This document shows, in pieces, positions 1-59,032 of a DNA stretch of 59,032 bases; the first letter of the stretch is position 1, and each line of letters opens with the position of its first letter. The position numbers and the translations under genes are program-made. This stretch comes from a virus (taxonomy: Duplodnaviria; Caudoviricetes): positions 1 through 59,032 of the IMG/VR virus record IMGVR_UViG_3300025767_000019; one strand, 5' to 3'. The notes under the pieces were generated by a model. The model was not told the origin of the DNA. It was given only the letters and a program-made list of their open reading frames with translations, and searched no databases.

Positions 1-1
1 G

Positions 2-445
2 ATTATCTCTGGCGACAAGGACTTCGTGCAGCTTCAAAAGTTTCCTAACATTGCTCAGTACTCTCCTGTTCAACGCAAGTTCATTAAGACAGACAACCCA
101 CGTAAACAACTGATGGAGCTAATCCTAAAGGGTGATACATCCGATGGTGTACCCAACGTCCTATCTCCGGACAATACATTTGTTGATAAGATTCGTCAAA
201 CTGCCCTTCGTCAACCTGTTATAGATAAGATGATAGACGATCCAAATTCAATGGGCGAAGGTGTATATCGCAACTTCTTACGCAACAAAAAGTTGATAGA
301 TTTGGCAGAAACTCCCGATCGTCTAAAACAAGAAATTATAAATAAATTTCATGAGGAACCTATTGGGAAGAAGGGTGATGTATTGCCCTATCTCATTTCT
401 AAAAAATGTCGACAATTGGTCGAGTGCGTTGGAGATTTTGTTTAA
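2..445 (+). CDS. rnh: T4-like RNase H / 5'-3' exonuclease, C-terminal part (5' truncated by window)
   Basis: Frame open from base 2: IISGDKDFVQLQK...LKGDTSDGVPNVLS...RNKKLIDL, the FEN/T4 RNase H motifs. Confidence 0.92.
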   Translation: MISGDKDFVQLQKFPNIAQYSPVQRKFIKTDNPRKQLMELILKGDTSDGVPNVLSPDNTFVDKIRQTALRQPVIDKMIDDPNSMGEGVYRNFLRNKKLIDLAETPDRLKQEIINKFHEEPIGKKGDVLPYLISKKCRQLVECVGDFV

Positions 446-446
446 T

Positions 447-878
447 ATGGCTTATAAAAACACCTTGCTAGTCTATGAAGTATTTGAAAAAGTAGGCAAG
501 GCAACTAAACGAGAAGATAAAATTAAAATTCTTCGTGAAAACGATACCATTGCTCTCAGAGATGTTCTGCAGGGTATGTACGACAGTCGAGTGTCGTGGC
601 TTCTGCCCGCGGGCTCTCCCCCTCCCTACGAACCAGCTGATGAGCGCACTGCTCCGTCCAACCTCCTTGGTCAGAACAAACAGTTCACGTACTTCGTCAA
701 GGGTGGCAAGGGAGATAACATCAAACCTCTCAAACGCGAATCAATATTCATCAGACTATTAGAGTCTATTCACCCCAAGGATGCTGAGCTGCTTATTAGC
801 ATGATTAATAGAAAAGCTCCAGCTAAAACAGTAACACTAAAACTTGTAGAGGAGGCCTTTCCTAATCTTATCCGTTAA
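447..878 (+). CDS. conserved hypothetical protein of T4-like phages
   Basis: ATG 447 directly after the rnh stop; LP-G-PPY...KRESIFIRLLESIHPKDAELL pattern typical of the gene following rnh. Confidence 0.75.
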   Translation: MAYKNTLLVYEVFEKVGKATKREDKIKILRENDTIALRDVLQGMYDSRVSWLLPAGSPPPYEPADERTAPSNLLGQNKQFTYFVKGGKGDNIKPLKRESIFIRLLESIHPKDAELLISMINRKAPAKTVTLKLVEEAFPNLIR

Positions 879-907
879 CAACATGCTTAACTTATAAAGG
901 AGATTGC

Positions 908-1072
908 ATGCCCGTATCCCAGCTAGACAGACTTAGACAAGACATTTCAGAATTAGATCAATACATTGAAAGGCTTGTCGAAAAAGGTAAACAGGACTTA
1001 GTTTTAAAACTAAGAAAGAAGAGAGCTTTTTTGAGCTCATATGTAGCTGAACGAGAAACCGCAACGCAATAA
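908..1072 (+). CDS. small coiled-coil hypothetical protein (54 aa, MPVSQLDRLRQDISELD...)
   Basis: AAGGGAG SD, ATG 908 to TAA 1072; fills the intergenic gap; not in ORF track. Confidence 0.65.
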   Translation: MPVSQLDRLRQDISELDQYIERLVEKGKQDLVLKLRKKRAFLSSYVAERETATQ

Positions 1073-1084
1073 AATAATTAGGAG

Positions 1085-1106
1085 AGTGGCTGGGAAACCA
1101 GCCACT
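1085..1106 (+). promoter_or_regulatory. 9-bp GAAA-tetraloop hairpin between SD and start codon
   Basis: AGGAG then AGTGGCTGG-GAAA-CCAGCCACT, then ATG at 1117. Confidence 0.6.
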
Positions 1107-1116
1107 AGTGACTGCA

Positions 1117-1353
1117 ATGCCAACATATCTAATGATAAACAAAGAGACGCGTGAAGAAAAGGAAATGTTTCTTTCCATCTCTGCCCGTGAAGAATTCTTA
1201 AACAACAATCCCGAGTGGGAGTCTGGAATCACAGTACCTATGGGGTTTGTAAGTGATTCAAAGACATCATTACGCAAAGCCGGCTCTGGCTGGAGTGATC
1301 ATCTTAATCGAATGAAAAGTGGCTCAGGCTACACCAATACAATTAAAACATGA
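1117..1353 (+). CDS. FmdB-like small regulatory protein of T4-like phages
   Basis: MPTY...ETREEKE...L.NNP.W...GWSDHL.R.K pattern; lies upstream of phoH. Confidence 0.65.
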   Translation: MPTYLMINKETREEKEMFLSISAREEFLNNNPEWESGITVPMGFVSDSKTSLRKAGSGWSDHLNRMKSGSGYTNTIKT

Positions 1354-2087
1354 CATCAAAAAAACACAGAATGGAGCAGGCTGAAAATTCAAGTCGTTCT
1401 AAGAATAATTCAATGACAGTTCGTATTGATGATCTACGAACATTTGAACCAATCACACAGAATCAAGCAATTGCTTTCCAGGCATGGGATGAAGGAGATA
1501 ACCTTGTCCTGGCCGGATCGGCTGGTACAGGTAAAACATTCATTGCCATGTACCTGGCACTTGAAGAGGTTCTTGATCCCTCATTCCCTCAAGACAAAAT
1601 TGTGCTCATTAGGTCTATGGTTCCTACTCGGGATGTGGGATTCTTGCCTGGTACTCTTGAAGAGAAACAAGAGGCATATATTTCCTTATACAAATCTATG
1701 TGCTCCGAGTTGTTTGGTGACAACGTGTCATACAACAAGATGATTTCTGCTAAGCAACTTCAATTCGAATCGACCTCGTATATCCGCGGATCCACATTTA
1801 ATAATGCTATTATCATTGTTGATGAGATGCAGAATTTAAACTTCCATGAGCTTGACTCGGTTATTACTCGGGTAGGTAAGAACAGCAAGATTATTTTTAG
1901 CGGTGATTATTATCAATCGGATTTTCGATTTAAAGATGAGAAAGAAGGCATCTTTAAATTTTTATCGATTATTGAACAGCTCAAGGGCTTCACAGTTGTA
2001 AACTATGGCTGGGACGATATTGTTCGCTCTGGTTTAGTTCGCGACTATATTATGACAAAAGAAATGTTAGGAATTACAAATGATTAA
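1350..2087 (+). CDS. phoH: PhoH-like ATPase
   Basis: GSAGTGKT Walker A, GFLPG, RGSTF, IIVDEMQN, GDYYQSD, DIVRSGLV. Confidence 0.96.
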   Translation: MTSKKHRMEQAENSSRSKNNSMTVRIDDLRTFEPITQNQAIAFQAWDEGDNLVLAGSAGTGKTFIAMYLALEEVLDPSFPQDKIVLIRSMVPTRDVGFLPGTLEEKQEAYISLYKSMCSELFGDNVSYNKMISAKQLQFESTSYIRGSTFNNAIIIVDEMQNLNFHELDSVITRVGKNSKIIFSGDYYQSDFRFKDEKEGIFKFLSIIEQLKGFTVVNYGWDDIVRSGLVRDYIMTKEMLGITND

Positions 2088-2331
2088 AATTTATGGCAAA
2101 GATTGGTGTCCTTATTGTACCATGGCGCAAGACCTAGCGACCACCCATGGACTGAAATATGAATATGTTGACATCGAAACAAATGATCAGGCTCTTCAAG
2201 AGTATAAAACTAATTTTCCTGATCTCACCTCGGTTCCACAGATTGTGTGGGCAGGGAGACATGTAGGGGGGTATGATGACTTTGCTTTAGAAGTTGAGAA
2301 TACCAGAGCATATGGACAAGAGGCATTGTAG
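2080..2331 (+). CDS. glutaredoxin
   Basis: CPYC active site, SVPQI, VGGYDD. Confidence 0.93.
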   Translation: MIKIYGKDWCPYCTMAQDLATTHGLKYEYVDIETNDQALQEYKTNFPDLTSVPQIVWAGRHVGGYDDFALEVENTRAYGQEAL

Positions 2332-2339
2332 AGGTAAAT

Positions 2340-2525
2340 ATGGCCAAGTTTAGTCGTTTCGATCCCAGTAATAAGAAACGTGTGAAAGACAAGTACGAAT
2401 CTCGGGATCGGGATTCGAGGTTTGAAAAAACTAATCGCCAAGCGCGCAATCATCACAATCGACAGCATTTGGTGGCAGACGCTGAGGTATATTTTGCAAA
2501 ATCAAAAGAGCTTGATATGACCTAG
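2340..2525 (+). CDS. small basic hypothetical protein
   Basis: GAGG SD; MAKFSRFDPSNKKR start. Confidence 0.65.
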   Translation: MAKFSRFDPSNKKRVKDKYESRDRDSRFEKTNRQARNHHNRQHLVADAEVYFAKSKELDMT

Positions 2526-2554
2526 TTGATTGTCACTGTGTAATATATTATAAT
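2526..2554 (+). promoter_or_regulatory. sigma70-type promoter for the HAD/glycosyltransferase operon
   Basis: TTGATT-N17-TATAAT, followed by GGAG SD and ATG 2574. Confidence 0.7.
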
Positions 2555-2573
2555 ATTTAATTATGGAGAAATT

Positions 2574-3152
2574 ATGAGTAATGTGATATTGACAGATGTT
2601 GATGGAGTCCTATTGAACTGGGAGTATGCATTCGATGTGTGGATGCTACGGAAGGGATACCGCCCAGCAACTAGCGCGTATACTGCTTATCAAATCGGTG
2701 AGCGCTATAAAATAACTCCCAAGCTATCCAGAGAGCTAATCCGCTACTTTAACGAGTCAGCTGCGATAGGCTTTCTTCCTCCTCTGCGAGATGCAATTCA
2801 CTACGTTCGAAAGCTACACGAAGAGTGTGGATATGTATTCCACGTGATTACTTCGTTGTCTGATGATACCGCATCCAGCGCTCTACGTACGATGAACTTG
2901 AAGAAGTTGTTCGGCGATACTGTATTTGAAAAGTTCGTGTTTTTAGATACAGGAGCTGATAAGGATAAGGAACTTGCTAAGTACAAGGATACGGGTTACT
3001 GGTGGGTAGAAGACAAGTTTGAGAATGCCGTTGAAGGTGCTAAACACGGTCTGCAGCCTCTGGTGATGGAACATGGATATAATATGCACAAGAAGCAGTT
3101 TCCTCTGATGAAGAATTGGAAACATGTGTATGAGACAGTGACGGGATTATAA
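2574..3152 (+). CDS. HAD-family phosphatase (5'(3')-deoxyribonucleotidase-like)
   Basis: ILTDVDGVL motif I, VITS motif II, K, WVEDK motif IV. Confidence 0.82.
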   Translation: MSNVILTDVDGVLLNWEYAFDVWMLRKGYRPATSAYTAYQIGERYKITPKLSRELIRYFNESAAIGFLPPLRDAIHYVRKLHEECGYVFHVITSLSDDTASSALRTMNLKKLFGDTVFEKFVFLDTGADKDKELAKYKDTGYWWVEDKFENAVEGAKHGLQPLVMEHGYNMHKKQFPLMKNWKHVYETVTGL

Positions 3153-3153
3153 G

Positions 3154-3939
3154 ATGAAGCGACTGATCTATCAGGTATATGTGGGCCAGCAAAAGAGACT
3201 GTATGATCATTGTACAGCGTCGGTAGCCGCCTATTGTAAAGAGCATGGTATTGATCATATTGTTCAACGCACACCCATCCTCATGATTAAACCTGACATT
3301 TTCCTGACAAACCGCAGTAAGGAGTCATATGGGAAACATGGGGGATTCCTTCCGATCTACGAGAAAGAGAATGCCTTTGCATACCTTGACCAATACGATC
3401 AAGTGTTGATCTTAGATGGAGACATTTGGATCCGACCTGGTAGCCCTAATGTATTTGATGAGTTGGATCCCGATACCGACTTTGCAGGAGTTGTAGAGAG
3501 GGAGATGCCCCTCACACAAAAATACTTTGGTAAGATTACAGGGTATTCGAAAATGCAGTATTCACCAATCACCACAGTTGATTGGAAATGGAATGAGCAT
3601 GGAGCAGAGTTCTTTAATATGGGTCTCATGTTAATGAATAGTCACATCAAGAAGTATCTAAATGGCGAGTCGCCAAGAGAGTTTTTGATGCGTCCTAGGA
3701 ATAAAGACTTTATTGATGGCATTGGAGCGTGGAAGTGGTCAACCGATCAGACGCTTTTGAATACCTGGGTTAAAGAAGAAAAAATGAACGCCAAGCATCT
3801 TAGTTGGAAATGGAATGGTTTGTTTAATGCAATTCCTCATGACAAAATGAAAGAGGCTTATTTTGTACACTTTTTTCATAAGGATATTATTCCTAATGAA
3901 GGGGAAAATATAGAAGAGTTGATGAGGCTAGTTGTATGA
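3154..3939 (+). CDS. GT-A glycosyltransferase (GT8/GT34-like)
   Basis: LILDGDI DxD motif, FFNMG, TDQTLLN, WNG, FVHF. Confidence 0.82.
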   Translation: MKRLIYQVYVGQQKRLYDHCTASVAAYCKEHGIDHIVQRTPILMIKPDIFLTNRSKESYGKHGGFLPIYEKENAFAYLDQYDQVLILDGDIWIRPGSPNVFDELDPDTDFAGVVEREMPLTQKYFGKITGYSKMQYSPITTVDWKWNEHGAEFFNMGLMLMNSHIKKYLNGESPREFLMRPRNKDFIDGIGAWKWSTDQTLLNTWVKEEKMNAKHLSWKWNGLFNAIPHDKMKEAYFVHFFHKDIIPNEGENIEELMRLVV

Positions 3940-4550
3940 AATATTTAGAAATAGCTCCCAACAAAATTCGAGGATTGAATTGGGAAGGTGTGCGAGACGT
4001 ACCAGCACCTGGTTGTATTGTTTATGATATGAGAAACCTTCCCATGGATGGTGTAGCTGATAACACATACAGTGGGGTGTACAACGAACATTTTATTGAG
4101 CATCTTGAAAAAGATGAGGGTATCAACTTCTTGAAAGAAATGTTTCGAGTGATGACACCCAGTGGTGTAATCCGCATTGTTTGGCCATCGATGGATTTTG
4201 TGGATTATCTAAAGAGCGACCGAGACTTGACTGATGACCCATTTGTAGAACACTACTATAGGGTGTATATTCAAAAGCATAAATTTGCACCCAAGGGAAC
4301 AGAACATCTATCGCCACAGCTTCAATGTGCAGAAGGCTTGTTGTGGCAACAAGGTGAACACAAGCACCTTTGGTACAAGCAAGAATTAATTGATACATTG
4401 GTTGAGCTTGGATATCAAAATGTTAAAGAAATGCCGTATAGTAAAAGTGGCCTGATGGACTTCAACAATATTGATACTCCTGGTCAGATTAGAATGTTGC
4501 ACTCAACTGTAGTAGAGGCAACCAAACCTTGGAGCAACAATTGGATATAA
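3936..4550 (+). CDS. class I SAM-dependent methyltransferase
   Basis: DMRNLPM...EHFIEHL...KEMFRVMTPSGVIRIVWP (type-11-like). Confidence 0.8.
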   Translation: MKYLEIAPNKIRGLNWEGVRDVPAPGCIVYDMRNLPMDGVADNTYSGVYNEHFIEHLEKDEGINFLKEMFRVMTPSGVIRIVWPSMDFVDYLKSDRDLTDDPFVEHYYRVYIQKHKFAPKGTEHLSPQLQCAEGLLWQQGEHKHLWYKQELIDTLVELGYQNVKEMPYSKSGLMDFNNIDTPGQIRMLHSTVVEATKPWSNNWI

Positions 4551-5209
4551 TACTTCAACATTATGCAGGACAGATGGATGAACTGTCCAAGATGTCTGTT
4601 GCTAATATTAGCTCGTATGCAGAACGCATTGGTGCATCACACCGGTTGATTCTGGGTCAGGTGTTTAATTCCAACATATCAGCTCAGTCTCAAAAATTAA
4701 TAATGCTTGATAAGCAATTTGATGAGTATGAGACGGTAGTTATGGTAGATACGGACATGTTTGCGCGCTCTGATGAAAACATCTTTGAGGCTTCGGGTAT
4801 GGGAAGGCATACAAGGATACAATCGGAGTTGGTTGAGAAGATTAGTGCTCGTCGGCCTGACCTAGCAAACAGTAATGCACCATATTGGGGAGGGGCTGTT
4901 TATAAGTTTGATCAACAAACCCGGGAGCAGCTACGCAGCGCTATTCCGGATCAGTTTACTCTAAATGAATTGGATCGAATGTTAAAAGATGAAAGCATCA
5001 TGCATTACCTTGCATGGAAGTCCGGACTTACTGTTACCGACCAGACATACTTCTCTGGTAAGTGCGGCGGCGAAGAGTGGGACATGAATAGTTTTGATAA
5101 GCCGTCAGAAGGAAATATAATTCACATTCGACCCAAGTGGACTCTTACAGGTCCCAAGGCAACCAAACTTGAAATCTACAACGACCTGGTAACCAAATGC
5201 GTAATCTAA
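4529..5209 (+). CDS. GT-A glycosyltransferase
   Basis: MVDTDMF, YWGGAVY, DE, IIHIR; related to neighbours (YAERIGA). Confidence 0.72.
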   Translation: MEQQLDIILQHYAGQMDELSKMSVANISSYAERIGASHRLILGQVFNSNISAQSQKLIMLDKQFDEYETVVMVDTDMFARSDENIFEASGMGRHTRIQSELVEKISARRPDLANSNAPYWGGAVYKFDQQTREQLRSAIPDQFTLNELDRMLKDESIMHYLAWKSGLTVTDQTYFSGKCGGEEWDMNSFDKPSEGNIIHIRPKWTLTGPKATKLEIYNDLVTKCVI

Positions 5210-5976
5210 TCTATCAATACTGGTACGGTGTACAGCCCTTCTATGCTATGGCTAGTTCAGTTAATATCAAAGCATATGCCGACCTTGTCGGTGCTGACTA
5301 TCGATGTGACATTAACAATCCCTTTATTGTAGGATCGAATGTTGAGTTCATGAACTGTCTCAGACCTATCCAGGACCCAGCATTCGATGAATACGACAAT
5401 GTGCTGTTTCTCGATATGGATATCTTTGCTACAGAGAACGCCCAGGATAACATATTCGATGTGTCGGTAGATGGTGTGGGGATGGTTCAAGAGGTATTGC
5501 AACCAGATCTACGACAAAAGTCTTCATCACGGATCAACGGAGTAAATGATAAGATCTGGGCTGCATCTGTCAAAAAAAGATTCGACATAGATGTTCCTGT
5601 CGATCACAAAAACAGACCATTGGTATACAACTCAGGTGTTGTAATGTATACAAAAGAAGCCCGTCAACAAGCCCGCCGTTGGATGAGCTATGAACAATAT
5701 AGAGGAGCTGTTACTCATCTAGATAGGTTTTATCAGTTAGATCAAAATTATTTGGGCGCGGTTGTGTTTTCTGGAGAGACCAAGTTCACAGAGCTTGACA
5801 TTAAGTGGAACTCTCAGGTATACTATACGGGAAACAATGAACCCCGGGACGTTGTTGATAACCGCGTCGACCAAACGGTGTTTGTGCATTTGCAGACACG
5901 TCCTCGCAACATTATGACAAATGACATGATTGATGACATTGTTAATAAACCGGTGAGCGAATGGAGACATAGGTGA
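5197..5976 (+). CDS. GT-A glycosyltransferase (GT8-like)
   Basis: LFLDMDIF, YNSGVV, LDQNYL, KWN, FVH. Confidence 0.82.
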   Translation: MRNLIYQYWYGVQPFYAMASSVNIKAYADLVGADYRCDINNPFIVGSNVEFMNCLRPIQDPAFDEYDNVLFLDMDIFATENAQDNIFDVSVDGVGMVQEVLQPDLRQKSSSRINGVNDKIWAASVKKRFDIDVPVDHKNRPLVYNSGVVMYTKEARQQARRWMSYEQYRGAVTHLDRFYQLDQNYLGAVVFSGETKFTELDIKWNSQVYYTGNNEPRDVVDNRVDQTVFVHLQTRPRNIMTNDMIDDIVNKPVSEWRHR

Positions 5977-6683
5977 GAACGGTGTATTGGGGAAGAGATA
6001 AGAACTTCGGTGATATCCTAACCAATGACCTGTTAAAGTATTGTGGAGTGGAATTCAAGCACAGCGAGCATACAAGGAACTCAGACACTTTTATTATTGG
6101 ATCTATAGCTCGACTAGCAAAAGCCCATGACCATGTATACGGTTCGGGTGTATATCGGAGCTCAGATAATCTCAATCCCAAAGTTAACTATCACTTTGTC
6201 CGCGGACCTCTAACGAGAGCAGCGGTGATTAAACAAGGTGGGATGTGTCCAGATGTATACGGAGATGCCGCGCTACTCCTTCCTAGGTTCTGTGAAGAAA
6301 GTGAGAAAGAATATGAGATTGGGTTTGTGCCGAATTACATTAGTATGAGAAAGTCGGCTGGTAACCGATTGCAATCCAGATATAAAGACGCCAAGATAAT
6401 TAATACTGAGAATCGAAACCCACTTGCTGTGGCTCGTGAGATTACTAAATGTAGAAAGATTATCTCCGGAAGTCTGCATGGGATTATATGTGCACACGCA
6501 TATGGCATTCCAGCTGCATATGCTGATATGGGTAAGATCTACGGAGACGGTATTAAGTTTGCCGACTATTATAAATCAGTGGGTCTGGATCAACTCACGT
6601 CCACAATTGACACCCCCATATACACGGACATTAAAACCCAGCCGGATTTGGATTTGATAGAACAGCTTTTGAAAAGTATGTAA
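5973..6683 (+). CDS. polysaccharide pyruvyltransferase (ExoV-like)
   Basis: NFGD, IGSI, VRGPLT, YGDAALLLP, SGSLHG..AHAYGIP, KFADYY. Confidence 0.88.
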   Translation: MRTVYWGRDKNFGDILTNDLLKYCGVEFKHSEHTRNSDTFIIGSIARLAKAHDHVYGSGVYRSSDNLNPKVNYHFVRGPLTRAAVIKQGGMCPDVYGDAALLLPRFCEESEKEYEIGFVPNYISMRKSAGNRLQSRYKDAKIINTENRNPLAVAREITKCRKIISGSLHGIICAHAYGIPAAYADMGKIYGDGIKFADYYKSVGLDQLTSTIDTPIYTDIKTQPDLDLIEQLLKSM

Positions 6684-6697
6684 AGGGAAACAGTATA

Positions 6698-7288
6698 ATG
6701 CTAACAGCAAAATTAGATCACGTTGAAACCGTAGAAGAATTCTACAGAGAGATACGATCTCAACAAGAAGCTCATCATGGAGCTGATTATTGTGCTATGC
6801 ACGACGCTATGCGTAAGTTAATGAAAGAGTGTAAATCCTATAAGGAGATTGGTACTCATCAAGGAGGGTCTGCAGCTGCAATTCTATCGGGTGAGTATCT
6901 GCCTGAGTATATGGAGTTGATTGATATTAATCACGAGAAATATCGGTGGAAGCTAAAGGCTCTGGCGGAGCCATTTTGTGAAGCGAATAACATTCGTCTT
7001 GTTGTCCAGGATGTGGATTCAAGCAGCTTGGCCTCCATGTCAGGAGAGGTTGTGGATATGCTAATGATTGATTCATTGCACAAGCGATATCACATGGAGA
7101 AAGAACTTAAAATTCATGCTGGCTATGCGCGCAAGTATATCGTAGCTCACGATACCTCAATCTGCCAAGACTCTGCACCAGACGCTCTGTTCCAATGTTT
7201 GACAGACTTCTGTGCTGCAAACCCCGAGTGGAAAATTATTGAACGCGGAACAACTAATGTAGGCTACACCGTATTAAAGAAAGATTGA
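6698..7288 (+). CDS. SAM-dependent methyltransferase (Methyltransf_24-like)
   Basis: EIGTHQGGS, MLMIDSLH, IVAHDT. Confidence 0.82.
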   Translation: MLTAKLDHVETVEEFYREIRSQQEAHHGADYCAMHDAMRKLMKECKSYKEIGTHQGGSAAAILSGEYLPEYMELIDINHEKYRWKLKALAEPFCEANNIRLVVQDVDSSSLASMSGEVVDMLMIDSLHKRYHMEKELKIHAGYARKYIVAHDTSICQDSAPDALFQCLTDFCAANPEWKIIERGTTNVGYTVLKKD

Positions 7289-7289
7289 G

Positions 7290-8000
7290 ATGCAAACATT
7301 TGCAATAGTGATTAGAGGCAATACTATATCAGAAGCAGCCTTTGAGACGTTACAAAGTAGTCCTCATGGCCTCAACCCAGACAGGTTTAATGTAATCGAT
7401 CGGTTTGATGCCATTACATCCAACGACGTGGACGTCGTTATGGAAGAGGAGGGATTGGAGTGGAACTACCCTTGGTCAGGTCGTCAAATAGACTTTAGTA
7501 CAGGTCTAATCAAGAGCGCCTATCCAACCACCGTCCGCAACGCTCGTATTGCATGCGCACTCAGTCATTATATGCTATGGAAGAAGTGCCGCGATAGTAA
7601 TGAGCAAATGTTGATCCTTGAGCACGATGCTCAGTTTATGGAACCTCTTCCCGACGAGACTGTACAAGAGTTTTATGACTCAAGTGCATTGATCGCTAGC
7701 ATCAACAGTCCTTTAGGAGCCACAAGGAAGGCGACGTTGTACCACACAAAGATACGTCAGTCTCACGGCAACTTTGTGCCTGTGCCGGAAATTGATGACA
7801 TGAAGATTCCCCAGGGTCTTCCTGGCAACTCAGCATACATGATTAAGCCAGCAGGCGCTCAAGCTATGATTGATCTTGTGGCTAACTTTGGTTTGTGGCC
7901 CAACGACGCCATTATGTGTAGACAGCTAATCCACGGTCTTTATTGCTCAGCTAGATACTATACAAGAGTTCAAGGAACGCAATCTACAACTACATTATGA
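7290..8000 (+). CDS. glycosyltransferase family 25
   Basis: RFDAI, ACALSHYMLW, LILEHDA, AYMIKPAGA. Confidence 0.88.
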   Translation: MQTFAIVIRGNTISEAAFETLQSSPHGLNPDRFNVIDRFDAITSNDVDVVMEEEGLEWNYPWSGRQIDFSTGLIKSAYPTTVRNARIACALSHYMLWKKCRDSNEQMLILEHDAQFMEPLPDETVQEFYDSSALIASINSPLGATRKATLYHTKIRQSHGNFVPVPEIDDMKIPQGLPGNSAYMIKPAGAQAMIDLVANFGLWPNDAIMCRQLIHGLYCSARYYTRVQGTQSTTTL

Positions 8001-8638
8001 AGAATTATGTTATTACAATTTTCCACAACCCAAAGTCTGTGGAGGCAGCTGAAAGATGTATTAGCTCAGCTGCTTATCACGGACTCCAGGTGGAAAAGTT
8101 TGAGGCTATCACTCCTCGCTTAAACATAGAGGCGCTGTGCCGACAGTATAAAATAAACCCTGTGCGATTTGTCGAGCAATACTCTCGTACCCCAAACTGT
8201 ATTGCTGCATTCCTTTCCCATTACACATTGTGGCGAAAGTGTATTGAGGACAACGAAGAATACACAATCTTTGAACACGACGCGCATGTCACCACCCCTA
8301 TCCCCGATGACTTGAGGTACGATGCGGTTGTTAATCTTGGCATGCCGTCATACGGCAGGTTCAATCACCCCACATTTGGTGTGGGTCCACTAGTATCCAA
8401 AAGGTACTTCCCAGGAGCCCATGCGTATCGCTTGAATCCTCGAGGTGCGGCTGCTCTCGTTAAAACCGCTGAAACTCAAGCTGAGCCTACTGATGTATAC
8501 CTCAGCTTCAAGCGGTTCCCGTTCCTTCAAGAATACTATCCGTGGCCCGTGGAGGCAAGGGATCAATTTACAACTATCCAAACAAAGGTTGGATGTATAG
8601 CAAAACACAATTATAATAGTACCTATGAGATACTCTAA
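7997..8638 (+). CDS. glycosyltransferase family 25
   Basis: KFEAI, AFLSHYTLW, IFEHDA, GAHAYRLNPRGA. Confidence 0.88.
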   Translation: MKNYVITIFHNPKSVEAAERCISSAAYHGLQVEKFEAITPRLNIEALCRQYKINPVRFVEQYSRTPNCIAAFLSHYTLWRKCIEDNEEYTIFEHDAHVTTPIPDDLRYDAVVNLGMPSYGRFNHPTFGVGPLVSKRYFPGAHAYRLNPRGAAALVKTAETQAEPTDVYLSFKRFPFLQEYYPWPVEARDQFTTIQTKVGCIAKHNYNSTYEIL

Positions 8639-9272
8639 TATGTTTGTTACTGGGTGTGATTTTAATACTCAGTGGCAGCTTCCCTTTTTTGTAGAGCATT
8701 ACAAAAAATATAATGACACACCTGTGGTAGTGGCTGACTTTGGTATGACTGGTGACACCCTACAGTTTTTACGAGACAATAATATTCCTGTGCTATCGAA
8801 TGAGGCGATCTATGCCAAGGGATGGTTTGCCAAGCCGCGCACTATGCAACTGGCGGCAGGTATGACCGATCGCTGGTGTTGGATTGATACAGATTGCCAA
8901 ACTCTGGGAGACATCAGCGGGATCTTTGATATGGTCGAATCTAATAAATTGGCTATGGTAGAAGACAAACCCTGGTCAAAACGCCGCGGAGAGAAGTGGC
9001 ATAACTCAGGGGTGGTTGCTGGCGAAGGTATTCCTACTATCCTTAGAAAATGGACAGAAGAGGTAGAGCGCAACCCACAGGTGGGAGACCAAGAGGTGCT
9101 TCATACAATGATTCGTGAGGGAATTAATAGACTTATACATATTACCGACCTGCCCAACAAATACAATTGGTTGAGGATACAGGTAGTGGATGGTGATGAT
9201 GATCCTACCAAGTTGGTAATGCATCACACCGGTCAAAAAGGAAATAATGAAATAATGAGGCTAATGAAATGA
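8625..9272 (+). CDS. GT-A glycosyltransferase (nucleotide-diphospho-sugar transferase)
   Basis: DFG, WFAKP, WIDTD, NSGVV, GDQEVL, YNW, HHTG. Confidence 0.8.
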   Translation: MRYSNMFVTGCDFNTQWQLPFFVEHYKKYNDTPVVVADFGMTGDTLQFLRDNNIPVLSNEAIYAKGWFAKPRTMQLAAGMTDRWCWIDTDCQTLGDISGIFDMVESNKLAMVEDKPWSKRRGEKWHNSGVVAGEGIPTILRKWTEEVERNPQVGDQEVLHTMIREGINRLIHITDLPNKYNWLRIQVVDGDDDPTKLVMHHTGQKGNNEIMRLMK

Positions 9273-9871
9273 ATAGAGTCGCTCATCTAATCGGCAATGG
9301 TGATAACGCCCTGCTGTATAAACCAGCTCCGGGTCTCAAGTTCGCGTGCAACGTTCCTCCGTTCCACATCGAGGATATGTACGCAACGTTTATCGTAGAC
9401 TTTAAGATGTGTAAAGCAATCCAGGAAGGCAGTGTATTACCTCCTGGGGAGTGGATCTGTGGCGCACGGCCCAAGAAGTTTTCGGAGATGCATCCTGGAT
9501 GGTATATGAAGTATGCTCAGAACATCAAGACCTTCTATTTGACGCTGCCAAAGTATGCAGAGAACTACACTGATTTTAATTGTGGTCATATGGGTGCGCA
9601 TTACATAGCTAGTCGAATTAAACCAGACGAGATTAATTTATATGGATTTGATTCAATGTTTGATCTTAATTTGAGATCTTATTCAGATACCATTTTAAAT
9701 TCCGATCGAGGAAATATGAATAATGTTCGGTTAAGTAATAATTGGAGATCTATTTGGCCAAAAATGTTTGAAGAGTTTCCTAACATTAAATGGAGATTAC
9801 ATCATAAGCACGATGCAATTAAATTCCCAATACCCAGTAATGTGGAAATAGTAGTACACAGCAGGAAATGA
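9269..9871 (+). CDS. putative sugar/glycan transferase (sialyltransferase/MAF-like fold)
   Basis: LIGNG...ACN...D...NCG..A...INLYGFD pattern; last gene of the glyco operon. Confidence 0.5.
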   Translation: MNRVAHLIGNGDNALLYKPAPGLKFACNVPPFHIEDMYATFIVDFKMCKAIQEGSVLPPGEWICGARPKKFSEMHPGWYMKYAQNIKTFYLTLPKYAENYTDFNCGHMGAHYIASRIKPDEINLYGFDSMFDLNLRSYSDTILNSDRGNMNNVRLSNNWRSIWPKMFEEFPNIKWRLHHKHDAIKFPIPSNVEIVVHSRK

Positions 9872-9875
9872 TAAT

Positions 9876-9907
9876 AAACCCGACCAAGTTGTCGGGTTTT
9901 TTGTTTT
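9876..9907 (+). terminator. rho-independent terminator
   Basis: AAACCCGAC-CAAGTT-GTCGGGTTT followed by T-tract. Confidence 0.85.
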
Positions 9908-9958
9908 GGGGGATAATTAGAGATGTGCCCGAGAAACAAAGTAACTATTCCTGCCCAC

Positions 9959-9987
9959 TTGTGCAGAATCTTGTTCTCGTGTATAAT
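9959..9987 (+). promoter_or_regulatory. sigma70-type early promoter
   Basis: TTGTGC-N17-TATAAT, AAGGA SD before ATG 10012. Confidence 0.65.
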
Positions 9988-10011
9988 TGAGTTTCACTCG
10001 AAAGGAATTGC

Positions 10012-10434
10012 ATGATATACTTCATAACCGGATCGAACCTTAAGCGCCGATCGCTACTCACGAGAGCGGTAGATCGAGCTGCGCCTAGACTCAATATTCC
10101 CAAGAATACAATTATTGAGATTGTGGTTCGCAAGGGTAAGTTGGAAGACAATGCCTATGGTTATTGTGAATATGAAGGCAAGACCAGAAATAATCATCAG
10201 ATTCGAATCGAGCTGTTTGGTCAGATAATGGACAGTGAGCTGGTGTCGACACTATTCCATGAACTAAAGCATGCAGAGCAGTTTACGACTGGTGCTTTAT
10301 CTCAGGATAATACTAGATACAAAGGTCGTGACTACTCGAACAGTCAAGCGTATCTCTCACTGCCTTGGGAGATCTCAGCTCGTGGGTTTGAGTCACGTAT
10401 GTTAAACCGTTGGATGGCCGAGGGGGGCTTATGA
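10012..10434 (+). CDS. zincin-like metallopeptidase domain protein
   Basis: AYGYC...LFHELKHAEQ (HExxH)...PWE..A. Confidence 0.75.
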   Translation: MIYFITGSNLKRRSLLTRAVDRAAPRLNIPKNTIIEIVVRKGKLEDNAYGYCEYEGKTRNNHQIRIELFGQIMDSELVSTLFHELKHAEQFTTGALSQDNTRYKGRDYSNSQAYLSLPWEISARGFESRMLNRWMAEGGL

Positions 10435-10631
10435 ACAAATATCTAATTAGTCTGCGTGAGTTGAGGTACATTGAAATTGAAGCTGCAACCCCTGAGGAAG
10501 CTGAGGTGAAGGCGTTTGAGTCTGACGCTTGGAATATACTGGTTGAGGAATACGATATTAAGGTTACGCGTACGAGTGATCCTCAGGCTATACTTGAGAT
10601 GTTCAAAGAAGATTTTGACCATGATGAATAA
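10431..10631 (+). CDS. hypothetical protein
   Basis: ATGA overlap with upstream stop; IEIEAATPEEAE..A motif common in small phage proteins. Confidence 0.65.
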   Translation: MNKYLISLRELRYIEIEAATPEEAEVKAFESDAWNILVEEYDIKVTRTSDPQAILEMFKEDFDHDE

Positions 10632-10914
10632 TTTTGTTAAGCCGACTCTAGATTGGATTCGTAATGATTTTAAATCTAACTCTTTTCGCTTTTGTGTTGA
10701 GCTTTTCGCTTGGACTCTTAGCATCAGTTGCTCCCTTGTTATGGCAGCAACAGTCCCTAACCCGCCTCTTATTTGGTTGTATCCTGTTTTCATCTTGGGT
10801 TGCTCTCTCTACGCTTGGGCTGCTTACTCTCGGAAGTCATTTGGCATGCTTGCTAACTACATGCTCCTAGTAGGTATTGACACAGTGGGTTTGACACGAA
10901 TGGTAGTAGCATGA
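10621..10914 (+). CDS. small membrane protein (about 3 TM segments)
   Basis: Hydrophobic stretches; FRFCVE...YP...R.SFG..ANY. Confidence 0.7.
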   Translation: MMNNFVKPTLDWIRNDFKSNSFRFCVELFAWTLSISCSLVMAATVPNPPLIWLYPVFILGCSLYAWAAYSRKSFGMLANYMLLVGIDTVGLTRMVVA

Positions 10915-11063
10915 ATCTGCAACAGCAGCAACAACGGTTTATCCAACAACGTACGTTACAACGTATACAACAACGGGTTATAGAATTAAATTTTCGAATT
11001 GCCGTGTTGAGAACCTCACGCCCGTGGATGTTTTTTAAGTTTAAGGATAAGAAAAATGGATGA
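10911..11063 (+). CDS. Gln-rich 50-aa hypothetical protein
   Basis: ATGA-coupled to the upstream gene, overlaps next start; MNLQQQQQRFIQQRTLQRIQQR; not in ORF track. Confidence 0.5.
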   Translation: MNLQQQQQRFIQQRTLQRIQQRVIELNFRIAVLRTSRPWMFFKFKDKKNG

Positions 11064-11532
11064 ATATGATGAGAATGGTGGGTATGTTGCAAATCTGGAA
11101 AAGGTAGCTGGTGATGTAGACTATCTCCCTATTGTCCGCTTAACAGCAGCTGGATTGATATCGAATCCTTACAACACGGTGGGCAACTGGTTACAGAATG
11201 TTGCAAATGGTGATCTAAACGACTTGCTTGAAATAATCAATGAGCAGCACGATGCATATGAATTAGATCCTGATGCTATAATAGATGCGTATGACAACAT
11301 TGTTCTGCTCACATTGATACTTGCTCAGTCTGAGGGAGTTGACTTGGAGGACTTTGATGACCTTCACGACAATGTGGGTATCCTGTCAATATTGCTAACG
11401 ACGGAAGGACTGGCTCGTAAAGGGCTTGTTGACATTATGTACGACCAAGTCAGCTTTGGTTCTGAGTTCCGCGATGTGGTGGTAGCCAAACGCACAAAAT
11501 TATTTGATGATTACATGGGAGATGAAGAGTGA
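11056..11532 (+). CDS. acidic hypothetical protein
   Basis: 158-aa ORF with AAGGA SD, in operon. Confidence 0.7.
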   Translation: MDEYDENGGYVANLEKVAGDVDYLPIVRLTAAGLISNPYNTVGNWLQNVANGDLNDLLEIINEQHDAYELDPDAIIDAYDNIVLLTLILAQSEGVDLEDFDDLHDNVGILSILLTTEGLARKGLVDIMYDQVSFGSEFRDVVVAKRTKLFDDYMGDEE

Positions 11533-11705
11533 AGAAAGTTATAGAACAGAACGATGCTTTGAAGATTGCATATGCAGCGTTAAAGGATATCGAACGAGAC
11601 TTGGGTCAGACGTTTACCAAGAAAGTCCGGCCGCTTCAGTACGAAGCTCTGAAGACAATTAAGCAAGTGCTAGCAGCCAGTCCCACGGAGATCTTTACAC
11701 GATGA
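11529..11705 (+). CDS. hypothetical protein (58 aa)
   Basis: GTGA overlap at start, ATGA overlap at end; GGGAG SD. Confidence 0.6.
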   Translation: MKKVIEQNDALKIAYAALKDIERDLGQTFTKKVRPLQYEALKTIKQVLAASPTEIFTR

Positions 11706-11917
11706 AAGTAGATCAAGAATTCCTAGAGTGGTTTAATCAGATTGAAAGCTACGGACTCCGCTCGGAGCGATTTTACGATGAAACCACTCATAATCCTGCC
11801 CGGGGATATGAGTGGTTAAAAGCTGCTTTTGAGGCCGGGGCGCATGCCGCGCTGGGGCAAACTCCTGCCCGGTCCCCCCGGGTAGCCGCCCTGCTAAAAG
11901 GAGATAGTGCCACGTAA
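11702..11917 (+). CDS. hypothetical protein
   Basis: F.EWFN.IE.YGLRSERF...WLKAAFEAG; GC-rich 3' end. Confidence 0.65.
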   Translation: MKVDQEFLEWFNQIESYGLRSERFYDETTHNPARGYEWLKAAFEAGAHAALGQTPARSPRVAALLKGDSAT

Positions 11918-11930
11918 GTACCAGGACAAA

Positions 11931-12001
11931 GTTGAAGGTTAACCTGTTGACCTGATATCGAATACACCAGATAATAGACTCATAGCAAACGAAAACAGGA
12001 G
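11931..12001 (+). promoter_or_regulatory. early promoter/leader cassette copy A
   Basis: TTGACC(11947)-N17-GATAAT(11970), then AGACTCATAGCAAACGAAAACAGGAG. Confidence 0.85.
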
Positions 12002-12008
12002 TTAGTAA

Positions 12009-12221
12009 ATGATTACGATTAACGAAGCAGCGATTGTATCTAGAGCCAACGAAGTCTTATCTCGCAAGGGTCTGACTCAGTTCTTTTCAGGCACTTTGTT
12101 TGCTACTTGCAGCGCTCGTGAAGCTGCAAAGATCGAAACGATGTTGATTGATGAGTACAAGTGCGGGGTGATTGTATCACCAATGCGCGGTACAGACGAA
12201 TATGCTTTTGACTTGGTATAA
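12009..12221 (+). CDS. hypothetical early protein
   Basis: AGGAG SD of cassette A. Confidence 0.7.
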   Translation: MITINEAAIVSRANEVLSRKGLTQFFSGTLFATCSAREAAKIETMLIDEYKCGVIVSPMRGTDEYAFDLV

Positions 12222-12231
12222 GGAGATGACG

Positions 12232-12318
12232 ATGAAAGACTTGTTTGATGCGTCTGTGGTAGCAGCTATTATAGCCTCACCATTTGTTTACTACTTTGCT
12301 TTTGTAATGACACCCTAA
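12232..12318 (+). CDS. 28-aa hydrophobic micropeptide
   Basis: AAGGAG SD; MKDLFDASVVAAIIASPFVYYFAFVMTP. Confidence 0.5.
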   Translation: MKDLFDASVVAAIIASPFVYYFAFVMTP

Positions 12319-12328
12319 GGAGAGCACT

Positions 12329-12580
12329 ATGTTATCAGAAATTTACTATCAGGAATTTGACGGCAAGACTTATGTCCAGACCCACGGAAATGCATTTGAC
12401 CGAGGCACGGCAGACTCTTACTATCACCGTGGTCGCGACCCCCATAAGGGCGGCGTTGGCGGTAACTCTGGTCCTCGAGTCAACAAAGACCAGTTGACGG
12501 CAACGGAGATTGAGGAGTACAATGCAGGGTATGACTACAACGAATACAACGGTGATAAAAAAGACTACGGCAGTTTTTAA
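12329..12580 (+). CDS. conserved phage hypothetical protein
   Basis: AAGGAG SD; HG.AFDRG.ADSYY.R...EIEEYNAGY. Confidence 0.75.
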   Translation: MLSEIYYQEFDGKTYVQTHGNAFDRGTADSYYHRGRDPHKGGVGGNSGPRVNKDQLTATEIEEYNAGYDYNEYNGDKKDYGSF

Positions 12581-12590
12581 GGAGAATATA

Positions 12591-12761
12591 ATGACTGTAA
12601 AAGACACAATGCGCGAGTTCTTAGTTGATATGGTGGAGAATACTCCACTTGTGTTCAGCGACATTCAGCAACTGTTTGCTGAAAAATTCAGCGACCAGGA
12701 TACAGCTTTTGTGAGTGATGTGTTCGTTGAAACTATGGATGAGTTGCTGGGGTATGTGTGA
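12591..12761 (+). CDS. hypothetical protein
   Basis: AAGGAG SD, ATG 12591. Confidence 0.65.
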   Translation: MTVKDTMREFLVDMVENTPLVFSDIQQLFAEKFSDQDTAFVSDVFVETMDELLGYV

Positions 12762-13300
12762 ACGTCTTCTATCTTGATTCCGACCCACGACGGTGTGCTG
12801 AGCAACATTGCGACAAGCACACTGTCAAAATGATTGTCGAATATGCACAACTTCTATCTACTGCTCATCGCATTATTGATGGTACTGTCGTTGTTGGTAC
12901 CAGTAAAACGGGACGCAGACAAAGAAAGTACGTTCTTCCTGATAACCGTGATAGCGTGCTCTATCTCTGTACTCATGGTAACCATCCTTCAGCTGTTTGG
13001 GTAAGACAGTCAAGCAAGAACTACGATTGGTTGTATGTCCTTTGGCGTGAGTTGATGTCAGAGTATACTTTCAGGTATAATAGACGTCATGCATGTGAGA
13101 AGCTGATCTTGCCGTTACGTAGGTTGCCGTACAACATTCCGTCTGGTGTGTTTACAGAGCCCCCTCCCGCTATGCCAGACTATTGTAAAATGCCTGGTAG
13201 TTCCGTTGAATCATACCGCAAGTACTATATAAAGGAAAAGGCGGCGTTTGCTACATGGAAGCGAGAGACCCCCATTTGGTTTAGGAGTGAATATGCTTGA
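12758..13300 (+). CDS. pyrimidine-dimer DNA glycosylase / endonuclease V (DenV) family protein
   Basis: MNVFYLD..P..CA..HCDKH..KM..EYAQLLSTAH, THGNHPS..W, P.AMPD, SYRKYY..EK. Confidence 0.8.
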   Translation: MNVFYLDSDPRRCAEQHCDKHTVKMIVEYAQLLSTAHRIIDGTVVVGTSKTGRRQRKYVLPDNRDSVLYLCTHGNHPSAVWVRQSSKNYDWLYVLWRELMSEYTFRYNRRHACEKLILPLRRLPYNIPSGVFTEPPPAMPDYCKMPGSSVESYRKYYIKEKAAFATWKRETPIWFRSEYA

Positions 13301-13363
13301 AGTTATCGTGTTAGTTTATTTGGTCAGTCTGGCGTTGGCAGTCGCGGACGCTGGTTAATACTG

Positions 13364-13738
13364 ATGAAGAAGAGACCAGATCAGTTTGTGGATAACCCAA
13401 TGTCGTTGCCATATCCTACCAACGTTGGCGCACCTGCGTTTACAGTTCCGAATGTGTTATTGCACAAGGACGAACGTACCTCAAATGCTGCCCATCATTT
13501 TGAAACCAGATTCGATGAAATAAAAACATCGTATTATGAGCTAGTGTCCCGCGTACAAGACACCGAACTGGTTTACGGCGCCGAGTACAATTTTATTCCT
13601 ATTGTGGGCAGGGTGTACCATTTGTATGTGGGACCGACGGGTAAGTTGTTTCTTAGTCTTATAGAACCTGCGCACTGGACAATGGAATTCAAAGGCAGTT
13701 TTAAATTTACTTCAGACAACACTTGGGAAAGACAATAA
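13364..13738 (+). CDS. conserved hypothetical protein (DUF2452-like)
   Basis: LPYPTNVGAPAF...YNF.P.VG..YHLY...FLSLIEP..W. Confidence 0.7.
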   Translation: MKKRPDQFVDNPMSLPYPTNVGAPAFTVPNVLLHKDERTSNAAHHFETRFDEIKTSYYELVSRVQDTELVYGAEYNFIPIVGRVYHLYVGPTGKLFLSLIEPAHWTMEFKGSFKFTSDNTWERQ

Positions 13739-13746
13739 AACATTTT

Positions 13747-13903
13747 GGAGTTGAAGAATGAACGACAATAAAGAGTTGATTGACCGAGGAACATACTACG
13801 AAATCAAAGACTATGACCCCGCGGTCAAGCGTGATGAACTGGGCAATATTGTCAGTGTAATCCACTGCCCGTATATTCCAAAGAGTTCGGAGTTGAAGAA
13901 TGA
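13747..13903 (+). repeat. 15-bp direct repeat of RBS + start codon
   Basis: GGAGTTGAAGAATGA at 13747-13761 and 13889-13903. Confidence 0.85.
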
Positions 13904-13907
13904 TTGA
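13758..13907 (+). CDS. hypothetical protein (49 aa)
   Basis: GGAG SD, ATG 13758, TGA 13907; not in ORF track. Confidence 0.55.
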   Translation: MNDNKELIDRGTYYEIKDYDPAVKRDELGNIVSVIHCPYIPKSSELKND

Positions 13908-14127
13908 CGAAAGCAATTTACCTATTGAACAGCAGAGTCTGGTGTTCCGTCTGAAAAAACGTGCAGAGATTCGTAGACAAATTGCACACCGTAAGAGTGT
14001 TGCAGAAGGCAAGACTGATAGAATTGCTGATCTATTGGACGAAGCAGCCAAAGAGATTCTGATATTGCAGTCAACGTTAGCTGACGCAACTAGGCATACC
14101 ATAGGACGGGACAACTTTCAACCATGA
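13900..14127 (+). CDS. conserved hypothetical protein
   Basis: LVFRLKKRAEIRRQI..RKSV.EG..DRIADLL.EAA. Confidence 0.72.
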   Translation: MIDESNLPIEQQSLVFRLKKRAEIRRQIAHRKSVAEGKTDRIADLLDEAAKEILILQSTLADATRHTIGRDNFQP

Positions 14128-14128
14128 C

Positions 14129-14278
14129 ATGCGCAATTTAGTAATTGATGCGATATTAAAGTTAATGCCATACAGTCCAATTAACTATGATATTAAACCA
14201 TGGAATCAGTGGAGCAATAAAGAGTTGTTATTATTTTATAGCAAACTTTTAATAGATATAGAGACTGAGGAATATTAA
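14129..14278 (+). CDS. hypothetical protein (49 aa)
   Basis: ATG 14129 to TAA 14278 fills the gap. Confidence 0.45.
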   Translation: MRNLVIDAILKLMPYSPINYDIKPWNQWSNKELLLFYSKLLIDIETEEY

Positions 14279-14285
14279 AAGAGTG

Positions 14286-14314
14286 TTTACTTTTGCTCAA
14301 CTTTGTGTTATAAT
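14286..14314 (+). promoter_or_regulatory. early promoter, probably giving a leaderless mRNA
   Basis: GTTTACT-N17-TATAAT with TG extension; ATG begins 7 nt after the -10 box, no SD. Confidence 0.65.
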
Positions 14315-14320
14315 ACTATT

Positions 14321-14938
14321 ATGAAAATCGAATTAGGTCCGTATAAAAATTGGTTTGGTCCATATCAGTTGGCTGAGAAGATCCTTTTCTGGAAAGACAA
14401 GGATGATGATATCATTATGACCTTGGGTGATTTTATTGCTCATGGCAAATGGGTACCATATACATCGGACTCTGATATCTTTAAAAAAGATGAACGACCA
14501 GAGACTTGGTTGTATAAACTGATGCAATGGTGGCAAAAGACCAACACTCGCAAAGAAGTAATCCGCATCGATCCGTATGATACGTGGTCTATGGATACTA
14601 CACTAGCCAAGATAGTGCATCCAATGTTATTACAGTTAAAAGCAACGAAGCATGGATATCCTATTGAAATTGATGTTGAAGATGTGCCGGAAAATCTACG
14701 AGCAATTGATAGGTCTGATGACTATTCATATGATCAAATGGATTTATTTGATGCGGAATTGTGCAACCCTGAATATATCTCTATAGCATCTGATCGATGG
14801 GACTGGGTACTGGATGAAATGATCTATGCCTTTAGTATTCTCCGCGACGACGATAAGGTATGGATTGCTGACGATAATGAACGCGTCAATAATGGTTGTC
14901 GACTCTTTGGCAAGTATTACCGAGCATTGTGGGATTAG
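14321..14938 (+). CDS. conserved hypothetical protein of large myophages
   Basis: MKIELGPY..W.GPYQLAE...ID.YDTWSMD.TLA.I..PML.QLK..KHG.P...RWDWVLDEMI.AF...LFGKYY..LWD. Confidence 0.78.
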   Translation: MKIELGPYKNWFGPYQLAEKILFWKDKDDDIIMTLGDFIAHGKWVPYTSDSDIFKKDERPETWLYKLMQWWQKTNTRKEVIRIDPYDTWSMDTTLAKIVHPMLLQLKATKHGYPIEIDVEDVPENLRAIDRSDDYSYDQMDLFDAELCNPEYISIASDRWDWVLDEMIYAFSILRDDDKVWIADDNERVNNGCRLFGKYYRALWD

Positions 14939-14940
14939 AC

Positions 14941-15171
14941 ATGAACATCAAACACTATCCAATTTTAGATACTGAGAAAGTAATTAAGCACTATGAAGAA
15001 AAAGACAACGTTGCTATCACGTATATCTGTACCACTGACCTTCGGGTTAGCGATCACCCTGTTGACATTTTCTTTAGGGAATCCCCTCATCCTGAGTTTG
15101 GCAATCGTTATTTTGGGATGTACGCTGATAATGGAAATCTAATTGGCGCAATGGAATGGCTTGCAGTATGA
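14941..15171 (+). CDS. hypothetical protein
   Basis: ATG 14941; DIFFRESPHPEFGNRYFG. Confidence 0.65.
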   Translation: MNIKHYPILDTEKVIKHYEEKDNVAITYICTTDLRVSDHPVDIFFRESPHPEFGNRYFGMYADNGNLIGAMEWLAV

Positions 15172-15656
15172 AACAAAAATGGATTGATGCGTTTATGGAC
15201 ACTGCTGAGCGGTTCGCTCAGTTGTCTACAGCAAAGCGATTGCAGGTAGGATCAGTTGTTGTCAAAGATAACCGAATTATAAGTATTGGATACAACGGCA
15301 CGCCGGCAGGTTGGGATAATACGTGCGAGTATAGCGAATTTGTGGGTAGCGACGAACAGATCCCATCGCCTGGCGAGATGAAACGACTTGGGTTTACCGG
15401 TACTGACCATGGTTGGTGGCGGACACATACAAAAGACGAGGTTATCCATGCGGAAGCTAATGCAATCTCTAAGTTGGCAAGATCGATCGAATCTGGTCTT
15501 GGCAGCACTATGTTTGTTACTCATGCTCCATGTATTGACTGCGCCAAGTTAATTTACGGTGCTGGAGTAGAAAAAGTTTATTACCGAGATACATATAGAG
15601 AGACGACGGGAGTTGACTTTCTGGCTAAGTGTGGAGTTACTGTAGAACAGGTTTAA
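15168..15656 (+). CDS. cd: dCMP deaminase
   Basis: GYNG.P.G, HAEANA, PCIDC zinc motifs. Confidence 0.93.
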   Translation: MKQKWIDAFMDTAERFAQLSTAKRLQVGSVVVKDNRIISIGYNGTPAGWDNTCEYSEFVGSDEQIPSPGEMKRLGFTGTDHGWWRTHTKDEVIHAEANAISKLARSIESGLGSTMFVTHAPCIDCAKLIYGAGVEKVYYRDTYRETTGVDFLAKCGVTVEQV

Positions 15657-15657
15657 T

Positions 15658-15734
<77 letters not shown>

Positions 15735-15760
15735 TTAACATAAGGATAGGAATGCATCGC

Positions 15761-16225
15761 ATGAAACTAAGTAAAAATTTTAGCATGGCTGAGTTCACCA
15801 AGTCACAGACTGCTGAACGCAAGGGTATCGACAACGTCCCACAGGGTGAGCATTTGGAAGCTGCAAAGGCTCTATTTGAAAATGTCGTGCAGAAGGTACG
15901 TGACCATTTTGGCCCTACCACAATTAACAGTGGTTACCGTTGTCCAGAGTTGAACGAAGCGGTCGGTGGTTCCGCAACATCACAACATTGCCATGGCGAG
16001 GCGGCCGACATTGAGGTACCTGGGGTTGCGAACAGCGACCTTGCAAACTGGATTGTGGACAACACCGATTTTGATCAGGTCATCTTGGAGTTCTACACAC
16101 CCGGTATTCCAGATTCTGGTTGGGTTCATGTGTCATACAAGGCCGACGGTAGTAACCGTGGCAAGGCGCTGACGGCAACTCGTGTGGGTCGCAAGACAGT
16201 GTATTCTGTTGGTATCCACGCCTAG
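15761..16225 (+). CDS. peptidase M15A family endolysin
   Basis: LSKNFS..EF..S.TA, INSGYR...LN.AVGGS..SQH..GEAAD, WVHVS. Confidence 0.9.
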   Translation: MKLSKNFSMAEFTKSQTAERKGIDNVPQGEHLEAAKALFENVVQKVRDHFGPTTINSGYRCPELNEAVGGSATSQHCHGEAADIEVPGVANSDLANWIVDNTDFDQVILEFYTPGIPDSGWVHVSYKADGSNRGKALTATRVGRKTVYSVGIHA

Positions 16226-16229
16226 CATC

Positions 16230-16490
16230 ATGGCCGACTTATTTGATTTTGGTTTTACTGCTGTTGATGAAGAAGAGCTTGAAGTTGTTCAGAAGGCTCA
16301 CGAACAAGTTAGTCAAGAGTCCACTGCAGCCAAAACCATTCAAGAGCGTTTAGATGGTCTGTACAATGCAATCACACCCCTACTAAACAATTTAAAGCAA
16401 AATCCTGAGAAGGATTACATTCTGTGGCCCAATCGACTAGAAAAAGTCGAGCAGTTCGAAACCATGCTACAGAAAATATATAAAGGATAG
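16230..16490 (+). CDS. conserved hypothetical protein
   Basis: FDFGFTAVDE.EL...PLLNNLK.NPEKDYI.WPNR. Confidence 0.75.
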   Translation: MADLFDFGFTAVDEEELEVVQKAHEQVSQESTAAKTIQERLDGLYNAITPLLNNLKQNPEKDYILWPNRLEKVEQFETMLQKIYKG

Positions 16491-16493
16491 TAT

Positions 16494-16733
16494 ATGTGGA
16501 CTGGTATTGTATTGTGGTGCGCGCTCAGCAACGGAGTTGTGAGTATATGTGAAGCTAAGGCCAACGAGTTGGAATTGTATCCAAGTGAAATGGCATGTTA
16601 TGAGGATATCAACGCATTGCTGCGACACCCTGAAATTGTAGAGCAGAGTCAACGATCAAACAATCCCATAGTTCTCAAAGAGGCCAATTGCGTAGAGTGG
16701 GACACCAAAATTGAACTGAAAAACTCTTTGTAA
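16494..16733 (+). CDS. small Cys-containing, possibly exported protein
   Basis: AAGGA SD; hydrophobic N-terminus, four Cys. Confidence 0.6.
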   Translation: MWTGIVLWCALSNGVVSICEAKANELELYPSEMACYEDINALLRHPEIVEQSQRSNNPIVLKEANCVEWDTKIELKNSL

Positions 16734-16755
16734 TTGAACGACACTAATATATTCA

Positions 16756-16790
16756 CCCCGCCCGGGACACCCCGCGCGGGGTTTTTATAT
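16756..16790 (+). terminator. GC-rich rho-independent terminator upstream of promoter cassette B
   Basis: CCCCGC...GCGGGG followed by TTTTTATAT. Confidence 0.7.
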
Positions 16791-16805
16791 GCTTACAGTT
16801 TAGTC

Positions 16806-16869
16806 AGGTACTTGTTGACCTAAAACCCAATAGACCAGATAATAGACTCATAGCAAACGAAAACAGGAG
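16806..16869 (+). promoter_or_regulatory. early promoter/leader cassette copy B
   Basis: TTGACC(16815)-N17-GATAAT(16838), then leader identical to copy A. Confidence 0.85.
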
Positions 16870-16876
16870 TTACATT

Positions 16877-17239
16877 ATGACAACATCACCATCATTCACC
16901 AAAGAGTACTCAGACTACTGTGACCGTAAGTTGAAGCACTATAACTTCTGGTTGATGGATATGGGCCGCGAACTAGGCACTCCATACCCTGGCTTCCCGG
17001 AGGACATTCCTGCGGGCAAGACGTCAAAGACCACTGTTGTAAATAAAATTGCTACTCGCACAGTCCGCGTTAGCACTAAAGGTGCTACTAAGGCCGACCG
17101 CGCAGTGGAAATCCTCCGCAGCAATTCCAAGCTCGCCCGGGTGAACTTGATTGCTCTGCTGGAACAGCAATTGGGAATGAGCAAGGCTGGTGCAACAACG
17201 TATTACTACAATGCAATGAAGAAACTGGGCTACGCTTGA
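16877..17239 (+). CDS. early protein with possible C-terminal DNA-binding helix-turn-helix
   Basis: TKADRAVEI...LIALLEQQLGMSKAGATTYYYN. Confidence 0.6.
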   Translation: MTTSPSFTKEYSDYCDRKLKHYNFWLMDMGRELGTPYPGFPEDIPAGKTSKTTVVNKIATRTVRVSTKGATKADRAVEILRSNSKLARVNLIALLEQQLGMSKAGATTYYYNAMKKLGYA

Positions 17240-17265
17240 TAAATACCCATCGAGGAGAAACAAAA

Positions 17266-17487
17266 ATGGCAATTATAGAACGAATTAGTGTGGGTAAACG
17301 GATCGAGGGTCGATACCTGGGAAAGGTGGTCACTGGGACCATAACCGACTCGCGGGTCGTTTACGGAGGGGACATTAAGTATACCGTGTCCTTGGATACT
17401 CCCCTGCAGCGGGAAATCTTCCTGGGGGATCAAGAGATAGAAGTAGTAGGTATTCGCCAAGGCCGAATCAATAAAGTAATTGACTGA
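17266..17487 (+). CDS. hypothetical protein (SH3-like beta barrel)
   Basis: GAGGAG SD; G.Y.G..V.G.I..SRV.YGG...YTV.LD.P. Confidence 0.65.
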   Translation: MAIIERISVGKRIEGRYLGKVVTGTITDSRVVYGGDIKYTVSLDTPLQREIFLGDQEIEVVGIRQGRINKVID

Positions 17488-17548
17488 GTTGTAAGGTTAC
17501 TAGTTGACGTGAATCCCATTATCAAAGATAATAGGGCATACTAAGGAG
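17488..17548 (+). promoter_or_regulatory. early promoter cassette copy C
   Basis: TTGTAAGGTTA...TTGACG(17504)-N17-GATAAT(17527), then AGGGCATA and AAGGAG. Confidence 0.8.
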
Positions 17549-17551
17549 AAC

Positions 17552-17779
17552 ATGATGATTACAACAGTACATACCCCCACCCCAACTCGGGCATACTCTG
17601 GTCTCAAGGGCTGCATGTGTGGTTGCCTAGGCAAGTACACGGAAGATCCAGTAGAGATGGCCAAGGCCCTCAAGCGGGTACTCAACAATCCCAACGCCAA
17701 GTATGATGCCGCGGCCAAGTGTTTCTATTACGAGACCAAGACCCGTAATAATGTTGTATATGTTGGAGAGTTGTCATGA
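17552..17779 (+). CDS. hypothetical early protein with CMCGC motif
   Basis: YSG..GCMCGC.GKY. Confidence 0.65.
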   Translation: MMITTVHTPTPTRAYSGLKGCMCGCLGKYTEDPVEMAKALKRVLNNPNAKYDAAAKCFYYETKTRNNVVYVGELS

Positions 17780-18003
17780 ATACCAAAGTTGAAGCAATCA
17801 TTGCAAAAAACTATTTGGAAGCAGAGTTCTTCCAGCTAGCGCCCCTGCCGCTGGATGAAGAGAACTACCCCGATGGCTTTACGATGCAGATTCGCTCCGG
17901 GGCAGGCACTAGCACCAAGTGGTTAACAATCTCCGCAGCGCAGCAGAAACTGATTGAACAAGTGCTACTAAAGGTGCCCCAAGAACACTTGACTGAATTG
18001 TAA
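17776..18003 (+). CDS. hypothetical protein
   Basis: ATGA coupling, GGAG SD. Confidence 0.65.
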   Translation: MNTKVEAIIAKNYLEAEFFQLAPLPLDEENYPDGFTMQIRSGAGTSTKWLTISAAQQKLIEQVLLKVPQEHLTEL

Positions 18004-18066
18004 GGTTATCTGTTGACTTGAACTCCAATATCGAAGATAATGGGGCATAGCAAAAGAAAACAGGAG
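17998..18066 (+). promoter_or_regulatory. early promoter cassette copy D
   Basis: TTGTAAGGTTA...TTGACT(18013)-N17-GATAAT(18036), then GGGGCATAGCAAAAGAAAACAGGAG. Confidence 0.82.
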
Positions 18067-18072
18067 AATACA

Positions 18073-18198
18073 ATGACTATTACACGAAACATGATGATCA
18101 CGAGCTTGCACTATGCACTAGACTTGGACCATTACAAGTTGGCCATGTGCAGTACGGAAGAATTGTTGGAATTGTACAACAAGTACTGCACTCAGTAA
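18073..18198 (+). CDS. 41-aa early protein
   Basis: AGGAG SD of cassette D; not in ORF track. Confidence 0.6.
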   Translation: MTITRNMMITSLHYALDLDHYKLAMCSTEELLELYNKYCTQ

Positions 18199-18232
18199 TA
18201 GTAACCTTCAACGACCCCAAAGGAGCAGCAAA

Positions 18233-18529
18233 ATGTCTAAGCTAATGATCTACACTCAGTGTCGTGAAAACTATGGTTCTGCTGAGGAGCCGTATTGGAA
18301 GTTCAAAGGCGGCTGTGAGTATGCTGTGAAGGACGTTGACATCAACATTGACCTGACAACTCTGGTCCAGCGACTGGCTAAGGAAAAGATCGAGATAATG
18401 GATGCAATGTTCGAAGAGTATGTGCTGGATTGGGAAGTAGTCAGCGATGATTTTATCACCGAATATGAGCAGAACCAACTTGACTGGCTGGGCCGAGTAA
18501 ACTACCCCACAACAGTCCTCGAGGCTTGA
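18233..18529 (+). CDS. conserved phage hypothetical protein
   Basis: KL.I.TQ..ENYG....PYWKFKGG..Y; AAGGAG SD. Confidence 0.75.
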   Translation: MSKLMIYTQCRENYGSAEEPYWKFKGGCEYAVKDVDINIDLTTLVQRLAKEKIEIMDAMFEEYVLDWEVVSDDFITEYEQNQLDWLGRVNYPTTVLEA

Positions 18530-18530
18530 G

Positions 18531-18647
18531 ATGAAAGTTGTCCTTGGAGTTGTGCTAATAGGGTTATTAGCTTATGATGATGGAGCTTTGTTTGTAGCAA
18601 TACACAAAGCATTGTTGAGAGTATTTGTTGAAACAATACCACTGTGA
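18531..18647 (+). CDS. 38-aa membrane micropeptide
   Basis: GAGG SD; MKVVLGVVLIGLLAY. Confidence 0.45.
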   Translation: MKVVLGVVLIGLLAYDDGALFVAIHKALLRVFVETIPL

Positions 18648-18659
18648 TAGGAGCTTGAT

Positions 18660-18857
18660 ATGAAAACTGAATTTGAAACAGACCTGGAAAAGTTGACTAC
18701 TCTAACCAAAGAGAAGTACGGCAGCTATGCATATGCAACAGGATACTTGACTACATTGGCGGATGTAATGTATAATAGTCTTTCCTCTCACCAGCGTATG
18801 ATAGTTGCACAGCAAGTACGTCAAACGCTGAGTAAATACGAACCGGCTACTGTTTAA
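18660..18857 (+). CDS. hypothetical protein
   Basis: AGGAG SD; YGSYAYATGYL. Confidence 0.65.
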   Translation: MKTEFETDLEKLTTLTKEKYGSYAYATGYLTTLADVMYNSLSSHQRMIVAQQVRQTLSKYEPATV

Positions 18858-18868
18858 AGGAGTATATT

Positions 18869-19237
18869 ATGTCAATGCATATGATTTATGGGGTGCGAGA
18901 GCCCAAGTCCAAGATTAAGCCCAAGAAGAAACCCGGCTGGCAGCAGCGGGAGGCAGAGTACAATGCCTGGTTGAAGTCGGTGGGTGCTGACGTCACACCA
19001 AAGCGAAAAAATAAACGCGTATACGAGCCTCTGGTCGCTGAGAAGGCGGCTTATGTTCGCGAGACGCCCAAGTACAAGAGTGTGAGTACTGGTGGCCAGC
19101 AGGTTGCTGCTAAACATGAGAATCCTGTATACTCAGGTGATTACATTGTTGGGATTGCTACTATGCACAAGTCCAACATGGTAGCTGTGGGGGCCGAAGA
19201 TTGTCCTAAGAGCTATTCTACCATGCGGAGGTCATAA
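18869..19237 (+). CDS. conserved basic hypothetical protein
   Basis: AAGGAG SD; RETPKY.S...Y.G..I.GIATMHKSN.V.V. Confidence 0.75.
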   Translation: MSMHMIYGVREPKSKIKPKKKPGWQQREAEYNAWLKSVGADVTPKRKNKRVYEPLVAEKAAYVRETPKYKSVSTGGQQVAAKHENPVYSGDYIVGIATMHKSNMVAVGAEDCPKSYSTMRRS

Positions 19238-19629
19238 TGGAAACAAGATCACTAACCATTGAAGTTGACGGTGGAATCGGAACAGATGGTGTATATGGTA
19301 GTGTGTGGATTGGCGACGGAAGTGAGCCTGTAGATGAATTCACAATCTCTTGGGAAGAGATCATCCAGAGGGAGATTGAGTGCTGGTCGCTACCGGCGCG
19401 CGCAGGGCGTGTCAATATTATTCCTTACGAAGATGAGAATGATCTAGATGCCAAATTTGATGTGGTGAAGACTCTCCGGGCCGTAGCTGATGAGATGGAA
19501 GAGCAGTTAATGTCCTGCGAAGCGTTTGATCGTGCAGCATGGATGGAGGCAAATGGGGGAGACTACCTTGGCCCTCGCTCCAAAGAAGAATTTTGTAAAC
19601 CAATGAAGGAGTTTTTTAATGACGCGTGA
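19237..19629 (+). CDS. acidic hypothetical protein
   Basis: TAATG coupling, GGAGG SD. Confidence 0.65.
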   Translation: METRSLTIEVDGGIGTDGVYGSVWIGDGSEPVDEFTISWEEIIQREIECWSLPARAGRVNIIPYEDENDLDAKFDVVKTLRAVADEMEEQLMSCEAFDRAAWMEANGGDYLGPRSKEEFCKPMKEFFNDA

Positions 19630-19858
19630 TGAAATGATTAATGTACTACGTACACAAACTGCTCGAGTAGTGTTTACCAAGATTGATGGTGACACTCGTG
19701 ACATGATGTGTACCCTGGGTGAAGAGTTTATTCCTGAGGATAAGCGTCCCAAGGGTACTGGCCGAGTGCCCCCCGAGTCTGTGATCCGAGCCTATGATGT
19801 CAATAAGCAGGAGTGGCGAGCGTTCCGAGTTGAAAATGTGGTATCCTTTTCCTACTAA
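19619..19858 (+). CDS. WYL_2/SH3-fold (Sm-like) small protein
   Basis: V.FTK.DG..R.M.CTL...YDV.K..WR.FR. Confidence 0.72.
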   Translation: MTRDEMINVLRTQTARVVFTKIDGDTRDMMCTLGEEFIPEDKRPKGTGRVPPESVIRAYDVNKQEWRAFRVENVVSFSY

Positions 19859-19880
19859 ATACTCTTATCAATAGAGGAGG

Positions 19881-20123
19881 ATGTCCATGGAATTTATTTT
19901 AGATCCCGTAACTGCTACGATATTATTTGGTGCCATTACAGTAGGATGTGGATACATCTTGGGTAAATGGAAGGGTGAAGGCAGCAAAGAAGATACGGTC
20001 AATAACACAATTGATTGGCTAATTGAATCTGGTTTTATCAAGGCCGTGGAGGAAGCGGACGGAAGCGTTTCATTAATTCCTCTCAAAGAACAAAGGAAGC
20101 GACGTACTAAGAGTAGCTCTTAA
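19881..20123 (+). CDS. single-TM membrane protein
   Basis: GAGGAGG SD; N-terminal TM, then TID.LI..G.I. Confidence 0.65.
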   Translation: MSMEFILDPVTATILFGAITVGCGYILGKWKGEGSKEDTVNNTIDWLIESGFIKAVEEADGSVSLIPLKEQRKRRTKSSS

Positions 20124-20138
20124 TCTAAGAGGTTTGTT

Positions 20139-20729
20139 ATGGCATTGACTGAAGAACAAAAGAAAACTAGGGCCGAGAAGGCAGCTCAGACTCGTAAGCG
20201 TAAGCTCGAGGCTACTGCTAAGGCAATGGGTATCGATAAAGACCTTAAGCGAAAGAAGGTTCGTCGTGGGCGTACAATGACAGTTGAGCAAAAAGCTGCT
20301 GCCGTGGAACGTTTGCGTAAGGCGAGAGAAGCTAAGGGTCCTTCCAAAAGCAGTCAATACAGTCCGGCAGTTGCAGCGCTGCCGGATACTGATCCACTGT
20401 CCCTAAGCAAAGTGAAGCTTTGGATTAAGAAAGTCCAAGAAGAACTGGAGGCCATGAAGAACTGGGACCGAAGTACAGATGCTAGCCAGCGTTCTAAATA
20501 TCTCGACGCAGAGACGTACCTATATAATATGAAGCAGTATATTACGTACGGCGAGTGGTTAGACTTTAGGTTTGGTGAGAACCGAGAGTTTATTACAGTA
20601 CGGAGATCGTTGGCGCCGGCATATGATATGCAAGGCAATATAAAGCGGAACGTCGGAACCTTTTATGATGACCTTGGTCAAATATGGACCAAAGAAATGG
20701 ATAAACGTGATAGAGAATCAAGAGGGTAG
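20139..20729 (+). CDS. conserved basic protein upstream of gp33
   Basis: K/R-rich N-terminus, ERL.KARE, V..WIK, Y...GEW.D...GE. Confidence 0.72.
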   Translation: MALTEEQKKTRAEKAAQTRKRKLEATAKAMGIDKDLKRKKVRRGRTMTVEQKAAAVERLRKAREAKGPSKSSQYSPAVAALPDTDPLSLSKVKLWIKKVQEELEAMKNWDRSTDASQRSKYLDAETYLYNMKQYITYGEWLDFRFGENREFITVRRSLAPAYDMQGNIKRNVGTFYDDLGQIWTKEMDKRDRESRG

Positions 20730-20946
20730 TTTTTTAACTAAGTCAAAATTTACGGGACTGATTGAAGAGTCAGTTCGTATAAATCGGCATTCATATATGG
20801 ATGCTGTGATCGGAGTGTGCGAGCAACATGGTATCGCTTTGGAGGAGATAAAGAAATTTATCTCGCCGATCATCAAGGATAAGATCGAGGCGGAGGCGCG
20901 TGAGCTCAACTTCCTGCCGAAGACCAATACCTTGCCTATAGAATGA
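20707..20946 (+). CDS. gp33: late promoter transcription co-activator gp33
   Basis: F...IE..V......YMDAV...CE...I.LE...K.ISP..K.KIEAEA.ELN.L; lies upstream of gp32; GTG start inferred. Confidence 0.85.
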   Translation: MIENQEGSFLTKSKFTGLIEESVRINRHSYMDAVIGVCEQHGIALEEIKKFISPIIKDKIEAEARELNFLPKTNTLPIE

Positions 20947-20960
20947 ATACAGAGTATAAT
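20932..20960 (+). promoter_or_regulatory. sigma70-type promoter of gene 32
   Basis: TTGCCT-N17-TATAAT. Confidence 0.65.
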
Positions 20961-20998
20961 ACAATTTTACATACAACCTAAACACATACGGAGAATAT

Positions 20999-21889
20999 AT
21001 GTCTTTTGCAAACTTAAAACGCGGTCGTACCGACGTATCTAAACTAGTCGAAGCTGCTAATGGCAGCGGTGCTACTAACAAACAAAATCCTGGTAAGGAT
21101 GAGCGCTTCTGGCAGCCTACAGTTGATAAAGCTGGTAATGGTTATGCTGTGTTGCGTTTCTTGCCTGGTGATGCTGATGCAGCGACCCCATGGGTCCGCT
21201 ATTGGGATCATGGGTTCAAGGGTCCAACTGGTCAGTGGTACATTGAGAAGTCTTTGAGCTCAATTGGTCAGGCCGATCCTGTAGGCGAAGCTAATGCTTT
21301 GTTGTGGAACTCTGGTATCGAATCCAACAAGTCTATTGTCCGTGAGCGTAAGCGTAACCTGCGTTATGTTGCTAACGTGGTGGTGGTATCTGATCCATCT
21401 AATCCAGCCAACGAAGGACAAGTAAAGCTGTTCCGCTTTGGTAAGAAGATCTTTGATAAGATTATGGATGTAATGCAGCCTCAATTCCCTGACGAGAAAC
21501 CCGTTAATCCATTTGATATGTGGGAAGGTGCTGACTTCGTTCTGAAGATTCGCAACGTCGAGGGTTATCGCAACTACGATAAGTCGGAGTTTAAATCCCC
21601 AGCCGCTATTATGGATGACGATGACCAGCTTGAGGGCCTGTACAACAAGCAGCACGATCTTGCTGAGTGGACGGATCCCAAGAACTTTAAGTCGTACGAC
21701 GAACTGAAGACGCGTCTGGCTGCTGTGTTGGGCGAATCAGCTCCTCGTACAGCAAAGGCTGAAGTTGCCCTGGACGAAGTAGCGGAAGCTCCTTCCATGC
21801 CTACGCGACGGTCTGCTGTAGAGACCAGCGATGCGGCTGGCGAAGATGATACCCTATCATACTTCGCGAAGCTGGCTGCTGAAGATTAA
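20999..21889 (+). CDS. gp32: single-stranded DNA-binding protein gp32
   Basis: DERFW...DKAGNGYAVLRFLP, HGFKGP.G.WYIE, GKKIFDKI, NPFD.W.GADF.LKI, YRNYDKSEF, acidic tail LSYFAKLA. Confidence 0.96.
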   Translation: MSFANLKRGRTDVSKLVEAANGSGATNKQNPGKDERFWQPTVDKAGNGYAVLRFLPGDADAATPWVRYWDHGFKGPTGQWYIEKSLSSIGQADPVGEANALLWNSGIESNKSIVRERKRNLRYVANVVVVSDPSNPANEGQVKLFRFGKKIFDKIMDVMQPQFPDEKPVNPFDMWEGADFVLKIRNVEGYRNYDKSEFKSPAAIMDDDDQLEGLYNKQHDLAEWTDPKNFKSYDELKTRLAAVLGESAPRTAKAEVALDEVAEAPSMPTRRSAVETSDAAGEDDTLSYFAKLAAED

Positions 21890-21890
21890 G

Positions 21891-23660
21891 TTAGTAAATA
21901 ACTGGATCTGAGCTGTTGAGGTCATTGCCGCCAGGCATGACTACATTGACGGGGGCATTGGTAGTATTTGAACTACTGTTGCCTCCGTTTTGTACGACTA
22001 CAGGAGCCGTTGCTCTAGCTCTCTGATCATCCAAAGCCTTACGTCTAGTTTCAACCTCAGCTGTTTGAGCACCTCTATTAGATTGGACTGAGGTTATGGC
22101 AGCAGACGTAGCGCTTGCATTAACAGCCGAACGATTGGTTGCCGCGGCTAAGGTATCATTGAGTCCTAATGTCTTAAATGCAGTAGGCGAGAATTCTTTC
22201 ATAGAATTCAATGCGCCAATCAAAATTTGATTGGGTAAATCTTTTACAAAAGCACCAAACCTAATCCACCCTATTTCAATCTCTTTTAATAGTTTTACCC
22301 AACCATCTTCAAAGAACAAAGAGATACGAGTAGGTAGCTGTGCAAAGAACGTTTTCGTCGAGTTCCACGTGGAGCTCATCCAGTTCATTATATCAGTTGT
22401 CCATCCCGAGACGGTGGTATAGAGATCAAACGGAGGTGCGTCTTCATCTCTCCAACTCAGTTTCTTGGTAATCCAGTCAAATGCTTTGCTGAGAGGTTTC
22501 CAAATAAATGTATTGAGAAATCCATCTTTACCGTATGTACCTGTCCATAGATCAGACAGGGCTTGACCTGGGTCTTCAAATAGTTTTTCAAACCATTTAA
22601 CAGTCTTTTTACCAAAAGCAAACACACCTTCAACTAACTCTTTGATCATCTTGTTGAAGTCAAGTCCATCCAGGAACTTCTCAGCGTTCTTAAATCCGAA
22701 TTTGCCAAGAACCCATGACACGGCGCTCTTGATTAGGTTCATGAACCCACCAAAGAAGTCTCCTAAGAATCCTCCAATACCAGCACCGAGCTTGTCATAT
22801 GTGTCGCCCTTTTTGGATTGATACGACTTGACACCAGCCCAAGCAGAAAAGATAAATCCAATAGGCTTCAATATAGCAAGTACCTTTGCACCAAAGCTCT
22901 TTAGAATGCCACCCATCTTAGTTCCGCCCATACCTCCAAACGATTTCATTAATTTGGTCAACCCACCACCCAGTACATTTGTACCGGCGGTGCCAATGTA
23001 GCGGATAATAGAAATAGGACCGTCAAAGATTGTACGGAGGAATGTACCGAAGCCTTTTAATACCTTAGTAGATACTCCCCCCTTACCAGGAGCAAACGAT
23101 GTCTTTAGGGATTTGCCCAAGTCATCAATGGGTTTGAATATCTTGTTCAGGTCCGCCTTGATACCATCAAGAGCTAGTCGTATCTTACGAATGACATTAA
23201 ACTCTCTACCCTTTGTAAAGCGACCTTTTGAATCTCTTTTTTGAACTTCTTCGATGCCAAGGGCTTTCAAGATACCCGTTGACAGATTCTTTACACCACC
23301 GACAATGTTTGTTTTAAATTTAGTAGCCGTGTCCTTTAGAGACTTGATTGCATCAACTTCCCATCCACGCAGACCTATTCCAGCCAATGACAGCGCACTG
23401 AGGCCGGCCAGCAAGCCAGTGAGCATTGGATATATGCTTGTCGTGGAAGAAGAATTATTTGTACCAGTGGCAGCATCGCGCTTGGTTGACGCGCCGGCGC
23501 TCTTTTTCATTTCACGCTGGTTCTCCAGCTGATCTAACCGCTGACGCTCGAGATACTTGAAGTAACTATTGAGATTCTTATTAGTCTGCTCAGACGTAGA
23601 GTTGTTGACCTTTAGTTGATCAACGACATCGTTAAGGGTTATACTTGCGTTACCAGCCAT
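21891..23660 (-). CDS. tape-measure-like / baseplate hub (gp29-position) protein
   Basis: Long helical G/F/K/W-periodic protein after gp51, with N-rich VV..N..S C-terminus. Confidence 0.65.
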   Translation of the reverse strand: MAGNASITLNDVVDQLKVNNSTSEQTNKNLNSYFKYLERQRLDQLENQREMKKSAGASTKRDAATGTNNSSSTTSIYPMLTGLLAGLSALSLAGIGLRGWEVDAIKSLKDTATKFKTNIVGGVKNLSTGILKALGIEEVQKRDSKGRFTKGREFNVIRKIRLALDGIKADLNKIFKPIDDLGKSLKTSFAPGKGGVSTKVLKGFGTFLRTIFDGPISIIRYIGTAGTNVLGGGLTKLMKSFGGMGGTKMGGILKSFGAKVLAILKPIGFIFSAWAGVKSYQSKKGDTYDKLGAGIGGFLGDFFGGFMNLIKSAVSWVLGKFGFKNAEKFLDGLDFNKMIKELVEGVFAFGKKTVKWFEKLFEDPGQALSDLWTGTYGKDGFLNTFIWKPLSKAFDWITKKLSWRDEDAPPFDLYTTVSGWTTDIMNWMSSTWNSTKTFFAQLPTRISLFFEDGWVKLLKEIEIGWIRFGAFVKDLPNQILIGALNSMKEFSPTAFKTLGLNDTLAAATNRSAVNASATSAAITSVQSNRGAQTAEVETRRKALDDQRARATAPVVVQNGGNSSSNTTNAPVNVVMPGGNDLNSSDPVIY

Positions 23661-23844
23661 TTTTATTCTTTTCTGCTTTAGCTCTGTCTTCTTCTTCTTT
23701 TAAATGCTCGACGAGCATACTTAAATAAACTTCCTTCTCCCAAGGCATCATATTGTCTATCTCAGTCAAACTATATTTATGATGTTGCATCAACTGAAAC
23801 TTAGTTGTGTAATGATTAAATAAATCATCGTGAGATAGACACAC
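23650..23844 (-). CDS. gp51: baseplate hub assembly catalyst gp51
   Basis: F.LMQHHKYSLTEIDNMMPWE.EVY..ML. Confidence 0.85.
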   Translation of the reverse strand: MCLSHDDLFNHYTTKFQLMQHHKYSLTEIDNMMPWEKEVYLSMLVEHLKEEEDRAKAEKNKNGW

Positions 23845-24542
23845 TAGAAAAAACTCTGCATTCCCTCCAGCACCCGGTCATTATGATGATTGCATTTAAC
23901 ACAATCAAACTCTACCTTGTGCTTCAACGAAGGCATGTTATCCATAAAGTCTCTGATCTTGGCAAATTGATTTGTATTCATCGACTCAATAAACGCTTCA
24001 ATCTCTTGATCAGAATAGTCGCCTAGGTCAATTCTGTCATCCGGAGTATGAAGGGCTACCATTGCAATGCGCAACATGGACAACATGTTTTCGGTTGTCG
24101 ACTCCGTGGGCATGGCCATAATACCTTCTAGAGTGGGCCAGCGCATCTCAAGTGTGTAGTCCTCTGTAATAACAATTTTCATGTCAGTACTCTTTACTGG
24201 TATCTTAATTTGATCAACATCGATGTCAATCTCATTTGATTCTTTACACTCGGTACATTCGATACCCACATGCACCACTTCGCCCACCGACTTTGATCTA
24301 ATCTTAGTAAATAGATACTCAATATCAAATGATGTTAACTTACCCTTGTCGATAGGCTCCTCGAGACAAGCAATGATTGTATCACCCACTGCATCGAGAA
24401 TCTGTCTCTCATCCTTGGACTCCATGGCGAGCAATAGGACTTTTTCTTCTTTGACAAGAAATGGCCGAAAGCGAGTCTCTTTGCCAGTTGAAGGGATTGT
24501 AATTCTAAATTTCGGTTCACTATTTAATTGCGGTAAAGACAT
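23844..24542 (-). CDS. gp26: baseplate hub subunit gp26
   Basis: LP....P......PSTG....FRPFLVKEEK.LL.A, DIEY.F..IRSKSVGE, two CxxC pairs, LEG..SFF. Confidence 0.9.
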   Translation of the reverse strand: MSLPQLNSEPKFRITIPSTGKETRFRPFLVKEEKVLLLAMESKDERQILDAVGDTIIACLEEPIDKGKLTSFDIEYLFTKIRSKSVGEVVHVGIECTECKESNEIDIDVDQIKIPVKSTDMKIVITEDYTLEMRWPTLEGIMAMPTESTTENMLSMLRIAMVALHTPDDRIDLGDYSDQEIEAFIESMNTNQFAKIRDFMDNMPSLKHKVEFDCVKCNHHNDRVLEGMQSFF

Positions 24543-24562
24543 GATTTAATTCACTCCATAGT

Positions 24563-25273
24563 TTAAAAAATTCTTGCTGCTATTCCACCTATAACTGATG
24601 CAGCAAGTGTGTCGGTTAAAGTACTACCTTGAGAAAAGTAGGTACCTTCCCAATCATCATAAGATAATTGTATGTTTAATTCTGTGATTCCTGAAAGCTC
24701 GTTGCCTAGGTTAATGGCATTCATTGTTGTGCAGAATGCATTTTTTAATTTAACCTGATAGATCTCATCATCTTTGGTTGCAAAGTCGAGATCAAACTCG
24801 CCTTGAGCAAGATCAAAAGGTCCAATCTTAGGCAATCTATTTTGCAACTCAGGAGGCAATTTAGGAATACCCAATTGAGTAGAATAGATTGGTAAAGAGA
24901 ATCCTTTTTTCAACGCTGAGATGGTAACATCCTTTGCATACTTCTCTTTGTAGCTTACTTCGTATGTAGCTGGGTTGACAGCCAACCCCTGCCAGATCTC
25001 AAAGTACTTCCTGATACCATAGTCATTCATAACATAGAATGTTAAGCTGACATCTTCTACAGCAAAGCCGTACGGTACCTTCACGCTCTTCATTCCTACC
25101 TGACGCTCTTGGGTCATGATCTGACGACCAGGCAGGTTTACATCTTTGCATAGCAAATTAACATCGCGTGACGTTGCTCCGGGCAGGGATGGAAGAGTAA
25201 CCTTGAATAGATTACTTCTAGCAGCTCCTCCCTTGGCTGACATAAGACCTTTGAATTCTTCGATAGAAGCCAC
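24563..25273 (-). CDS. gp54: baseplate tail tube initiator gp54
   Basis: GG.AR.N.F.V, LLC..V.LPG, .LTFY, F..WQ; synteny. Confidence 0.78.
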   Translation of the reverse strand: MASIEEFKGLMSAKGGAARSNLFKVTLPSLPGATSRDVNLLCKDVNLPGRQIMTQERQVGMKSVKVPYGFAVEDVSLTFYVMNDYGIRKYFEIWQGLAVNPATYEVSYKEKYAKDVTISALKKGFSLPIYSTQLGIPKLPPELQNRLPKIGPFDLAQGEFDLDFATKDDEIYQVKLKNAFCTTMNAINLGNELSGITELNIQLSYDDWEGTYFSQGSTLTDTLAASVIGGIAARIF

Positions 25274-25855
25274 TTACATTCTCCTGGAATCAGCATACAC
25301 CTTATTTGCGGATGCTTTCTTAAATACAGCTGTGGGCATAAACGTAGCAATCTCCCACTCGGGCGCCTCTACAATGCCAAACTGACTCCTCACTTGGGTA
25401 TTCAAGTAATGTTTAAAGCAAGGCTTGTAGTGGCTCAATGTAGCAACGCTGCTGAGCAAACTGTATTTTAATTTAAATCTGGTTGTGTCGTCATACGACT
25501 TGTTGTTTGTATAATCAAGCAGCCTATCCAACATCTTAGCACGAAGAAGCGGTGGCAGATAATGCAAGTTCAATCCATAGAACCCACCTTCTGCTGGTCC
25601 CACAACCACCACTAAAGGGAATGTGTCATAATACGGCAACGTGTCTTTTGTCTTAGGATCGTAAAAGAACATACACATCGAGCCTACTATCTGAGAGTTG
25701 CGTCTTTTGATAGCCCCCTCTTTCATAAGAGACTCTCTGTTAATTCGCTTTAGACCAGCTACACGCTTACGGAACCACTCACGCGATTCTTTCGTACGAG
25801 GATTGACCCCAGCTCTAAATGCCTCTAGTTCTAATTTTTGAAAAAGATTACTCAT
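25274..25855 (-). CDS. gp2: DNA end protector gp2
   Basis: F.YDPKTK..LPYYD.FPL, GLNLHYL, PCFKHYL. Confidence 0.92.
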   Translation of the reverse strand: MSNLFQKLELEAFRAGVNPRTKESREWFRKRVAGLKRINRESLMKEGAIKRRNSQIVGSMCMFFYDPKTKDTLPYYDTFPLVVVVGPAEGGFYGLNLHYLPPLLRAKMLDRLLDYTNNKSYDDTTRFKLKYSLLSSVATLSHYKPCFKHYLNTQVRSQFGIVEAPEWEIATFMPTAVFKKASANKVYADSRRM

Positions 25856-25860
25856 GGTAT

Positions 25861-25868
25861 TATTTATA
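25861..25868 (-). promoter_or_regulatory. T4-type late promoter
   Basis: TATAAATA on the minus strand just upstream of gp2. Confidence 0.8.
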
Positions 25869-25875
25869 TGTTATT

Positions 25876-26379
25876 TTAGATCTTTTTCTTTTTCACTCTG
25901 AGGGGCTTCATTTTCTTCATGGGCTTAATTGTCTTTGGAAGATCTTTGGTCATGATACCCATTTGCTTTAACGTATCCTCTGTCCATATCTGAAACTCCC
26001 AACCTCTCTCTCTAGCATATTTGGTCGCGGCTTCCCACTTATTCATGTTCTTCACATATGTCAGAGATTCGGAAATATATCGTCTTGATCTGTCTGGTTT
26101 CTTGGGTGGCTCTGTTTCTTTTGCTGGCTTAATTTCAACCAGTATAGTTTTACCACCTCCCAATACAATTTTAAGATCAACAAAGTATCGGTGGTACTTC
26201 TTGTCAACATCATAGTAATAAGGAACGACAGTTTCCTCACTGGACCATCTAATGACCATTGGGTTATCATCACACCACTTGAAGCAATGTCTCTCCCACA
26301 TCGAGCGATATACAATCTTAGTATAGTCTCCAGAATACTTGTTTAGGTTCTTTGGTACAAACTTGCCTGAATAAGCCAT
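25876..26379 (-). CDS. gp4: head completion nuclease gp4
   Basis: YSGKF.P.N..KY.GD...I.YRS.WE, W.SEE, HRYF.D, EIKP, KW.AA. Confidence 0.94.
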   Translation of the reverse strand: MAYSGKFVPKNLNKYSGDYTKIVYRSMWERHCFKWCDDNPMVIRWSSEETVVPYYYDVDKKYHRYFVDLKIVLGGGKTILVEIKPAKETEPPKKPDRSRRYISESLTYVKNMNKWEAATKYARERGWEFQIWTEDTLKQMGIMTKDLPKTIKPMKKMKPLRVKKKKI

Positions 26380-26389
26380 TGAGTTTCCA

Positions 26390-26397
26390 TATAAATA
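26390..26397 (+). promoter_or_regulatory. T4-type late promoter
   Basis: TATAAATA upstream of gp48. Confidence 0.8.
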
Positions 26398-26432
26398 ATG
26401 TTGTTAACACTCCACTATTTATTAGGACAAAT

Positions 26433-27374
26433 ATGGAATTCAAATTCCCACTCGCGCGCGAGACAGATTACAAGGCTACCATATCGTTTAGAGCGATCAT
26501 TGAAGAGCCGTTGGACCAACAAGCGATTGCTGCCATTAACCAATCGGCCGAGCAAGCTCGACAGGCAGGTGAGCGAGCAAAAGAGAGTGGTAACCCAACT
26601 CCCACCGCTGCTGAGATGGGAGAGTTTAACGGATGGAATGATGGCAGATCCACTTTCTCGCGCCAGGTACCTGGAGGCAATAGTCCGGACTTCGTTACTT
26701 TATACCTTCCACAAGCAATTCAATTTAGAGATGGTGCTCAGTATGACAACGTTGATCTGGGAGCACCGGGGGGTGTGGCTGAAGCTGCAATACAAGGCGG
26801 ATCTGGTTTGGCAAGTGCAGCCATGAAGGGATTGGCTAGTGAAGGTGGCTCTTTAATTGATGCCTTTAAGAGCGGCGTTAATTCCGGTGCAGGTGGATTA
26901 GCTGCTGTTCGAGCGTCACGATACTTTGGCGATACCGCCCAGAACGTAGTTAAGTCTGCTGTTAGAGTGACAACCAACCCCAACACACGATCACTGTTTA
27001 AGTCAGTCGCCATGAGAGAGTTTTCATTTCAATTTAGGCTGATACCTGAGACTCGTAAAGAGACTGAGTCTATTAAGAATATTGTCAAGTGGTTCCGCAC
27101 AGAGTTGTATCCCGAGTCTATCCCTGTGGCTCAAGGAGGTCCTTCAATAGGATATAGATTCCCAAACAAGATGGATATTACCATGATGTATGGTGGCCGG
27201 CCCATTCCCATGACCAAGATCTTACCAGCGTACCTCCGAGACATTACAATTACATACAACGGCAATGGCATGTCGTTTTATGAAGGTGGAGAGTTCACAT
27301 CTGTCGATCTCTCACTATCCTTCATGGAAACCAGACCACTCACCAAAGCAGAAGTTAAGACAGGTGTATACTAA
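26433..27374 (+). CDS. gp48: baseplate tail tube cap gp48
   Basis: LYLP.......Y....LG, NP....LF..V..R.FSF.F.L.P....E...I..I...FR, L.L.F.E. Confidence 0.82.
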   Translation: MEFKFPLARETDYKATISFRAIIEEPLDQQAIAAINQSAEQARQAGERAKESGNPTPTAAEMGEFNGWNDGRSTFSRQVPGGNSPDFVTLYLPQAIQFRDGAQYDNVDLGAPGGVAEAAIQGGSGLASAAMKGLASEGGSLIDAFKSGVNSGAGGLAAVRASRYFGDTAQNVVKSAVRVTTNPNTRSLFKSVAMREFSFQFRLIPETRKETESIKNIVKWFRTELYPESIPVAQGGPSIGYRFPNKMDITMMYGGRPIPMTKILPAYLRDITITYNGNGMSFYEGGEFTSVDLSLSFMETRPLTKAEVKTGVY

Positions 27375-28411
27375 TGAGTTATTTTGCTAACTTTCCTCTC
27401 CAGTATTATTCTTTTGGAAATAAAGAGACTCCAGTACTATTTCAAGATTTGACGGTGTACTTAGACTTGATTGATCAGTTGAAAGATCAATCAAGCTTCT
27501 ATCAATATCATAACATCTTTGATGGTGATAGACCCGATACGTTATCACATAAGATATATGGCGACAGCAGGTACTATTGGACATTCTTCTTAATGAATGA
27601 CCATCTCCGAGTATCGGGGTGGCCATTGCCCGTTCAATCGTTAGATGCTGTTATTAAAGACAACTACCCCCACTGGACCATAGTTACCAAAGACAATATC
27701 AGCAACTCTGAGTTTGTTCCTGGGAGTGTGGTTAAAGGTAGTGTGTCAGGCACTACTGGAACTATCATCGAAGTCAATTTGGAAATGAACCAGATTGTTG
27801 TTGATACCAAGGGATATGAGATCCGCCGGACCACCGAGCTGCAAGAGGGGGTACCCAGCTTTACTCTGAAGACAGAAGCTGAGACAGGATTCCGATACTT
27901 TGACCTAACAGAAATTTTGGTTTGGCAACCCGATTATTCTGTCAACTCAGTAGCTGCAGTATACAATGCAAATCCCACAGAGAATATATTAACACCTCTT
28001 TCTAACTTGGCATCCCAATATGAATTGAGAAACAATAAACTATATCTAAAAGCTAGCATACCCCCGCCGGCCGTTCCATACTACGTTGATTATTTTTACA
28101 GGTTCTTTACCAATAGAAATTTTAACAGTGGAGAAGAACTTGTCTTACAGAATGTTGATACGCCAGAGCTCGAATCTATTAAAGTGTTGAGATCTACCAG
28201 ACAATACAACTCGGTTCATCACTATGAAAATACAAATGGCGAATATGTTGATATTGATCCGTTCACACAAAGTGTGTCAGGTCTAATTCCTGTTACATAC
28301 AATGAGCGGGCCATTGCGCGCAACGATACATTGAAGCAAATTAAAATTATTAAGCCTGATGCTATCAACCAAGTCGTTAGCGAATTTAGAAAATATTTGA
28401 AGGACAACTAA
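27374..28411 (+). CDS. gp53: baseplate wedge gp53
   Basis: MSYF..FP...Y, G.RPD..S..IYG...YYW...L.N, WP, HHYE, N...R/K.IK. Confidence 0.85.
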   Translation: MSYFANFPLQYYSFGNKETPVLFQDLTVYLDLIDQLKDQSSFYQYHNIFDGDRPDTLSHKIYGDSRYYWTFFLMNDHLRVSGWPLPVQSLDAVIKDNYPHWTIVTKDNISNSEFVPGSVVKGSVSGTTGTIIEVNLEMNQIVVDTKGYEIRRTTELQEGVPSFTLKTEAETGFRYFDLTEILVWQPDYSVNSVAAVYNANPTENILTPLSNLASQYELRNNKLYLKASIPPPAVPYYVDYFYRFFTNRNFNSGEELVLQNVDTPELESIKVLRSTRQYNSVHHYENTNGEYVDIDPFTQSVSGLIPVTYNERAIARNDTLKQIKIIKPDAINQVVSEFRKYLKDN

Positions 28412-29700
28412 TGGCGCGCTCTGAAGATTATCAGATAACCCAAGCGGATATTATTACTGCTGATGGAGCAACTGTGGACGTACGTGCGTCAATAATGGAG
28501 CTGGTAATCTTCGAAGATATTCGTAAGGCGTTCCTCACAGGTAGTGTGTTGATTGTTGACACATCCAACTTTATGAATCAGATTAAGTTTACTGGTACAG
28601 AGAAGTTGATCGTCGAAGTGTCGAGCGGTGATTTGCAAATCACTACCAGGACCAAGACGTTTATCATGACATGTATTGATAGGGCGGAGAAGACTAATGA
28701 TTATACAACGGTATTTTCTTTCTCGTTGTTGGAAGAGTATGCTTTTGCCAGCCGTATTACAAAAATATCCCAGGCGTTTAACGGAATGCCGCTTGATATT
28801 ATTAATGTTATTCTAAGCCAGCTGCAACAAGGGCTGGCTTTAGATAAGACGCTAATAGGCAATGAACCTATTCAACAGTCGATGCGAGTTATTACACCGT
28901 ACATTACCCCCCTCCAAGCGGTTGAGTGGATAAGGGATAGAACAACTACAGCAGAAGGATTTCCATTCTTCTTGTACGGCTCTTTAAAGACAGATGGAGT
29001 GTATGTTAACTCACTTGCAAACATTCTAAAGAAAACTCCATGGAACACACAACCCTTTGTTTATTCCCAGGCTGCAACTAACACAGATATGTCTTCGCAA
29101 GAGAATATATATTACATGTCTAAGTACGATCCGGGCAAGACAGATGACACTCTTACGGCCACTATGAACGGAGCTGTCAGCGCTCGTTGGCAAACTCTCG
29201 ATCTTTTGTATCAGAAGTTTAACTCGTCGAGAGCTCAGAATTTTGGTATTGAAAAGGTGTTGCCAAACAATACTGTATTCAATACAGACTTTGTTATTAA
29301 CAATAAGCCGTTAAACGAATACGTGCCCAAAGCCTTCTTCCATGTTGTTAGCAGTAGTCTGTACAGCGATAATATTGGCAATTATCATGTAGGAGAGAGT
29401 CTGGATCAACTAACGTCTAAGATTACTAACAAAGGTCTTCGGAATGCAATGTTTAAGAATGAAGCAAGTTTGGAGCTACAGGGAATATCTTTCTTGGCTT
29501 CTGCTGATGCGACTGTAGGATCAACAATTAACATACACATATTAGGTGTGGAGCGAGACCAAGCGGTGGATGAAAAGAAATCTGGACCACACATCATTGT
29601 AGGTTTGAGGCATTCATTTGCCAATGGCCGGCATGATGTTGGGGCCAGAGTAACCAAGATGACCAACAAGTTGCAGTACTCATCTCCAGAGAATAATTAA
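28411..29700 (+). CDS. baseplate hub protein (gp27-like)
   Basis: IFEDI....LTG.....D......G.E; position between gp53 and gp5. Confidence 0.65.
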   Translation: MARSEDYQITQADIITADGATVDVRASIMELVIFEDIRKAFLTGSVLIVDTSNFMNQIKFTGTEKLIVEVSSGDLQITTRTKTFIMTCIDRAEKTNDYTTVFSFSLLEEYAFASRITKISQAFNGMPLDIINVILSQLQQGLALDKTLIGNEPIQQSMRVITPYITPLQAVEWIRDRTTTAEGFPFFLYGSLKTDGVYVNSLANILKKTPWNTQPFVYSQAATNTDMSSQENIYYMSKYDPGKTDDTLTATMNGAVSARWQTLDLLYQKFNSSRAQNFGIEKVLPNNTVFNTDFVINNKPLNEYVPKAFFHVVSSSLYSDNIGNYHVGESLDQLTSKITNKGLRNAMFKNEASLELQGISFLASADATVGSTINIHILGVERDQAVDEKKSGPHIIVGLRHSFANGRHDVGARVTKMTNKLQYSSPENN

Positions 29701-29701
29701 T

Positions 29702-30619
29702 ATGGATACCTTTAACCCTAAATCAATACAAACCGAATACTACGGTGACATCTTTCGTTGGTGGATAGGTGTTGTAGTCAACAACAACGATCCTCTCCAA
29801 GCAGGCCGGGTGAGGGTAAGAATTTATGGTGTTCATACAGAAGATCTAAATTTGATTCCTGAAGAGTCGTTGCCATGGGCCATCCCAATTATACCGACTA
29901 CGGAGGATGGAGTATCAGGACTAGGAAGATCAAGCAAGCTCAAACCTGGTGCTATGGTTATGGGGTATTTTGCCGATGGTTCTCAATCTCAAATTCCGGT
30001 TGTTATGGGATCCATTCCTCGGTTTGCAGAACCCAGTCCAGGTCAGCTTGGTGAGGGCAGTCGGTATCCATCATCTAGTATTGTTCCTTCATTGAATGCT
30101 CCTCGTAACAAAAATACTAATGATGGAATGAGAGGAGCTCAGGGTCAAAGTTACTCTACAGCAAGTGCTGTGGGTAAAACAAATACGGAAAAGGCGTTTA
30201 ACTTTTTTGTGTCAACGGGGTTGTTCAACGCATCACAGTCAGCTGCTATATGCGGATGTTTAATTAAAGTATCAAATATGGATCCCAAGTTTAGCACATC
30301 GGATACTGGTAGCACTTCGTTTGGTATTGCAGGCTGGGGAGACAAGTTTTTTAGACTTGATGAACTAAAGGGGTTCTGTGCTGACCGCAACTTGAAGATA
30401 TTAGAGGTTGAATCTCAACTTCAATTTTTAATGTATGATTTTGCCGAAAGAATGCCACGTTGGTTTAAGTTCTCTAAATTTGTATCTGCACAAGATATTA
30501 GAAACGCAACAGCGGTGTTTTTAGATTATTATATTAGACCTACACCCAAAGGATCGATTGATTTCCTAAGCACGGTCAAGATATCCAAAGATGTTTACGA
30601 GACTTACAGCAAGGCATAA
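29702..30619 (+). CDS. gp5: gp5 N-terminal OB-fold fused to a degenerate phage tail lysozyme domain
   Basis: WWIGVV....DP...GRVRVRI.G.H...LPWA...V.G.F.DG...Q.P.V.G; C-terminal lysozyme2-like region (AAI.G, GIAGW, QL.F). Confidence 0.82.
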   Translation: MDTFNPKSIQTEYYGDIFRWWIGVVVNNNDPLQAGRVRVRIYGVHTEDLNLIPEESLPWAIPIIPTTEDGVSGLGRSSKLKPGAMVMGYFADGSQSQIPVVMGSIPRFAEPSPGQLGEGSRYPSSSIVPSLNAPRNKNTNDGMRGAQGQSYSTASAVGKTNTEKAFNFFVSTGLFNASQSAAICGCLIKVSNMDPKFSTSDTGSTSFGIAGWGDKFFRLDELKGFCADRNLKILEVESQLQFLMYDFAERMPRWFKFSKFVSAQDIRNATAVFLDYYIRPTPKGSIDFLSTVKISKDVYETYSKA

Positions 30620-30621
30620 TT

Positions 30622-32637
30622 ATGGCAATTGATATCAGCACAATTAATAGTGAGTCTAACAGACTTAACAAAACAGGTCAGACAGCTCAGCTAGCGCAAA
30701 AGTCGGAAGCGGCAAAGGCGGCGTCCGATCTAAAGAACAAAGCGGTCATTGGTTCTCCAGGTAAAACGGTCAATGGTGTAAAGGCCCTGTCAGGGGGTAA
30801 TGATGCTGGCACAGGTGATCCTGTAAAAGCGGCAGAAGATCGGTATTATTATTACGTCGACATAGAGGAAGAAGCGTTCTATGATTATGGAAAAGATTCC
30901 CCAGAATATCTTGCCGCTCGTGCAAACACAGACCCATACTTAAAAGAATGGGAAAGACTGAAGGCGTTGCGGGCGGCTGGTAAGATCCCTCCTGCAGAGC
31001 CGGTCTCGGTGCCTGCCGAAGATTCAATTGTTGAGGTGACAGGGGATGTTCCGGGGTTAAAGGAAGATCTCCAACAGGAAGTGCCCGCTCAAGAAGCAAG
31101 TAGTCTCAATGCTATTATAGGGTATTCGGATGATAATGCCCAAGCCCAAAATGCCGCTGTTCGCACAGGTAAGCTAAAGAAAACAATTAGTAGTGGCAGT
31201 CCTCAAGCCATTGCAAAGGCGTTGACGCAGGCCACTGGCAAAGCAGCTTCTACTTTTAAAGAGGCGCTAAGAGGTATAGCGCCCGCTGGAAGCGAGTCAG
31301 CGATTGACACTGTTGATGTGGCAAACGACAAGGGAATTGCTACTGCAAGTGAAGTAGCTACCGCCACTAAGAATATTCTAGACGATTTTACTGCAGCAGT
31401 GGATGATATTGTCGGAGACTTGTTTGGTAACCTGACTCTTAAAAATGATACCACATTTGGAGACACGTTTAAAAAGTTTGTTAATTTTGCTGATCCTGCA
31501 GTCAGTGAAAAGTTGTCTATTAACGATCTGTTCAGAGATCTCTCTAATAACAAACAGGGAGATATTGTAGATAAACTAGTTAGCTTTGGCGGCAAGGCGG
31601 CAAGTGAGATTGAAGGGACTATTAGAGGGTTGTCTATGAACCCAAATAGAGTAATAGGATCTGATACAATAGCAGCTGTAGGCGAAAAAACTATTCCATG
31701 CTATATTATTGGATCTAATGATAACACATGGGATGGAGCTGAAACGCCCACAACAGCTCCAACTGTGCCTGAGGCGTCATCAACGCCTGGTCCACTGACG
31801 TCAGGTCAAGCATTCTCTAAAGCACTGGATGCAATTGTCAAAAAATCTTTGCTTACTCCAGGGACAAATGCATGGCTTGAAGCAGAATATGAAAGGGCCA
31901 AGTGGGAGGCAGAGTATCAGCGATTGCTAGACCTGGAGAGCAAAGGAGTCACACCCGCAGCTGTCACACCAAGTGTTACACCCAAAGCCGCTCCTGTTAC
32001 TCGATCAATTGCCACAAACAATTCTCAGTTTACATTTGTTAACTCAAGAGAAGAAATGGATGCAGAGTTTGCTTCTGTAACCCGGGACATTACAGAAGTT
32101 GTGGTACACTGGACAGGAACGTACAACAATCAAGACATTGGTTCCGAAGAGGTTCATCAGTGGCACAAGCAGCGTGGGTGGAGTGGTATTGGATATCATT
32201 TTATTATTAGACGTGATGGTAGACTGCAACGCGGCCGTCCTCTAAACAAGACGGGTGCTCATGCAGGGGCCAACGGACACAATAAGTACTCAGTTGGTAT
32301 TTCATTTGCTGCTGGCTATAATTGTCCGTCTGGCACAAAGAACGCCAATAAGTTTATCAGCGCCGACTCAATCACAGCCGAGCAAATGAAAACCTTTGAT
32401 ATGTTTATGGGAGCATTTTACGATGAGTTTCCTGGTGGGCAGGCGTACGGACACGTTGATACAGACAACAAAGGTAAGATTGATCCTGGATTTGATGTAC
32501 AAGACTATGTACAGGCTAAGTTTAACAAATACAATGTAAATGAAGACGGACAACAACAACCGCTATCACCCAAACAACTTGCGCAAGCAAGACCTGCAAC
32601 AGTTCTTGCAGCAACATCTCCTAGACCAGCTACCTAA
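30622..32637 (+). CDS. virion-associated N-acetylmuramoyl-L-alanine amidase (T7 lysozyme-like C-terminal domain)
   Basis: VVVHWT, WH.QRGWSGIGYHFIIRRDG...GRP....GAHA.GHN..S.GI, GH, KIDPGFDV. Confidence 0.85.
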   Translation: MAIDISTINSESNRLNKTGQTAQLAQKSEAAKAASDLKNKAVIGSPGKTVNGVKALSGGNDAGTGDPVKAAEDRYYYYVDIEEEAFYDYGKDSPEYLAARANTDPYLKEWERLKALRAAGKIPPAEPVSVPAEDSIVEVTGDVPGLKEDLQQEVPAQEASSLNAIIGYSDDNAQAQNAAVRTGKLKKTISSGSPQAIAKALTQATGKAASTFKEALRGIAPAGSESAIDTVDVANDKGIATASEVATATKNILDDFTAAVDDIVGDLFGNLTLKNDTTFGDTFKKFVNFADPAVSEKLSINDLFRDLSNNKQGDIVDKLVSFGGKAASEIEGTIRGLSMNPNRVIGSDTIAAVGEKTIPCYIIGSNDNTWDGAETPTTAPTVPEASSTPGPLTSGQAFSKALDAIVKKSLLTPGTNAWLEAEYERAKWEAEYQRLLDLESKGVTPAAVTPSVTPKAAPVTRSIATNNSQFTFVNSREEMDAEFASVTRDITEVVVHWTGTYNNQDIGSEEVHQWHKQRGWSGIGYHFIIRRDGRLQRGRPLNKTGAHAGANGHNKYSVGISFAAGYNCPSGTKNANKFISADSITAEQMKTFDMFMGAFYDEFPGGQAYGHVDTDNKGKIDPGFDVQDYVQAKFNKYNVNEDGQQQPLSPKQLAQARPATVLAATSPRPAT

Positions 32638-32656
32638 TATAATACAAGGGACATAG

Positions 32657-34978
32657 ATGACTTCAGTAAATGATGATCTAAAAGATCGGGCCAATAACCT
32701 AGGGAAGGGTCGTACCCTTACAGATGGCGTTACCCAAACAGCATTTGGCGATCCAACGGGTGAGCATCCTAGATTCGAATACCAACATTCGTCGTCCGTC
32801 AACATTGGTGCTCGTACGGGTAAGATGCACAAGCTGTCATTTGGCGGTGCGGTATCAGGGTTGCCGGCAAGTGCTACAGGTGCACTCGGAAACCAGTATC
32901 CTCTCAATGATGTTCGTGAAACTGTATCAGGACATGTGTTAGAATTTAACGATACTCCTGGCGGTGAGCGTATACTCATTAGACACAATAGCGGTTCTGG
33001 TGTAGAGATGAGACCAGACGGCACAATTGTTGTTAGTGCATTGGGCAATAAAATTGAAGTGTGTGGAGGAGACAATACAGTAATTGTAGAAGGCGATGCA
33101 AAGCTCGTATACAAAGGTAACCTCTCACTTGATGTAACAGGCGATCTCAATATTAACTGTATGAATTATAATGTTAATGCCCGTGGTGATAAGAAAGAGG
33201 ATGTTGCTGGCTCATCGCGCAGCACAGTGTTTGGTAACTACGGCATGAAGATATCTGGCAATAAGACAGAGACCGTTGCTCAAACAGTAACCCACACATA
33301 CTTGGGCAAGACTAGTCAAATCATTAAGGGTGGATACCTCACATCAGTTCAGGGCAAGTATGAAATGTCAGCTAGCGATTGTGTGTGTACAACATCTGAG
33401 AAAGAAGTAATTATATCGACCCCCAACCTTAACATGGCAGCAACAAGTCTGTCAGTGTTTGGAGCTACTGGCACTATTGGCGGGGAAAATATTATTCACT
33501 ATGGCAAGAACTATTATGGTGTGTCAGCTACAATGAGTGAAGGAGTTACGGCTCCTACATTCCATGGCGACCTGGATGGTACAGCCCTATTAGCAATTGA
33601 TGCCGACACAGCTCATTCTCAGAGTTACGGCGACTTCCACGGCGATGTAGGAACTTCACCTGGATACTCGATTACAAATACAGCAACCAATACTGATGAG
33701 ACTGCGCAACCTACTGCAGGACTTCTTACTACATATCTGACAAAGAGCTCAAAGGGTGTAAAGCAGGTGTTAATTGACGCCGGCGACTTTATTAAGAATG
33801 CGCTGCAAACAAAGAAAGCGCCGACCCCTAAAGAAGCTACTGCAGTAGTTAGAGCCAAACTCAGAGATCCTGTTAACCTTGCTAACCCAGACTTTACCGC
33901 AGCCGCTATTGGAGACGGACTACTCAGTCCTAACTTTACAAAGCAGGCGCCTCCTAATGGGTTTGGACGTATTCGAGCACCCGAGCCCGGATGCGAGAGA
34001 GGTACTGTTCAGGCAGGAAACACTGATAAGGCTGGTGCAAACAAGACGTTTAGAAGACAAGAAGAGTTTCAGAGAAGGGGGCGGACTCTGCTTCCCGATC
34101 CTCTATACAATGTCGATTTCAAATCTGAAATTACAATGAATACCAAACTGGCTCCAGGCATTACTATGGCCAAGTTTATTGGTACAAAAACAGCTGGTGA
34201 CTTTAAGAGTGTTAATCGTATCGACAAGTTAAATATTGCGCGCAATTACTATCTACACTCTCAGATTCTAAAGTTTGTAATGACTAGACCTGGTCAACAG
34301 CCATCTCAGTTTGCCGACTTCAGAGTTGAGGTCGCTGAGGCCTTCTACACTCCTGATCGGTATGGCGTACCTGTTGCCGGAAATCTTTTGCGGCCAGAAG
34401 TGGTCACAGAAGATAGTCTGTTGGGAAAACGGGGTAAGGGTCTAGTAGTTGTATATGAGGTAATTAATGAAAAAGGTGAACTTGATCCAGATGCCACATT
34501 TGATATTGCTTCTTACCTGAAGGATAAGTGCGGTCACCTGTTTGAAAAAATGACCCTTGACTATGACGAGTATGAGCCTGATGGGAGTCTCAATGTGCAG
34601 TTAATTATTGAGATTAAGCAACTCGAGAAAGACTACGCTGTTAACTCAAGTGGTTTGGTAGAGACTCTTTATAACGGCAAGCTACAAGGAAAGAACTCCT
34701 TAATTGAAATTGTTGCAGATGTAACTGAAACACCCCCTGTTGTGCCAGAAGTCCCTGAAGTTGTTGCGCCAGCCGAACCCCCTCCTCCTGCTGAGCCTGC
34801 ATTGACAAAAGAGCAAAAAATTGCAAACGCTAAGGCTGTTCTGGACGCCGCCATGGCTGCCCGTAATGCAGCCGTACCGGGCTTTAAGGATGGGACTGTT
34901 TCGGGGGATGAGTGGGCAAAATTAAATGATGCTGCTGGTGAGGCATCTATTCAGTATGACCTCGCAAAGAGATCATAA
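32657..34978 (+). CDS. gp5 C-terminal beta-helix (baseplate spike) protein
   Basis: YP.N.V.ET.SGHV.EF.DTPG.ERI...H.SG...E..PDG, followed by V.G repeats. Confidence 0.82.
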   Translation: MTSVNDDLKDRANNLGKGRTLTDGVTQTAFGDPTGEHPRFEYQHSSSVNIGARTGKMHKLSFGGAVSGLPASATGALGNQYPLNDVRETVSGHVLEFNDTPGGERILIRHNSGSGVEMRPDGTIVVSALGNKIEVCGGDNTVIVEGDAKLVYKGNLSLDVTGDLNINCMNYNVNARGDKKEDVAGSSRSTVFGNYGMKISGNKTETVAQTVTHTYLGKTSQIIKGGYLTSVQGKYEMSASDCVCTTSEKEVIISTPNLNMAATSLSVFGATGTIGGENIIHYGKNYYGVSATMSEGVTAPTFHGDLDGTALLAIDADTAHSQSYGDFHGDVGTSPGYSITNTATNTDETAQPTAGLLTTYLTKSSKGVKQVLIDAGDFIKNALQTKKAPTPKEATAVVRAKLRDPVNLANPDFTAAAIGDGLLSPNFTKQAPPNGFGRIRAPEPGCERGTVQAGNTDKAGANKTFRRQEEFQRRGRTLLPDPLYNVDFKSEITMNTKLAPGITMAKFIGTKTAGDFKSVNRIDKLNIARNYYLHSQILKFVMTRPGQQPSQFADFRVEVAEAFYTPDRYGVPVAGNLLRPEVVTEDSLLGKRGKGLVVVYEVINEKGELDPDATFDIASYLKDKCGHLFEKMTLDYDEYEPDGSLNVQLIIEIKQLEKDYAVNSSGLVETLYNGKLQGKNSLIEIVADVTETPPVVPEVPEVVAPAEPPPPAEPALTKEQKIANAKAVLDAAMAARNAAVPGFKDGTVSGDEWAKLNDAAGEASIQYDLAKRS

Positions 34979-34983
34979 ACCCA

Positions 34984-34991
34984 TATAAATA
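34984..34991 (+). promoter_or_regulatory. T4-type late promoter
   Basis: TATAAATA upstream of gp25. Confidence 0.8.
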
Positions 34992-35016
34992 ATACACAGT
35001 AACATAAGGATTTCCG

Positions 35017-35466
35017 ATGGCCACCTCTCGCGCCCTATCTATCGAGGATAAACAACTTGGCACAGTATCGCTGGTAACATCTGCCGATCGGGCTTATAAG
35101 GATATTGACTTGACTTTTGAGCGCAAGGGTGGTACTAACGATATCTACAAGAAGACAGATGCGGCTGCTGTAAAGCAAGCTGTTAAAAATCTTATTTCAA
35201 CTAACCACTTTGAAAAACCATTTGTTCCGAACTATGGTGGAAACATACGAGCTCTTTTATTTGAGCTAGCTGATGACAACTCTTCTGTAGAGATTGAACG
35301 GAACATCCGCAATTCAATTTACCAATATGAGCCTAGAGCCGAAGTGCTGGGGGTTGACTGTGTAGTTGAGCCCGACAGGAACAATGTAAGAGTGACATTG
35401 ACATTTAGAGTGGTTAGCACGCAACAGCTCATCACCTTCACAACAGTTGTAAACAGGTTAAGATAA
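35017..35466 (+). CDS. gp25: baseplate wedge gp25
   Basis: Y.DIDL.F, AVKQ.VKNL..TN..E.PF.P..G..I..LLFE, YEPR. Confidence 0.92.
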   Translation: MATSRALSIEDKQLGTVSLVTSADRAYKDIDLTFERKGGTNDIYKKTDAAAVKQAVKNLISTNHFEKPFVPNYGGNIRALLFELADDNSSVEIERNIRNSIYQYEPRAEVLGVDCVVEPDRNNVRVTLTFRVVSTQQLITFTTVVNRLR

Positions 35467-35467
35467 T

Positions 35468-37297
35468 ATGGCAACTACTATTAAATCCACCGCATTAGAT
35501 TTTGAGTCTATAAAGAACAATCTAAAAACATTTCTCCAGGCTAAGCCTGAGTTTGAAGATTATAATTTTGAGGCGTCTGGTCTATCCAACTTGTTGGATG
35601 TCTTGGCGTACAACACACACTATAATGGTCTAATTGCTAACTTTGCACTCAACGAATCTTATTTGTCAACTGCGCAACTAAGAAGTTCATTGGTATCGTT
35701 GGCAGAGGGCATTGGATACATTCCCAAATCAAAAACTTCTTCACGCGCTGTAGTCAATCTTTCTATTAACACTGGGGATTTGGCTGGTCGTCCATCTTCT
35801 ATTAGTTTACCTGCTGGAACAACTCTTACATCTACGGTAGGGGATACAACATACACATACCAGACCGACCAAGCAATTACTGCTACCGAACAGGGTGGGG
35901 GTTTCTATGAATTTAAAAACCTTTCAGGATCATCTAATATTACTATCTATGAAGGGGTTGCGAAGACCAAGACTTTCTTTGTAGGATCCGATGCAGCAAA
36001 CACCATTTATATTATTCCGGATAATAACCTAGATCTTGAAACAGCAGTCATTAAAGTATATGATACAGCCACAAGTACATCATTTGTGACATATAATAGT
36101 CTTGTAAACGCGACTATTATTAATGAAAATTCTACGTTGTATATTCTCAAAGAATCCGCTAATGGATATTTTGAACTGGCGTTTAGTGATGGTACAACTT
36201 TGGGCAAGACTCCTCAAGCTGGCAACAAGGTGGTCGTTGAGTATCTTTCAGTGTCTGGTGTTGATGCTAATAGGGCTCAGGTATTTAAAGCGACTAACCG
36301 AGTGCTTGTCACAGAGGGTAACACATACAACCTCAACGTCACTACAATCTCTGACTCTGTTGGAGGATCCGAAAAAGAGGCAATTGAATCTATTCGCAAG
36401 AATGCACCATTCCAATACGCTACTCAAAACCGTATGGTTACAGCTGCTGATTACTCAGCTTTGGTATTGCGCAACTTCCCTAGCATCATCAAAGACATTA
36501 AGTCTTGGGGCGGTGAAGATGCTTTAAAACCTCAGTACGGGGTTATTTTCATGTCAATTGTATTCAACGATGATATTGCTCTAGAGCAACAGTTGAGTGT
36601 CAAGCAACAAGTGTTGGATCTAGCTGAGCAGCTCGCTGTAATTTCTTTTGAGTTGGAATTTGATGACCCAATTACTACATGGATTGAGACAGGGGTATTC
36701 TTCCAATTCAATCCTAGATTGACTAGCCAAAGCGTCAATAGTGCAAGAGATCAAATTGCATCTGTCGTTACTAATTACTTCGAAGAGTACACCGGTAAGT
36801 TTGATCGAGCGTTCCGCCGATCCAATTTACTGACTCTTGTAGATGAGGTTAACCCAGCCGTACTATCAAGCAGAGCTGAGGTTAAGATGCAACAAAGGGT
36901 CACACCGTTGTTGGACGCGCCGAACGACTTTGCCCTTCGCTTTCCTGTATCTATTGCTAGTCCTGATGACGATGAGTACATGATTGTGTCATCACCGTTC
37001 CAATATAACGGAAGAGTGTGTAACATTCGCAATAGATTGAGTAGCTCTACACTTCAGGTAATTGCTTTATCCGACTTGACAGTGGTAGTTGATAACATTG
37101 GATCGTATAATGCAGCAGCTGGAACACTCAACCTCGTCGGTTTTGAACCAGCTGAGGTCTTGGGCGGGTTCAACTATGTCAAGCTGTCTGCAACCCCTGC
37201 AAATCAAAGTGCTATTGCTCCAACACGGAATGATGTTATTATCCACGATGTTGATGCATCATACATAAGACCTGTAACAGTAGCAGCGGCGTACTAA
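35468..37297 (+). CDS. gp6: baseplate wedge gp6
   Basis: LDF..IK.NLK.FL.....F.DY.FE.S.L..LLDVLAYNTHY, QNRMVTA.DY, WGGED. Confidence 0.94.
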   Translation: MATTIKSTALDFESIKNNLKTFLQAKPEFEDYNFEASGLSNLLDVLAYNTHYNGLIANFALNESYLSTAQLRSSLVSLAEGIGYIPKSKTSSRAVVNLSINTGDLAGRPSSISLPAGTTLTSTVGDTTYTYQTDQAITATEQGGGFYEFKNLSGSSNITIYEGVAKTKTFFVGSDAANTIYIIPDNNLDLETAVIKVYDTATSTSFVTYNSLVNATIINENSTLYILKESANGYFELAFSDGTTLGKTPQAGNKVVVEYLSVSGVDANRAQVFKATNRVLVTEGNTYNLNVTTISDSVGGSEKEAIESIRKNAPFQYATQNRMVTAADYSALVLRNFPSIIKDIKSWGGEDALKPQYGVIFMSIVFNDDIALEQQLSVKQQVLDLAEQLAVISFELEFDDPITTWIETGVFFQFNPRLTSQSVNSARDQIASVVTNYFEEYTGKFDRAFRRSNLLTLVDEVNPAVLSSRAEVKMQQRVTPLLDAPNDFALRFPVSIASPDDDEYMIVSSPFQYNGRVCNIRNRLSSSTLQVIALSDLTVVVDNIGSYNAAAGTLNLVGFEPAEVLGGFNYVKLSATPANQSAIAPTRNDVIIHDVDASYIRPVTVAAAY

Positions 37298-37298
37298 T

Positions 37299-38336
37299 AT
37301 GTATACGAGTCCAGATAAGACCCTCGAGGATGATGGCAGAAGAGAGTTATCTTTTGTTGATTACCACCGCATCAAGGAAACTCTTCCTGAGTTTTTTATT
37401 GAGGCCTATCCAAAATTTATTGAATTCTTAGAAGCATACTATGAGTACGAGCATGGAGGCAGTGCGCCTTCGCGTTTGATACATGACATCTTAAAAGCTA
37501 AAGATATTTCAGCTGCTGATACCGAGTTGTTGACTTACATAGAAGATGAGTTGCTGTTAGGTGAACAGCACTTCGAAGGATTTAAAGATAAGAGAGCTGC
37601 AGCTAAAGTATCTAGCACAATGTATCAGTCAAAGGGCACTTTGTTCTCGATGCAGCAGTTCTTTAGAATGTTTTATGGATTAAATCCAGACATTACCTAT
37701 CCCAAAAAGTTTATATTCGAGGTAGGTTCAACTAAATCTGTTATTGGACCAGAGGGTGATAAGTTTATTTTAAATAATACTCTATATCAGAAATACTCAG
37801 TCTTAATCAAAATTGGTATACCACTTAGTGTCTGGAGAGATACCTTTAAGCTATTTGTACATCCAGCTGGGATGTATCTCGGATCCGAAATCCAAATGGT
37901 TGGAGATGGAAACCTCGATGTGTTTGCACCAGATGTCATCCCAGCAGTATTTGGAGGACTTGCAGTACACAGCGTTGCTTCTCTTGCGCCTCAAGCGTTG
38001 CCCGAAATATCCGGTTTGGCTCAAGCTCGTTCCGGTAAAGAATTCTTATCTCCAGAGGACGATTTGACTGATAGTGATTACACATCTAATATTGTAACAA
38101 GAGTGAGGGTATCAAAGAATTACAACTACGACACCCTCACTATTGATCAATTTGATTTGATCTATGATACAATTAATGAGGCTGGTGGTCTCAACTCTCC
38201 CACATTTGATGAGGATTCAGCAGTTGGCGATATCCGAGTTCCACGCTTCTCAGAAACAATTGACACAATGGACGAAGAAAAAATTGGCGTGTATGATCCA
38301 ACAGATACTTCAAATGAAGTGGGATTAGCGACATAA
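37299..38336 (+). CDS. baseplate wedge protein (gp7-like, short)
   Basis: LPEF....YP.F..FL.AYYE, Y.SKGT.....FFR..YG, YQ.YS..I, W....K..VHPAG. Confidence 0.75.
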   Translation: MYTSPDKTLEDDGRRELSFVDYHRIKETLPEFFIEAYPKFIEFLEAYYEYEHGGSAPSRLIHDILKAKDISAADTELLTYIEDELLLGEQHFEGFKDKRAAAKVSSTMYQSKGTLFSMQQFFRMFYGLNPDITYPKKFIFEVGSTKSVIGPEGDKFILNNTLYQKYSVLIKIGIPLSVWRDTFKLFVHPAGMYLGSEIQMVGDGNLDVFAPDVIPAVFGGLAVHSVASLAPQALPEISGLAQARSGKEFLSPEDDLTDSDYTSNIVTRVRVSKNYNYDTLTIDQFDLIYDTINEAGGLNSPTFDEDSAVGDIRVPRFSETIDTMDEEKIGVYDPTDTSNEVGLAT

Positions 38337-38339
38337 ATA
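38332..38339 (+). promoter_or_regulatory. late promoter variant
   Basis: CATAAATA, 1 mismatch to TATAAATA, 29 nt before ATG 38368. Confidence 0.55.
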
Positions 38340-38367
38340 CTAATGATAACTTATAACGGGCTATAAA

Positions 38368-39357
38368 ATGGCAAGACAAAATCTTAATCTAGGATCTTTA
38401 GCAAATGATGGTACAGGTGATACGCTACGTGCTGCTGGCCAAAAGATCAACCAAAACTTTGCTGAGTTGTATAAAACTCTCAGTGGTGATTCAGGTCAGG
38501 TAGCGACAGGGGTTAGCTTGACTAACACCGGTGTTGCTTTTGAGGGAACATCGATCAATGGTACTAAGACAACACTGACCGTAACCAATCCCACGGCTGC
38601 AAGAACTGTCACCATTCCTGATGTGACAGGAAACGTAGTGGTGGATGTGGCTACTCAAACCCTTACAAACAAAACGCTCACCTCTCCGTCTATTGCACTA
38701 CCCTCTATCAAGGACGACGATAGTTCTCATAGTTATAACATCATACCTGGTTCACTAACCAGCAATGTTAACCTTAACATTCCCTCTCTGAGTGATAGCG
38801 ACACATTTGTAACGCTGGGCAGTACACAGATTCTAACGAATAAAACGTTAACAGATGCTGTTCTTAGCGCACCAAGTATTCAAACATCTATTGAAGATGC
38901 TAATGGCAATGAGTTAATCAAGGTTGTCGCCACTAGCAGCGCTGTAAACGAATTTACAATTGCCAACAGCGCAACAGGGTCTAGTCCTGCCCTATCTGTT
39001 ACAGGAACAGATTTAGATGTAAATATGGCATTAACTGCCAAGGGTACCGGATCAGTACAGATTAGTAAAGTGTCTCTTACTCCTAGTGCGGCAATGACCT
39101 TGCCTGGTGCGGCATCGGCATCGGCATCGTATGTTATTGCTAACAGGGCAACGGCGCTGGCAATCTCACTAGCTGATGGCACTACTGCTGGTGAGGTGAA
39201 GGTGTTTACAAACAAAGGAGCAGGCGTTGCAACAATTACGCCAGCAAACTTTGCGCAAGGTACCACAGTTGCATTGGACCAATATGATGCAGCAACCTTG
39301 GTGTGGGATGGAATTAATTGGTATGTGTCCGGTCATTACGGCGCAACAGTAGCTTAA
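38368..39357 (+). CDS. baseplate wedge / tail fibre connector (gp9/gp10 N-terminal domain)
   Basis: N.G...NDGTGD.LR....KIN.NF.ELY; TQTLTNKTLT repeats. Confidence 0.8.
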   Translation: MARQNLNLGSLANDGTGDTLRAAGQKINQNFAELYKTLSGDSGQVATGVSLTNTGVAFEGTSINGTKTTLTVTNPTAARTVTIPDVTGNVVVDVATQTLTNKTLTSPSIALPSIKDDDSSHSYNIIPGSLTSNVNLNIPSLSDSDTFVTLGSTQILTNKTLTDAVLSAPSIQTSIEDANGNELIKVVATSSAVNEFTIANSATGSSPALSVTGTDLDVNMALTAKGTGSVQISKVSLTPSAAMTLPGAASASASYVIANRATALAISLADGTTAGEVKVFTNKGAGVATITPANFAQGTTVALDQYDAATLVWDGINWYVSGHYGATVA

Positions 39358-39369
39358 CAGGAAATAAAA

Positions 39370-40779
39370 ATGGCAGCAATTATAACTGACGCTTTAAAGA
39401 AGCAATTTATTGTAGACGCAATAGATAACATTAAAGACGCCTCCAATTACTACTATGTGGGCTTGGGTAAGAACGAAGAGTGGACTAGTGACTCTGACAC
39501 TCCTATTACTCCTGTCAATAGTCTGCGTGAAGCTCAAGCTGCACGATACGGTATCCAATCTATTAAGCTAGTAACAGATGCGACCATGGTTGTGCCTCGT
39601 AGTAACTGGACTACCGGCGCAGTTTTTAGTGGGTGGGATGATGCTAGTGTGGGTCATCCTACAAACAAGTTTTATGTTCTGACAGCTTCTAACCAAGTGT
39701 ATGTGTGTTTACAGCAAGGTAGAAATACTTCGGGACAATCCGTTCCATCTACAATTGAGCCAGCAGCAACTACTGTTGCACCCTTCTACACCGCAGATGG
39801 TTATCTGTGGAAGTACATATATACAATCGGTGCCATTTCCGCAAATAAGTTTTTAGCAGCCGAATACATGCCTGTTCAATTTATTGACAGCGCTGGCCCT
39901 ACTGCACCTGCATCCGAACAAAATCAAATTCTTATTCAGAATGGTGCAATCGGAGGGCAGTTGTTGGGGTATGAGGTCGTCACTTCTGGTAACGGATATG
40001 AAGAAGCGACACCCACAATTTCGATTTTTGGAGATGGCACTGGAGCAGCAGCTCGAGCGTATGTAGAGGGTGGTGCGGTTGTTAAGGTAACAATTGATTC
40101 TGATGGATCATCTAATCCCAGACTGGGCTCAGGATACAATACCGCATCGGTCGAGATCGCAGCTCCTACAGGGCCTGGAGGTACTGCTGCTGTGATTCGT
40201 CCAATTATTGGCCCACGAGCTGGTATAGGATCTGATCCTCGTGTAGACCTCAAGGCTAGTGCTTTGATGTTAAACGTTAAAACAGAAGGCGACGAAAACG
40301 GAGATTTCATTGTCGCAGCCGGCAATCAAATTCGTCAGGTGTCATTGTTAAGGAATCCAGACAAATGGCAAGATATTGATTCAGACTTTACTAGCGCATC
40401 GGGATCATCATTAAAATATTTCCAAGTTACAGACGGCGAAACAGCACCCTCACTCCGGAGTGTTGTAGAAGGATCTCTAACGGGCGCTAAGGCGTATGTT
40501 GATAATGTTGTGGATGATGGCGTTGGAGGACGTAAGATTTACTTCCATCAAACAGAAGCTACAGGATTTAGAAAATTCCAAGAAGCGGAAACCCTGACTG
40601 AAGTTAATGGCGCAGGTTCAGCAACCTTAGAATCCGAGGGTACCGACGCAGACAGTGATGCTTATAAGTTGGGAGCTGTCAACCCGTTCACAGGTGATTT
40701 ATTGTATATAGATAATAGAGCAGCGATTGATCGCTCAGCAGGACAAACAGAAGACATAAAAATTGTCATCCAACTATAA
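39370..40779 (+). CDS. gp8: baseplate wedge gp8
   Basis: MAAIIT, VVPR.NW..G, FYV......VY.CL, DGY.WKY.Y, G.LLY.DNR..I.R...QTEDIKIVI. Confidence 0.88.
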   Translation: MAAIITDALKKQFIVDAIDNIKDASNYYYVGLGKNEEWTSDSDTPITPVNSLREAQAARYGIQSIKLVTDATMVVPRSNWTTGAVFSGWDDASVGHPTNKFYVLTASNQVYVCLQQGRNTSGQSVPSTIEPAATTVAPFYTADGYLWKYIYTIGAISANKFLAAEYMPVQFIDSAGPTAPASEQNQILIQNGAIGGQLLGYEVVTSGNGYEEATPTISIFGDGTGAAARAYVEGGAVVKVTIDSDGSSNPRLGSGYNTASVEIAAPTGPGGTAAVIRPIIGPRAGIGSDPRVDLKASALMLNVKTEGDENGDFIVAAGNQIRQVSLLRNPDKWQDIDSDFTSASGSSLKYFQVTDGETAPSLRSVVEGSLTGAKAYVDNVVDDGVGGRKIYFHQTEATGFRKFQEAETLTEVNGAGSATLESEGTDADSDAYKLGAVNPFTGDLLYIDNRAAIDRSAGQTEDIKIVIQL

Positions 40780-40792
40780 AGAGTAGAAAAGA

Positions 40793-43700
40793 ATGGCCAC
40801 AAGTTTTACCAAATCGGTTTTTGCGTCTACATACAAAGACGATTATAGAGACAGCGACAACTATCACCGCATTCTTTTTAACAGTGGTAGATCTCTGCAA
40901 GCTCGCGAGCTTACACAGATGCAAACCATTACTCAGCGCGAGTTGACTAGATTGCTAACTCATTTATTTAAAGATGGATCCCCAGTTAATCCGGGTGGAC
41001 CTTCAATAAACAATGCATATGAGTTTATTAAGCTGAATACAACTGTTAACCTTTTTCCCACAGGGGACTCGTTATCAAATCTGCCAGGTACCACACTTAC
41101 TGCAACTAATGGTGTTAAGGTAAGGGTCCTACAAGCCGTTGCCGCAACCGCAACCGACCCAGCAACCCTATACGTAGAATATACTGATACGTCAGCAGGC
41201 ACCTCCGGAGCAAGTGCTATTCGGGTCACGCCTGGTACCACCCTTGGTGGCGGAGAGTATACTTTTACTGTTCAAACCACAAACACTACAACTAATCCGG
41301 CTGTTGGTGCCGGCACGCAATTCTCAGTCCATGGTGGGGATTTCTTTACCAAAGACCGCATTGTATTTGTTGGCCAGCAGTCTATTATCCTATCAAAGTA
41401 CTCTAGCACTCCTAGCGCTGTTGTGGGATTTAAGGTCACTGAAAGTATTGTGACTGTTGCTGATGATCCTAACCTATATGACAATCAAGGCGTTACATTA
41501 AATAGATCAGCTCCAGGGGCCGATAGATATAAGATTAAGTTAGACTTGACGACAGAAGATCAAATATTGTCCTCCGATAACTTTATGTATTTTGCTGAAG
41601 TAGAAGATGGCAAAATTATTACTCAGGTTGTAGCAGGAGAGAATTATAATGTTCTTGAGGATAGTTTAGCAACAAGGACAAGAGAAGAGTCTGGTGATTA
41701 CATTGTTAATCCCTTTACAGCTAAGTTTACAACTCAAGCGACCGACGCTACATCCGTAAATTTGAGTTTAAGTAACGGCACGGCATATGTTAACGGTTAT
41801 AGAGCAACAATTGATCGCCCCACATCATTTGCACTGTCTAAGCCCAGAACAATTCGCACACTGACAGATGAGGCAATTGGTATAACATTTGGCAACTACT
41901 TGGTTGTCAACAAAGATACAAATAAGGGTTTGCCCAACTTGTATCAGACAGTTACTTTTAAGGATAGTAGCAACTTTACCGGCAATACTATTGGTACAGG
42001 AGTCGTAAGCGCTGTTGATGAAAACATCGATGGAAACGTGCAAGTGTATTTTATTAACATTGTAATGCAGACGGGTACCAATAGAAGAAATATTGCATCG
42101 TTTGGTACTAGTGTTACTGACTATTGCAATCCTGTACGTGAGTTGGGAAAAACAGTATTCAAAAATATTGATCAACAAGTTTATGTTTACAGCCTTCCTT
42201 TGTTTAGACCTCAATCCGTAACCGGAGTTGATCTTGATTATCAACGCAGAGTAACAGCAACTGTTGATGCTAGCCAGCAAATTACGCTGAACCCTGGCCT
42301 GGACACCAATCCAGACACCAAGGAAGTATTTACAAATGTAAACGATTGGATCGTGACAGTAGCCACCGGCGCTGTTGACACATCATGGAGTGTTATATCG
42401 GGAGGGGCCGGACAAAATACTGCAGTGTTGCAGACAACGCTTGCCCAAGGAGTGCAAGTAGAGGTTTACACATTTGTTAACAAAGCAAATGCGGAATCCA
42501 AGTCAAAGACGTTGGTAGAAACCACCGACACCATTACACCGTCTGCAGATGGTACAATTGCACTAGGCAAGCCTGACATCTATCGAGTAACCCGGATTAC
42601 TCTAGCAGACTCTGATGGTGAAGATGTCTCTAACAGGTATACGGTTGATAATGGTCAAAGAGACACCCACTACGACCTGGGTAGCTTGAAGTTAAAGGCC
42701 GGCCAGTCTGTACCAGCTGGTGATGTATTTGTTCGGTATGAATATTTTAGTCATGGTGTTGGCGGGTGGTTCTTTGGAGTAAATTCTTACGGAGGACAGG
42801 TTGCGTATCAAGATATTCCTTCATATACACGTCAAACCGATGGTGCAATAGTCCAGCTCCGAGACAGCATTGACTTCCGACCTGTTGTTAACTCATCAGG
42901 CACTTTTGGATCTGGCGCTATTGTTTGGTATCAGCCGGCTAACACTAGTGTTGTACAAGCTACAGTAAATTATTACTTGGGCAAGTCTGTGCGTGTGATT
43001 ATCGATCAAGAAGGAGTAGCTCAAGCTATTGAAGGTGTTGCCGCGCTAACCCCTCAGCTCCCCCCAAAGCCCAACAAAGCACTGGATCTGTTTTATATCA
43101 ACATGAATCCTTATATGCTGAGCGACACTGATGTGGTTACAAGACCCATAAAGACAAAGCGATATACAATGAAGGACATTGATGATTTGGCGCAGCGTCT
43201 TGCAAATCTGGAAGAAGTCACCTCATTGTCATTATTGGAAACCACCACAGACAGTTTGTTCGTACTTGACTCTGACGGATTGCCTAGAAGCAAGTCAGGG
43301 TTCTTTGTAGACAACTTTGCTGATCACCTAAGATCTTTAGTTATCGCTCCAGATTACAGAGCTTCAATTGATCCTCAACAGCGGGTATTGAGACCCACTT
43401 TCCTGTCGGACAACATTAGATTGTTGTATGACAACGCCAATTCAGTTAATACTGTGTTGAGAGGTGACAACATTTACCTCAACTATACTCACACAAATCA
43501 TACCAATCAGAAATTGGCTACTGAGACAATGAACATTAACCCATTTGCGGTAGTTCGAAAAACAGGGATGATACAACTGTCTCCAGCTTCTGATTCGTGG
43601 GTGGAGACAGAGTATCAGCCAGAAAATATTATAGATGGTGGCAATCGAATTGTTAACAACTTTAATAACAACTGGTCAAATTGGATGTGGAACTGGTTTG

Positions 43701-45940
43701 GCTCGTCTCAGACTGCATTAGCTGAGCGTGCAATTAATTCTGCTCCTGGTAGTGCTGTGGGTCAAAGCAGCAGCGGCAATGGTGGAACTACTACTACTAC
43801 GGGCATGAACATGTTGATCACCACAACTCGATCAGCAGTTGCTAGAGTTGTTGCTGATGAGACAATCCGCACTTTTGTTGAGGACCGTCTACTCGATACC
43901 AAGTTGTTGCCATTCATGCGGTCTAGAAAGATTTATTTCCGCGCATATGGCATGAGACCTAATACCCGAGTGTTTGCATTCTTCAACAACGTCCCAGTTG
44001 CGAACTTTGTTAGATCTGAGCCGTTCACATTTATGAGTGGTGACCCCGTTGATCCTGGTAACACCAATAATAACGCGACCGCCCATCCAGATGGAGCTAC
44101 GACGCTTCAGTCAGATGCTACCGGTACAGTTACCGGATCATTTGTTATCCCATCCACTGGCTCGTTGAAATTTAGAACTGGTAGTCTACAATTTAAGTTG
44201 TTGGACATCAGCGTTCCCAATGACGCCGATGCGTTGTCATCGGCACGTGCAACGTTTACCTCAACTGGCATATTAGAAATTCGGCAGCAGTCGTGGCTTT
44301 CTACTAGACAGATAACAATCGGGGGTACAGACACCTCCACTACACGCGTTACGGCATTTCAAGCCGAGGGAGGTGGCGACCCACTGGCTCAAACATTTGT
44401 AGTCGAGACGGGCGAAGGCATTTTTGTCACAAAGATTGGTATTAAGTTTGCCACTGCAAGCGCTACAGTTCCAGTAATATGTCAACTCCGTGCAACTGTT
44501 AACGGTGTGCCTTCTGCAAGCGCTATCCTGGCAACCAAGGCTCTTGGAGGGGCTACGGTTCAAGCAGATATTGATGCAACACCGGCAACTCCTACCGTAG
44601 ACACCTTGGTCACCACATACTTTGAATTTGACGAGCCAGTGTATCTAAGCGGAGGAGTTGAATATGCTATTGTATTGTTGACAGACTCCGTAGATTATAA
44701 CGTATATGTTGCTCAGACGGAACAATTCTTGCTCAACTCAACAGAGCTGAGAGTATCCCGTCAACCCACATTAGGTTCACTGTTTAAATCTCAAAACTCT
44801 AGAGTGTGGGAGCCGGATCAAACCCGCGACTTGACTTTTGAAATCGAAAAGGCGGTATTTAGTACAGCTGGTGGTACAGCAAGACTTGTTAACGCAGACT
44901 TGCCGTCTCATTTATTGTCCGCCGGTAGCTTATCAACTGCTGTGGGCGATTCAGATGTAACAGTTCAAATTCCCAATCATGGCATGACAGTATCGGACGA
45001 AGTTTTGATTGCTGGCACACCAGGTACAGTTGGAGGTGTTGATTCATCTGCTATTGTAGGTTTGCGGACCGTTACTGCTATAGATGGCTTTGGATTCAAG
45101 TTCCAATCAGATTCAGCTGCGACTGCTGCGACTATTGGCGGTGGTAGTATTATTGTTGAAAAGCAAATGATGTATGACATTGGTGTCCCATCCATACAAA
45201 CAATGATTCCAGATCGGACTTCTGTTCAGTATTCTCATAGAACTACTTCGGGTAGATCTTTAGCTAGTGGTACAGCTTATCAACATGATATTGGGTTCTC
45301 ATCACTGTCAAACAACGAGGAAAACTATTACGTATCTCCTAGATTGATTGCTACAAGTCGAAACGAGACTCGATCTCTTGACGGAGAAAAATCATTACAG
45401 ATTAATGGTGAGTTGACAACAACTTCTGCTAATGTGTCTCCTGTAATTGATTTACAGCGTGCCACATTTACAACTATTAATAACCTTATTGATAATCCCC
45501 AATCCCTTGATTCAGATAAGTCTGGGTTTAATAAAGGATTGACATACATTTCCGAAACAGTACCATCTGGTGGCACATCGTTGGCGAAGCATATTACTCA
45601 GCCAGTGGGATTAGCTCAGAATGCTGTGGGATTAAAAATCTTTATGGCTGTTAATAGACCGTCCGGATCAAATGTTGATATGTATTACAGAACTGATCAG
45701 AGTGATGACTCAGCTGATGGTACTTTACTCACGTCAGACTGGTCGCTCGTTGCTCCTGTGAGTTCTATTAAGATTGATGACAATCCTACCATCTTTAGAG
45801 AGTACGAGTATCTCGTAGGTGGCAATACAGGCACGATGACTCCATTTGATCAATATCAAATTAAAATTGTTATGAGATCTACTAACTCCTCTAAGGTGCC
45901 TGTTATCAGGGATTTAAGAACTATTGCCATGGCCACATAA
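40793..45940 (+). CDS. large virion structural protein (VrlC/DUF4815-like)
   Basis: Y.DD......Y.RILF..G..LQARELTQ.Q, APGADR, RT.EESGDY, R.K.GFFVDNF, DPLAQTF, GSLFKSQN...W, P.I.DLR.IA. Confidence 0.85.
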   Translation: MATSFTKSVFASTYKDDYRDSDNYHRILFNSGRSLQARELTQMQTITQRELTRLLTHLFKDGSPVNPGGPSINNAYEFIKLNTTVNLFPTGDSLSNLPGTTLTATNGVKVRVLQAVAATATDPATLYVEYTDTSAGTSGASAIRVTPGTTLGGGEYTFTVQTTNTTTNPAVGAGTQFSVHGGDFFTKDRIVFVGQQSIILSKYSSTPSAVVGFKVTESIVTVADDPNLYDNQGVTLNRSAPGADRYKIKLDLTTEDQILSSDNFMYFAEVEDGKIITQVVAGENYNVLEDSLATRTREESGDYIVNPFTAKFTTQATDATSVNLSLSNGTAYVNGYRATIDRPTSFALSKPRTIRTLTDEAIGITFGNYLVVNKDTNKGLPNLYQTVTFKDSSNFTGNTIGTGVVSAVDENIDGNVQVYFINIVMQTGTNRRNIASFGTSVTDYCNPVRELGKTVFKNIDQQVYVYSLPLFRPQSVTGVDLDYQRRVTATVDASQQITLNPGLDTNPDTKEVFTNVNDWIVTVATGAVDTSWSVISGGAGQNTAVLQTTLAQGVQVEVYTFVNKANAESKSKTLVETTDTITPSADGTIALGKPDIYRVTRITLADSDGEDVSNRYTVDNGQRDTHYDLGSLKLKAGQSVPAGDVFVRYEYFSHGVGGWFFGVNSYGGQVAYQDIPSYTRQTDGAIVQLRDSIDFRPVVNSSGTFGSGAIVWYQPANTSVVQATVNYYLGKSVRVIIDQEGVAQAIEGVAALTPQLPPKPNKALDLFYINMNPYMLSDTDVVTRPIKTKRYTMKDIDDLAQRLANLEEVTSLSLLETTTDSLFVLDSDGLPRSKSGFFVDNFADHLRSLVIAPDYRASIDPQQRVLRPTFLSDNIRLLYDNANSVNTVLRGDNIYLNYTHTNHTNQKLATETMNINPFAVVRKTGMIQLSPASDSWVETEYQPENIIDGGNRIVNNFNNNWSNWMWNWFGSSQTALAERAINSAPGSAVGQSSSGNGGTTTTTGMNMLITTTRSAVARVVADETIRTFVEDRLLDTKLLPFMRSRKIYFRAYGMRPNTRVFAFFNNVPVANFVRSEPFTFMSGDPVDPGNTNNNATAHPDGATTLQSDATGTVTGSFVIPSTGSLKFRTGSLQFKLLDISVPNDADALSSARATFTSTGILEIRQQSWLSTRQITIGGTDTSTTRVTAFQAEGGGDPLAQTFVVETGEGIFVTKIGIKFATASATVPVICQLRATVNGVPSASAILATKALGGATVQADIDATPATPTVDTLVTTYFEFDEPVYLSGGVEYAIVLLTDSVDYNVYVAQTEQFLLNSTELRVSRQPTLGSLFKSQNSRVWEPDQTRDLTFEIEKAVFSTAGGTARLVNADLPSHLLSAGSLSTAVGDSDVTVQIPNHGMTVSDEVLIAGTPGTVGGVDSSAIVGLRTVTAIDGFGFKFQSDSAATAATIGGGSIIVEKQMMYDIGVPSIQTMIPDRTSVQYSHRTTSGRSLASGTAYQHDIGFSSLSNNEENYYVSPRLIATSRNETRSLDGEKSLQINGELTTTSANVSPVIDLQRATFTTINNLIDNPQSLDSDKSGFNKGLTYISETVPSGGTSLAKHITQPVGLAQNAVGLKIFMAVNRPSGSNVDMYYRTDQSDDSADGTLLTSDWSLVAPVSSIKIDDNPTIFREYEYLVGGNTGTMTPFDQYQIKIVMRSTNSSKVPVIRDLRTIAMAT

Positions 45941-45941
45941 T

Positions 45942-46169
45942 ATGAGTGAGTTTATTCCTGTAACAGATAAACCCGGTCTCGTTAGAGACCCGAGATCGGG
46001 TGCCATTTTGAATATAAATAAGAGTGACGTAGAGAAAGCACGAGCGGCAAAACAGGCTCGTCTAAACAAAGAACAACAGCAAGCACAGCTTCGCCGTGAT
46101 GTAGATAATTTGAAAAGTGATATTAGTGATATAAAAAGCATGCTCGCACAATTAGTAGAGAAGATCTAA
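45942..46169 (+). CDS. small coiled-coil conserved protein
   Basis: L.RD..SGAI.N...LK.DI..IK.ML; typically follows VrlC-like genes. Confidence 0.75.
   Translation: MSEFIPVTDKPGLVRDPRSGAILNINKSDVEKARAAKQARLNKEQQQAQLRRDVDNLKSDISDIKSMLAQLVEKI
46013..46020 (+). promoter_or_regulatory. T4-type late promoter (intragenic) upstream of fibre gene
   Basis: TATAAATA. Confidence 0.55.
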
Positions 46170-49111
46170 TGGCTATTACAATTGTTACATCCAGCGATAC
46201 AATTAATGCGTGGAAAGAAAAGACGAACGACATCTCTGCTGATGTTGGAGATATTACTCAACTAACAACCGACTCTGATGCGGATGTTGTTCGTGCCATT
46301 AACAGTATTGATTCTAATCTAGGTGCGCGCGAAACTCTAACCACAATCGACAACTCTAACGTTGTTGCGGCTATCAATGAGCACGATGCTGAGCTTGGCG
46401 ACTCTGCTCTTACCACTACGGCTCAAACAATTCGTGGAGCAATCAACGAACATGATGCAGAGATTGGTGATTCTGCTTTAACCACAACTGGCCAGACTCT
46501 AAGATCCGCCATTAATGAACATGATGCTGAAATTGGCAACATGACGTTAACTGGATTAACAGCAACTGATTTATCAGCAGCTGCTAGAGAGTTGAGAACC
46601 GAGGTGGGTGATGTAACTGCTCTTACTACTGCAGAGAAAACAAATACGGTGGGTGCAATCGTTGAGGTTGTGGATAGAGTTGATTCTTTAGATGCACTAC
46701 TGGATCAGCCTGTCTTGCGTACTTCCGCAGTCGACTTTGCAAGAGTCACCACAGGCGACACAGTTCTCGATGGCAACGGCATCGCTCATACGAGCACATA
46801 CACCATTGATGCCGGCGTTAACATTATACTGGATGCAGCTAGCTCCGGTGGTGTTATCATGAGAAGAAGTGGTGTTACCAAGTTTACGTTCAAAGACTCT
46901 GGTTCGCAACATCAGGTAATTGATGTTCCCGGGACCATGCATCTTCACGCTGGAGATGATATAAGACTTGATGCTGGCGGCGGTGACTGGATTCTAGAAG
47001 ATCAGGACATTACTCAGTTTCAGTTTAGTGGTGTAGGCGTAGGCAACAAGCGGATGTCTATACCTACAGGCAACTTCGAAATTGATACGCAAGCAGCTAC
47101 TGGCCAAATAAATCTGCAAGCTGGTGCTAACGGTAAAGTTGTTCACAGTGCCGGTGGTACTGAGATGATGAATTTTACGACTGGGTCTATCAACAGAACC
47201 GGTTCATTAACAATTGATGCCTCTGCTAATATTACCTTGGATGCTGATGGAGGTAACGTCTATTTTAAGGATGGCGGCGCCACCCAGATGACGTTTACTG
47301 GCGGTACCAATAAAGAGATTGTGGTTGCAAGTGGCGATCTTACTGTCGATGTACCAGGCAATGTTACAATTGATGCAGATGGCGGCAATGTATATTTTAC
47401 TGGACTCAGTGGAAATAATCAGTTTTTGTTTGCTGGTGGTGTCAACAAAGAAATAGATATCCCCACTGGAGACCTAACTATTGACGTTGCTGGTGATGTT
47501 AGTATTGATGCCGACGGCGGTAATATTACGTTTAAAGATGATGGCACAACAACATTGGCATTTAGTGGCGGTACGGTTGCTAGGACTGGTACATTTACAA
47601 TTGATGCTTCAGCAGACATTGTGTTGGATGCAGGCGGTGCTGATGTATTACTAAAAGATGATGGCACTGCATATGGCTCTTTGACCAATTCAGGATCCAA
47701 CCTCACGATTAAGTCTGGTACTCAAACGGCTCTCACATTTAGCGGAGCTGTTAGTGGTGCGACTAAAAGGGCCGCTACATTTAATGGTCCTATATTTGCT
47801 ACAGACAGTGCACTGAGCGACAGTATGGGTGGCAGATCTCTTGTTGGTGCAATGAACTACTTGTTTACCAACTTGCAGTCGGCGTCGGAATATGCAGGTA
47901 CGCTGAGCCTAAACACTTCAGCAACCAATCTTACTGCTGCTGTTAACGAGTTGGATGCAGAGCATGGTGTTCTTGCCAATTTAACCACAACATCTAATAG
48001 TACATTTGTTGGAGCAATTAACGAGCTTGATGGTGATATTGGTAATAAAACCTCCTTGACAACAACTGCTAAAACAACTTTGGTTGCTGCTATCAACGAG
48101 CTTGATGGTGATATTGGTAATAAAACCTCCTTGACAACAACTAATAAAACAAATTTGGTTGCTGCTATCAACGAGCTGGATGCAATGACCACCGACAGGG
48201 TTGGTGAAGGGTCAACTAATTTATATTATACAGATGCTAGAGCTCGTGGTGCAATAAGCGTTACAAGCAGCACCGGTTTGTCATATAATAGTAGTACAGG
48301 TAAAATGGCTGGTGTTAATGCTACAAATTCGGTTAAGGGCGTTGCATCATTTGAGTCTGATAACTTTATTGTTAGTAGCGGTGCTGTTAGATTAAGAATA
48401 AGTGCCACAAATAGTGGTGCTGGATATGGTTCACTGGCATATGATAGCGATACAAGTGTATTTACCTTTTCAAAAGTTACTGATGCTAATATTCGCGGAA
48501 GAATAAGTGCCACAAATAGTGGTGCTGGATATGGTTCACTGGCATACAGCAGTTCTACAGGTGCAATAACATATAGTAAAGTTACGGATGCTAATATTAG
48601 AGGTGCATTCAGCGGCACCTCTCCAGTATCAATCAGTGCAGGTGGTGCAATCAGTGTGGGTGACGCATCTACTACTACTAAAGGCGTTGCATCTTTTGAT
48701 GATACCTCGTTCAGCGTTAGTAGTGGTAAAGTATCATTGAATTCAACAGGATTTATTGGTAATGCTCAAATTACATCGACTGCCGGAATTGATTTTTCCA
48801 AACTAGCCAATATTACAACTGCTAATAGGTTGTTGGGTTCAACAACACCTAATGGTGCTGTATCCGAAGTGCAAGTTGCAAGCGCCATGATTGCTAACAA
48901 TGCAGTCTCATACACTAAGATGCAAAAAGTGGTAACAGCAAATCGATTATTGGGATCCACATCAGCCAATAGTGCCGTATCTGAAGTGCAAGTACAGTCC
49001 GACATGATTGCTTCTGGTGCTGTTACTACAGCAAAACTTAGCAATAGTACTACCCTAAATATAAAAAATAGCAGCGGCACTACGTTGTTTAGTGTAACAG
49101 GCATTGGTTAA
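46169..49111 (+). CDS. tail fibre / whisker-like repetitive fibre protein
   Basis: SDT...W..KTN N-terminus; LTT...L..AINE coiled-coil repeats; I.LDADGG...KD.G repeats; EG.TNLYYT.AR; KGVASF. Confidence 0.82.
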   Translation: MAITIVTSSDTINAWKEKTNDISADVGDITQLTTDSDADVVRAINSIDSNLGARETLTTIDNSNVVAAINEHDAELGDSALTTTAQTIRGAINEHDAEIGDSALTTTGQTLRSAINEHDAEIGNMTLTGLTATDLSAAARELRTEVGDVTALTTAEKTNTVGAIVEVVDRVDSLDALLDQPVLRTSAVDFARVTTGDTVLDGNGIAHTSTYTIDAGVNIILDAASSGGVIMRRSGVTKFTFKDSGSQHQVIDVPGTMHLHAGDDIRLDAGGGDWILEDQDITQFQFSGVGVGNKRMSIPTGNFEIDTQAATGQINLQAGANGKVVHSAGGTEMMNFTTGSINRTGSLTIDASANITLDADGGNVYFKDGGATQMTFTGGTNKEIVVASGDLTVDVPGNVTIDADGGNVYFTGLSGNNQFLFAGGVNKEIDIPTGDLTIDVAGDVSIDADGGNITFKDDGTTTLAFSGGTVARTGTFTIDASADIVLDAGGADVLLKDDGTAYGSLTNSGSNLTIKSGTQTALTFSGAVSGATKRAATFNGPIFATDSALSDSMGGRSLVGAMNYLFTNLQSASEYAGTLSLNTSATNLTAAVNELDAEHGVLANLTTTSNSTFVGAINELDGDIGNKTSLTTTAKTTLVAAINELDGDIGNKTSLTTTNKTNLVAAINELDAMTTDRVGEGSTNLYYTDARARGAISVTSSTGLSYNSSTGKMAGVNATNSVKGVASFESDNFIVSSGAVRLRISATNSGAGYGSLAYDSDTSVFTFSKVTDANIRGRISATNSGAGYGSLAYSSSTGAITYSKVTDANIRGAFSGTSPVSISAGGAISVGDASTTTKGVASFDDTSFSVSSGKVSLNSTGFIGNAQITSTAGIDFSKLANITTANRLLGSTTPNGAVSEVQVASAMIANNAVSYTKMQKVVTANRLLGSTSANSAVSEVQVQSDMIASGAVTTAKLSNSTTLNIKNSSGTTLFSVTGIG
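48020..48176 (+). repeat. 75-bp near-identical in-frame tandem repeat
   Basis: Copies start at 48020 and 48095, 72/75 identical. Confidence 0.9.
48395..48604 (+). repeat. 105-bp in-frame tandem repeat
   Basis: Copies at 48395 and 48500; first 47 bp identical, remainder diverged. Confidence 0.88.
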
Positions 49112-49126
49112 TAATAAGGATTTTGA

Positions 49127-50983
49127 ATGACAATACGTTACCCACAAAAGTATACTACTCTATCGCGAGCTATTCGATCGGAAATAACAACATACACCTT
49201 TTCTGGTGTAAAAAGCGGAGTTACATTAACACAAATTAAGCTATTGCGGTTGACACCAGCACAAGCTGTTGATTCATGGAGCAATGGAGAAATAAATAAA
49301 AGTATTGGGGGTAGTAGCTATACTACTACAATGAATGCTAGAATGTCCACAGAGGCTAATGCTCGTGTGTGGTCTATTAATATGGACACCACCGTCAATG
49401 GTACTAGCAATGGATGGATATTCGTAAAAACATCTGATAACCAAGGGAACGAATTAGTAAACGGTTGGGAGTTGTGGTGGCCCAAAGAATCGGCCACCCA
49501 CAGCTACTATGACTTAAACGCCGCGTCGGCCGCCAATGCAGCGCTGGCGTTTGATAGATGGCCAGGTAACTTTACGGTAGTGGAGAATGATGATATTCTA
49601 TCTCCTCTTGTTGCTATACAAGACTTTCAAGAGACTGGCGAAGACAACAGAAAATATCAAGTGTATGCATTATATGATGCCTGGTTAAAGAGCCGTGGTA
49701 GCGACCCACTTGACGGTGAAAAAAATACAATTTCTGGAGTAGAGCTTGTTGTTCATCCGGTACGACACACCTTCTATACTGATAACCAAGGCGGTAACGC
49801 CGATCTCTTTATGGAACTAGGATACCGTTCCGACGAAACGAAGGAAGCCGCTGTGCTATCGGGTCCCGTAAATACTGATTTTACTCTTGGACTGGCATAC
49901 GCTTTAATTGGTCTCCAAACCAATTCATGGAGCCGAAGTATGAAAACTAGAGTGCTGGGCTCCCGCGAAATATATTATTTAAAATTGGGGTATCAGTGGG
50001 GAGTTATTAACGATCCAACGGACGCCCGCACAAACCAATTTATGTTGAAAGACAATAGGGTTATAGCTGGAGAACAACGGATAAGTGCCACAGATTATAT
50101 ATTTCCAGCCACATCTAGTGAGTATAATCTCACCACTCAATTCAATTTCAGAGCAACTCTTGATCAGTGGATTGACAGATCATATCGCGATAGATCGGTC
50201 ACGGGGAGTAGTCTGATGCCGGCCGATAATTTAATTCCGTTGTACTGGGACGGAACATCTCTTAAAAGGATGTCGTACGCTGACATTGTAGACACTTTTA
50301 TTGTTCCGACGTTGCAAACAATGAAGGGTGATGGTTTTGCAGATCAGACAGAAGATTTTAAACCATACACTGTTAGTACTTCAACATCAATTTCAAACTA
50401 TTATCCTGGTAAACCAATTTATTTTGATTCACGTATTGATAAAGACCAATATCAGTTTACTCTATCCCCAGACCAATACAAAGGAAACGACTTTGGTTAT
50501 TTACTAACGGTTGGGGCTGAAGAAACAAGAGATCAGCCAATCACAATAACTACCTATAGATTATTTACTAAAAACAACTGTAGAGCGGCAACAACCCAAT
50601 CTTCTAATTCTGTTGAATATATGGCGTTTGATGCCACGTCTAATAGTATTGTGGGTGTAACAAACAGTCAGCTAGCAACAGCACTTCTTCCTTTACTTAA
50701 TTTTCATATGTGTAGCGATGGTGCATATTCAATTAGATACAGTATGACAAATTCCGCAATTGCTAACTCCGAACCTGATACATCGTTGTATAATTCATCC
50801 ATCTCGTTGGGGTCTGTAATGCAAGACACATCATTTAATGAAGATACAGCAGGATTGGTTATTGGTTATTATGGAGGTACAGATGACTATAGAACCCAAG
50901 TCATGCCTGTAGCAGCAAACCAAACTGCTAGCAATACCACCAATACCATTCGCTTAAAAATGTATACCGTCTCAACCCCTTGA
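49127..50983 (+). CDS. hypothetical virion/fibre-associated protein
   Basis: 618-aa T/S-rich ORF with AAGGA SD, co-oriented downstream of the fibre gene. Confidence 0.65.
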   Translation: MTIRYPQKYTTLSRAIRSEITTYTFSGVKSGVTLTQIKLLRLTPAQAVDSWSNGEINKSIGGSSYTTTMNARMSTEANARVWSINMDTTVNGTSNGWIFVKTSDNQGNELVNGWELWWPKESATHSYYDLNAASAANAALAFDRWPGNFTVVENDDILSPLVAIQDFQETGEDNRKYQVYALYDAWLKSRGSDPLDGEKNTISGVELVVHPVRHTFYTDNQGGNADLFMELGYRSDETKEAAVLSGPVNTDFTLGLAYALIGLQTNSWSRSMKTRVLGSREIYYLKLGYQWGVINDPTDARTNQFMLKDNRVIAGEQRISATDYIFPATSSEYNLTTQFNFRATLDQWIDRSYRDRSVTGSSLMPADNLIPLYWDGTSLKRMSYADIVDTFIVPTLQTMKGDGFADQTEDFKPYTVSTSTSISNYYPGKPIYFDSRIDKDQYQFTLSPDQYKGNDFGYLLTVGAEETRDQPITITTYRLFTKNNCRAATTQSSNSVEYMAFDATSNSIVGVTNSQLATALLPLLNFHMCSDGAYSIRYSMTNSAIANSEPDTSLYNSSISLGSVMQDTSFNEDTAGLVIGYYGGTDDYRTQVMPVAANQTASNTTNTIRLKMYTVSTP

Positions 50984-51003
50984 TTGTAATTATTGGAATA
51001 AAA

Positions 51004-51498
51004 ATGTTAGATACAAAAGATAAAGTAGTCAGCGCAATTTTTGGTAATACGGAACAAACAATGATCCGTGCTACAATTCAAAAGAGCAAAACAAAAGAAA
51101 TTCATGAAGTCAATGTTACCAGTATTGACGGGGACCCCTTTTTGTGGAATCAAATTATTTCCCAAGTACCGCTAGAAAGTATTGCGGAACAAACAAGAGA
51201 TTTCCAAGCGGGGCAGCGAAGAGCGCTTGCCGATACCCTAATAAATTATGCTAAGAAAAATAACTTAGTGTATGATCCCAGTACGTGGAGTCCCAATACC
51301 AAGTTATCTATTGATAACATCTTCGTTTTGCCTGAGGGCGACGTGGGATCAGATTTCTTATTTGAATTGAAACTAAGAGTATTTGATATGCCAAAAATTG
51401 CTGCCTCAAGTGATCAGGCAGTTAAGGTAGCAATTCGCGAAGCAGAGTCACCCATCGAAGTATTCTATCACGCCGGCAAGATTCTATTTAACAAATAA
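51004..51498 (+). CDS. hypothetical protein (possible fibre assembly chaperone)
   Basis: ATG 51004; F.LKL..F....I..S.D...K..IR.A..P.E C-terminus. Confidence 0.6.
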   Translation: MLDTKDKVVSAIFGNTEQTMIRATIQKSKTKEIHEVNVTSIDGDPFLWNQIISQVPLESIAEQTRDFQAGQRRALADTLINYAKKNNLVYDPSTWSPNTKLSIDNIFVLPEGDVGSDFLFELKLRVFDMPKIAASSDQAVKVAIREAESPIEVFYHAGKILFNK

Positions 51499-52185
51499 AT
51501 TATAATCGGCCCACTTGTGGGGATGATTGGCCATGTGAGTAAAGTGAACAAACTTTATCGATGGCCAGAACTCTCCTCCCAAGTATGCATATGGGTTACC
51601 AGTCACTTGTTTGAATCTAGTGTTCAATTTGGATACACTGGTTGTAAACTCTGGACCCTGTCTAGCTTCCATACGACAGAACCATTCTTTGGGGAGTGTG
51701 ATCAATTCCAACTGTTCCTTAACAGTATCATTGATAAAATGCTGCTCGCCGTTCACAGGACCAGATGTGAATCCTTCTTTAATATAAATTGTTTGCCAGT
51801 GTTCTGGATCCGACATGAATTTATCAAAGATATATCTACAATCCTTGGGATAATATTTGTAGAACCCTCCGTTGATGGTGAATCGGGTTTCTAAGTCCTC
51901 AAACCCCCAACGCCACCAACCAGGTGCTGCTAAAAATTGGCCTCGTTCAATGGGATAGTCGAATATCTTTTTATAGTCCCCCAACAACAGCACGTCAATA
52001 TCCATTACGCATACTGGTTCGTCCTGATCCAAAGTCATACCGATCATTTTGTTCCACTGTAGCTTGACTCTGGGGTCAAATGCTTCACGAATCCAAACAA
52101 ATTCGTACTCTGGTAACTTAGACTCGAGATACGTCTCATACTCCGGACCGTATCGATCACCAATTCTAACTGCTATGATTTTCAT
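51484..52185 (-). CDS. GT-A glycosyltransferase
   Basis: VRIGDRYGPEY, WNK, VMDIDV, INGG, GEQ.FI, FVHF. Confidence 0.75.
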   Translation of the reverse strand: MKIIAVRIGDRYGPEYETYLESKLPEYEFVWIREAFDPRVKLQWNKMIGMTLDQDEPVCVMDIDVLLLGDYKKIFDYPIERGQFLAAPGWWRWGFEDLETRFTINGGFYKYYPKDCRYIFDKFMSDPEHWQTIYIKEGFTSGPVNGEQHFINDTVKEQLELITLPKEWFCRMEARQGPEFTTSVSKLNTRFKQVTGNPYAYLGGEFWPSIKFVHFTHMANHPHKWADYNLFVK

Positions 52186-53488
52186 ATAGTATATTCAATC
52201 TAAAGGGGGTCTGTCCAATTACCGTTGTGTTGGGTAAATCCAAAAGCTGGTTGAACTGCTCATTCATGTGTTCCAATGAGTACTTATGATATGAAAAGAT
52301 ATAAGAGAATATATTAGTCAAGTAGATCAAGTTAGACTTCGAAGGGTTAACTTCGAGTGTTTGAGTGAAGTAATCAAATTGCTTTATCTCAACATCCTTT
52401 ATCTGCTGCATAGCAGCAATCCAATCATGATCGGAAAAGATATCATCATTCTCTTCAATAAAACCAGATGGTTTATATGACGCGTCGTCAATTCGACTAT
52501 TGTATACTTTAGCTACAATCTTTGTAATTCGCTCAATATCATTAACGGTTTTGGCGCCGTACAAATTAAATAGCCCATCTTTCCACTTTAGAGACGGTTC
52601 GTGGTTGTCCACTATTACTAGTTTGCTATTCTCGTGACCAAACCGTTTCCACAAATACTCTGCAACATTACCAGCGGCGGGTGCGTAGATAACATCATAC
52701 TTTCTCGACAGCGGAATCTTATCAATCTGTGATAACTTCGATGTGTTACGTCTGTAAATAATATTGGGCGATTTTTGCTGATCGGCAACTAACGGGGCAC
52801 TCAACTCTTCACGTTGAGGATACGTAAAGTATTTGGAGCTACGTTCCGGTGATGTGAAGTTTGTTATTGTATCACCTCCTGCTACCACCTTGCTAATATA
52901 TTCAGCCATTTCAGCATTTTTAACTTCACGTGTTTCAGTACCTGGTTGTAGCCACGTCGGAGTATAGTCGTCGTGAATATTATCTTGTGACACTTTGGGT
53001 ATTGTCGCGATACCACTCCATTTGCCAAATGTGGGTCGATCAATATCGCGCCAGTGTCGAAGATTTAAAAACATTGATTGTAGGTGCATCCTACCATATT
53101 GCTTATCCGGGTGCCACAAAATATGACCACGGCACGGACTATCGTTACGCTCAATCCACTTGTCTAGGTAGTGGTAAATGCTGTATTCAGAAGAACTAGC
53201 AGGAAAACGATATACCGTTCCAACATAGGATACCAGAGCGTAATCATACTCGTCAGCAAGAGTTGCACCCTCGTCTAACGTCTTTGCAAAAATAACATTA
53301 TGTTCGTCATTACCACCTCTAGACCACCCAATGCCTGTCATCCAGGTCAAAGTCATTAAGTATTTTTTAAAGTCACCCCACTCGAGTTGTGGGTAGTCGA
53401 CAATGATGTGAACTTGATTACGCTTATTAATTTTATTATGGCCCGCGTGGTCCAAAATATACTTTGCGTACTCCTCAAATGACTGCAT
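52166..53488 (-). CDS. hypothetical protein (possible transferase with C-terminal Rossmann/MTase-like region)
   Basis: 440-aa ORF in the island; GHIL.H...H.Q...LNL..W; YAPAAG, VIVD, IYLTNIF.Y. Confidence 0.55.
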   Translation of the reverse strand: MQSFEEYAKYILDHAGHNKINKRNQVHIIVDYPQLEWGDFKKYLMTLTWMTGIGWSRGGNDEHNVIFAKTLDEGATLADEYDYALVSYVGTVYRFPASSSEYSIYHYLDKWIERNDSPCRGHILWHPDKQYGRMHLQSMFLNLRHWRDIDRPTFGKWSGIATIPKVSQDNIHDDYTPTWLQPGTETREVKNAEMAEYISKVVAGGDTITNFTSPERSSKYFTYPQREELSAPLVADQQKSPNIIYRRNTSKLSQIDKIPLSRKYDVIYAPAAGNVAEYLWKRFGHENSKLVIVDNHEPSLKWKDGLFNLYGAKTVNDIERITKIVAKVYNSRIDDASYKPSGFIEENDDIFSDHDWIAAMQQIKDVEIKQFDYFTQTLEVNPSKSNLIYLTNIFSYIFSYHKYSLEHMNEQFNQLLDLPNTTVIGQTPFRLNILYENHSS

Positions 53489-54137
53489 CTGGGTATTCTT
53501 TCTTAAATGATCTAATAAACAACTTCAACCGTTCTTCGTTGGATCCCCCATGAACAATAAAGTGGATCCTTGGTTGTTTCGAAAAGTTGGCTGCCTCGTG
53601 AAACGGCCCGTTGTTAAACCAGTACACCTCAAGAGGAGAAAACGGTACTTCTAGCTTATCTTCGACCCTTCGAAGGTAGCAGTTGTCTGGTTGTGTAATG
53701 CAAATGTTTATCGCTGACATAATATCATCTTTTAACGGCATACCTTCTTTCCATTGATGAGTATCGGTATGAGACCTAATGAACCCACCAGACTCTAATA
53801 ACATAAAACGAGCTCTGCCATACTTCCCATTATTAGGAAAGTCTTCTCTCAACCAACGAGTCATTTCAGGTGCGAGATCAGCCAGCTTAGTCCATTTATA
53901 AAAATCTTTAGCAGTGGGATTGTAATGTGTAATATTCCAATCCTCACCATGCAGAGTAGCAGAGGACCAACCCCTCCCGTGGGATTCTCGGTGGGCCGTA
54001 AACAGTCCTTGATTATAAATTGTTTTTGCTTCATCAACAACAGCCTCCGGGATTGTAATATCTGCTTTGAGGTAGAAGACTTTATTGTCTCTACACCACT
54101 GTTTAATTTTTTCTACTTCATCCAAACATTGCATCAT
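53475..54137 (-). CDS. aspartyl/asparaginyl beta-hydroxylase-like Fe(II)/2OG oxygenase
   Basis: GW.S..LHG, R.RFMLLE.GG.I..HTD (HxD), H.A.N.S..PRIH.I. Confidence 0.82.
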   Translation of the reverse strand: MMQCLDEVEKIKQWCRDNKVFYLKADITIPEAVVDEAKTIYNQGLFTAHRESHGRGWSSATLHGEDWNITHYNPTAKDFYKWTKLADLAPEMTRWLREDFPNNGKYGRARFMLLESGGFIRSHTDTHQWKEGMPLKDDIMSAINICITQPDNCYLRRVEDKLEVPFSPLEVYWFNNGPFHEAANFSKQPRIHFIVHGGSNEERLKLFIRSFKKEYPDAVI

Positions 54138-54669
54138 ATGTACTGTGAGTTATTTTATCAACTGTTAATAATGAGAGATCACCTCTATAGAATATACGCC
54201 GCCACGAATCTTTAGAAGTCTTTGGAGAGGCAACGCAGTAATAGTAATTAGGATCTTCTGTGTATCCAAAGCTAGTATACCAACGCGACACTAGTTTTGT
54301 ACGTCGATGCCAGTTTGCGGTTATTATAGATAACTTATAATCTGTGTGATTGTCAATCAAATCGCATATAGCGTATTTAAAACCTTCTCGTCTGTGCTCA
54401 GTGGGCGCGATGGACAAGTTATTTCGAAACACTTGAGATATGTATAGATCACTAACCCTACACACCCTAGGGTCGTACAACCCTCCATTTACAAATGTTG
54501 CGGACGCTCCTGGAACTCCGTTGTAATATACTAATAAGAAGTAATCGCGATTGTGCAAATCTTTGGGTTGTACGCCCTCTTGCTGAGCTTGTTCAACAAA
54601 GCTATTGTATTCGTCAAATGGCTCGGTGCTCAGTATATGTTTAAAGCAACTAAATGTTTCTATTATCAT
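54118..54669 (-). CDS. GNAT-like acetyltransferase fold protein
   Basis: RV..LYI...FR...; W.Y.SFGY pattern. Confidence 0.5.
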   Translation of the reverse strand: MIIETFSCFKHILSTEPFDEYNSFVEQAQQEGVQPKDLHNRDYFLLVYYNGVPGASATFVNGGLYDPRVCRVSDLYISQVFRNNLSIAPTEHRREGFKYAICDLIDNHTDYKLSIITANWHRRTKLVSRWYTSFGYTEDPNYYYCVASPKTSKDSWRRIFYRGDLSLLTVDKITHSTYDAMFG

Positions 54670-54698
54670 GTATATCCCTGCCTAACCGGCGGTATGGT

Positions 54699-54727
54699 AT
54701 TATACCATTAAAACTCAATTAAGTCCA
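54699..54727 (-). promoter_or_regulatory. sigma70-type promoter with extended -10
   Basis: Minus strand TGGACT-N17-TATAAT with TG at -15/-14; -10 lies inside the ATGGTA-TTA-TACCAT inverted repeat. Confidence 0.6.
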
Positions 54728-55384
54728 GTATTTTTTTACCCAAGGTTGTGCCAAACAAATGTCGGCACCCTCATTAAATAAACAGACTTCGTACGCCGGT
54801 CTGTGTAATCCGATCTGACTGTCGGTTTTGTAGTGCGTACCTTTGTTATACGAGTAAGCGATATTGATTGGTAAGGTTTCGAGTTCCAACTGCTCGTTGT
54901 ACAGGAACCTGTCCACACCTTTGTATTTGAATAGACTGTCGATTTTTTTTCGTTGGAAGAGTTCATACGCTGGTAATCCTTGGTTATCTTTCCACATCAT
55001 AATTGAAGAGTTGTACACTGTCGGATATCGATCATCCGAACAGGGCTGATACATTCCGTCTTTCCAAGCTGTATATAATACAGACAACTTGGAGGGGGTA
55101 TGATTCATTAACTTACTTAGCGGATTGATAATAACAATATCAAGATCAAAAAGTATATTAGTTCCGTGGCCATTAAATTTTCCCAATAGGTCTATCTTGA
55201 GCCACCACTTTTCGAGATCGGACTCAATGGGAATAACTTTAACCTCTTCACGAATCTCTGATGGATCCTCTGTATAGCAATAGAAGTCAAAATCGCGTGG
55301 TAGATTTCGCTTGACCATACTATAGAGTTTGTTAACATATTCAGCAGAGTACTTATCACCCCACTTCACACATAATATATTCAT
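54719..55384 (-). CDS. GT-A glycosyltransferase
   Basis: CVKWG.KY..EYVN.LY.MV.RN, WW.K..L, LFDLD.VI, YNSS.M.W. Confidence 0.82.
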   Translation of the reverse strand: MNILCVKWGDKYSAEYVNKLYSMVKRNLPRDFDFYCYTEDPSEIREEVKVIPIESDLEKWWLKIDLLGKFNGHGTNILFDLDIVIINPLSKLMNHTPSKLSVLYTAWKDGMYQPCSDDRYPTVYNSSIMMWKDNQGLPAYELFQRKKIDSLFKYKGVDRFLYNEQLELETLPINIAYSYNKGTHYKTDSQIGLHRPAYEVCLFNEGADICLAQPWVKKYWT

Positions 55385-55390
55385 TGTATT

Positions 55391-56098
55391 TTAATTGTAT
55401 CCCATCTTTTGTGACAGTTGATCCAAATCAGCAGAGGTCAAATCTTTGAAAGGAAAGTACAACAAGGAGTAGAATCTGTCTGGTGTAAGACCGTTACCCA
55501 GATCCGGAAATGATGCAATGTCGGCGCGAGGAGAACCATCCGCAGTGTTAATTTGTTCTTGGGTAACATTCCCAGAATTCAGTAACTTATTAACAACATG
55601 ATCTGGATTAGATCTCAAGTATTCAGCAATTGTTACCCCGTTTTCTGAAGCTGTGTGACGCAACTTCCACATGTAATACATGTCCTGGAGGTGTGGAGCA
55701 ACCACTACTACCTCATTAGCCAATTGCTCAAAGCTACGGCCAGTGTGTTTTGACAGAGCTTGAGCTTCTAAAAGATACAGGTTAAAGTTTGAAGAAGATT
55801 TGCGCGCTGGGGGAAGACTCGATTTATTAATAAATATCTTTTGACAGTGGTATTTTTCTAACTCATTGTATGCGTTATTAACTAAATCCTCATATCTAAC
55901 TGGCAGCTCATCATTGTTGGCAAATATTTCATTGAACCCCACAAGACAAAGAACTATAGTATTATTTACGCCGTAATAATCAATACAGATATCCAACAAC
56001 AATTTAGAAGACTCATCTTCTGTATATGAGACAACCACCTTTTGACCAGCACTCAGTTGTGGTAAATTATCAAATGTGTTCCACGTTTCTAAAGACAT
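55391..56098 (-). CDS. hypothetical protein (degenerate adenine-nucleotide alpha-hydrolase/QueC-like fold?)
   Basis: KVVVSY....SS.LL and C-terminal PF.DL...D; canonical SGGxDS absent. Confidence 0.45.
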   Translation of the reverse strand: MSLETWNTFDNLPQLSAGQKVVVSYTEDESSKLLLDICIDYYGVNNTIVLCLVGFNEIFANNDELPVRYEDLVNNAYNELEKYHCQKIFINKSSLPPARKSSSNFNLYLLEAQALSKHTGRSFEQLANEVVVVAPHLQDMYYMWKLRHTASENGVTIAEYLRSNPDHVVNKLLNSGNVTQEQINTADGSPRADIASFPDLGNGLTPDRFYSLLYFPFKDLTSADLDQLSQKMGYN

Positions 56099-56126
56099 TA
56101 TTAAACTCCGTATAAATGTACTCTAA

Positions 56127-56164
56127 TATTTATAATGGTTTTGTTTATAAAACCATTATAAATA
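56127..56164. promoter_or_regulatory. divergent pair of late promoters forming a perfect 16-bp inverted repeat
   Basis: TATTTATAATGGTTTT-gtttat-AAAACCATTATAAATA; TATAAATA on minus (56127-56134) and plus (56157-56164). Confidence 0.85.
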
Positions 56165-56197
56165 AAGGGAGTAGGCAACAACGTTCACAGGTTTAAC

Positions 56198-56551
56198 ATG
56201 GCACAATACGAAGAATTTACAATAGATCAAGGAACTGATGTATCCATTGAGATTCATCTCACCAACACTGATGGTTCAAAGAAAAACCTCAATGGTTATG
56301 ATATCGCAGCTGTCATGAAGAAAAACTATAATAGTGGTGATTCCGATTCCTTGGCATTTACAGGTATAGTAGCGGAGCCCGTGACAGCTGGTATTATCAA
56401 CCTGTCTTTGACTAATGTACAAACAGATAGTCTACGACCTGGCAAGTATGTTTATGATGTAGAAATTTCTTACGATGAAGATAGTGCTACAGTTATCCGA
56501 GAGAGAGTGTTGGAGGGTAAAATATTTGTAACCCCTTCTGTCACAAGGTAA
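56198..56551 (+). CDS. small virion structural protein (Ig/BppU-like)
   Basis: IDQG.D......L.GY...A..K.Y...G.I.LSL....T..L..G.YVYDVE...RVLEG...V.P.VT. Confidence 0.75.
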   Translation: MAQYEEFTIDQGTDVSIEIHLTNTDGSKKNLNGYDIAAVMKKNYNSGDSDSLAFTGIVAEPVTAGIINLSLTNVQTDSLRPGKYVYDVEISYDEDSATVIRERVLEGKIFVTPSVTR

Positions 56552-56555
56552 ATAA

Positions 56556-57413
56556 ATGTCTTCAGAAAAGTTTAACGTCAGTGTAAGTCAAAAGACTACT
56601 GTTAAGATATCGGAGGGTCAAACTCTTGTATCGAAGGTAGTTATTGGAACTCCGATTCGCTCTATTGAGCAAGCCCGGTTTGACGCTGCCACGTTAAACC
56701 GCTTCCCAGGTTCTCATTATCTAGATTGGAATAATTTTACTAATGTTCCAGATAAGGCTATTCTTGAACGAATAGATGAGATTGATGAGTCCGCTGCCGG
56801 CGATGGTTTTTTTGGCGCAGGATTGAAGCTCAATGGTACCATACGGGTTGCCGGCTCTATCATTCCCGACTCTAACGAGCGGTACAACCTGGGTACTCCT
56901 AACTATCGTTGGGGAGCTTTGTATGTAAAAGGACAAACGATTTATGTGGGTTCCCTTGCCATTAGTGATCAGGGAACCGGTCAATTAGCAATTTCAAATA
57001 TTGTGTTTGATCCAACCGGTGAGCCTGACGTTGATTCTGCCGGCAACATTTTAACCATTGGCGCGCAAATTGTAGGTTATTCTGATGAACCCGAAGCGGA
57101 CTTGCTAACAGCTGTTCCCAATCAAATTGTTGATGAATATGATGCGGAATTATATCGAACAAGTAAGTATGTTATTCAAGTAGAACATGATAGTGATAGT
57201 AAATATCAAACCAGCGAGTTGCTGTTGACTCATAACAATACTGACGTATTTTTAACAGAGTTTGCTGTTGTCCAAGCTCAAGATTCATCCATTGCTGAAT
57301 TCACCGCCACGATGGCAACCGGAGCTGCAGATAGTTCTATTGTTACCCTACTAATGAGTCCTGTATACACTAATACCAGTTTTAAATCAAAACGGTTTAG
57401 TATACAATCTTAA
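56556..57413 (+). CDS. virion structural / fibre-associated protein
   Basis: G.IIP.....Y.LG....RW..LY; C-terminal YR..KY.IQ.......Q..E.L..H......TE module. Confidence 0.7.
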   Translation: MSSEKFNVSVSQKTTVKISEGQTLVSKVVIGTPIRSIEQARFDAATLNRFPGSHYLDWNNFTNVPDKAILERIDEIDESAAGDGFFGAGLKLNGTIRVAGSIIPDSNERYNLGTPNYRWGALYVKGQTIYVGSLAISDQGTGQLAISNIVFDPTGEPDVDSAGNILTIGAQIVGYSDEPEADLLTAVPNQIVDEYDAELYRTSKYVIQVEHDSDSKYQTSELLLTHNNTDVFLTEFAVVQAQDSSIAEFTATMATGAADSSIVTLLMSPVYTNTSFKSKRFSIQS

Positions 57414-57429
57414 TAGCGTAATTAAAACA

Positions 57430-57437
57430 TATAAATA
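57430..57437 (+). promoter_or_regulatory. T4-type late promoter
   Basis: TATAAATA upstream of ATG 57482. Confidence 0.78.
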
Positions 57438-57481
57438 ATCAAGTAAATACATGCGTAGCCAAATGTGGAAAGTGAAGCTAG

Positions 57482-57787
57482 ATGGCTGTTAATAAAAATT
57501 TTATTGTAAAACGAGGGATTGAGATCAACGACAGTGCGATCGTGCACGGTGTTCTTTCAGCTTCGGGATTGCGATATCCTGTAACAGACGGTAGTAATAA
57601 TGATGTTGTAAAAACCAATGGTAATGGAATATTATCGTTGGGTAAACTTGCACTTAGAGATCTATCTGATATAGATGTGCAAAGTCTTGCGGATGAAGGG
57701 TTACTTGCGTATGATTCTGCGACCAGTAAATGGGTTGCGACAAACGAAATTTCAGTGGATGTTAATTCCGACGGAGGCTTTTATTAA
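57482..57787 (+). CDS. small fibre-associated virion protein
   Basis: F.VK.G, P..DG....V.KTNG.G.LS, L.DL.D.D......G.L.Y......W, DGG.Y end. Confidence 0.72.
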   Translation: MAVNKNFIVKRGIEINDSAIVHGVLSASGLRYPVTDGSNNDVVKTNGNGILSLGKLALRDLSDIDVQSLADEGLLAYDSATSKWVATNEISVDVNSDGGFY

Positions 57788-59032
57788 TGGCATCAATAAT
57801 TAAAATTAAACGGTCAGGTACCTCAGGGGCCCCCAGTTCGCTAAAACAAGGCGAATTAGCATATTCCTACTTAGCTGGAGACCAGTCCAACGGTGGTGAC
57901 AGGCTGTATGTGGGTACGGGTGCCGTTGACGGCAATGGCAATGCTACAAGTTTGGATGTCGTGGGTGGTAAGTACTTTACTGATCAGTTGGATCATGTAA
58001 AAGGCGCGCTGACGGCAAATAGTGCTATAGTAGTTGATGCTAACAGCAAGATCGACAACATAAGGATTGACAACATTGACATTGACGGTAATACTATTAG
58101 CTCTACTAATGCTAATGGTAATATTGTTATTGATCCCAATGGTATCGGTACAGTTGATGTTTCGGGTGCTCGGGTCACTAATGCTGGGACCCCTTCGGCA
58201 GGTACAGACCTAGCAACTAAAGATTACGTTGATAATAACGTAGGTGCTACACAGTTGACGATTATCGGTAATACCGGCACTGATACTATCAACACGCAAG
58301 ATTCGGATGTTACCTTTACTGGTACAGATGGTATTGTTACAGCGGTCACCGATAACACAGTTACATATTCTATATCAGACGGTGGTATTGCCAGTGCAAA
58401 GCTAGCCAACTCAGGTGTTACCCTTGGAACGTATGGCGGCGCTAGCGCAGTTCCTATTATAACTGTTAATGCCAAGGGTCAAATCACCGGCGTATCTACA
58501 GCTACAATCTCTGGCGAGATGAGCATTACCGGTGACACTGGTTCGGATACTGTCAGCCTTAGAGATTCTGGACTAGATTTTGCCGGCGGTACTGGTCTCA
58601 CAACAGCGGTTACTAATAATGTTGTAACCATCAACCTTGATAATACAGGGGTTACACCAGCCTCATATGGCGATGCTACAAACATTCCCACGTTTACTGT
58701 TGATCAGCAAGGTCGATTAACAGCTGCCGGCACAGTTGCTGTTGCAGGTACACTAACAACTGCTGGTACAAGTGGTACGGGGGACGTTAGCTTACTTGAC
58801 TCATCACTGACCGTTGATGGAGCTGATGGTATTAATACTACCGCTTCTGGCGCATCTATTACTGTGGGGTTGACGGATGGTGGCATTGCAAGTGCTAAGT
58901 TAGCCGACACAACTGTTGTTGCTGGAGCTTACGGATCTGAAGCTGCAATCCCAACGTTCACTGTTAACGCAAAAGGTCAGATAACTGCTGCTGGTACAGT
59001 AAGTGTTTCATCAACTTTAACTACTGCTGGCG
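57787..59032 (+). CDS. long tail fibre protein, N-terminal part (3' truncated by window)
   Basis: TAATG-coupled ATG; MASIIKIKRS....AP..L..GELAYS...GDRLY.G; DLATKDYVD; repeats of GVT.G.YG....IP..TV...G..T; open to window end, absent from ORF track. Confidence 0.85.
   Translation, partial: MASIIKIKRSGTSGAPSSLKQGELAYSYLAGDQSNGGDRLYVGTGAVDGNGNATSLDVVGGKYFTDQLDHVKGALTANSAIVVDANSKIDNIRIDNIDIDGNTISSTNANGNIVIDPNGIGTVDVSGARVTNAGTPSAGTDLATKDYVDNNVGATQLTIIGNTGTDTINTQDSDVTFTGTDGIVTAVTDNTVTYSISDGGIASAKLANSGVTLGTYGGASAVPIITVNAKGQITGVSTATISGEMSITGDTGSDTVSLRDSGLDFAGGTGLTTAVTNNVVTINLDNTGVTPASYGDATNIPTFTVDQQGRLTAAGTVAVAGTLTTAGTSGTGDVSLLDSSLTVDGADGINTTASGASITVGLTDGGIASAKLADTTVVAGAYGSEAAIPTFTVNAKGQITAAGTVSVSSTLTTAG

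Follow-up and report, generated by a model that had tools for sequence, protein, structure and literature searches.

A serine-specific D-S-[D/A] motif over-represented in the outward-facing tail proteins of a marine T4-like myovirus clade, a putative target of phage-encoded modification

The tripeptide D-S-[D/A] occurs about six times as often as expected in the outward-facing parts of the tail of the phage recorded as IMGVR_UViG_3300025767_000019 (Duplodnaviria; Caudoviricetes) and of a clade of marine T4-like myoviruses related to it, and is under-represented in their inner baseplate, hub and non-virion proteins. A motif carried clade-wide on the outward parts of the tail looks like an address label for chemical modification, probably by sugars attached by enzymes of the phage itself. 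We consider that D-S-[D/A] may serve as a sequon for phage-encoded modification of serine, most likely O-glycosylation by way of a gene module at 7290-9871, a reading suggested by sequence patterns to which we accord slightly less than an even chance. The interpretation offered in the preliminary description, namely that a lineage-specific Asp-Ser motif in exposed outer virion parts is a putative target of modification, is thereby partly supported.

The window, that is the whole stretch of 59,032 nucleotides analysed, was resolved into 79 open reading frames (ORFs), called greedily with the longest first, each of at least 50 aa and with overlaps of at most 60 nt; the 18 ORFs from 37299 on (7,159 aa) constitute the late set and the other 61 (11,792 aa) the early set. 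DSD occurs 16 times in the late set against a mean of 3.13 (sd 1.74) on within-protein shuffling, a count reached in none of 2000 shuffles, nor in any of 1000 for each of the block sizes of 10, 20 and 40 residues, which preserve local composition. The early set contains two, in ORFs 12758 and 14303, and every ORF in 21891-37297, including gp6, gp25, gp48, gp53 and the gp5 pieces, has none. These exact counts agree with the manual tallies made beforehand, about 16 in the outer proteins (itemised by ORF in the table) and about two in the first 37 kb, and the enrichment then suspected withstands both kinds of shuffling. DSD tops all 8000 tripeptides for enrichment in the late set (Poisson p 2.7e-7, or about 0.002 with Bonferroni correction); over the whole window its count of 18 against 6.06 (p 6.4e-5) fails correction for 8000 tripeptides. 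Because the boundary at 37299 was picked post hoc, the window by itself is suggestive only, and chance is ruled out by the recurrence of the pattern in relatives.

The actual motif is narrower than D-S in general. All DS dipeptides of the late set are only weakly raised (55 against 43.8, a value reached by 84 of 2000 shuffles), and of the DSA, DSS, DSG and DSN forms earlier described as numerous, DSA alone is in excess (11 against 3.7), the remainder being ordinary (6 against 3.9, 3 against 3.6 and 2 against 2.7, respectively); DSL stands at 7 against 3.2. Taken together, DS[DA] is found 27 times where 6.4-6.9 are expected (none of 1000 local-block shuffles). The supposed D-S sequon survives each computational check proposed for it as a lineage-specific Asp-Ser in exposed parts, with D-S-[D/A] taking the place of D-S at large. 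The motif is serine-specific, since the threonine forms are depleted (DST 0 against 4.5, DTD 1 against 3.6), and the signal resides in the protein rather than the DNA, since the serine codons at the 16 DSD sites are mixed (6 AGY, 10 TCN). ORFs 49127 and 50980 are free of the motif although they lie within the enriched module.

Table 1. Genes of the glycosyltransferase island, motif-bearing virion genes and the minus-strand cluster; single coordinates are those by which the ORF is named, and fractions give the loci in which the family occurs near a homologue of the 9269 gene
Feature	Position	Strand	Basis and conservation	Motif sites (residue)
GT8	3154	+	Pfam; 58/80	
Methyltransferase	3936	+	Pfam; 5/80	
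GT8-like	4529	+	variable part of island, 3154..7288	
GT8-like	5197	+	23/80	
Pyruvyl transferase	5973	+	Pfam; 0/80	
Methyltransferase	6698	+	Pfam; 25/80	
GT25	7290-8000	+	Pfam PF01755; within 10 kb in 64/80	
GT25	7997-8638	+	Pfam PF01755; within 10 kb in 64/80	
GT-A-like	8625-9272	+	Atlas lead to PF03407/GT8; 78/80	
Maf/sialyltransferase-like, 200 aa	9269-9871	+	structure matches; family in 79/80	
gp7-like baseplate wedge protein, 345 aa	37299..38336	+	Pfam PF23786 Baseplate_wedge	1 DSD (258); DSA 306
gp9/gp10-like baseplate protein, 329 aa	38368..39357	+	Pfam PF07880 T4_gp9_10_N; PHROG 677	1 DSD (143)
gp8-like baseplate wedge protein, 469 aa	39370..40779	+	Pfam PF09215	4 DSD (41, 243, 337, 428); DSA 173
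VrlC-like giant baseplate protein, 1715 aa	40793..45940	+	Pfam DUF4815; PHROG 358	5 DSD (20, 606, 826, 1386, 1573); DSA 1440, 1639
Tail fibre, 980 aa	46169..49111	+	PHROG tail fibre families	2 DSD (35, 759); DSA 78, 101, 546 (78 and 101 within a duplicated unit)
Six-gene cluster inside fibre module	51484..56098	-	Pfam, PHROG	
Asp_Arg_Hydrox-like gene	53475-54137	-	Pfam	
Glycosyltransferase	54719-55384	-	PHROGs	
Distal fibre genes	56198..59031	+	PHROG matches	
Fibre-assembly-like ORF	56198-56551	+		2 DS[DA], 1 of them DSD
Distal fibre ORF	56556-57413	+		2 DS[DA], 1 of them DSD
Distal fibre ORF	57482-57787	+		2 DS[DA]
Distal fibre ORF, open at 3' end	57787-59031	+		1 DS[DA] (DSD)

The same distribution is found across the clade, sampled as 80 IMG/VR loci with gp8 at 33-47% identity, the counts for which ignore kinship and are not phylogenetically independent. 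DSD amounts to 645 against 136.5 over these loci and exceeds expectation in 77 of them. In the outer families (gp7-like, gp9/10-like, gp8, VrlC-like and fibre proteins; 328 proteins) DSD (585 against 89.0) and DSA (561 against 95.0) hold the two highest places for enrichment among tripeptides whose expectation is 15 or more. By family, DSD and DSA reach 106 against 13.6 and 78 against 8.9 in the gp7-like proteins, and 53 against 8.3 and 89 against 11.5 in the gp9/10-like proteins, and DSD reaches 239 against 39.7 in the VrlC-like and 57 against 7.4 in the 46169 tail fibre family. DTD summed over the outer families is depleted (52 against 99), and the controls of like composition, DT[DA], [EN]S[DA], D[GN][DA] and SD[SA], are each 4-30 times rarer there than DS[DA]. 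The inner families (219 proteins) hold 3 DSD against 30.1 and 240 DS against 458.7, and the inner baseplate proteins avoid DS[DA] (13 against 63). The boundary of enrichment between gp6 and the gp7-like gene recurs in 77 of the 80 loci and in two near-complete genomes. Within the neck, baseplate and fibre module DS[DA] numbers 90 against 10.5 in relative G001 (144 kb) and 79 against 14.5 in G002 (142 kb), and outside it 12 against 19.2 and 12 against 18.2; the G001 homologue of fibre ORF 57787 alone has 29 where 2.84 are expected, and neck proteins of a relative also carry the motif. Non-virion proteins encoded around homologues of the 9269 gene (333,164 aa) contain 91 DS[DA] against 142.9, and DSD taken alone is not depleted in the non-virion proteins of G001 and G002 (19 against 20.3).

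The motif sits in loops and at the starts of fibre repeat units, and shifts between alignment columns over evolutionary time. In an AlphaFold model of the gp8-like protein (pLDDT 91.6) the Asp and Ser of all five sites are predicted to be neither helix nor strand, as are 53% of all its residues. DSD is present at site 337 in 72 of the 121 homologues and at site 428 in 33, and the distinct columns containing DS[DA] number 38 in the gp7-like, 29 in the gp9/10-like and 47 in the gp8 families, none of them reaching 50% occupancy, against 4, 6 and 11 for DT[DA]. The families of gp6 and 32657 show the reverse, 4+1 columns with DS[DA] and 14+6 with DT[DA] (Fisher odds ratio on columns, for the outer families against these, 21.7, p 4.5e-10). 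Glycine is enriched 2.2-fold directly after the motif, as in a turn, and hydrophobic residues are enriched ahead of it. Alignment with homologous fibre segments from phages that lie outside the clade shows the motif replacing DAA, NGT and SSG: a G002 repeat SKITSGTFDSARIP has as its counterparts SKVTSGTFDAARIP (Streptomyces phage Kradal) and GTLDAS/GTLDAD (Lactobacillus phage Ldl1), and two DSD sites of one G002 fibre domain align with NGT and SSG in roseophage CRP-810, the fibres of which, like those of HTVC109P, contain no DS[DA]. The sites thus behave as lineage-specific loop or repeat substitutions, as had been anticipated.

The preliminary description listed about eight glycosyltransferases, two methyltransferases, a pyruvyl transferase and a hydroxylase-like enzyme, which is approximately right: Pfam recovers two GT8, two GT25, one pyruvyl transferase, two methyltransferase and one Asp_Arg_Hydrox genes over the window, PHROGs adds a glycosyltransferase in the minus-strand cluster, and three further ORFs, 4529, 8625 and 9269, are glycosyltransferase-like. 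A count of gene families lying no more than 10 kb from a 9269 homologue, made over 80 loci, showed the conserved core of the island to be 7290-9871 plus one GT8, and it is this core that goes with the trait; neither the pyruvyl transferase nor the hydroxylase-like gene does, and nor do most other island genes. Identity within the 9269 family is high (58-91%). The 9269 product is modelled with a pLDDT of 91.8 and is predicted to resemble most closely, by VIA-align, the Maf structure 5mu5 (165 residues aligned at Z 11.0), with Cst-I (2p56) next at Z 10.1, the top Foldseek match being CstII (E 5.6e-4); pyrophosphokinases and SteA share the fold as well (Z 9.0-9.4). Pfam PF01973 gives a weak, below-threshold match in 26 of 48 family members.

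The family is present in G001, G002, G003 and C48C1, the last being its only occurrence among 50,697 phage records, and is absent from Mosig. Enrichment accompanies it in all six records where both gp8 and 9269 homologues were found, and the more distant relatives Mosig (18 DS[DA] against 24.9 genome-wide), HTVC008M and S-SM2 (in their modules) lack both, which agrees with the co-occurrence first supposed. The relatives L001-L005 are not enriched in DSD (2 against 8.8), and G004 (102 kb, 61% complete) and G005, both fragments, have enriched baseplates with no match to 9269 or GT25. Since trait and module come together in a single clade, C48C1 supplying a second but partial instance, their co-occurrence amounts to roughly one evolutionary event; likewise, 20 genes of G001, most of them unrelated to sugars, are shared with G002 and C48C1 and missing from Mosig.

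A possible course of events is that, late in infection, a cytoplasmic enzyme encoded by the phage would recognise D-S-[D/A] on tail proteins that have folded or are still folding, and would modify the serine, O-glycosylation being the likeliest chemistry. The conserved four-gene module at 7290-9871 might start or extend the glycan, which the variable island genes (GT8, methyl- and pyruvyl-transferases) and, in relatives, sulfo- and carbamoyl-transferases could decorate. We propose that proteins packed inside the baseplate avoid the motif because assembly would suffer from stray modification at such places. Were the fibres and outer baseplate to bear a glycan coat, it might, speculatively, protect against proteases, prevent sticking and/or take part in host recognition.

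That D-S-[D/A] is instead a purely structural element, favoured by these baseplate and fibre folds for a turn, a loop cap or a repeat boundary, passed down in the clade and left unmodified, is unlikely but carries some weight, given the loop setting of the gp8 sites, the flanking glycine and hydrophobic residues, the recurrence at fixed positions of fibre repeat units and the conservation of site 337, which resembles that of a structural residue. However, threonine, the usual stand-in for serine in turns and caps, is depleted, DT[DA] occupying 4-11 columns where DS[DA] occupies 29-47; equivalent folds and repeats of other phages use DAA, NGT or SSG, relatives with the same baseplate proteins are unenriched, the inner baseplate proteins of these very phages are poor in the motif, and sites turn over rather than staying fixed. 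Enrichment, avoidance, turnover and serine specificity fit any motif-directed modification, so that phosphorylation or sulfation of the serine, beta-hydroxylation of the Asp by the Asp_Arg_Hydrox-like enzyme, or a cross-link, by phage or host enzyme, also has to be weighed. The fibre module contains the hydroxylase-like gene, with a late-promoter-like site ahead of it, a sulfotransferase adjoins the 9269 homologue in G001, and the window covers only about 40% of this genome; but neither G001 nor G002 has a homologue of the hydroxylase-like gene, the unenriched Mosig is annotated with two such genes, Pfam finds no kinase in the window, and glycosyltransferase-like proteins make up the sole set of enzymes seen to be conserved alongside the trait, all of which leaves these chemistries rather improbable. 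Chance, aided by post hoc choice of motif and boundary, might account for the whole-window count, but the same pattern and boundary in the clade loci, together with the G001 and G002 counts, refute it, and we reject it.

Virions of tailed phages assemble in the cytoplasm. The general O-glycosylation of Bacteroidota is restricted to non-cytoplasmic proteins, which it modifies once the glycan has been flipped to the periplasm, and leaves as its genomic signature an excess of the sequon over chance in the target compartment (PMC12871550). Modification of the virion by such a host system is therefore very hard to credit, even though DSA fits its sequon, D-(S/T)-(A/I/L/V/M/T) (PMC8550257). The analogy with that sequon drawn in the preliminary description likewise falls away: D-[ST]-[AILVMT] is not enriched (37 against 39.5), and the phage motif, which shares a three-residue form opening with Asp-Ser, excludes Thr, has as its commonest third residue an Asp lying outside the sequon, and marks cytoplasmically assembled virion proteins rather than exported ones. 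No flippase or oligosaccharyltransferase family was found by Pfam among the 79 ORFs.

Phage-encoded O-glycosylation at D-S-[D/A] has closer, though partial, parallels. SdgA and SdgB belong to family GT4, and Pfam detected no enzyme of their type in the window. These staphylococcal enzymes are described as using Ser flanked by Asp as acceptor in the cytoplasm, with a protective role proposed for adhesive surface proteins (PMC3794999; PMC8561734), but their substrates are long SD dipeptide repeats and the phage motifs are isolated. SDS is found 7 times in the window against 3.9. Glycosyltransferases of mycobacteriophages reportedly modify the phages' own virion proteins, work ascribed to Freeman et al. 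2023; in those phages the capsid and tail-tube proteins are said to carry the modification on C-terminal tails rich in Ser and Thr, with no short sequon. Here, by contrast, fibres, neck and outer baseplate would be the targets, and the pattern implies a sequon. Maf flagellin O-glycosyltransferases, the best predicted structural match of the 9269 protein, are described as cytoplasmically glycosylating Ser/Thr that are exposed on the surface of a filament protein and close to hydrophobic residues (PMC11339370; PMC4065374), and as having about 600 aa and no known sequon (PMC11339370); they differ in accepting Thr and in their flagellin target, and the 9269 protein equals only the central domain of a 632-residue Maf chain. 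Among T4-like marine phages, cyanomyoviruses have glycosyltransferase or LPS-gene islands that combine GT8, GT25, GT2 and epimerase genes. These are usually read as serving host-surface or DNA modification, and no target motif is described for them there (PMC12801897); the cyanophage S-SM2 lacks the enrichment, and all cyanophages among the phage records searched lack the 9269 family.

Conservation of the minus-strand cluster does not follow the trait: G002 has homologues of 51484 and 54719 only and G001 none. No TATAAATA stands directly before the island genes 2574-9871; a late-promoter-like TATAAATA lies at 56127-56134 on the minus strand, 29 nt upstream of the first gene of the cluster.

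The window (59,032 bases), which is the entire record for this genome, covers part of a T4-like myovirus, and its Pfam matches succeed one another in the T4-like order, namely gp32, T4_baseplate, gp53, the gp5 OB and lysozyme domains, gp25, gp6, the baseplate wedge, the gp9/10 N-terminal domain, gp8 and a DUF4815/VrlC-like protein. The family domains of the motif carriers are present (gp7-like, PF23786; gp9/10, PF07880; gp8, PF09215; VrlC, PF16075), and the outer baseplate genes stand in the same order as in Phage C48C1, Pelagibacter phage Mosig, HTVC008M and S-SM2. In the phage collection, which held no DNA near-identical to the window, the closest record is C48C1 (gp8 identity 33%), followed by cyanomyoviruses and Mosig (gp8 about 29%). 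The 79 ORFs were called greedily and include some spurious ones. In the segment 29702-34978 the gp5 functions are apparently divided among three successive ORFs.

The preliminary description had counted the tripeptide DSD by hand, found it concentrated in the outer virion proteins and proposed it as the sequon of a phage-encoded O-glycosylation system. The counts proved exact: the 18 ORFs that begin at 37299 or later hold 16 occurrences and the 61 earlier ORFs two, the stretch 21891-37297 being free of DSD. Within-protein shuffling gave a mean of 3.13 ± 1.74 and reached 16 in 0 of 2000 trials, none of 1000 block shuffles preserving local composition matched the observed enrichment, and in the ORFs from 37299 on DSD is the most enriched of the 8000 tripeptides (p 2.7e-7). 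Since the serine codons at the DSD sites are mixed (6 AGY, 10 TCN), the signal is at the protein level and a DNA-level motif is ruled out; local composition, in the form of Asp/Ser-rich loops, is ruled out by the block shuffles and by control tripeptides of like composition. The enrichment therefore stands, but D-S-[D/A] (hereafter DS[DA]) is the more accurate form of the motif, as DSA is also enriched (11 observed vs 3.7 expected; values are given in this order throughout). In the late ORFs DTD (1 vs 3.6), DST (0 vs 4.5) and DSE (0 vs 1.7) fall below expectation, and reverse or neighbouring forms of DS[DA] are ordinary or depleted. The window holds 27 DS[DA] sites across nine plus-strand ORFs, against about 6.9 expected. 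Taken alone, these statistics are vulnerable, because the boundary was picked post hoc and because the excess over the whole window (DSD 18 vs 6.06) would fail multiple-test correction. Outside the virion module DS dipeptides are fewer than expected, the 61 ORFs of 1-37297 holding 26 vs 45.2; a count as low was reached in 2 of 2000 shuffles.

Inside the fibre module two plus-strand ORFs of 618 and 172 aa (49127-51498) have no family matches and no DS[DA]; their homologues are DS-poor (DSD 0 vs 1.2; DS 8 vs 19.4), and they may be non-virion or buried components. The fibre encoded at 46169-49111 carries, at residues about 66-115, a duplicated unit of about 23 residues, reading '..NEHDAE[LI]GDSALTTT.QT[IL]R.AINEHD..', the two copies having DSA at equivalent positions.

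The observation is real, clade-wide and much stronger than the window alone shows. A search of the gp8-like protein against 5.8 billion proteins returned homologues from 97% down to 43% identity, and an alignment of 121 gp8 sequences contains 270 DSD vs 29.4, spread over about six positions that are used repeatedly and many that are used rarely. Scanning IMG/VR with the gp8 alignment reached the clade and gave 80 loci (gp8 33-47% identical, flanks of up to 10 kb on each side), an earlier one-protein scan having found distant relatives only, without enrichment. In these loci DSD numbers 645 vs 136.5, and 77 of the 80 lie above expectation, the other three either containing nearly only upstream (inner baseplate) genes or being the most distant. 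When the proteins of the relatives were sorted by homology to those of the window, the boundary claimed in the preliminary description was reproduced exactly. DSD is enriched in the gp7-like (106 vs 13.6), gp9/10-like (53 vs 8.3), gp8 (130 vs 20.0), VrlC-like (239 vs 39.7) and fibre (57 vs 7.4) families, in which DSA is enriched to an equal degree and DTD is depleted, whereas the eight inner families (gp48-, gp53-, gp5-, gp25- and gp6-like) hold 3 DSD vs 30.1 and 10 DSA vs 32.9, with DS dipeptides at half expectation (240 vs 458.7). DSD and DSA head the ranking of enriched tripeptides in the 328 outer-family proteins, and DSD is among the most depleted of the 219 inner-family proteins. Even without any modification this would be striking compartment-specific selection on a proteome, six-fold enrichment in one structural compartment standing beside five-fold depletion in the neighbouring one. 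Likewise, in two near-complete genomes, G001 (144 kb) and G002 (142 kb), the motif is confined to the neck, outer baseplate and fibre block, with 90 vs 10.5 and 79 vs 14.5 DS[DA] sites inside it and 12 vs 19.2 and 12 vs 18.2 outside, portal, sheath, tube, scaffold, terminase and replication genes included; individual fibres carry up to 29 sites vs 2.8, and the gp15-like sheath stabiliser of G001 three vs 0.17. Non-virion proteins near homologues of the island protein 9269 (333,164 aa, loci L138-L217) hold 91 DS[DA] vs 142.9, none having four or more.

Phages that share the baseplate genes but have a gp8 less than about 33% identical are not enriched: Mosig has 18 DS[DA] vs 24.9 genome-wide, and neither the modules of HTVC008M and S-SM2 nor the loci L001-L005 show enrichment. 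C48C1 is intermediate, with 15 vs 3.2 in the gp7-like protein and 5 vs 0.8 in one fibre, its gp8 and VrlC having no motif and no enrichment. Its gp7-like protein (15242-19948) is built of tandem repeats of about 88 residues, of the form '..lvtDSDitsatnsvkdellaqliDSAdataivnskitefs..', in which DSD and DSA recur at fixed positions to give the 15 motifs.

The supposition that the sites lie in loops agrees with the AlphaFold model of the gp8-like protein (pLDDT 91.6), where all five DS sites occupy coil positions, Asp and Ser alike being neither helix nor strand, as are 53% of all residues; all five fall in 10-residue blocks with confidence at or below the mean. The alignment of gp8 homologues bears out turnover, the sites being scattered over many columns. 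DS[DA] occupies 38 columns in the gp7-like, 29 in the gp9/10-like and 47 in the gp8 alignment, none of them filled in half of the sequences, against 4, 6 and 11 for DT[DA], and the gp6 alignment is reversed (4 DS[DA] columns vs 14 DT[DA]). Taking columns as a conservative count of events gives an odds ratio of 21.7 (p 4.5e-10), such probabilities being inexact because alignment error inflates column counts and the sequences are related.

The window encodes several glycosyltransferases, comprising GT8 twice and GT25 twice by Pfam, a PHROG glycosyltransferase and the fold of 9269, the best-conserved gene of the sugar island (see table).

Coordinates of island genes, gp5-related ORFs and late-promoter-like sites in the window
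Feature	Position	Description	Basis
Sugar island	3154-9871	two GT8, two methyltransferases, one pyruvyl transferase, two GT25; three further ORFs without Pfam match	Pfam
9269	9269-9871	200 aa; last of the island's three ORFs without Pfam match
gp5-related ORF	29702-30619	OB fold and tail lysozyme	Pfam
gp5-related ORF	30622-32637	671-aa protein with Amidase_2 domain	Pfam
gp5-related ORF	32657-34978	773-aa protein	no Pfam match
TATAAATA sites	337, 25861(-), 26390, 34984, 46013, 56127(-), 56157, 57430

The protein 9269 is 58-91% identical to 47 chosen homologues, and its family is present in C48C1, in G001, G002 and G003 and in an IMG/VR contig common to loci L043 and L149; it is absent from Mosig and, among 50,697 phage records, occurs in C48C1 only. 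Its predicted structure (pLDDT 91.8) has the central Maf/sialyltransferase-like catalytic fold and best matches the Magnetospirillum Maf flagellin glycosyltransferase 5mu5_A (Z 11.0, rmsd 3.6, 165 of 200 residues aligned), followed by the Campylobacter sialyltransferase Cst-I (2p56, Z 10.1), with further matches to SteA, an MptE-type pyrophosphokinase and mammalian sialyltransferases. The pyrophosphokinases and SteA share this fold at Z 9.0-9.4, unrelated structures scoring about 5, and the top Foldseek match is CstII (E 5.6e-4, TM only 0.36). The ~600-aa layout of Maf, in which N- and C-terminal domains flank the catalytic one, is not found among the homologues compared, the family measuring 191-209 aa throughout and 9269 aligning to residues 271-508 of the 632-residue Maf chain. 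The window protein has no match to PF01973 (the MptE-like/Maf domain); 26 of 48 family members match it weakly (E up to 1, best 1.1e-4) and six of 48 match PF00777 weakly, the protein atlas giving the same two leads. The family has no NCBIfam match, and its profile matches neither Maf nor CstII among PDB sequences.

Within 10 kb of 9269 homologues, across 80 loci, the 8625 family recurs in 78, 7997 and 7290 in 64 each and 3154 in 58, the remaining island genes being variable. The atlas leads for 8625 are nucleotide-sugar transferases; a relaxed Pfam search of 8625, 4529 and six minus-strand genes returned only Asp_Arg_Hydrox and a sub-threshold GT8 match. The decorating enzymes differ between phages and a 9269/8625/GT25 core is kept. 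The sugar island of G001 (60,442-77,497) encodes a sulfotransferase, a fusion of HAD phosphatase and sugar-nucleotidyl transferase, a cupin, a GATase, a radical SAM/SPASM enzyme and a carbamoyltransferase beside GT25 and GT8 genes. Both GT25 proteins of the window (7290-8638) also match PHROG 61, a 689-position profile named '2OG-Fe(II) oxygenase', which suggests that in other phages the GT domain is fused to an oxygenase, an arrangement that would resemble hydroxylase-glycosyltransferase pairs.

Tailed-phage virions are assembled in the cytoplasm. In the Bacteroidota system, with which the preliminary description had compared the motif, the glycan is assembled on undecaprenyl phosphate and, once flipped, is transferred on the periplasmic side, and sections of PMC12871550 describe exported (non-cytoplasmic) proteins as the targets of this periplasmic O-glycosylation. 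The comparison fails at the sequon itself, since D-(S/T)-(A/I/L/V/M/T) is not enriched in the late ORFs (37 vs 39.5), where DTA (1 vs 4.4) and DTT (2 vs 5.7), like DST, are scarce; no flippase or oligosaccharyltransferase Pfam family occurs among the 79 ORFs of the window, itself part of the genome. Maf enzymes attach a CMP-activated nonulosonic acid (or Kdo) to protein Ser/Thr. Passages of PMC11339370 describe them as glycosylating, in the cytoplasm, exposed flagellin Ser/Thr near hydrophobic residues, and some of them as accepting CMP-Kdo or CMP-Neu5Ac. Hydrophobic residues are enriched directly before the motif in the relatives (0.55-0.68 vs a background of 0.38); the window's own 27 sites show no such enrichment.

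Chance is excluded as the source of the pattern. In the fibres the motif begins several distinct repeat types; for one of them, 'SKITSGTFDSARIP', the homologous sequence reads 'SKVTSGTFDAARIP' in Streptomyces phage Kradal and 'GTLDAS/GTLDAD' in Lactobacillus phage Ldl1, and in a C-terminal fibre domain two DSD sites stand opposite NGT and SSG of roseophage CRP-810, whose fibres, like those of pelagiphage HTVC109P, contain zero DS[DA]. Since homologous repeats and domains occur elsewhere without the motif, the Ser-containing motif has been introduced into folds that can do without it. A helix N-cap, an idea taken from the helical-looking C48C1 repeats, finds no support in gp8, the sites there lying in coil far from helix starts. 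We regard a purely structural motif as unlikely. That DS[DA] is a sequon for a modification other than glycosylation seems to us more unlikely still. An excess of sequons has a precedent as the mark of a glycosylation system in the Bacteroidota work (sections of PMC12871550), and the nearest chemical precedent for a serine between Asp residues is SdgA/SdgB of staphylococci, whose substrates, in the portions of PMC3794999 and PMC8561734 that concern them, are long Ser-Asp repeats, whereas the motifs of the window are isolated and their contexts lack SD repeat runs. The most economical explanation, which we favour tentatively, is that DS[DA] is a putative sequon at which the phage directs a modification of serines on the outward-facing parts of its tail, O-glycosylation with participation of the genes at 7290-9871 being the likeliest. 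In work by Freeman et al. in 2023, mycobacteriophage virions were reportedly glycosylated by phage enzymes.

The fuller form of the glycosylation reading is more doubtful. In this clade of abundant marine T4-like phages, fibres, outer baseplate and neck would carry dozens of copies of a sequon that selection would keep out of the other proteins. Its reader, acting in the cytoplasm, would be a minimal enzyme of 200 aa and Maf/sialyltransferase-like type, with a host CMP-sugar, e.g. CMP-Kdo or a nonulosonic acid, as the donor it could use; extension of the glycan would fall to GT25/GT8-type enzymes and its decoration to a variable set of methyl, pyruvyl, sulfo and carbamoyl transferases, giving a diversifiable coat on the host-recognition apparatus. 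Were the sequon true, phage tails would have their first protein modification code defined by sequence, and T4-like or marine phages their first example of virion glycosylation; literature word searches returned no article dealing with D-S-[D/A] as a motif or with O-glycosylated tail fibres in phages of this kind. It would also give a concrete function to the GT islands of marine myoviruses, which for cyanophages have been interpreted in print, in parts of PMC12801897, as modifying the host surface or DNA. Finally, because Maf enzymes are, in passages of PMC11339370, without a defined sequon, glyco-engineering would profit from a minimal O-glycosyltransferase that works in the cytoplasm and is directed by a sequon.

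The co-occurrence of the trait with the GT module is close to a single phylogenetic event: twenty genes of G001 have the same presence/absence pattern as 9269, and two fragments, G004 and G005, are enriched with no match to 9269 or GT25. GT25 was ruled out as a trait marker, PF01755 having no match in C48C1, where BLAST finds a weak GT25-like gene. The Asp_Arg_Hydrox-like gene was rejected too; this Asp/Asn hydroxylase-like gene, listed in the preliminary description among the enzymes of the proposed system, and the rest of the minus-strand cluster 51484-56098 are not conserved with the trait.

The motif TATAAATA occurs at eight sites in the window against 3.3 expected, eight being reached in 2 of 100 shuffles. 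None stands before any of the island genes, and two of them, at 26390 and 46013, fall within ORFs as called. Six are located 6-45 nt upstream of a same-strand gene start, like T4 late promoters (60-nt screen), and these late-promoter-like sites stand before structural genes or, in one case, before the minus-strand enzyme genes clustered within the fibre module, which that site would drive.
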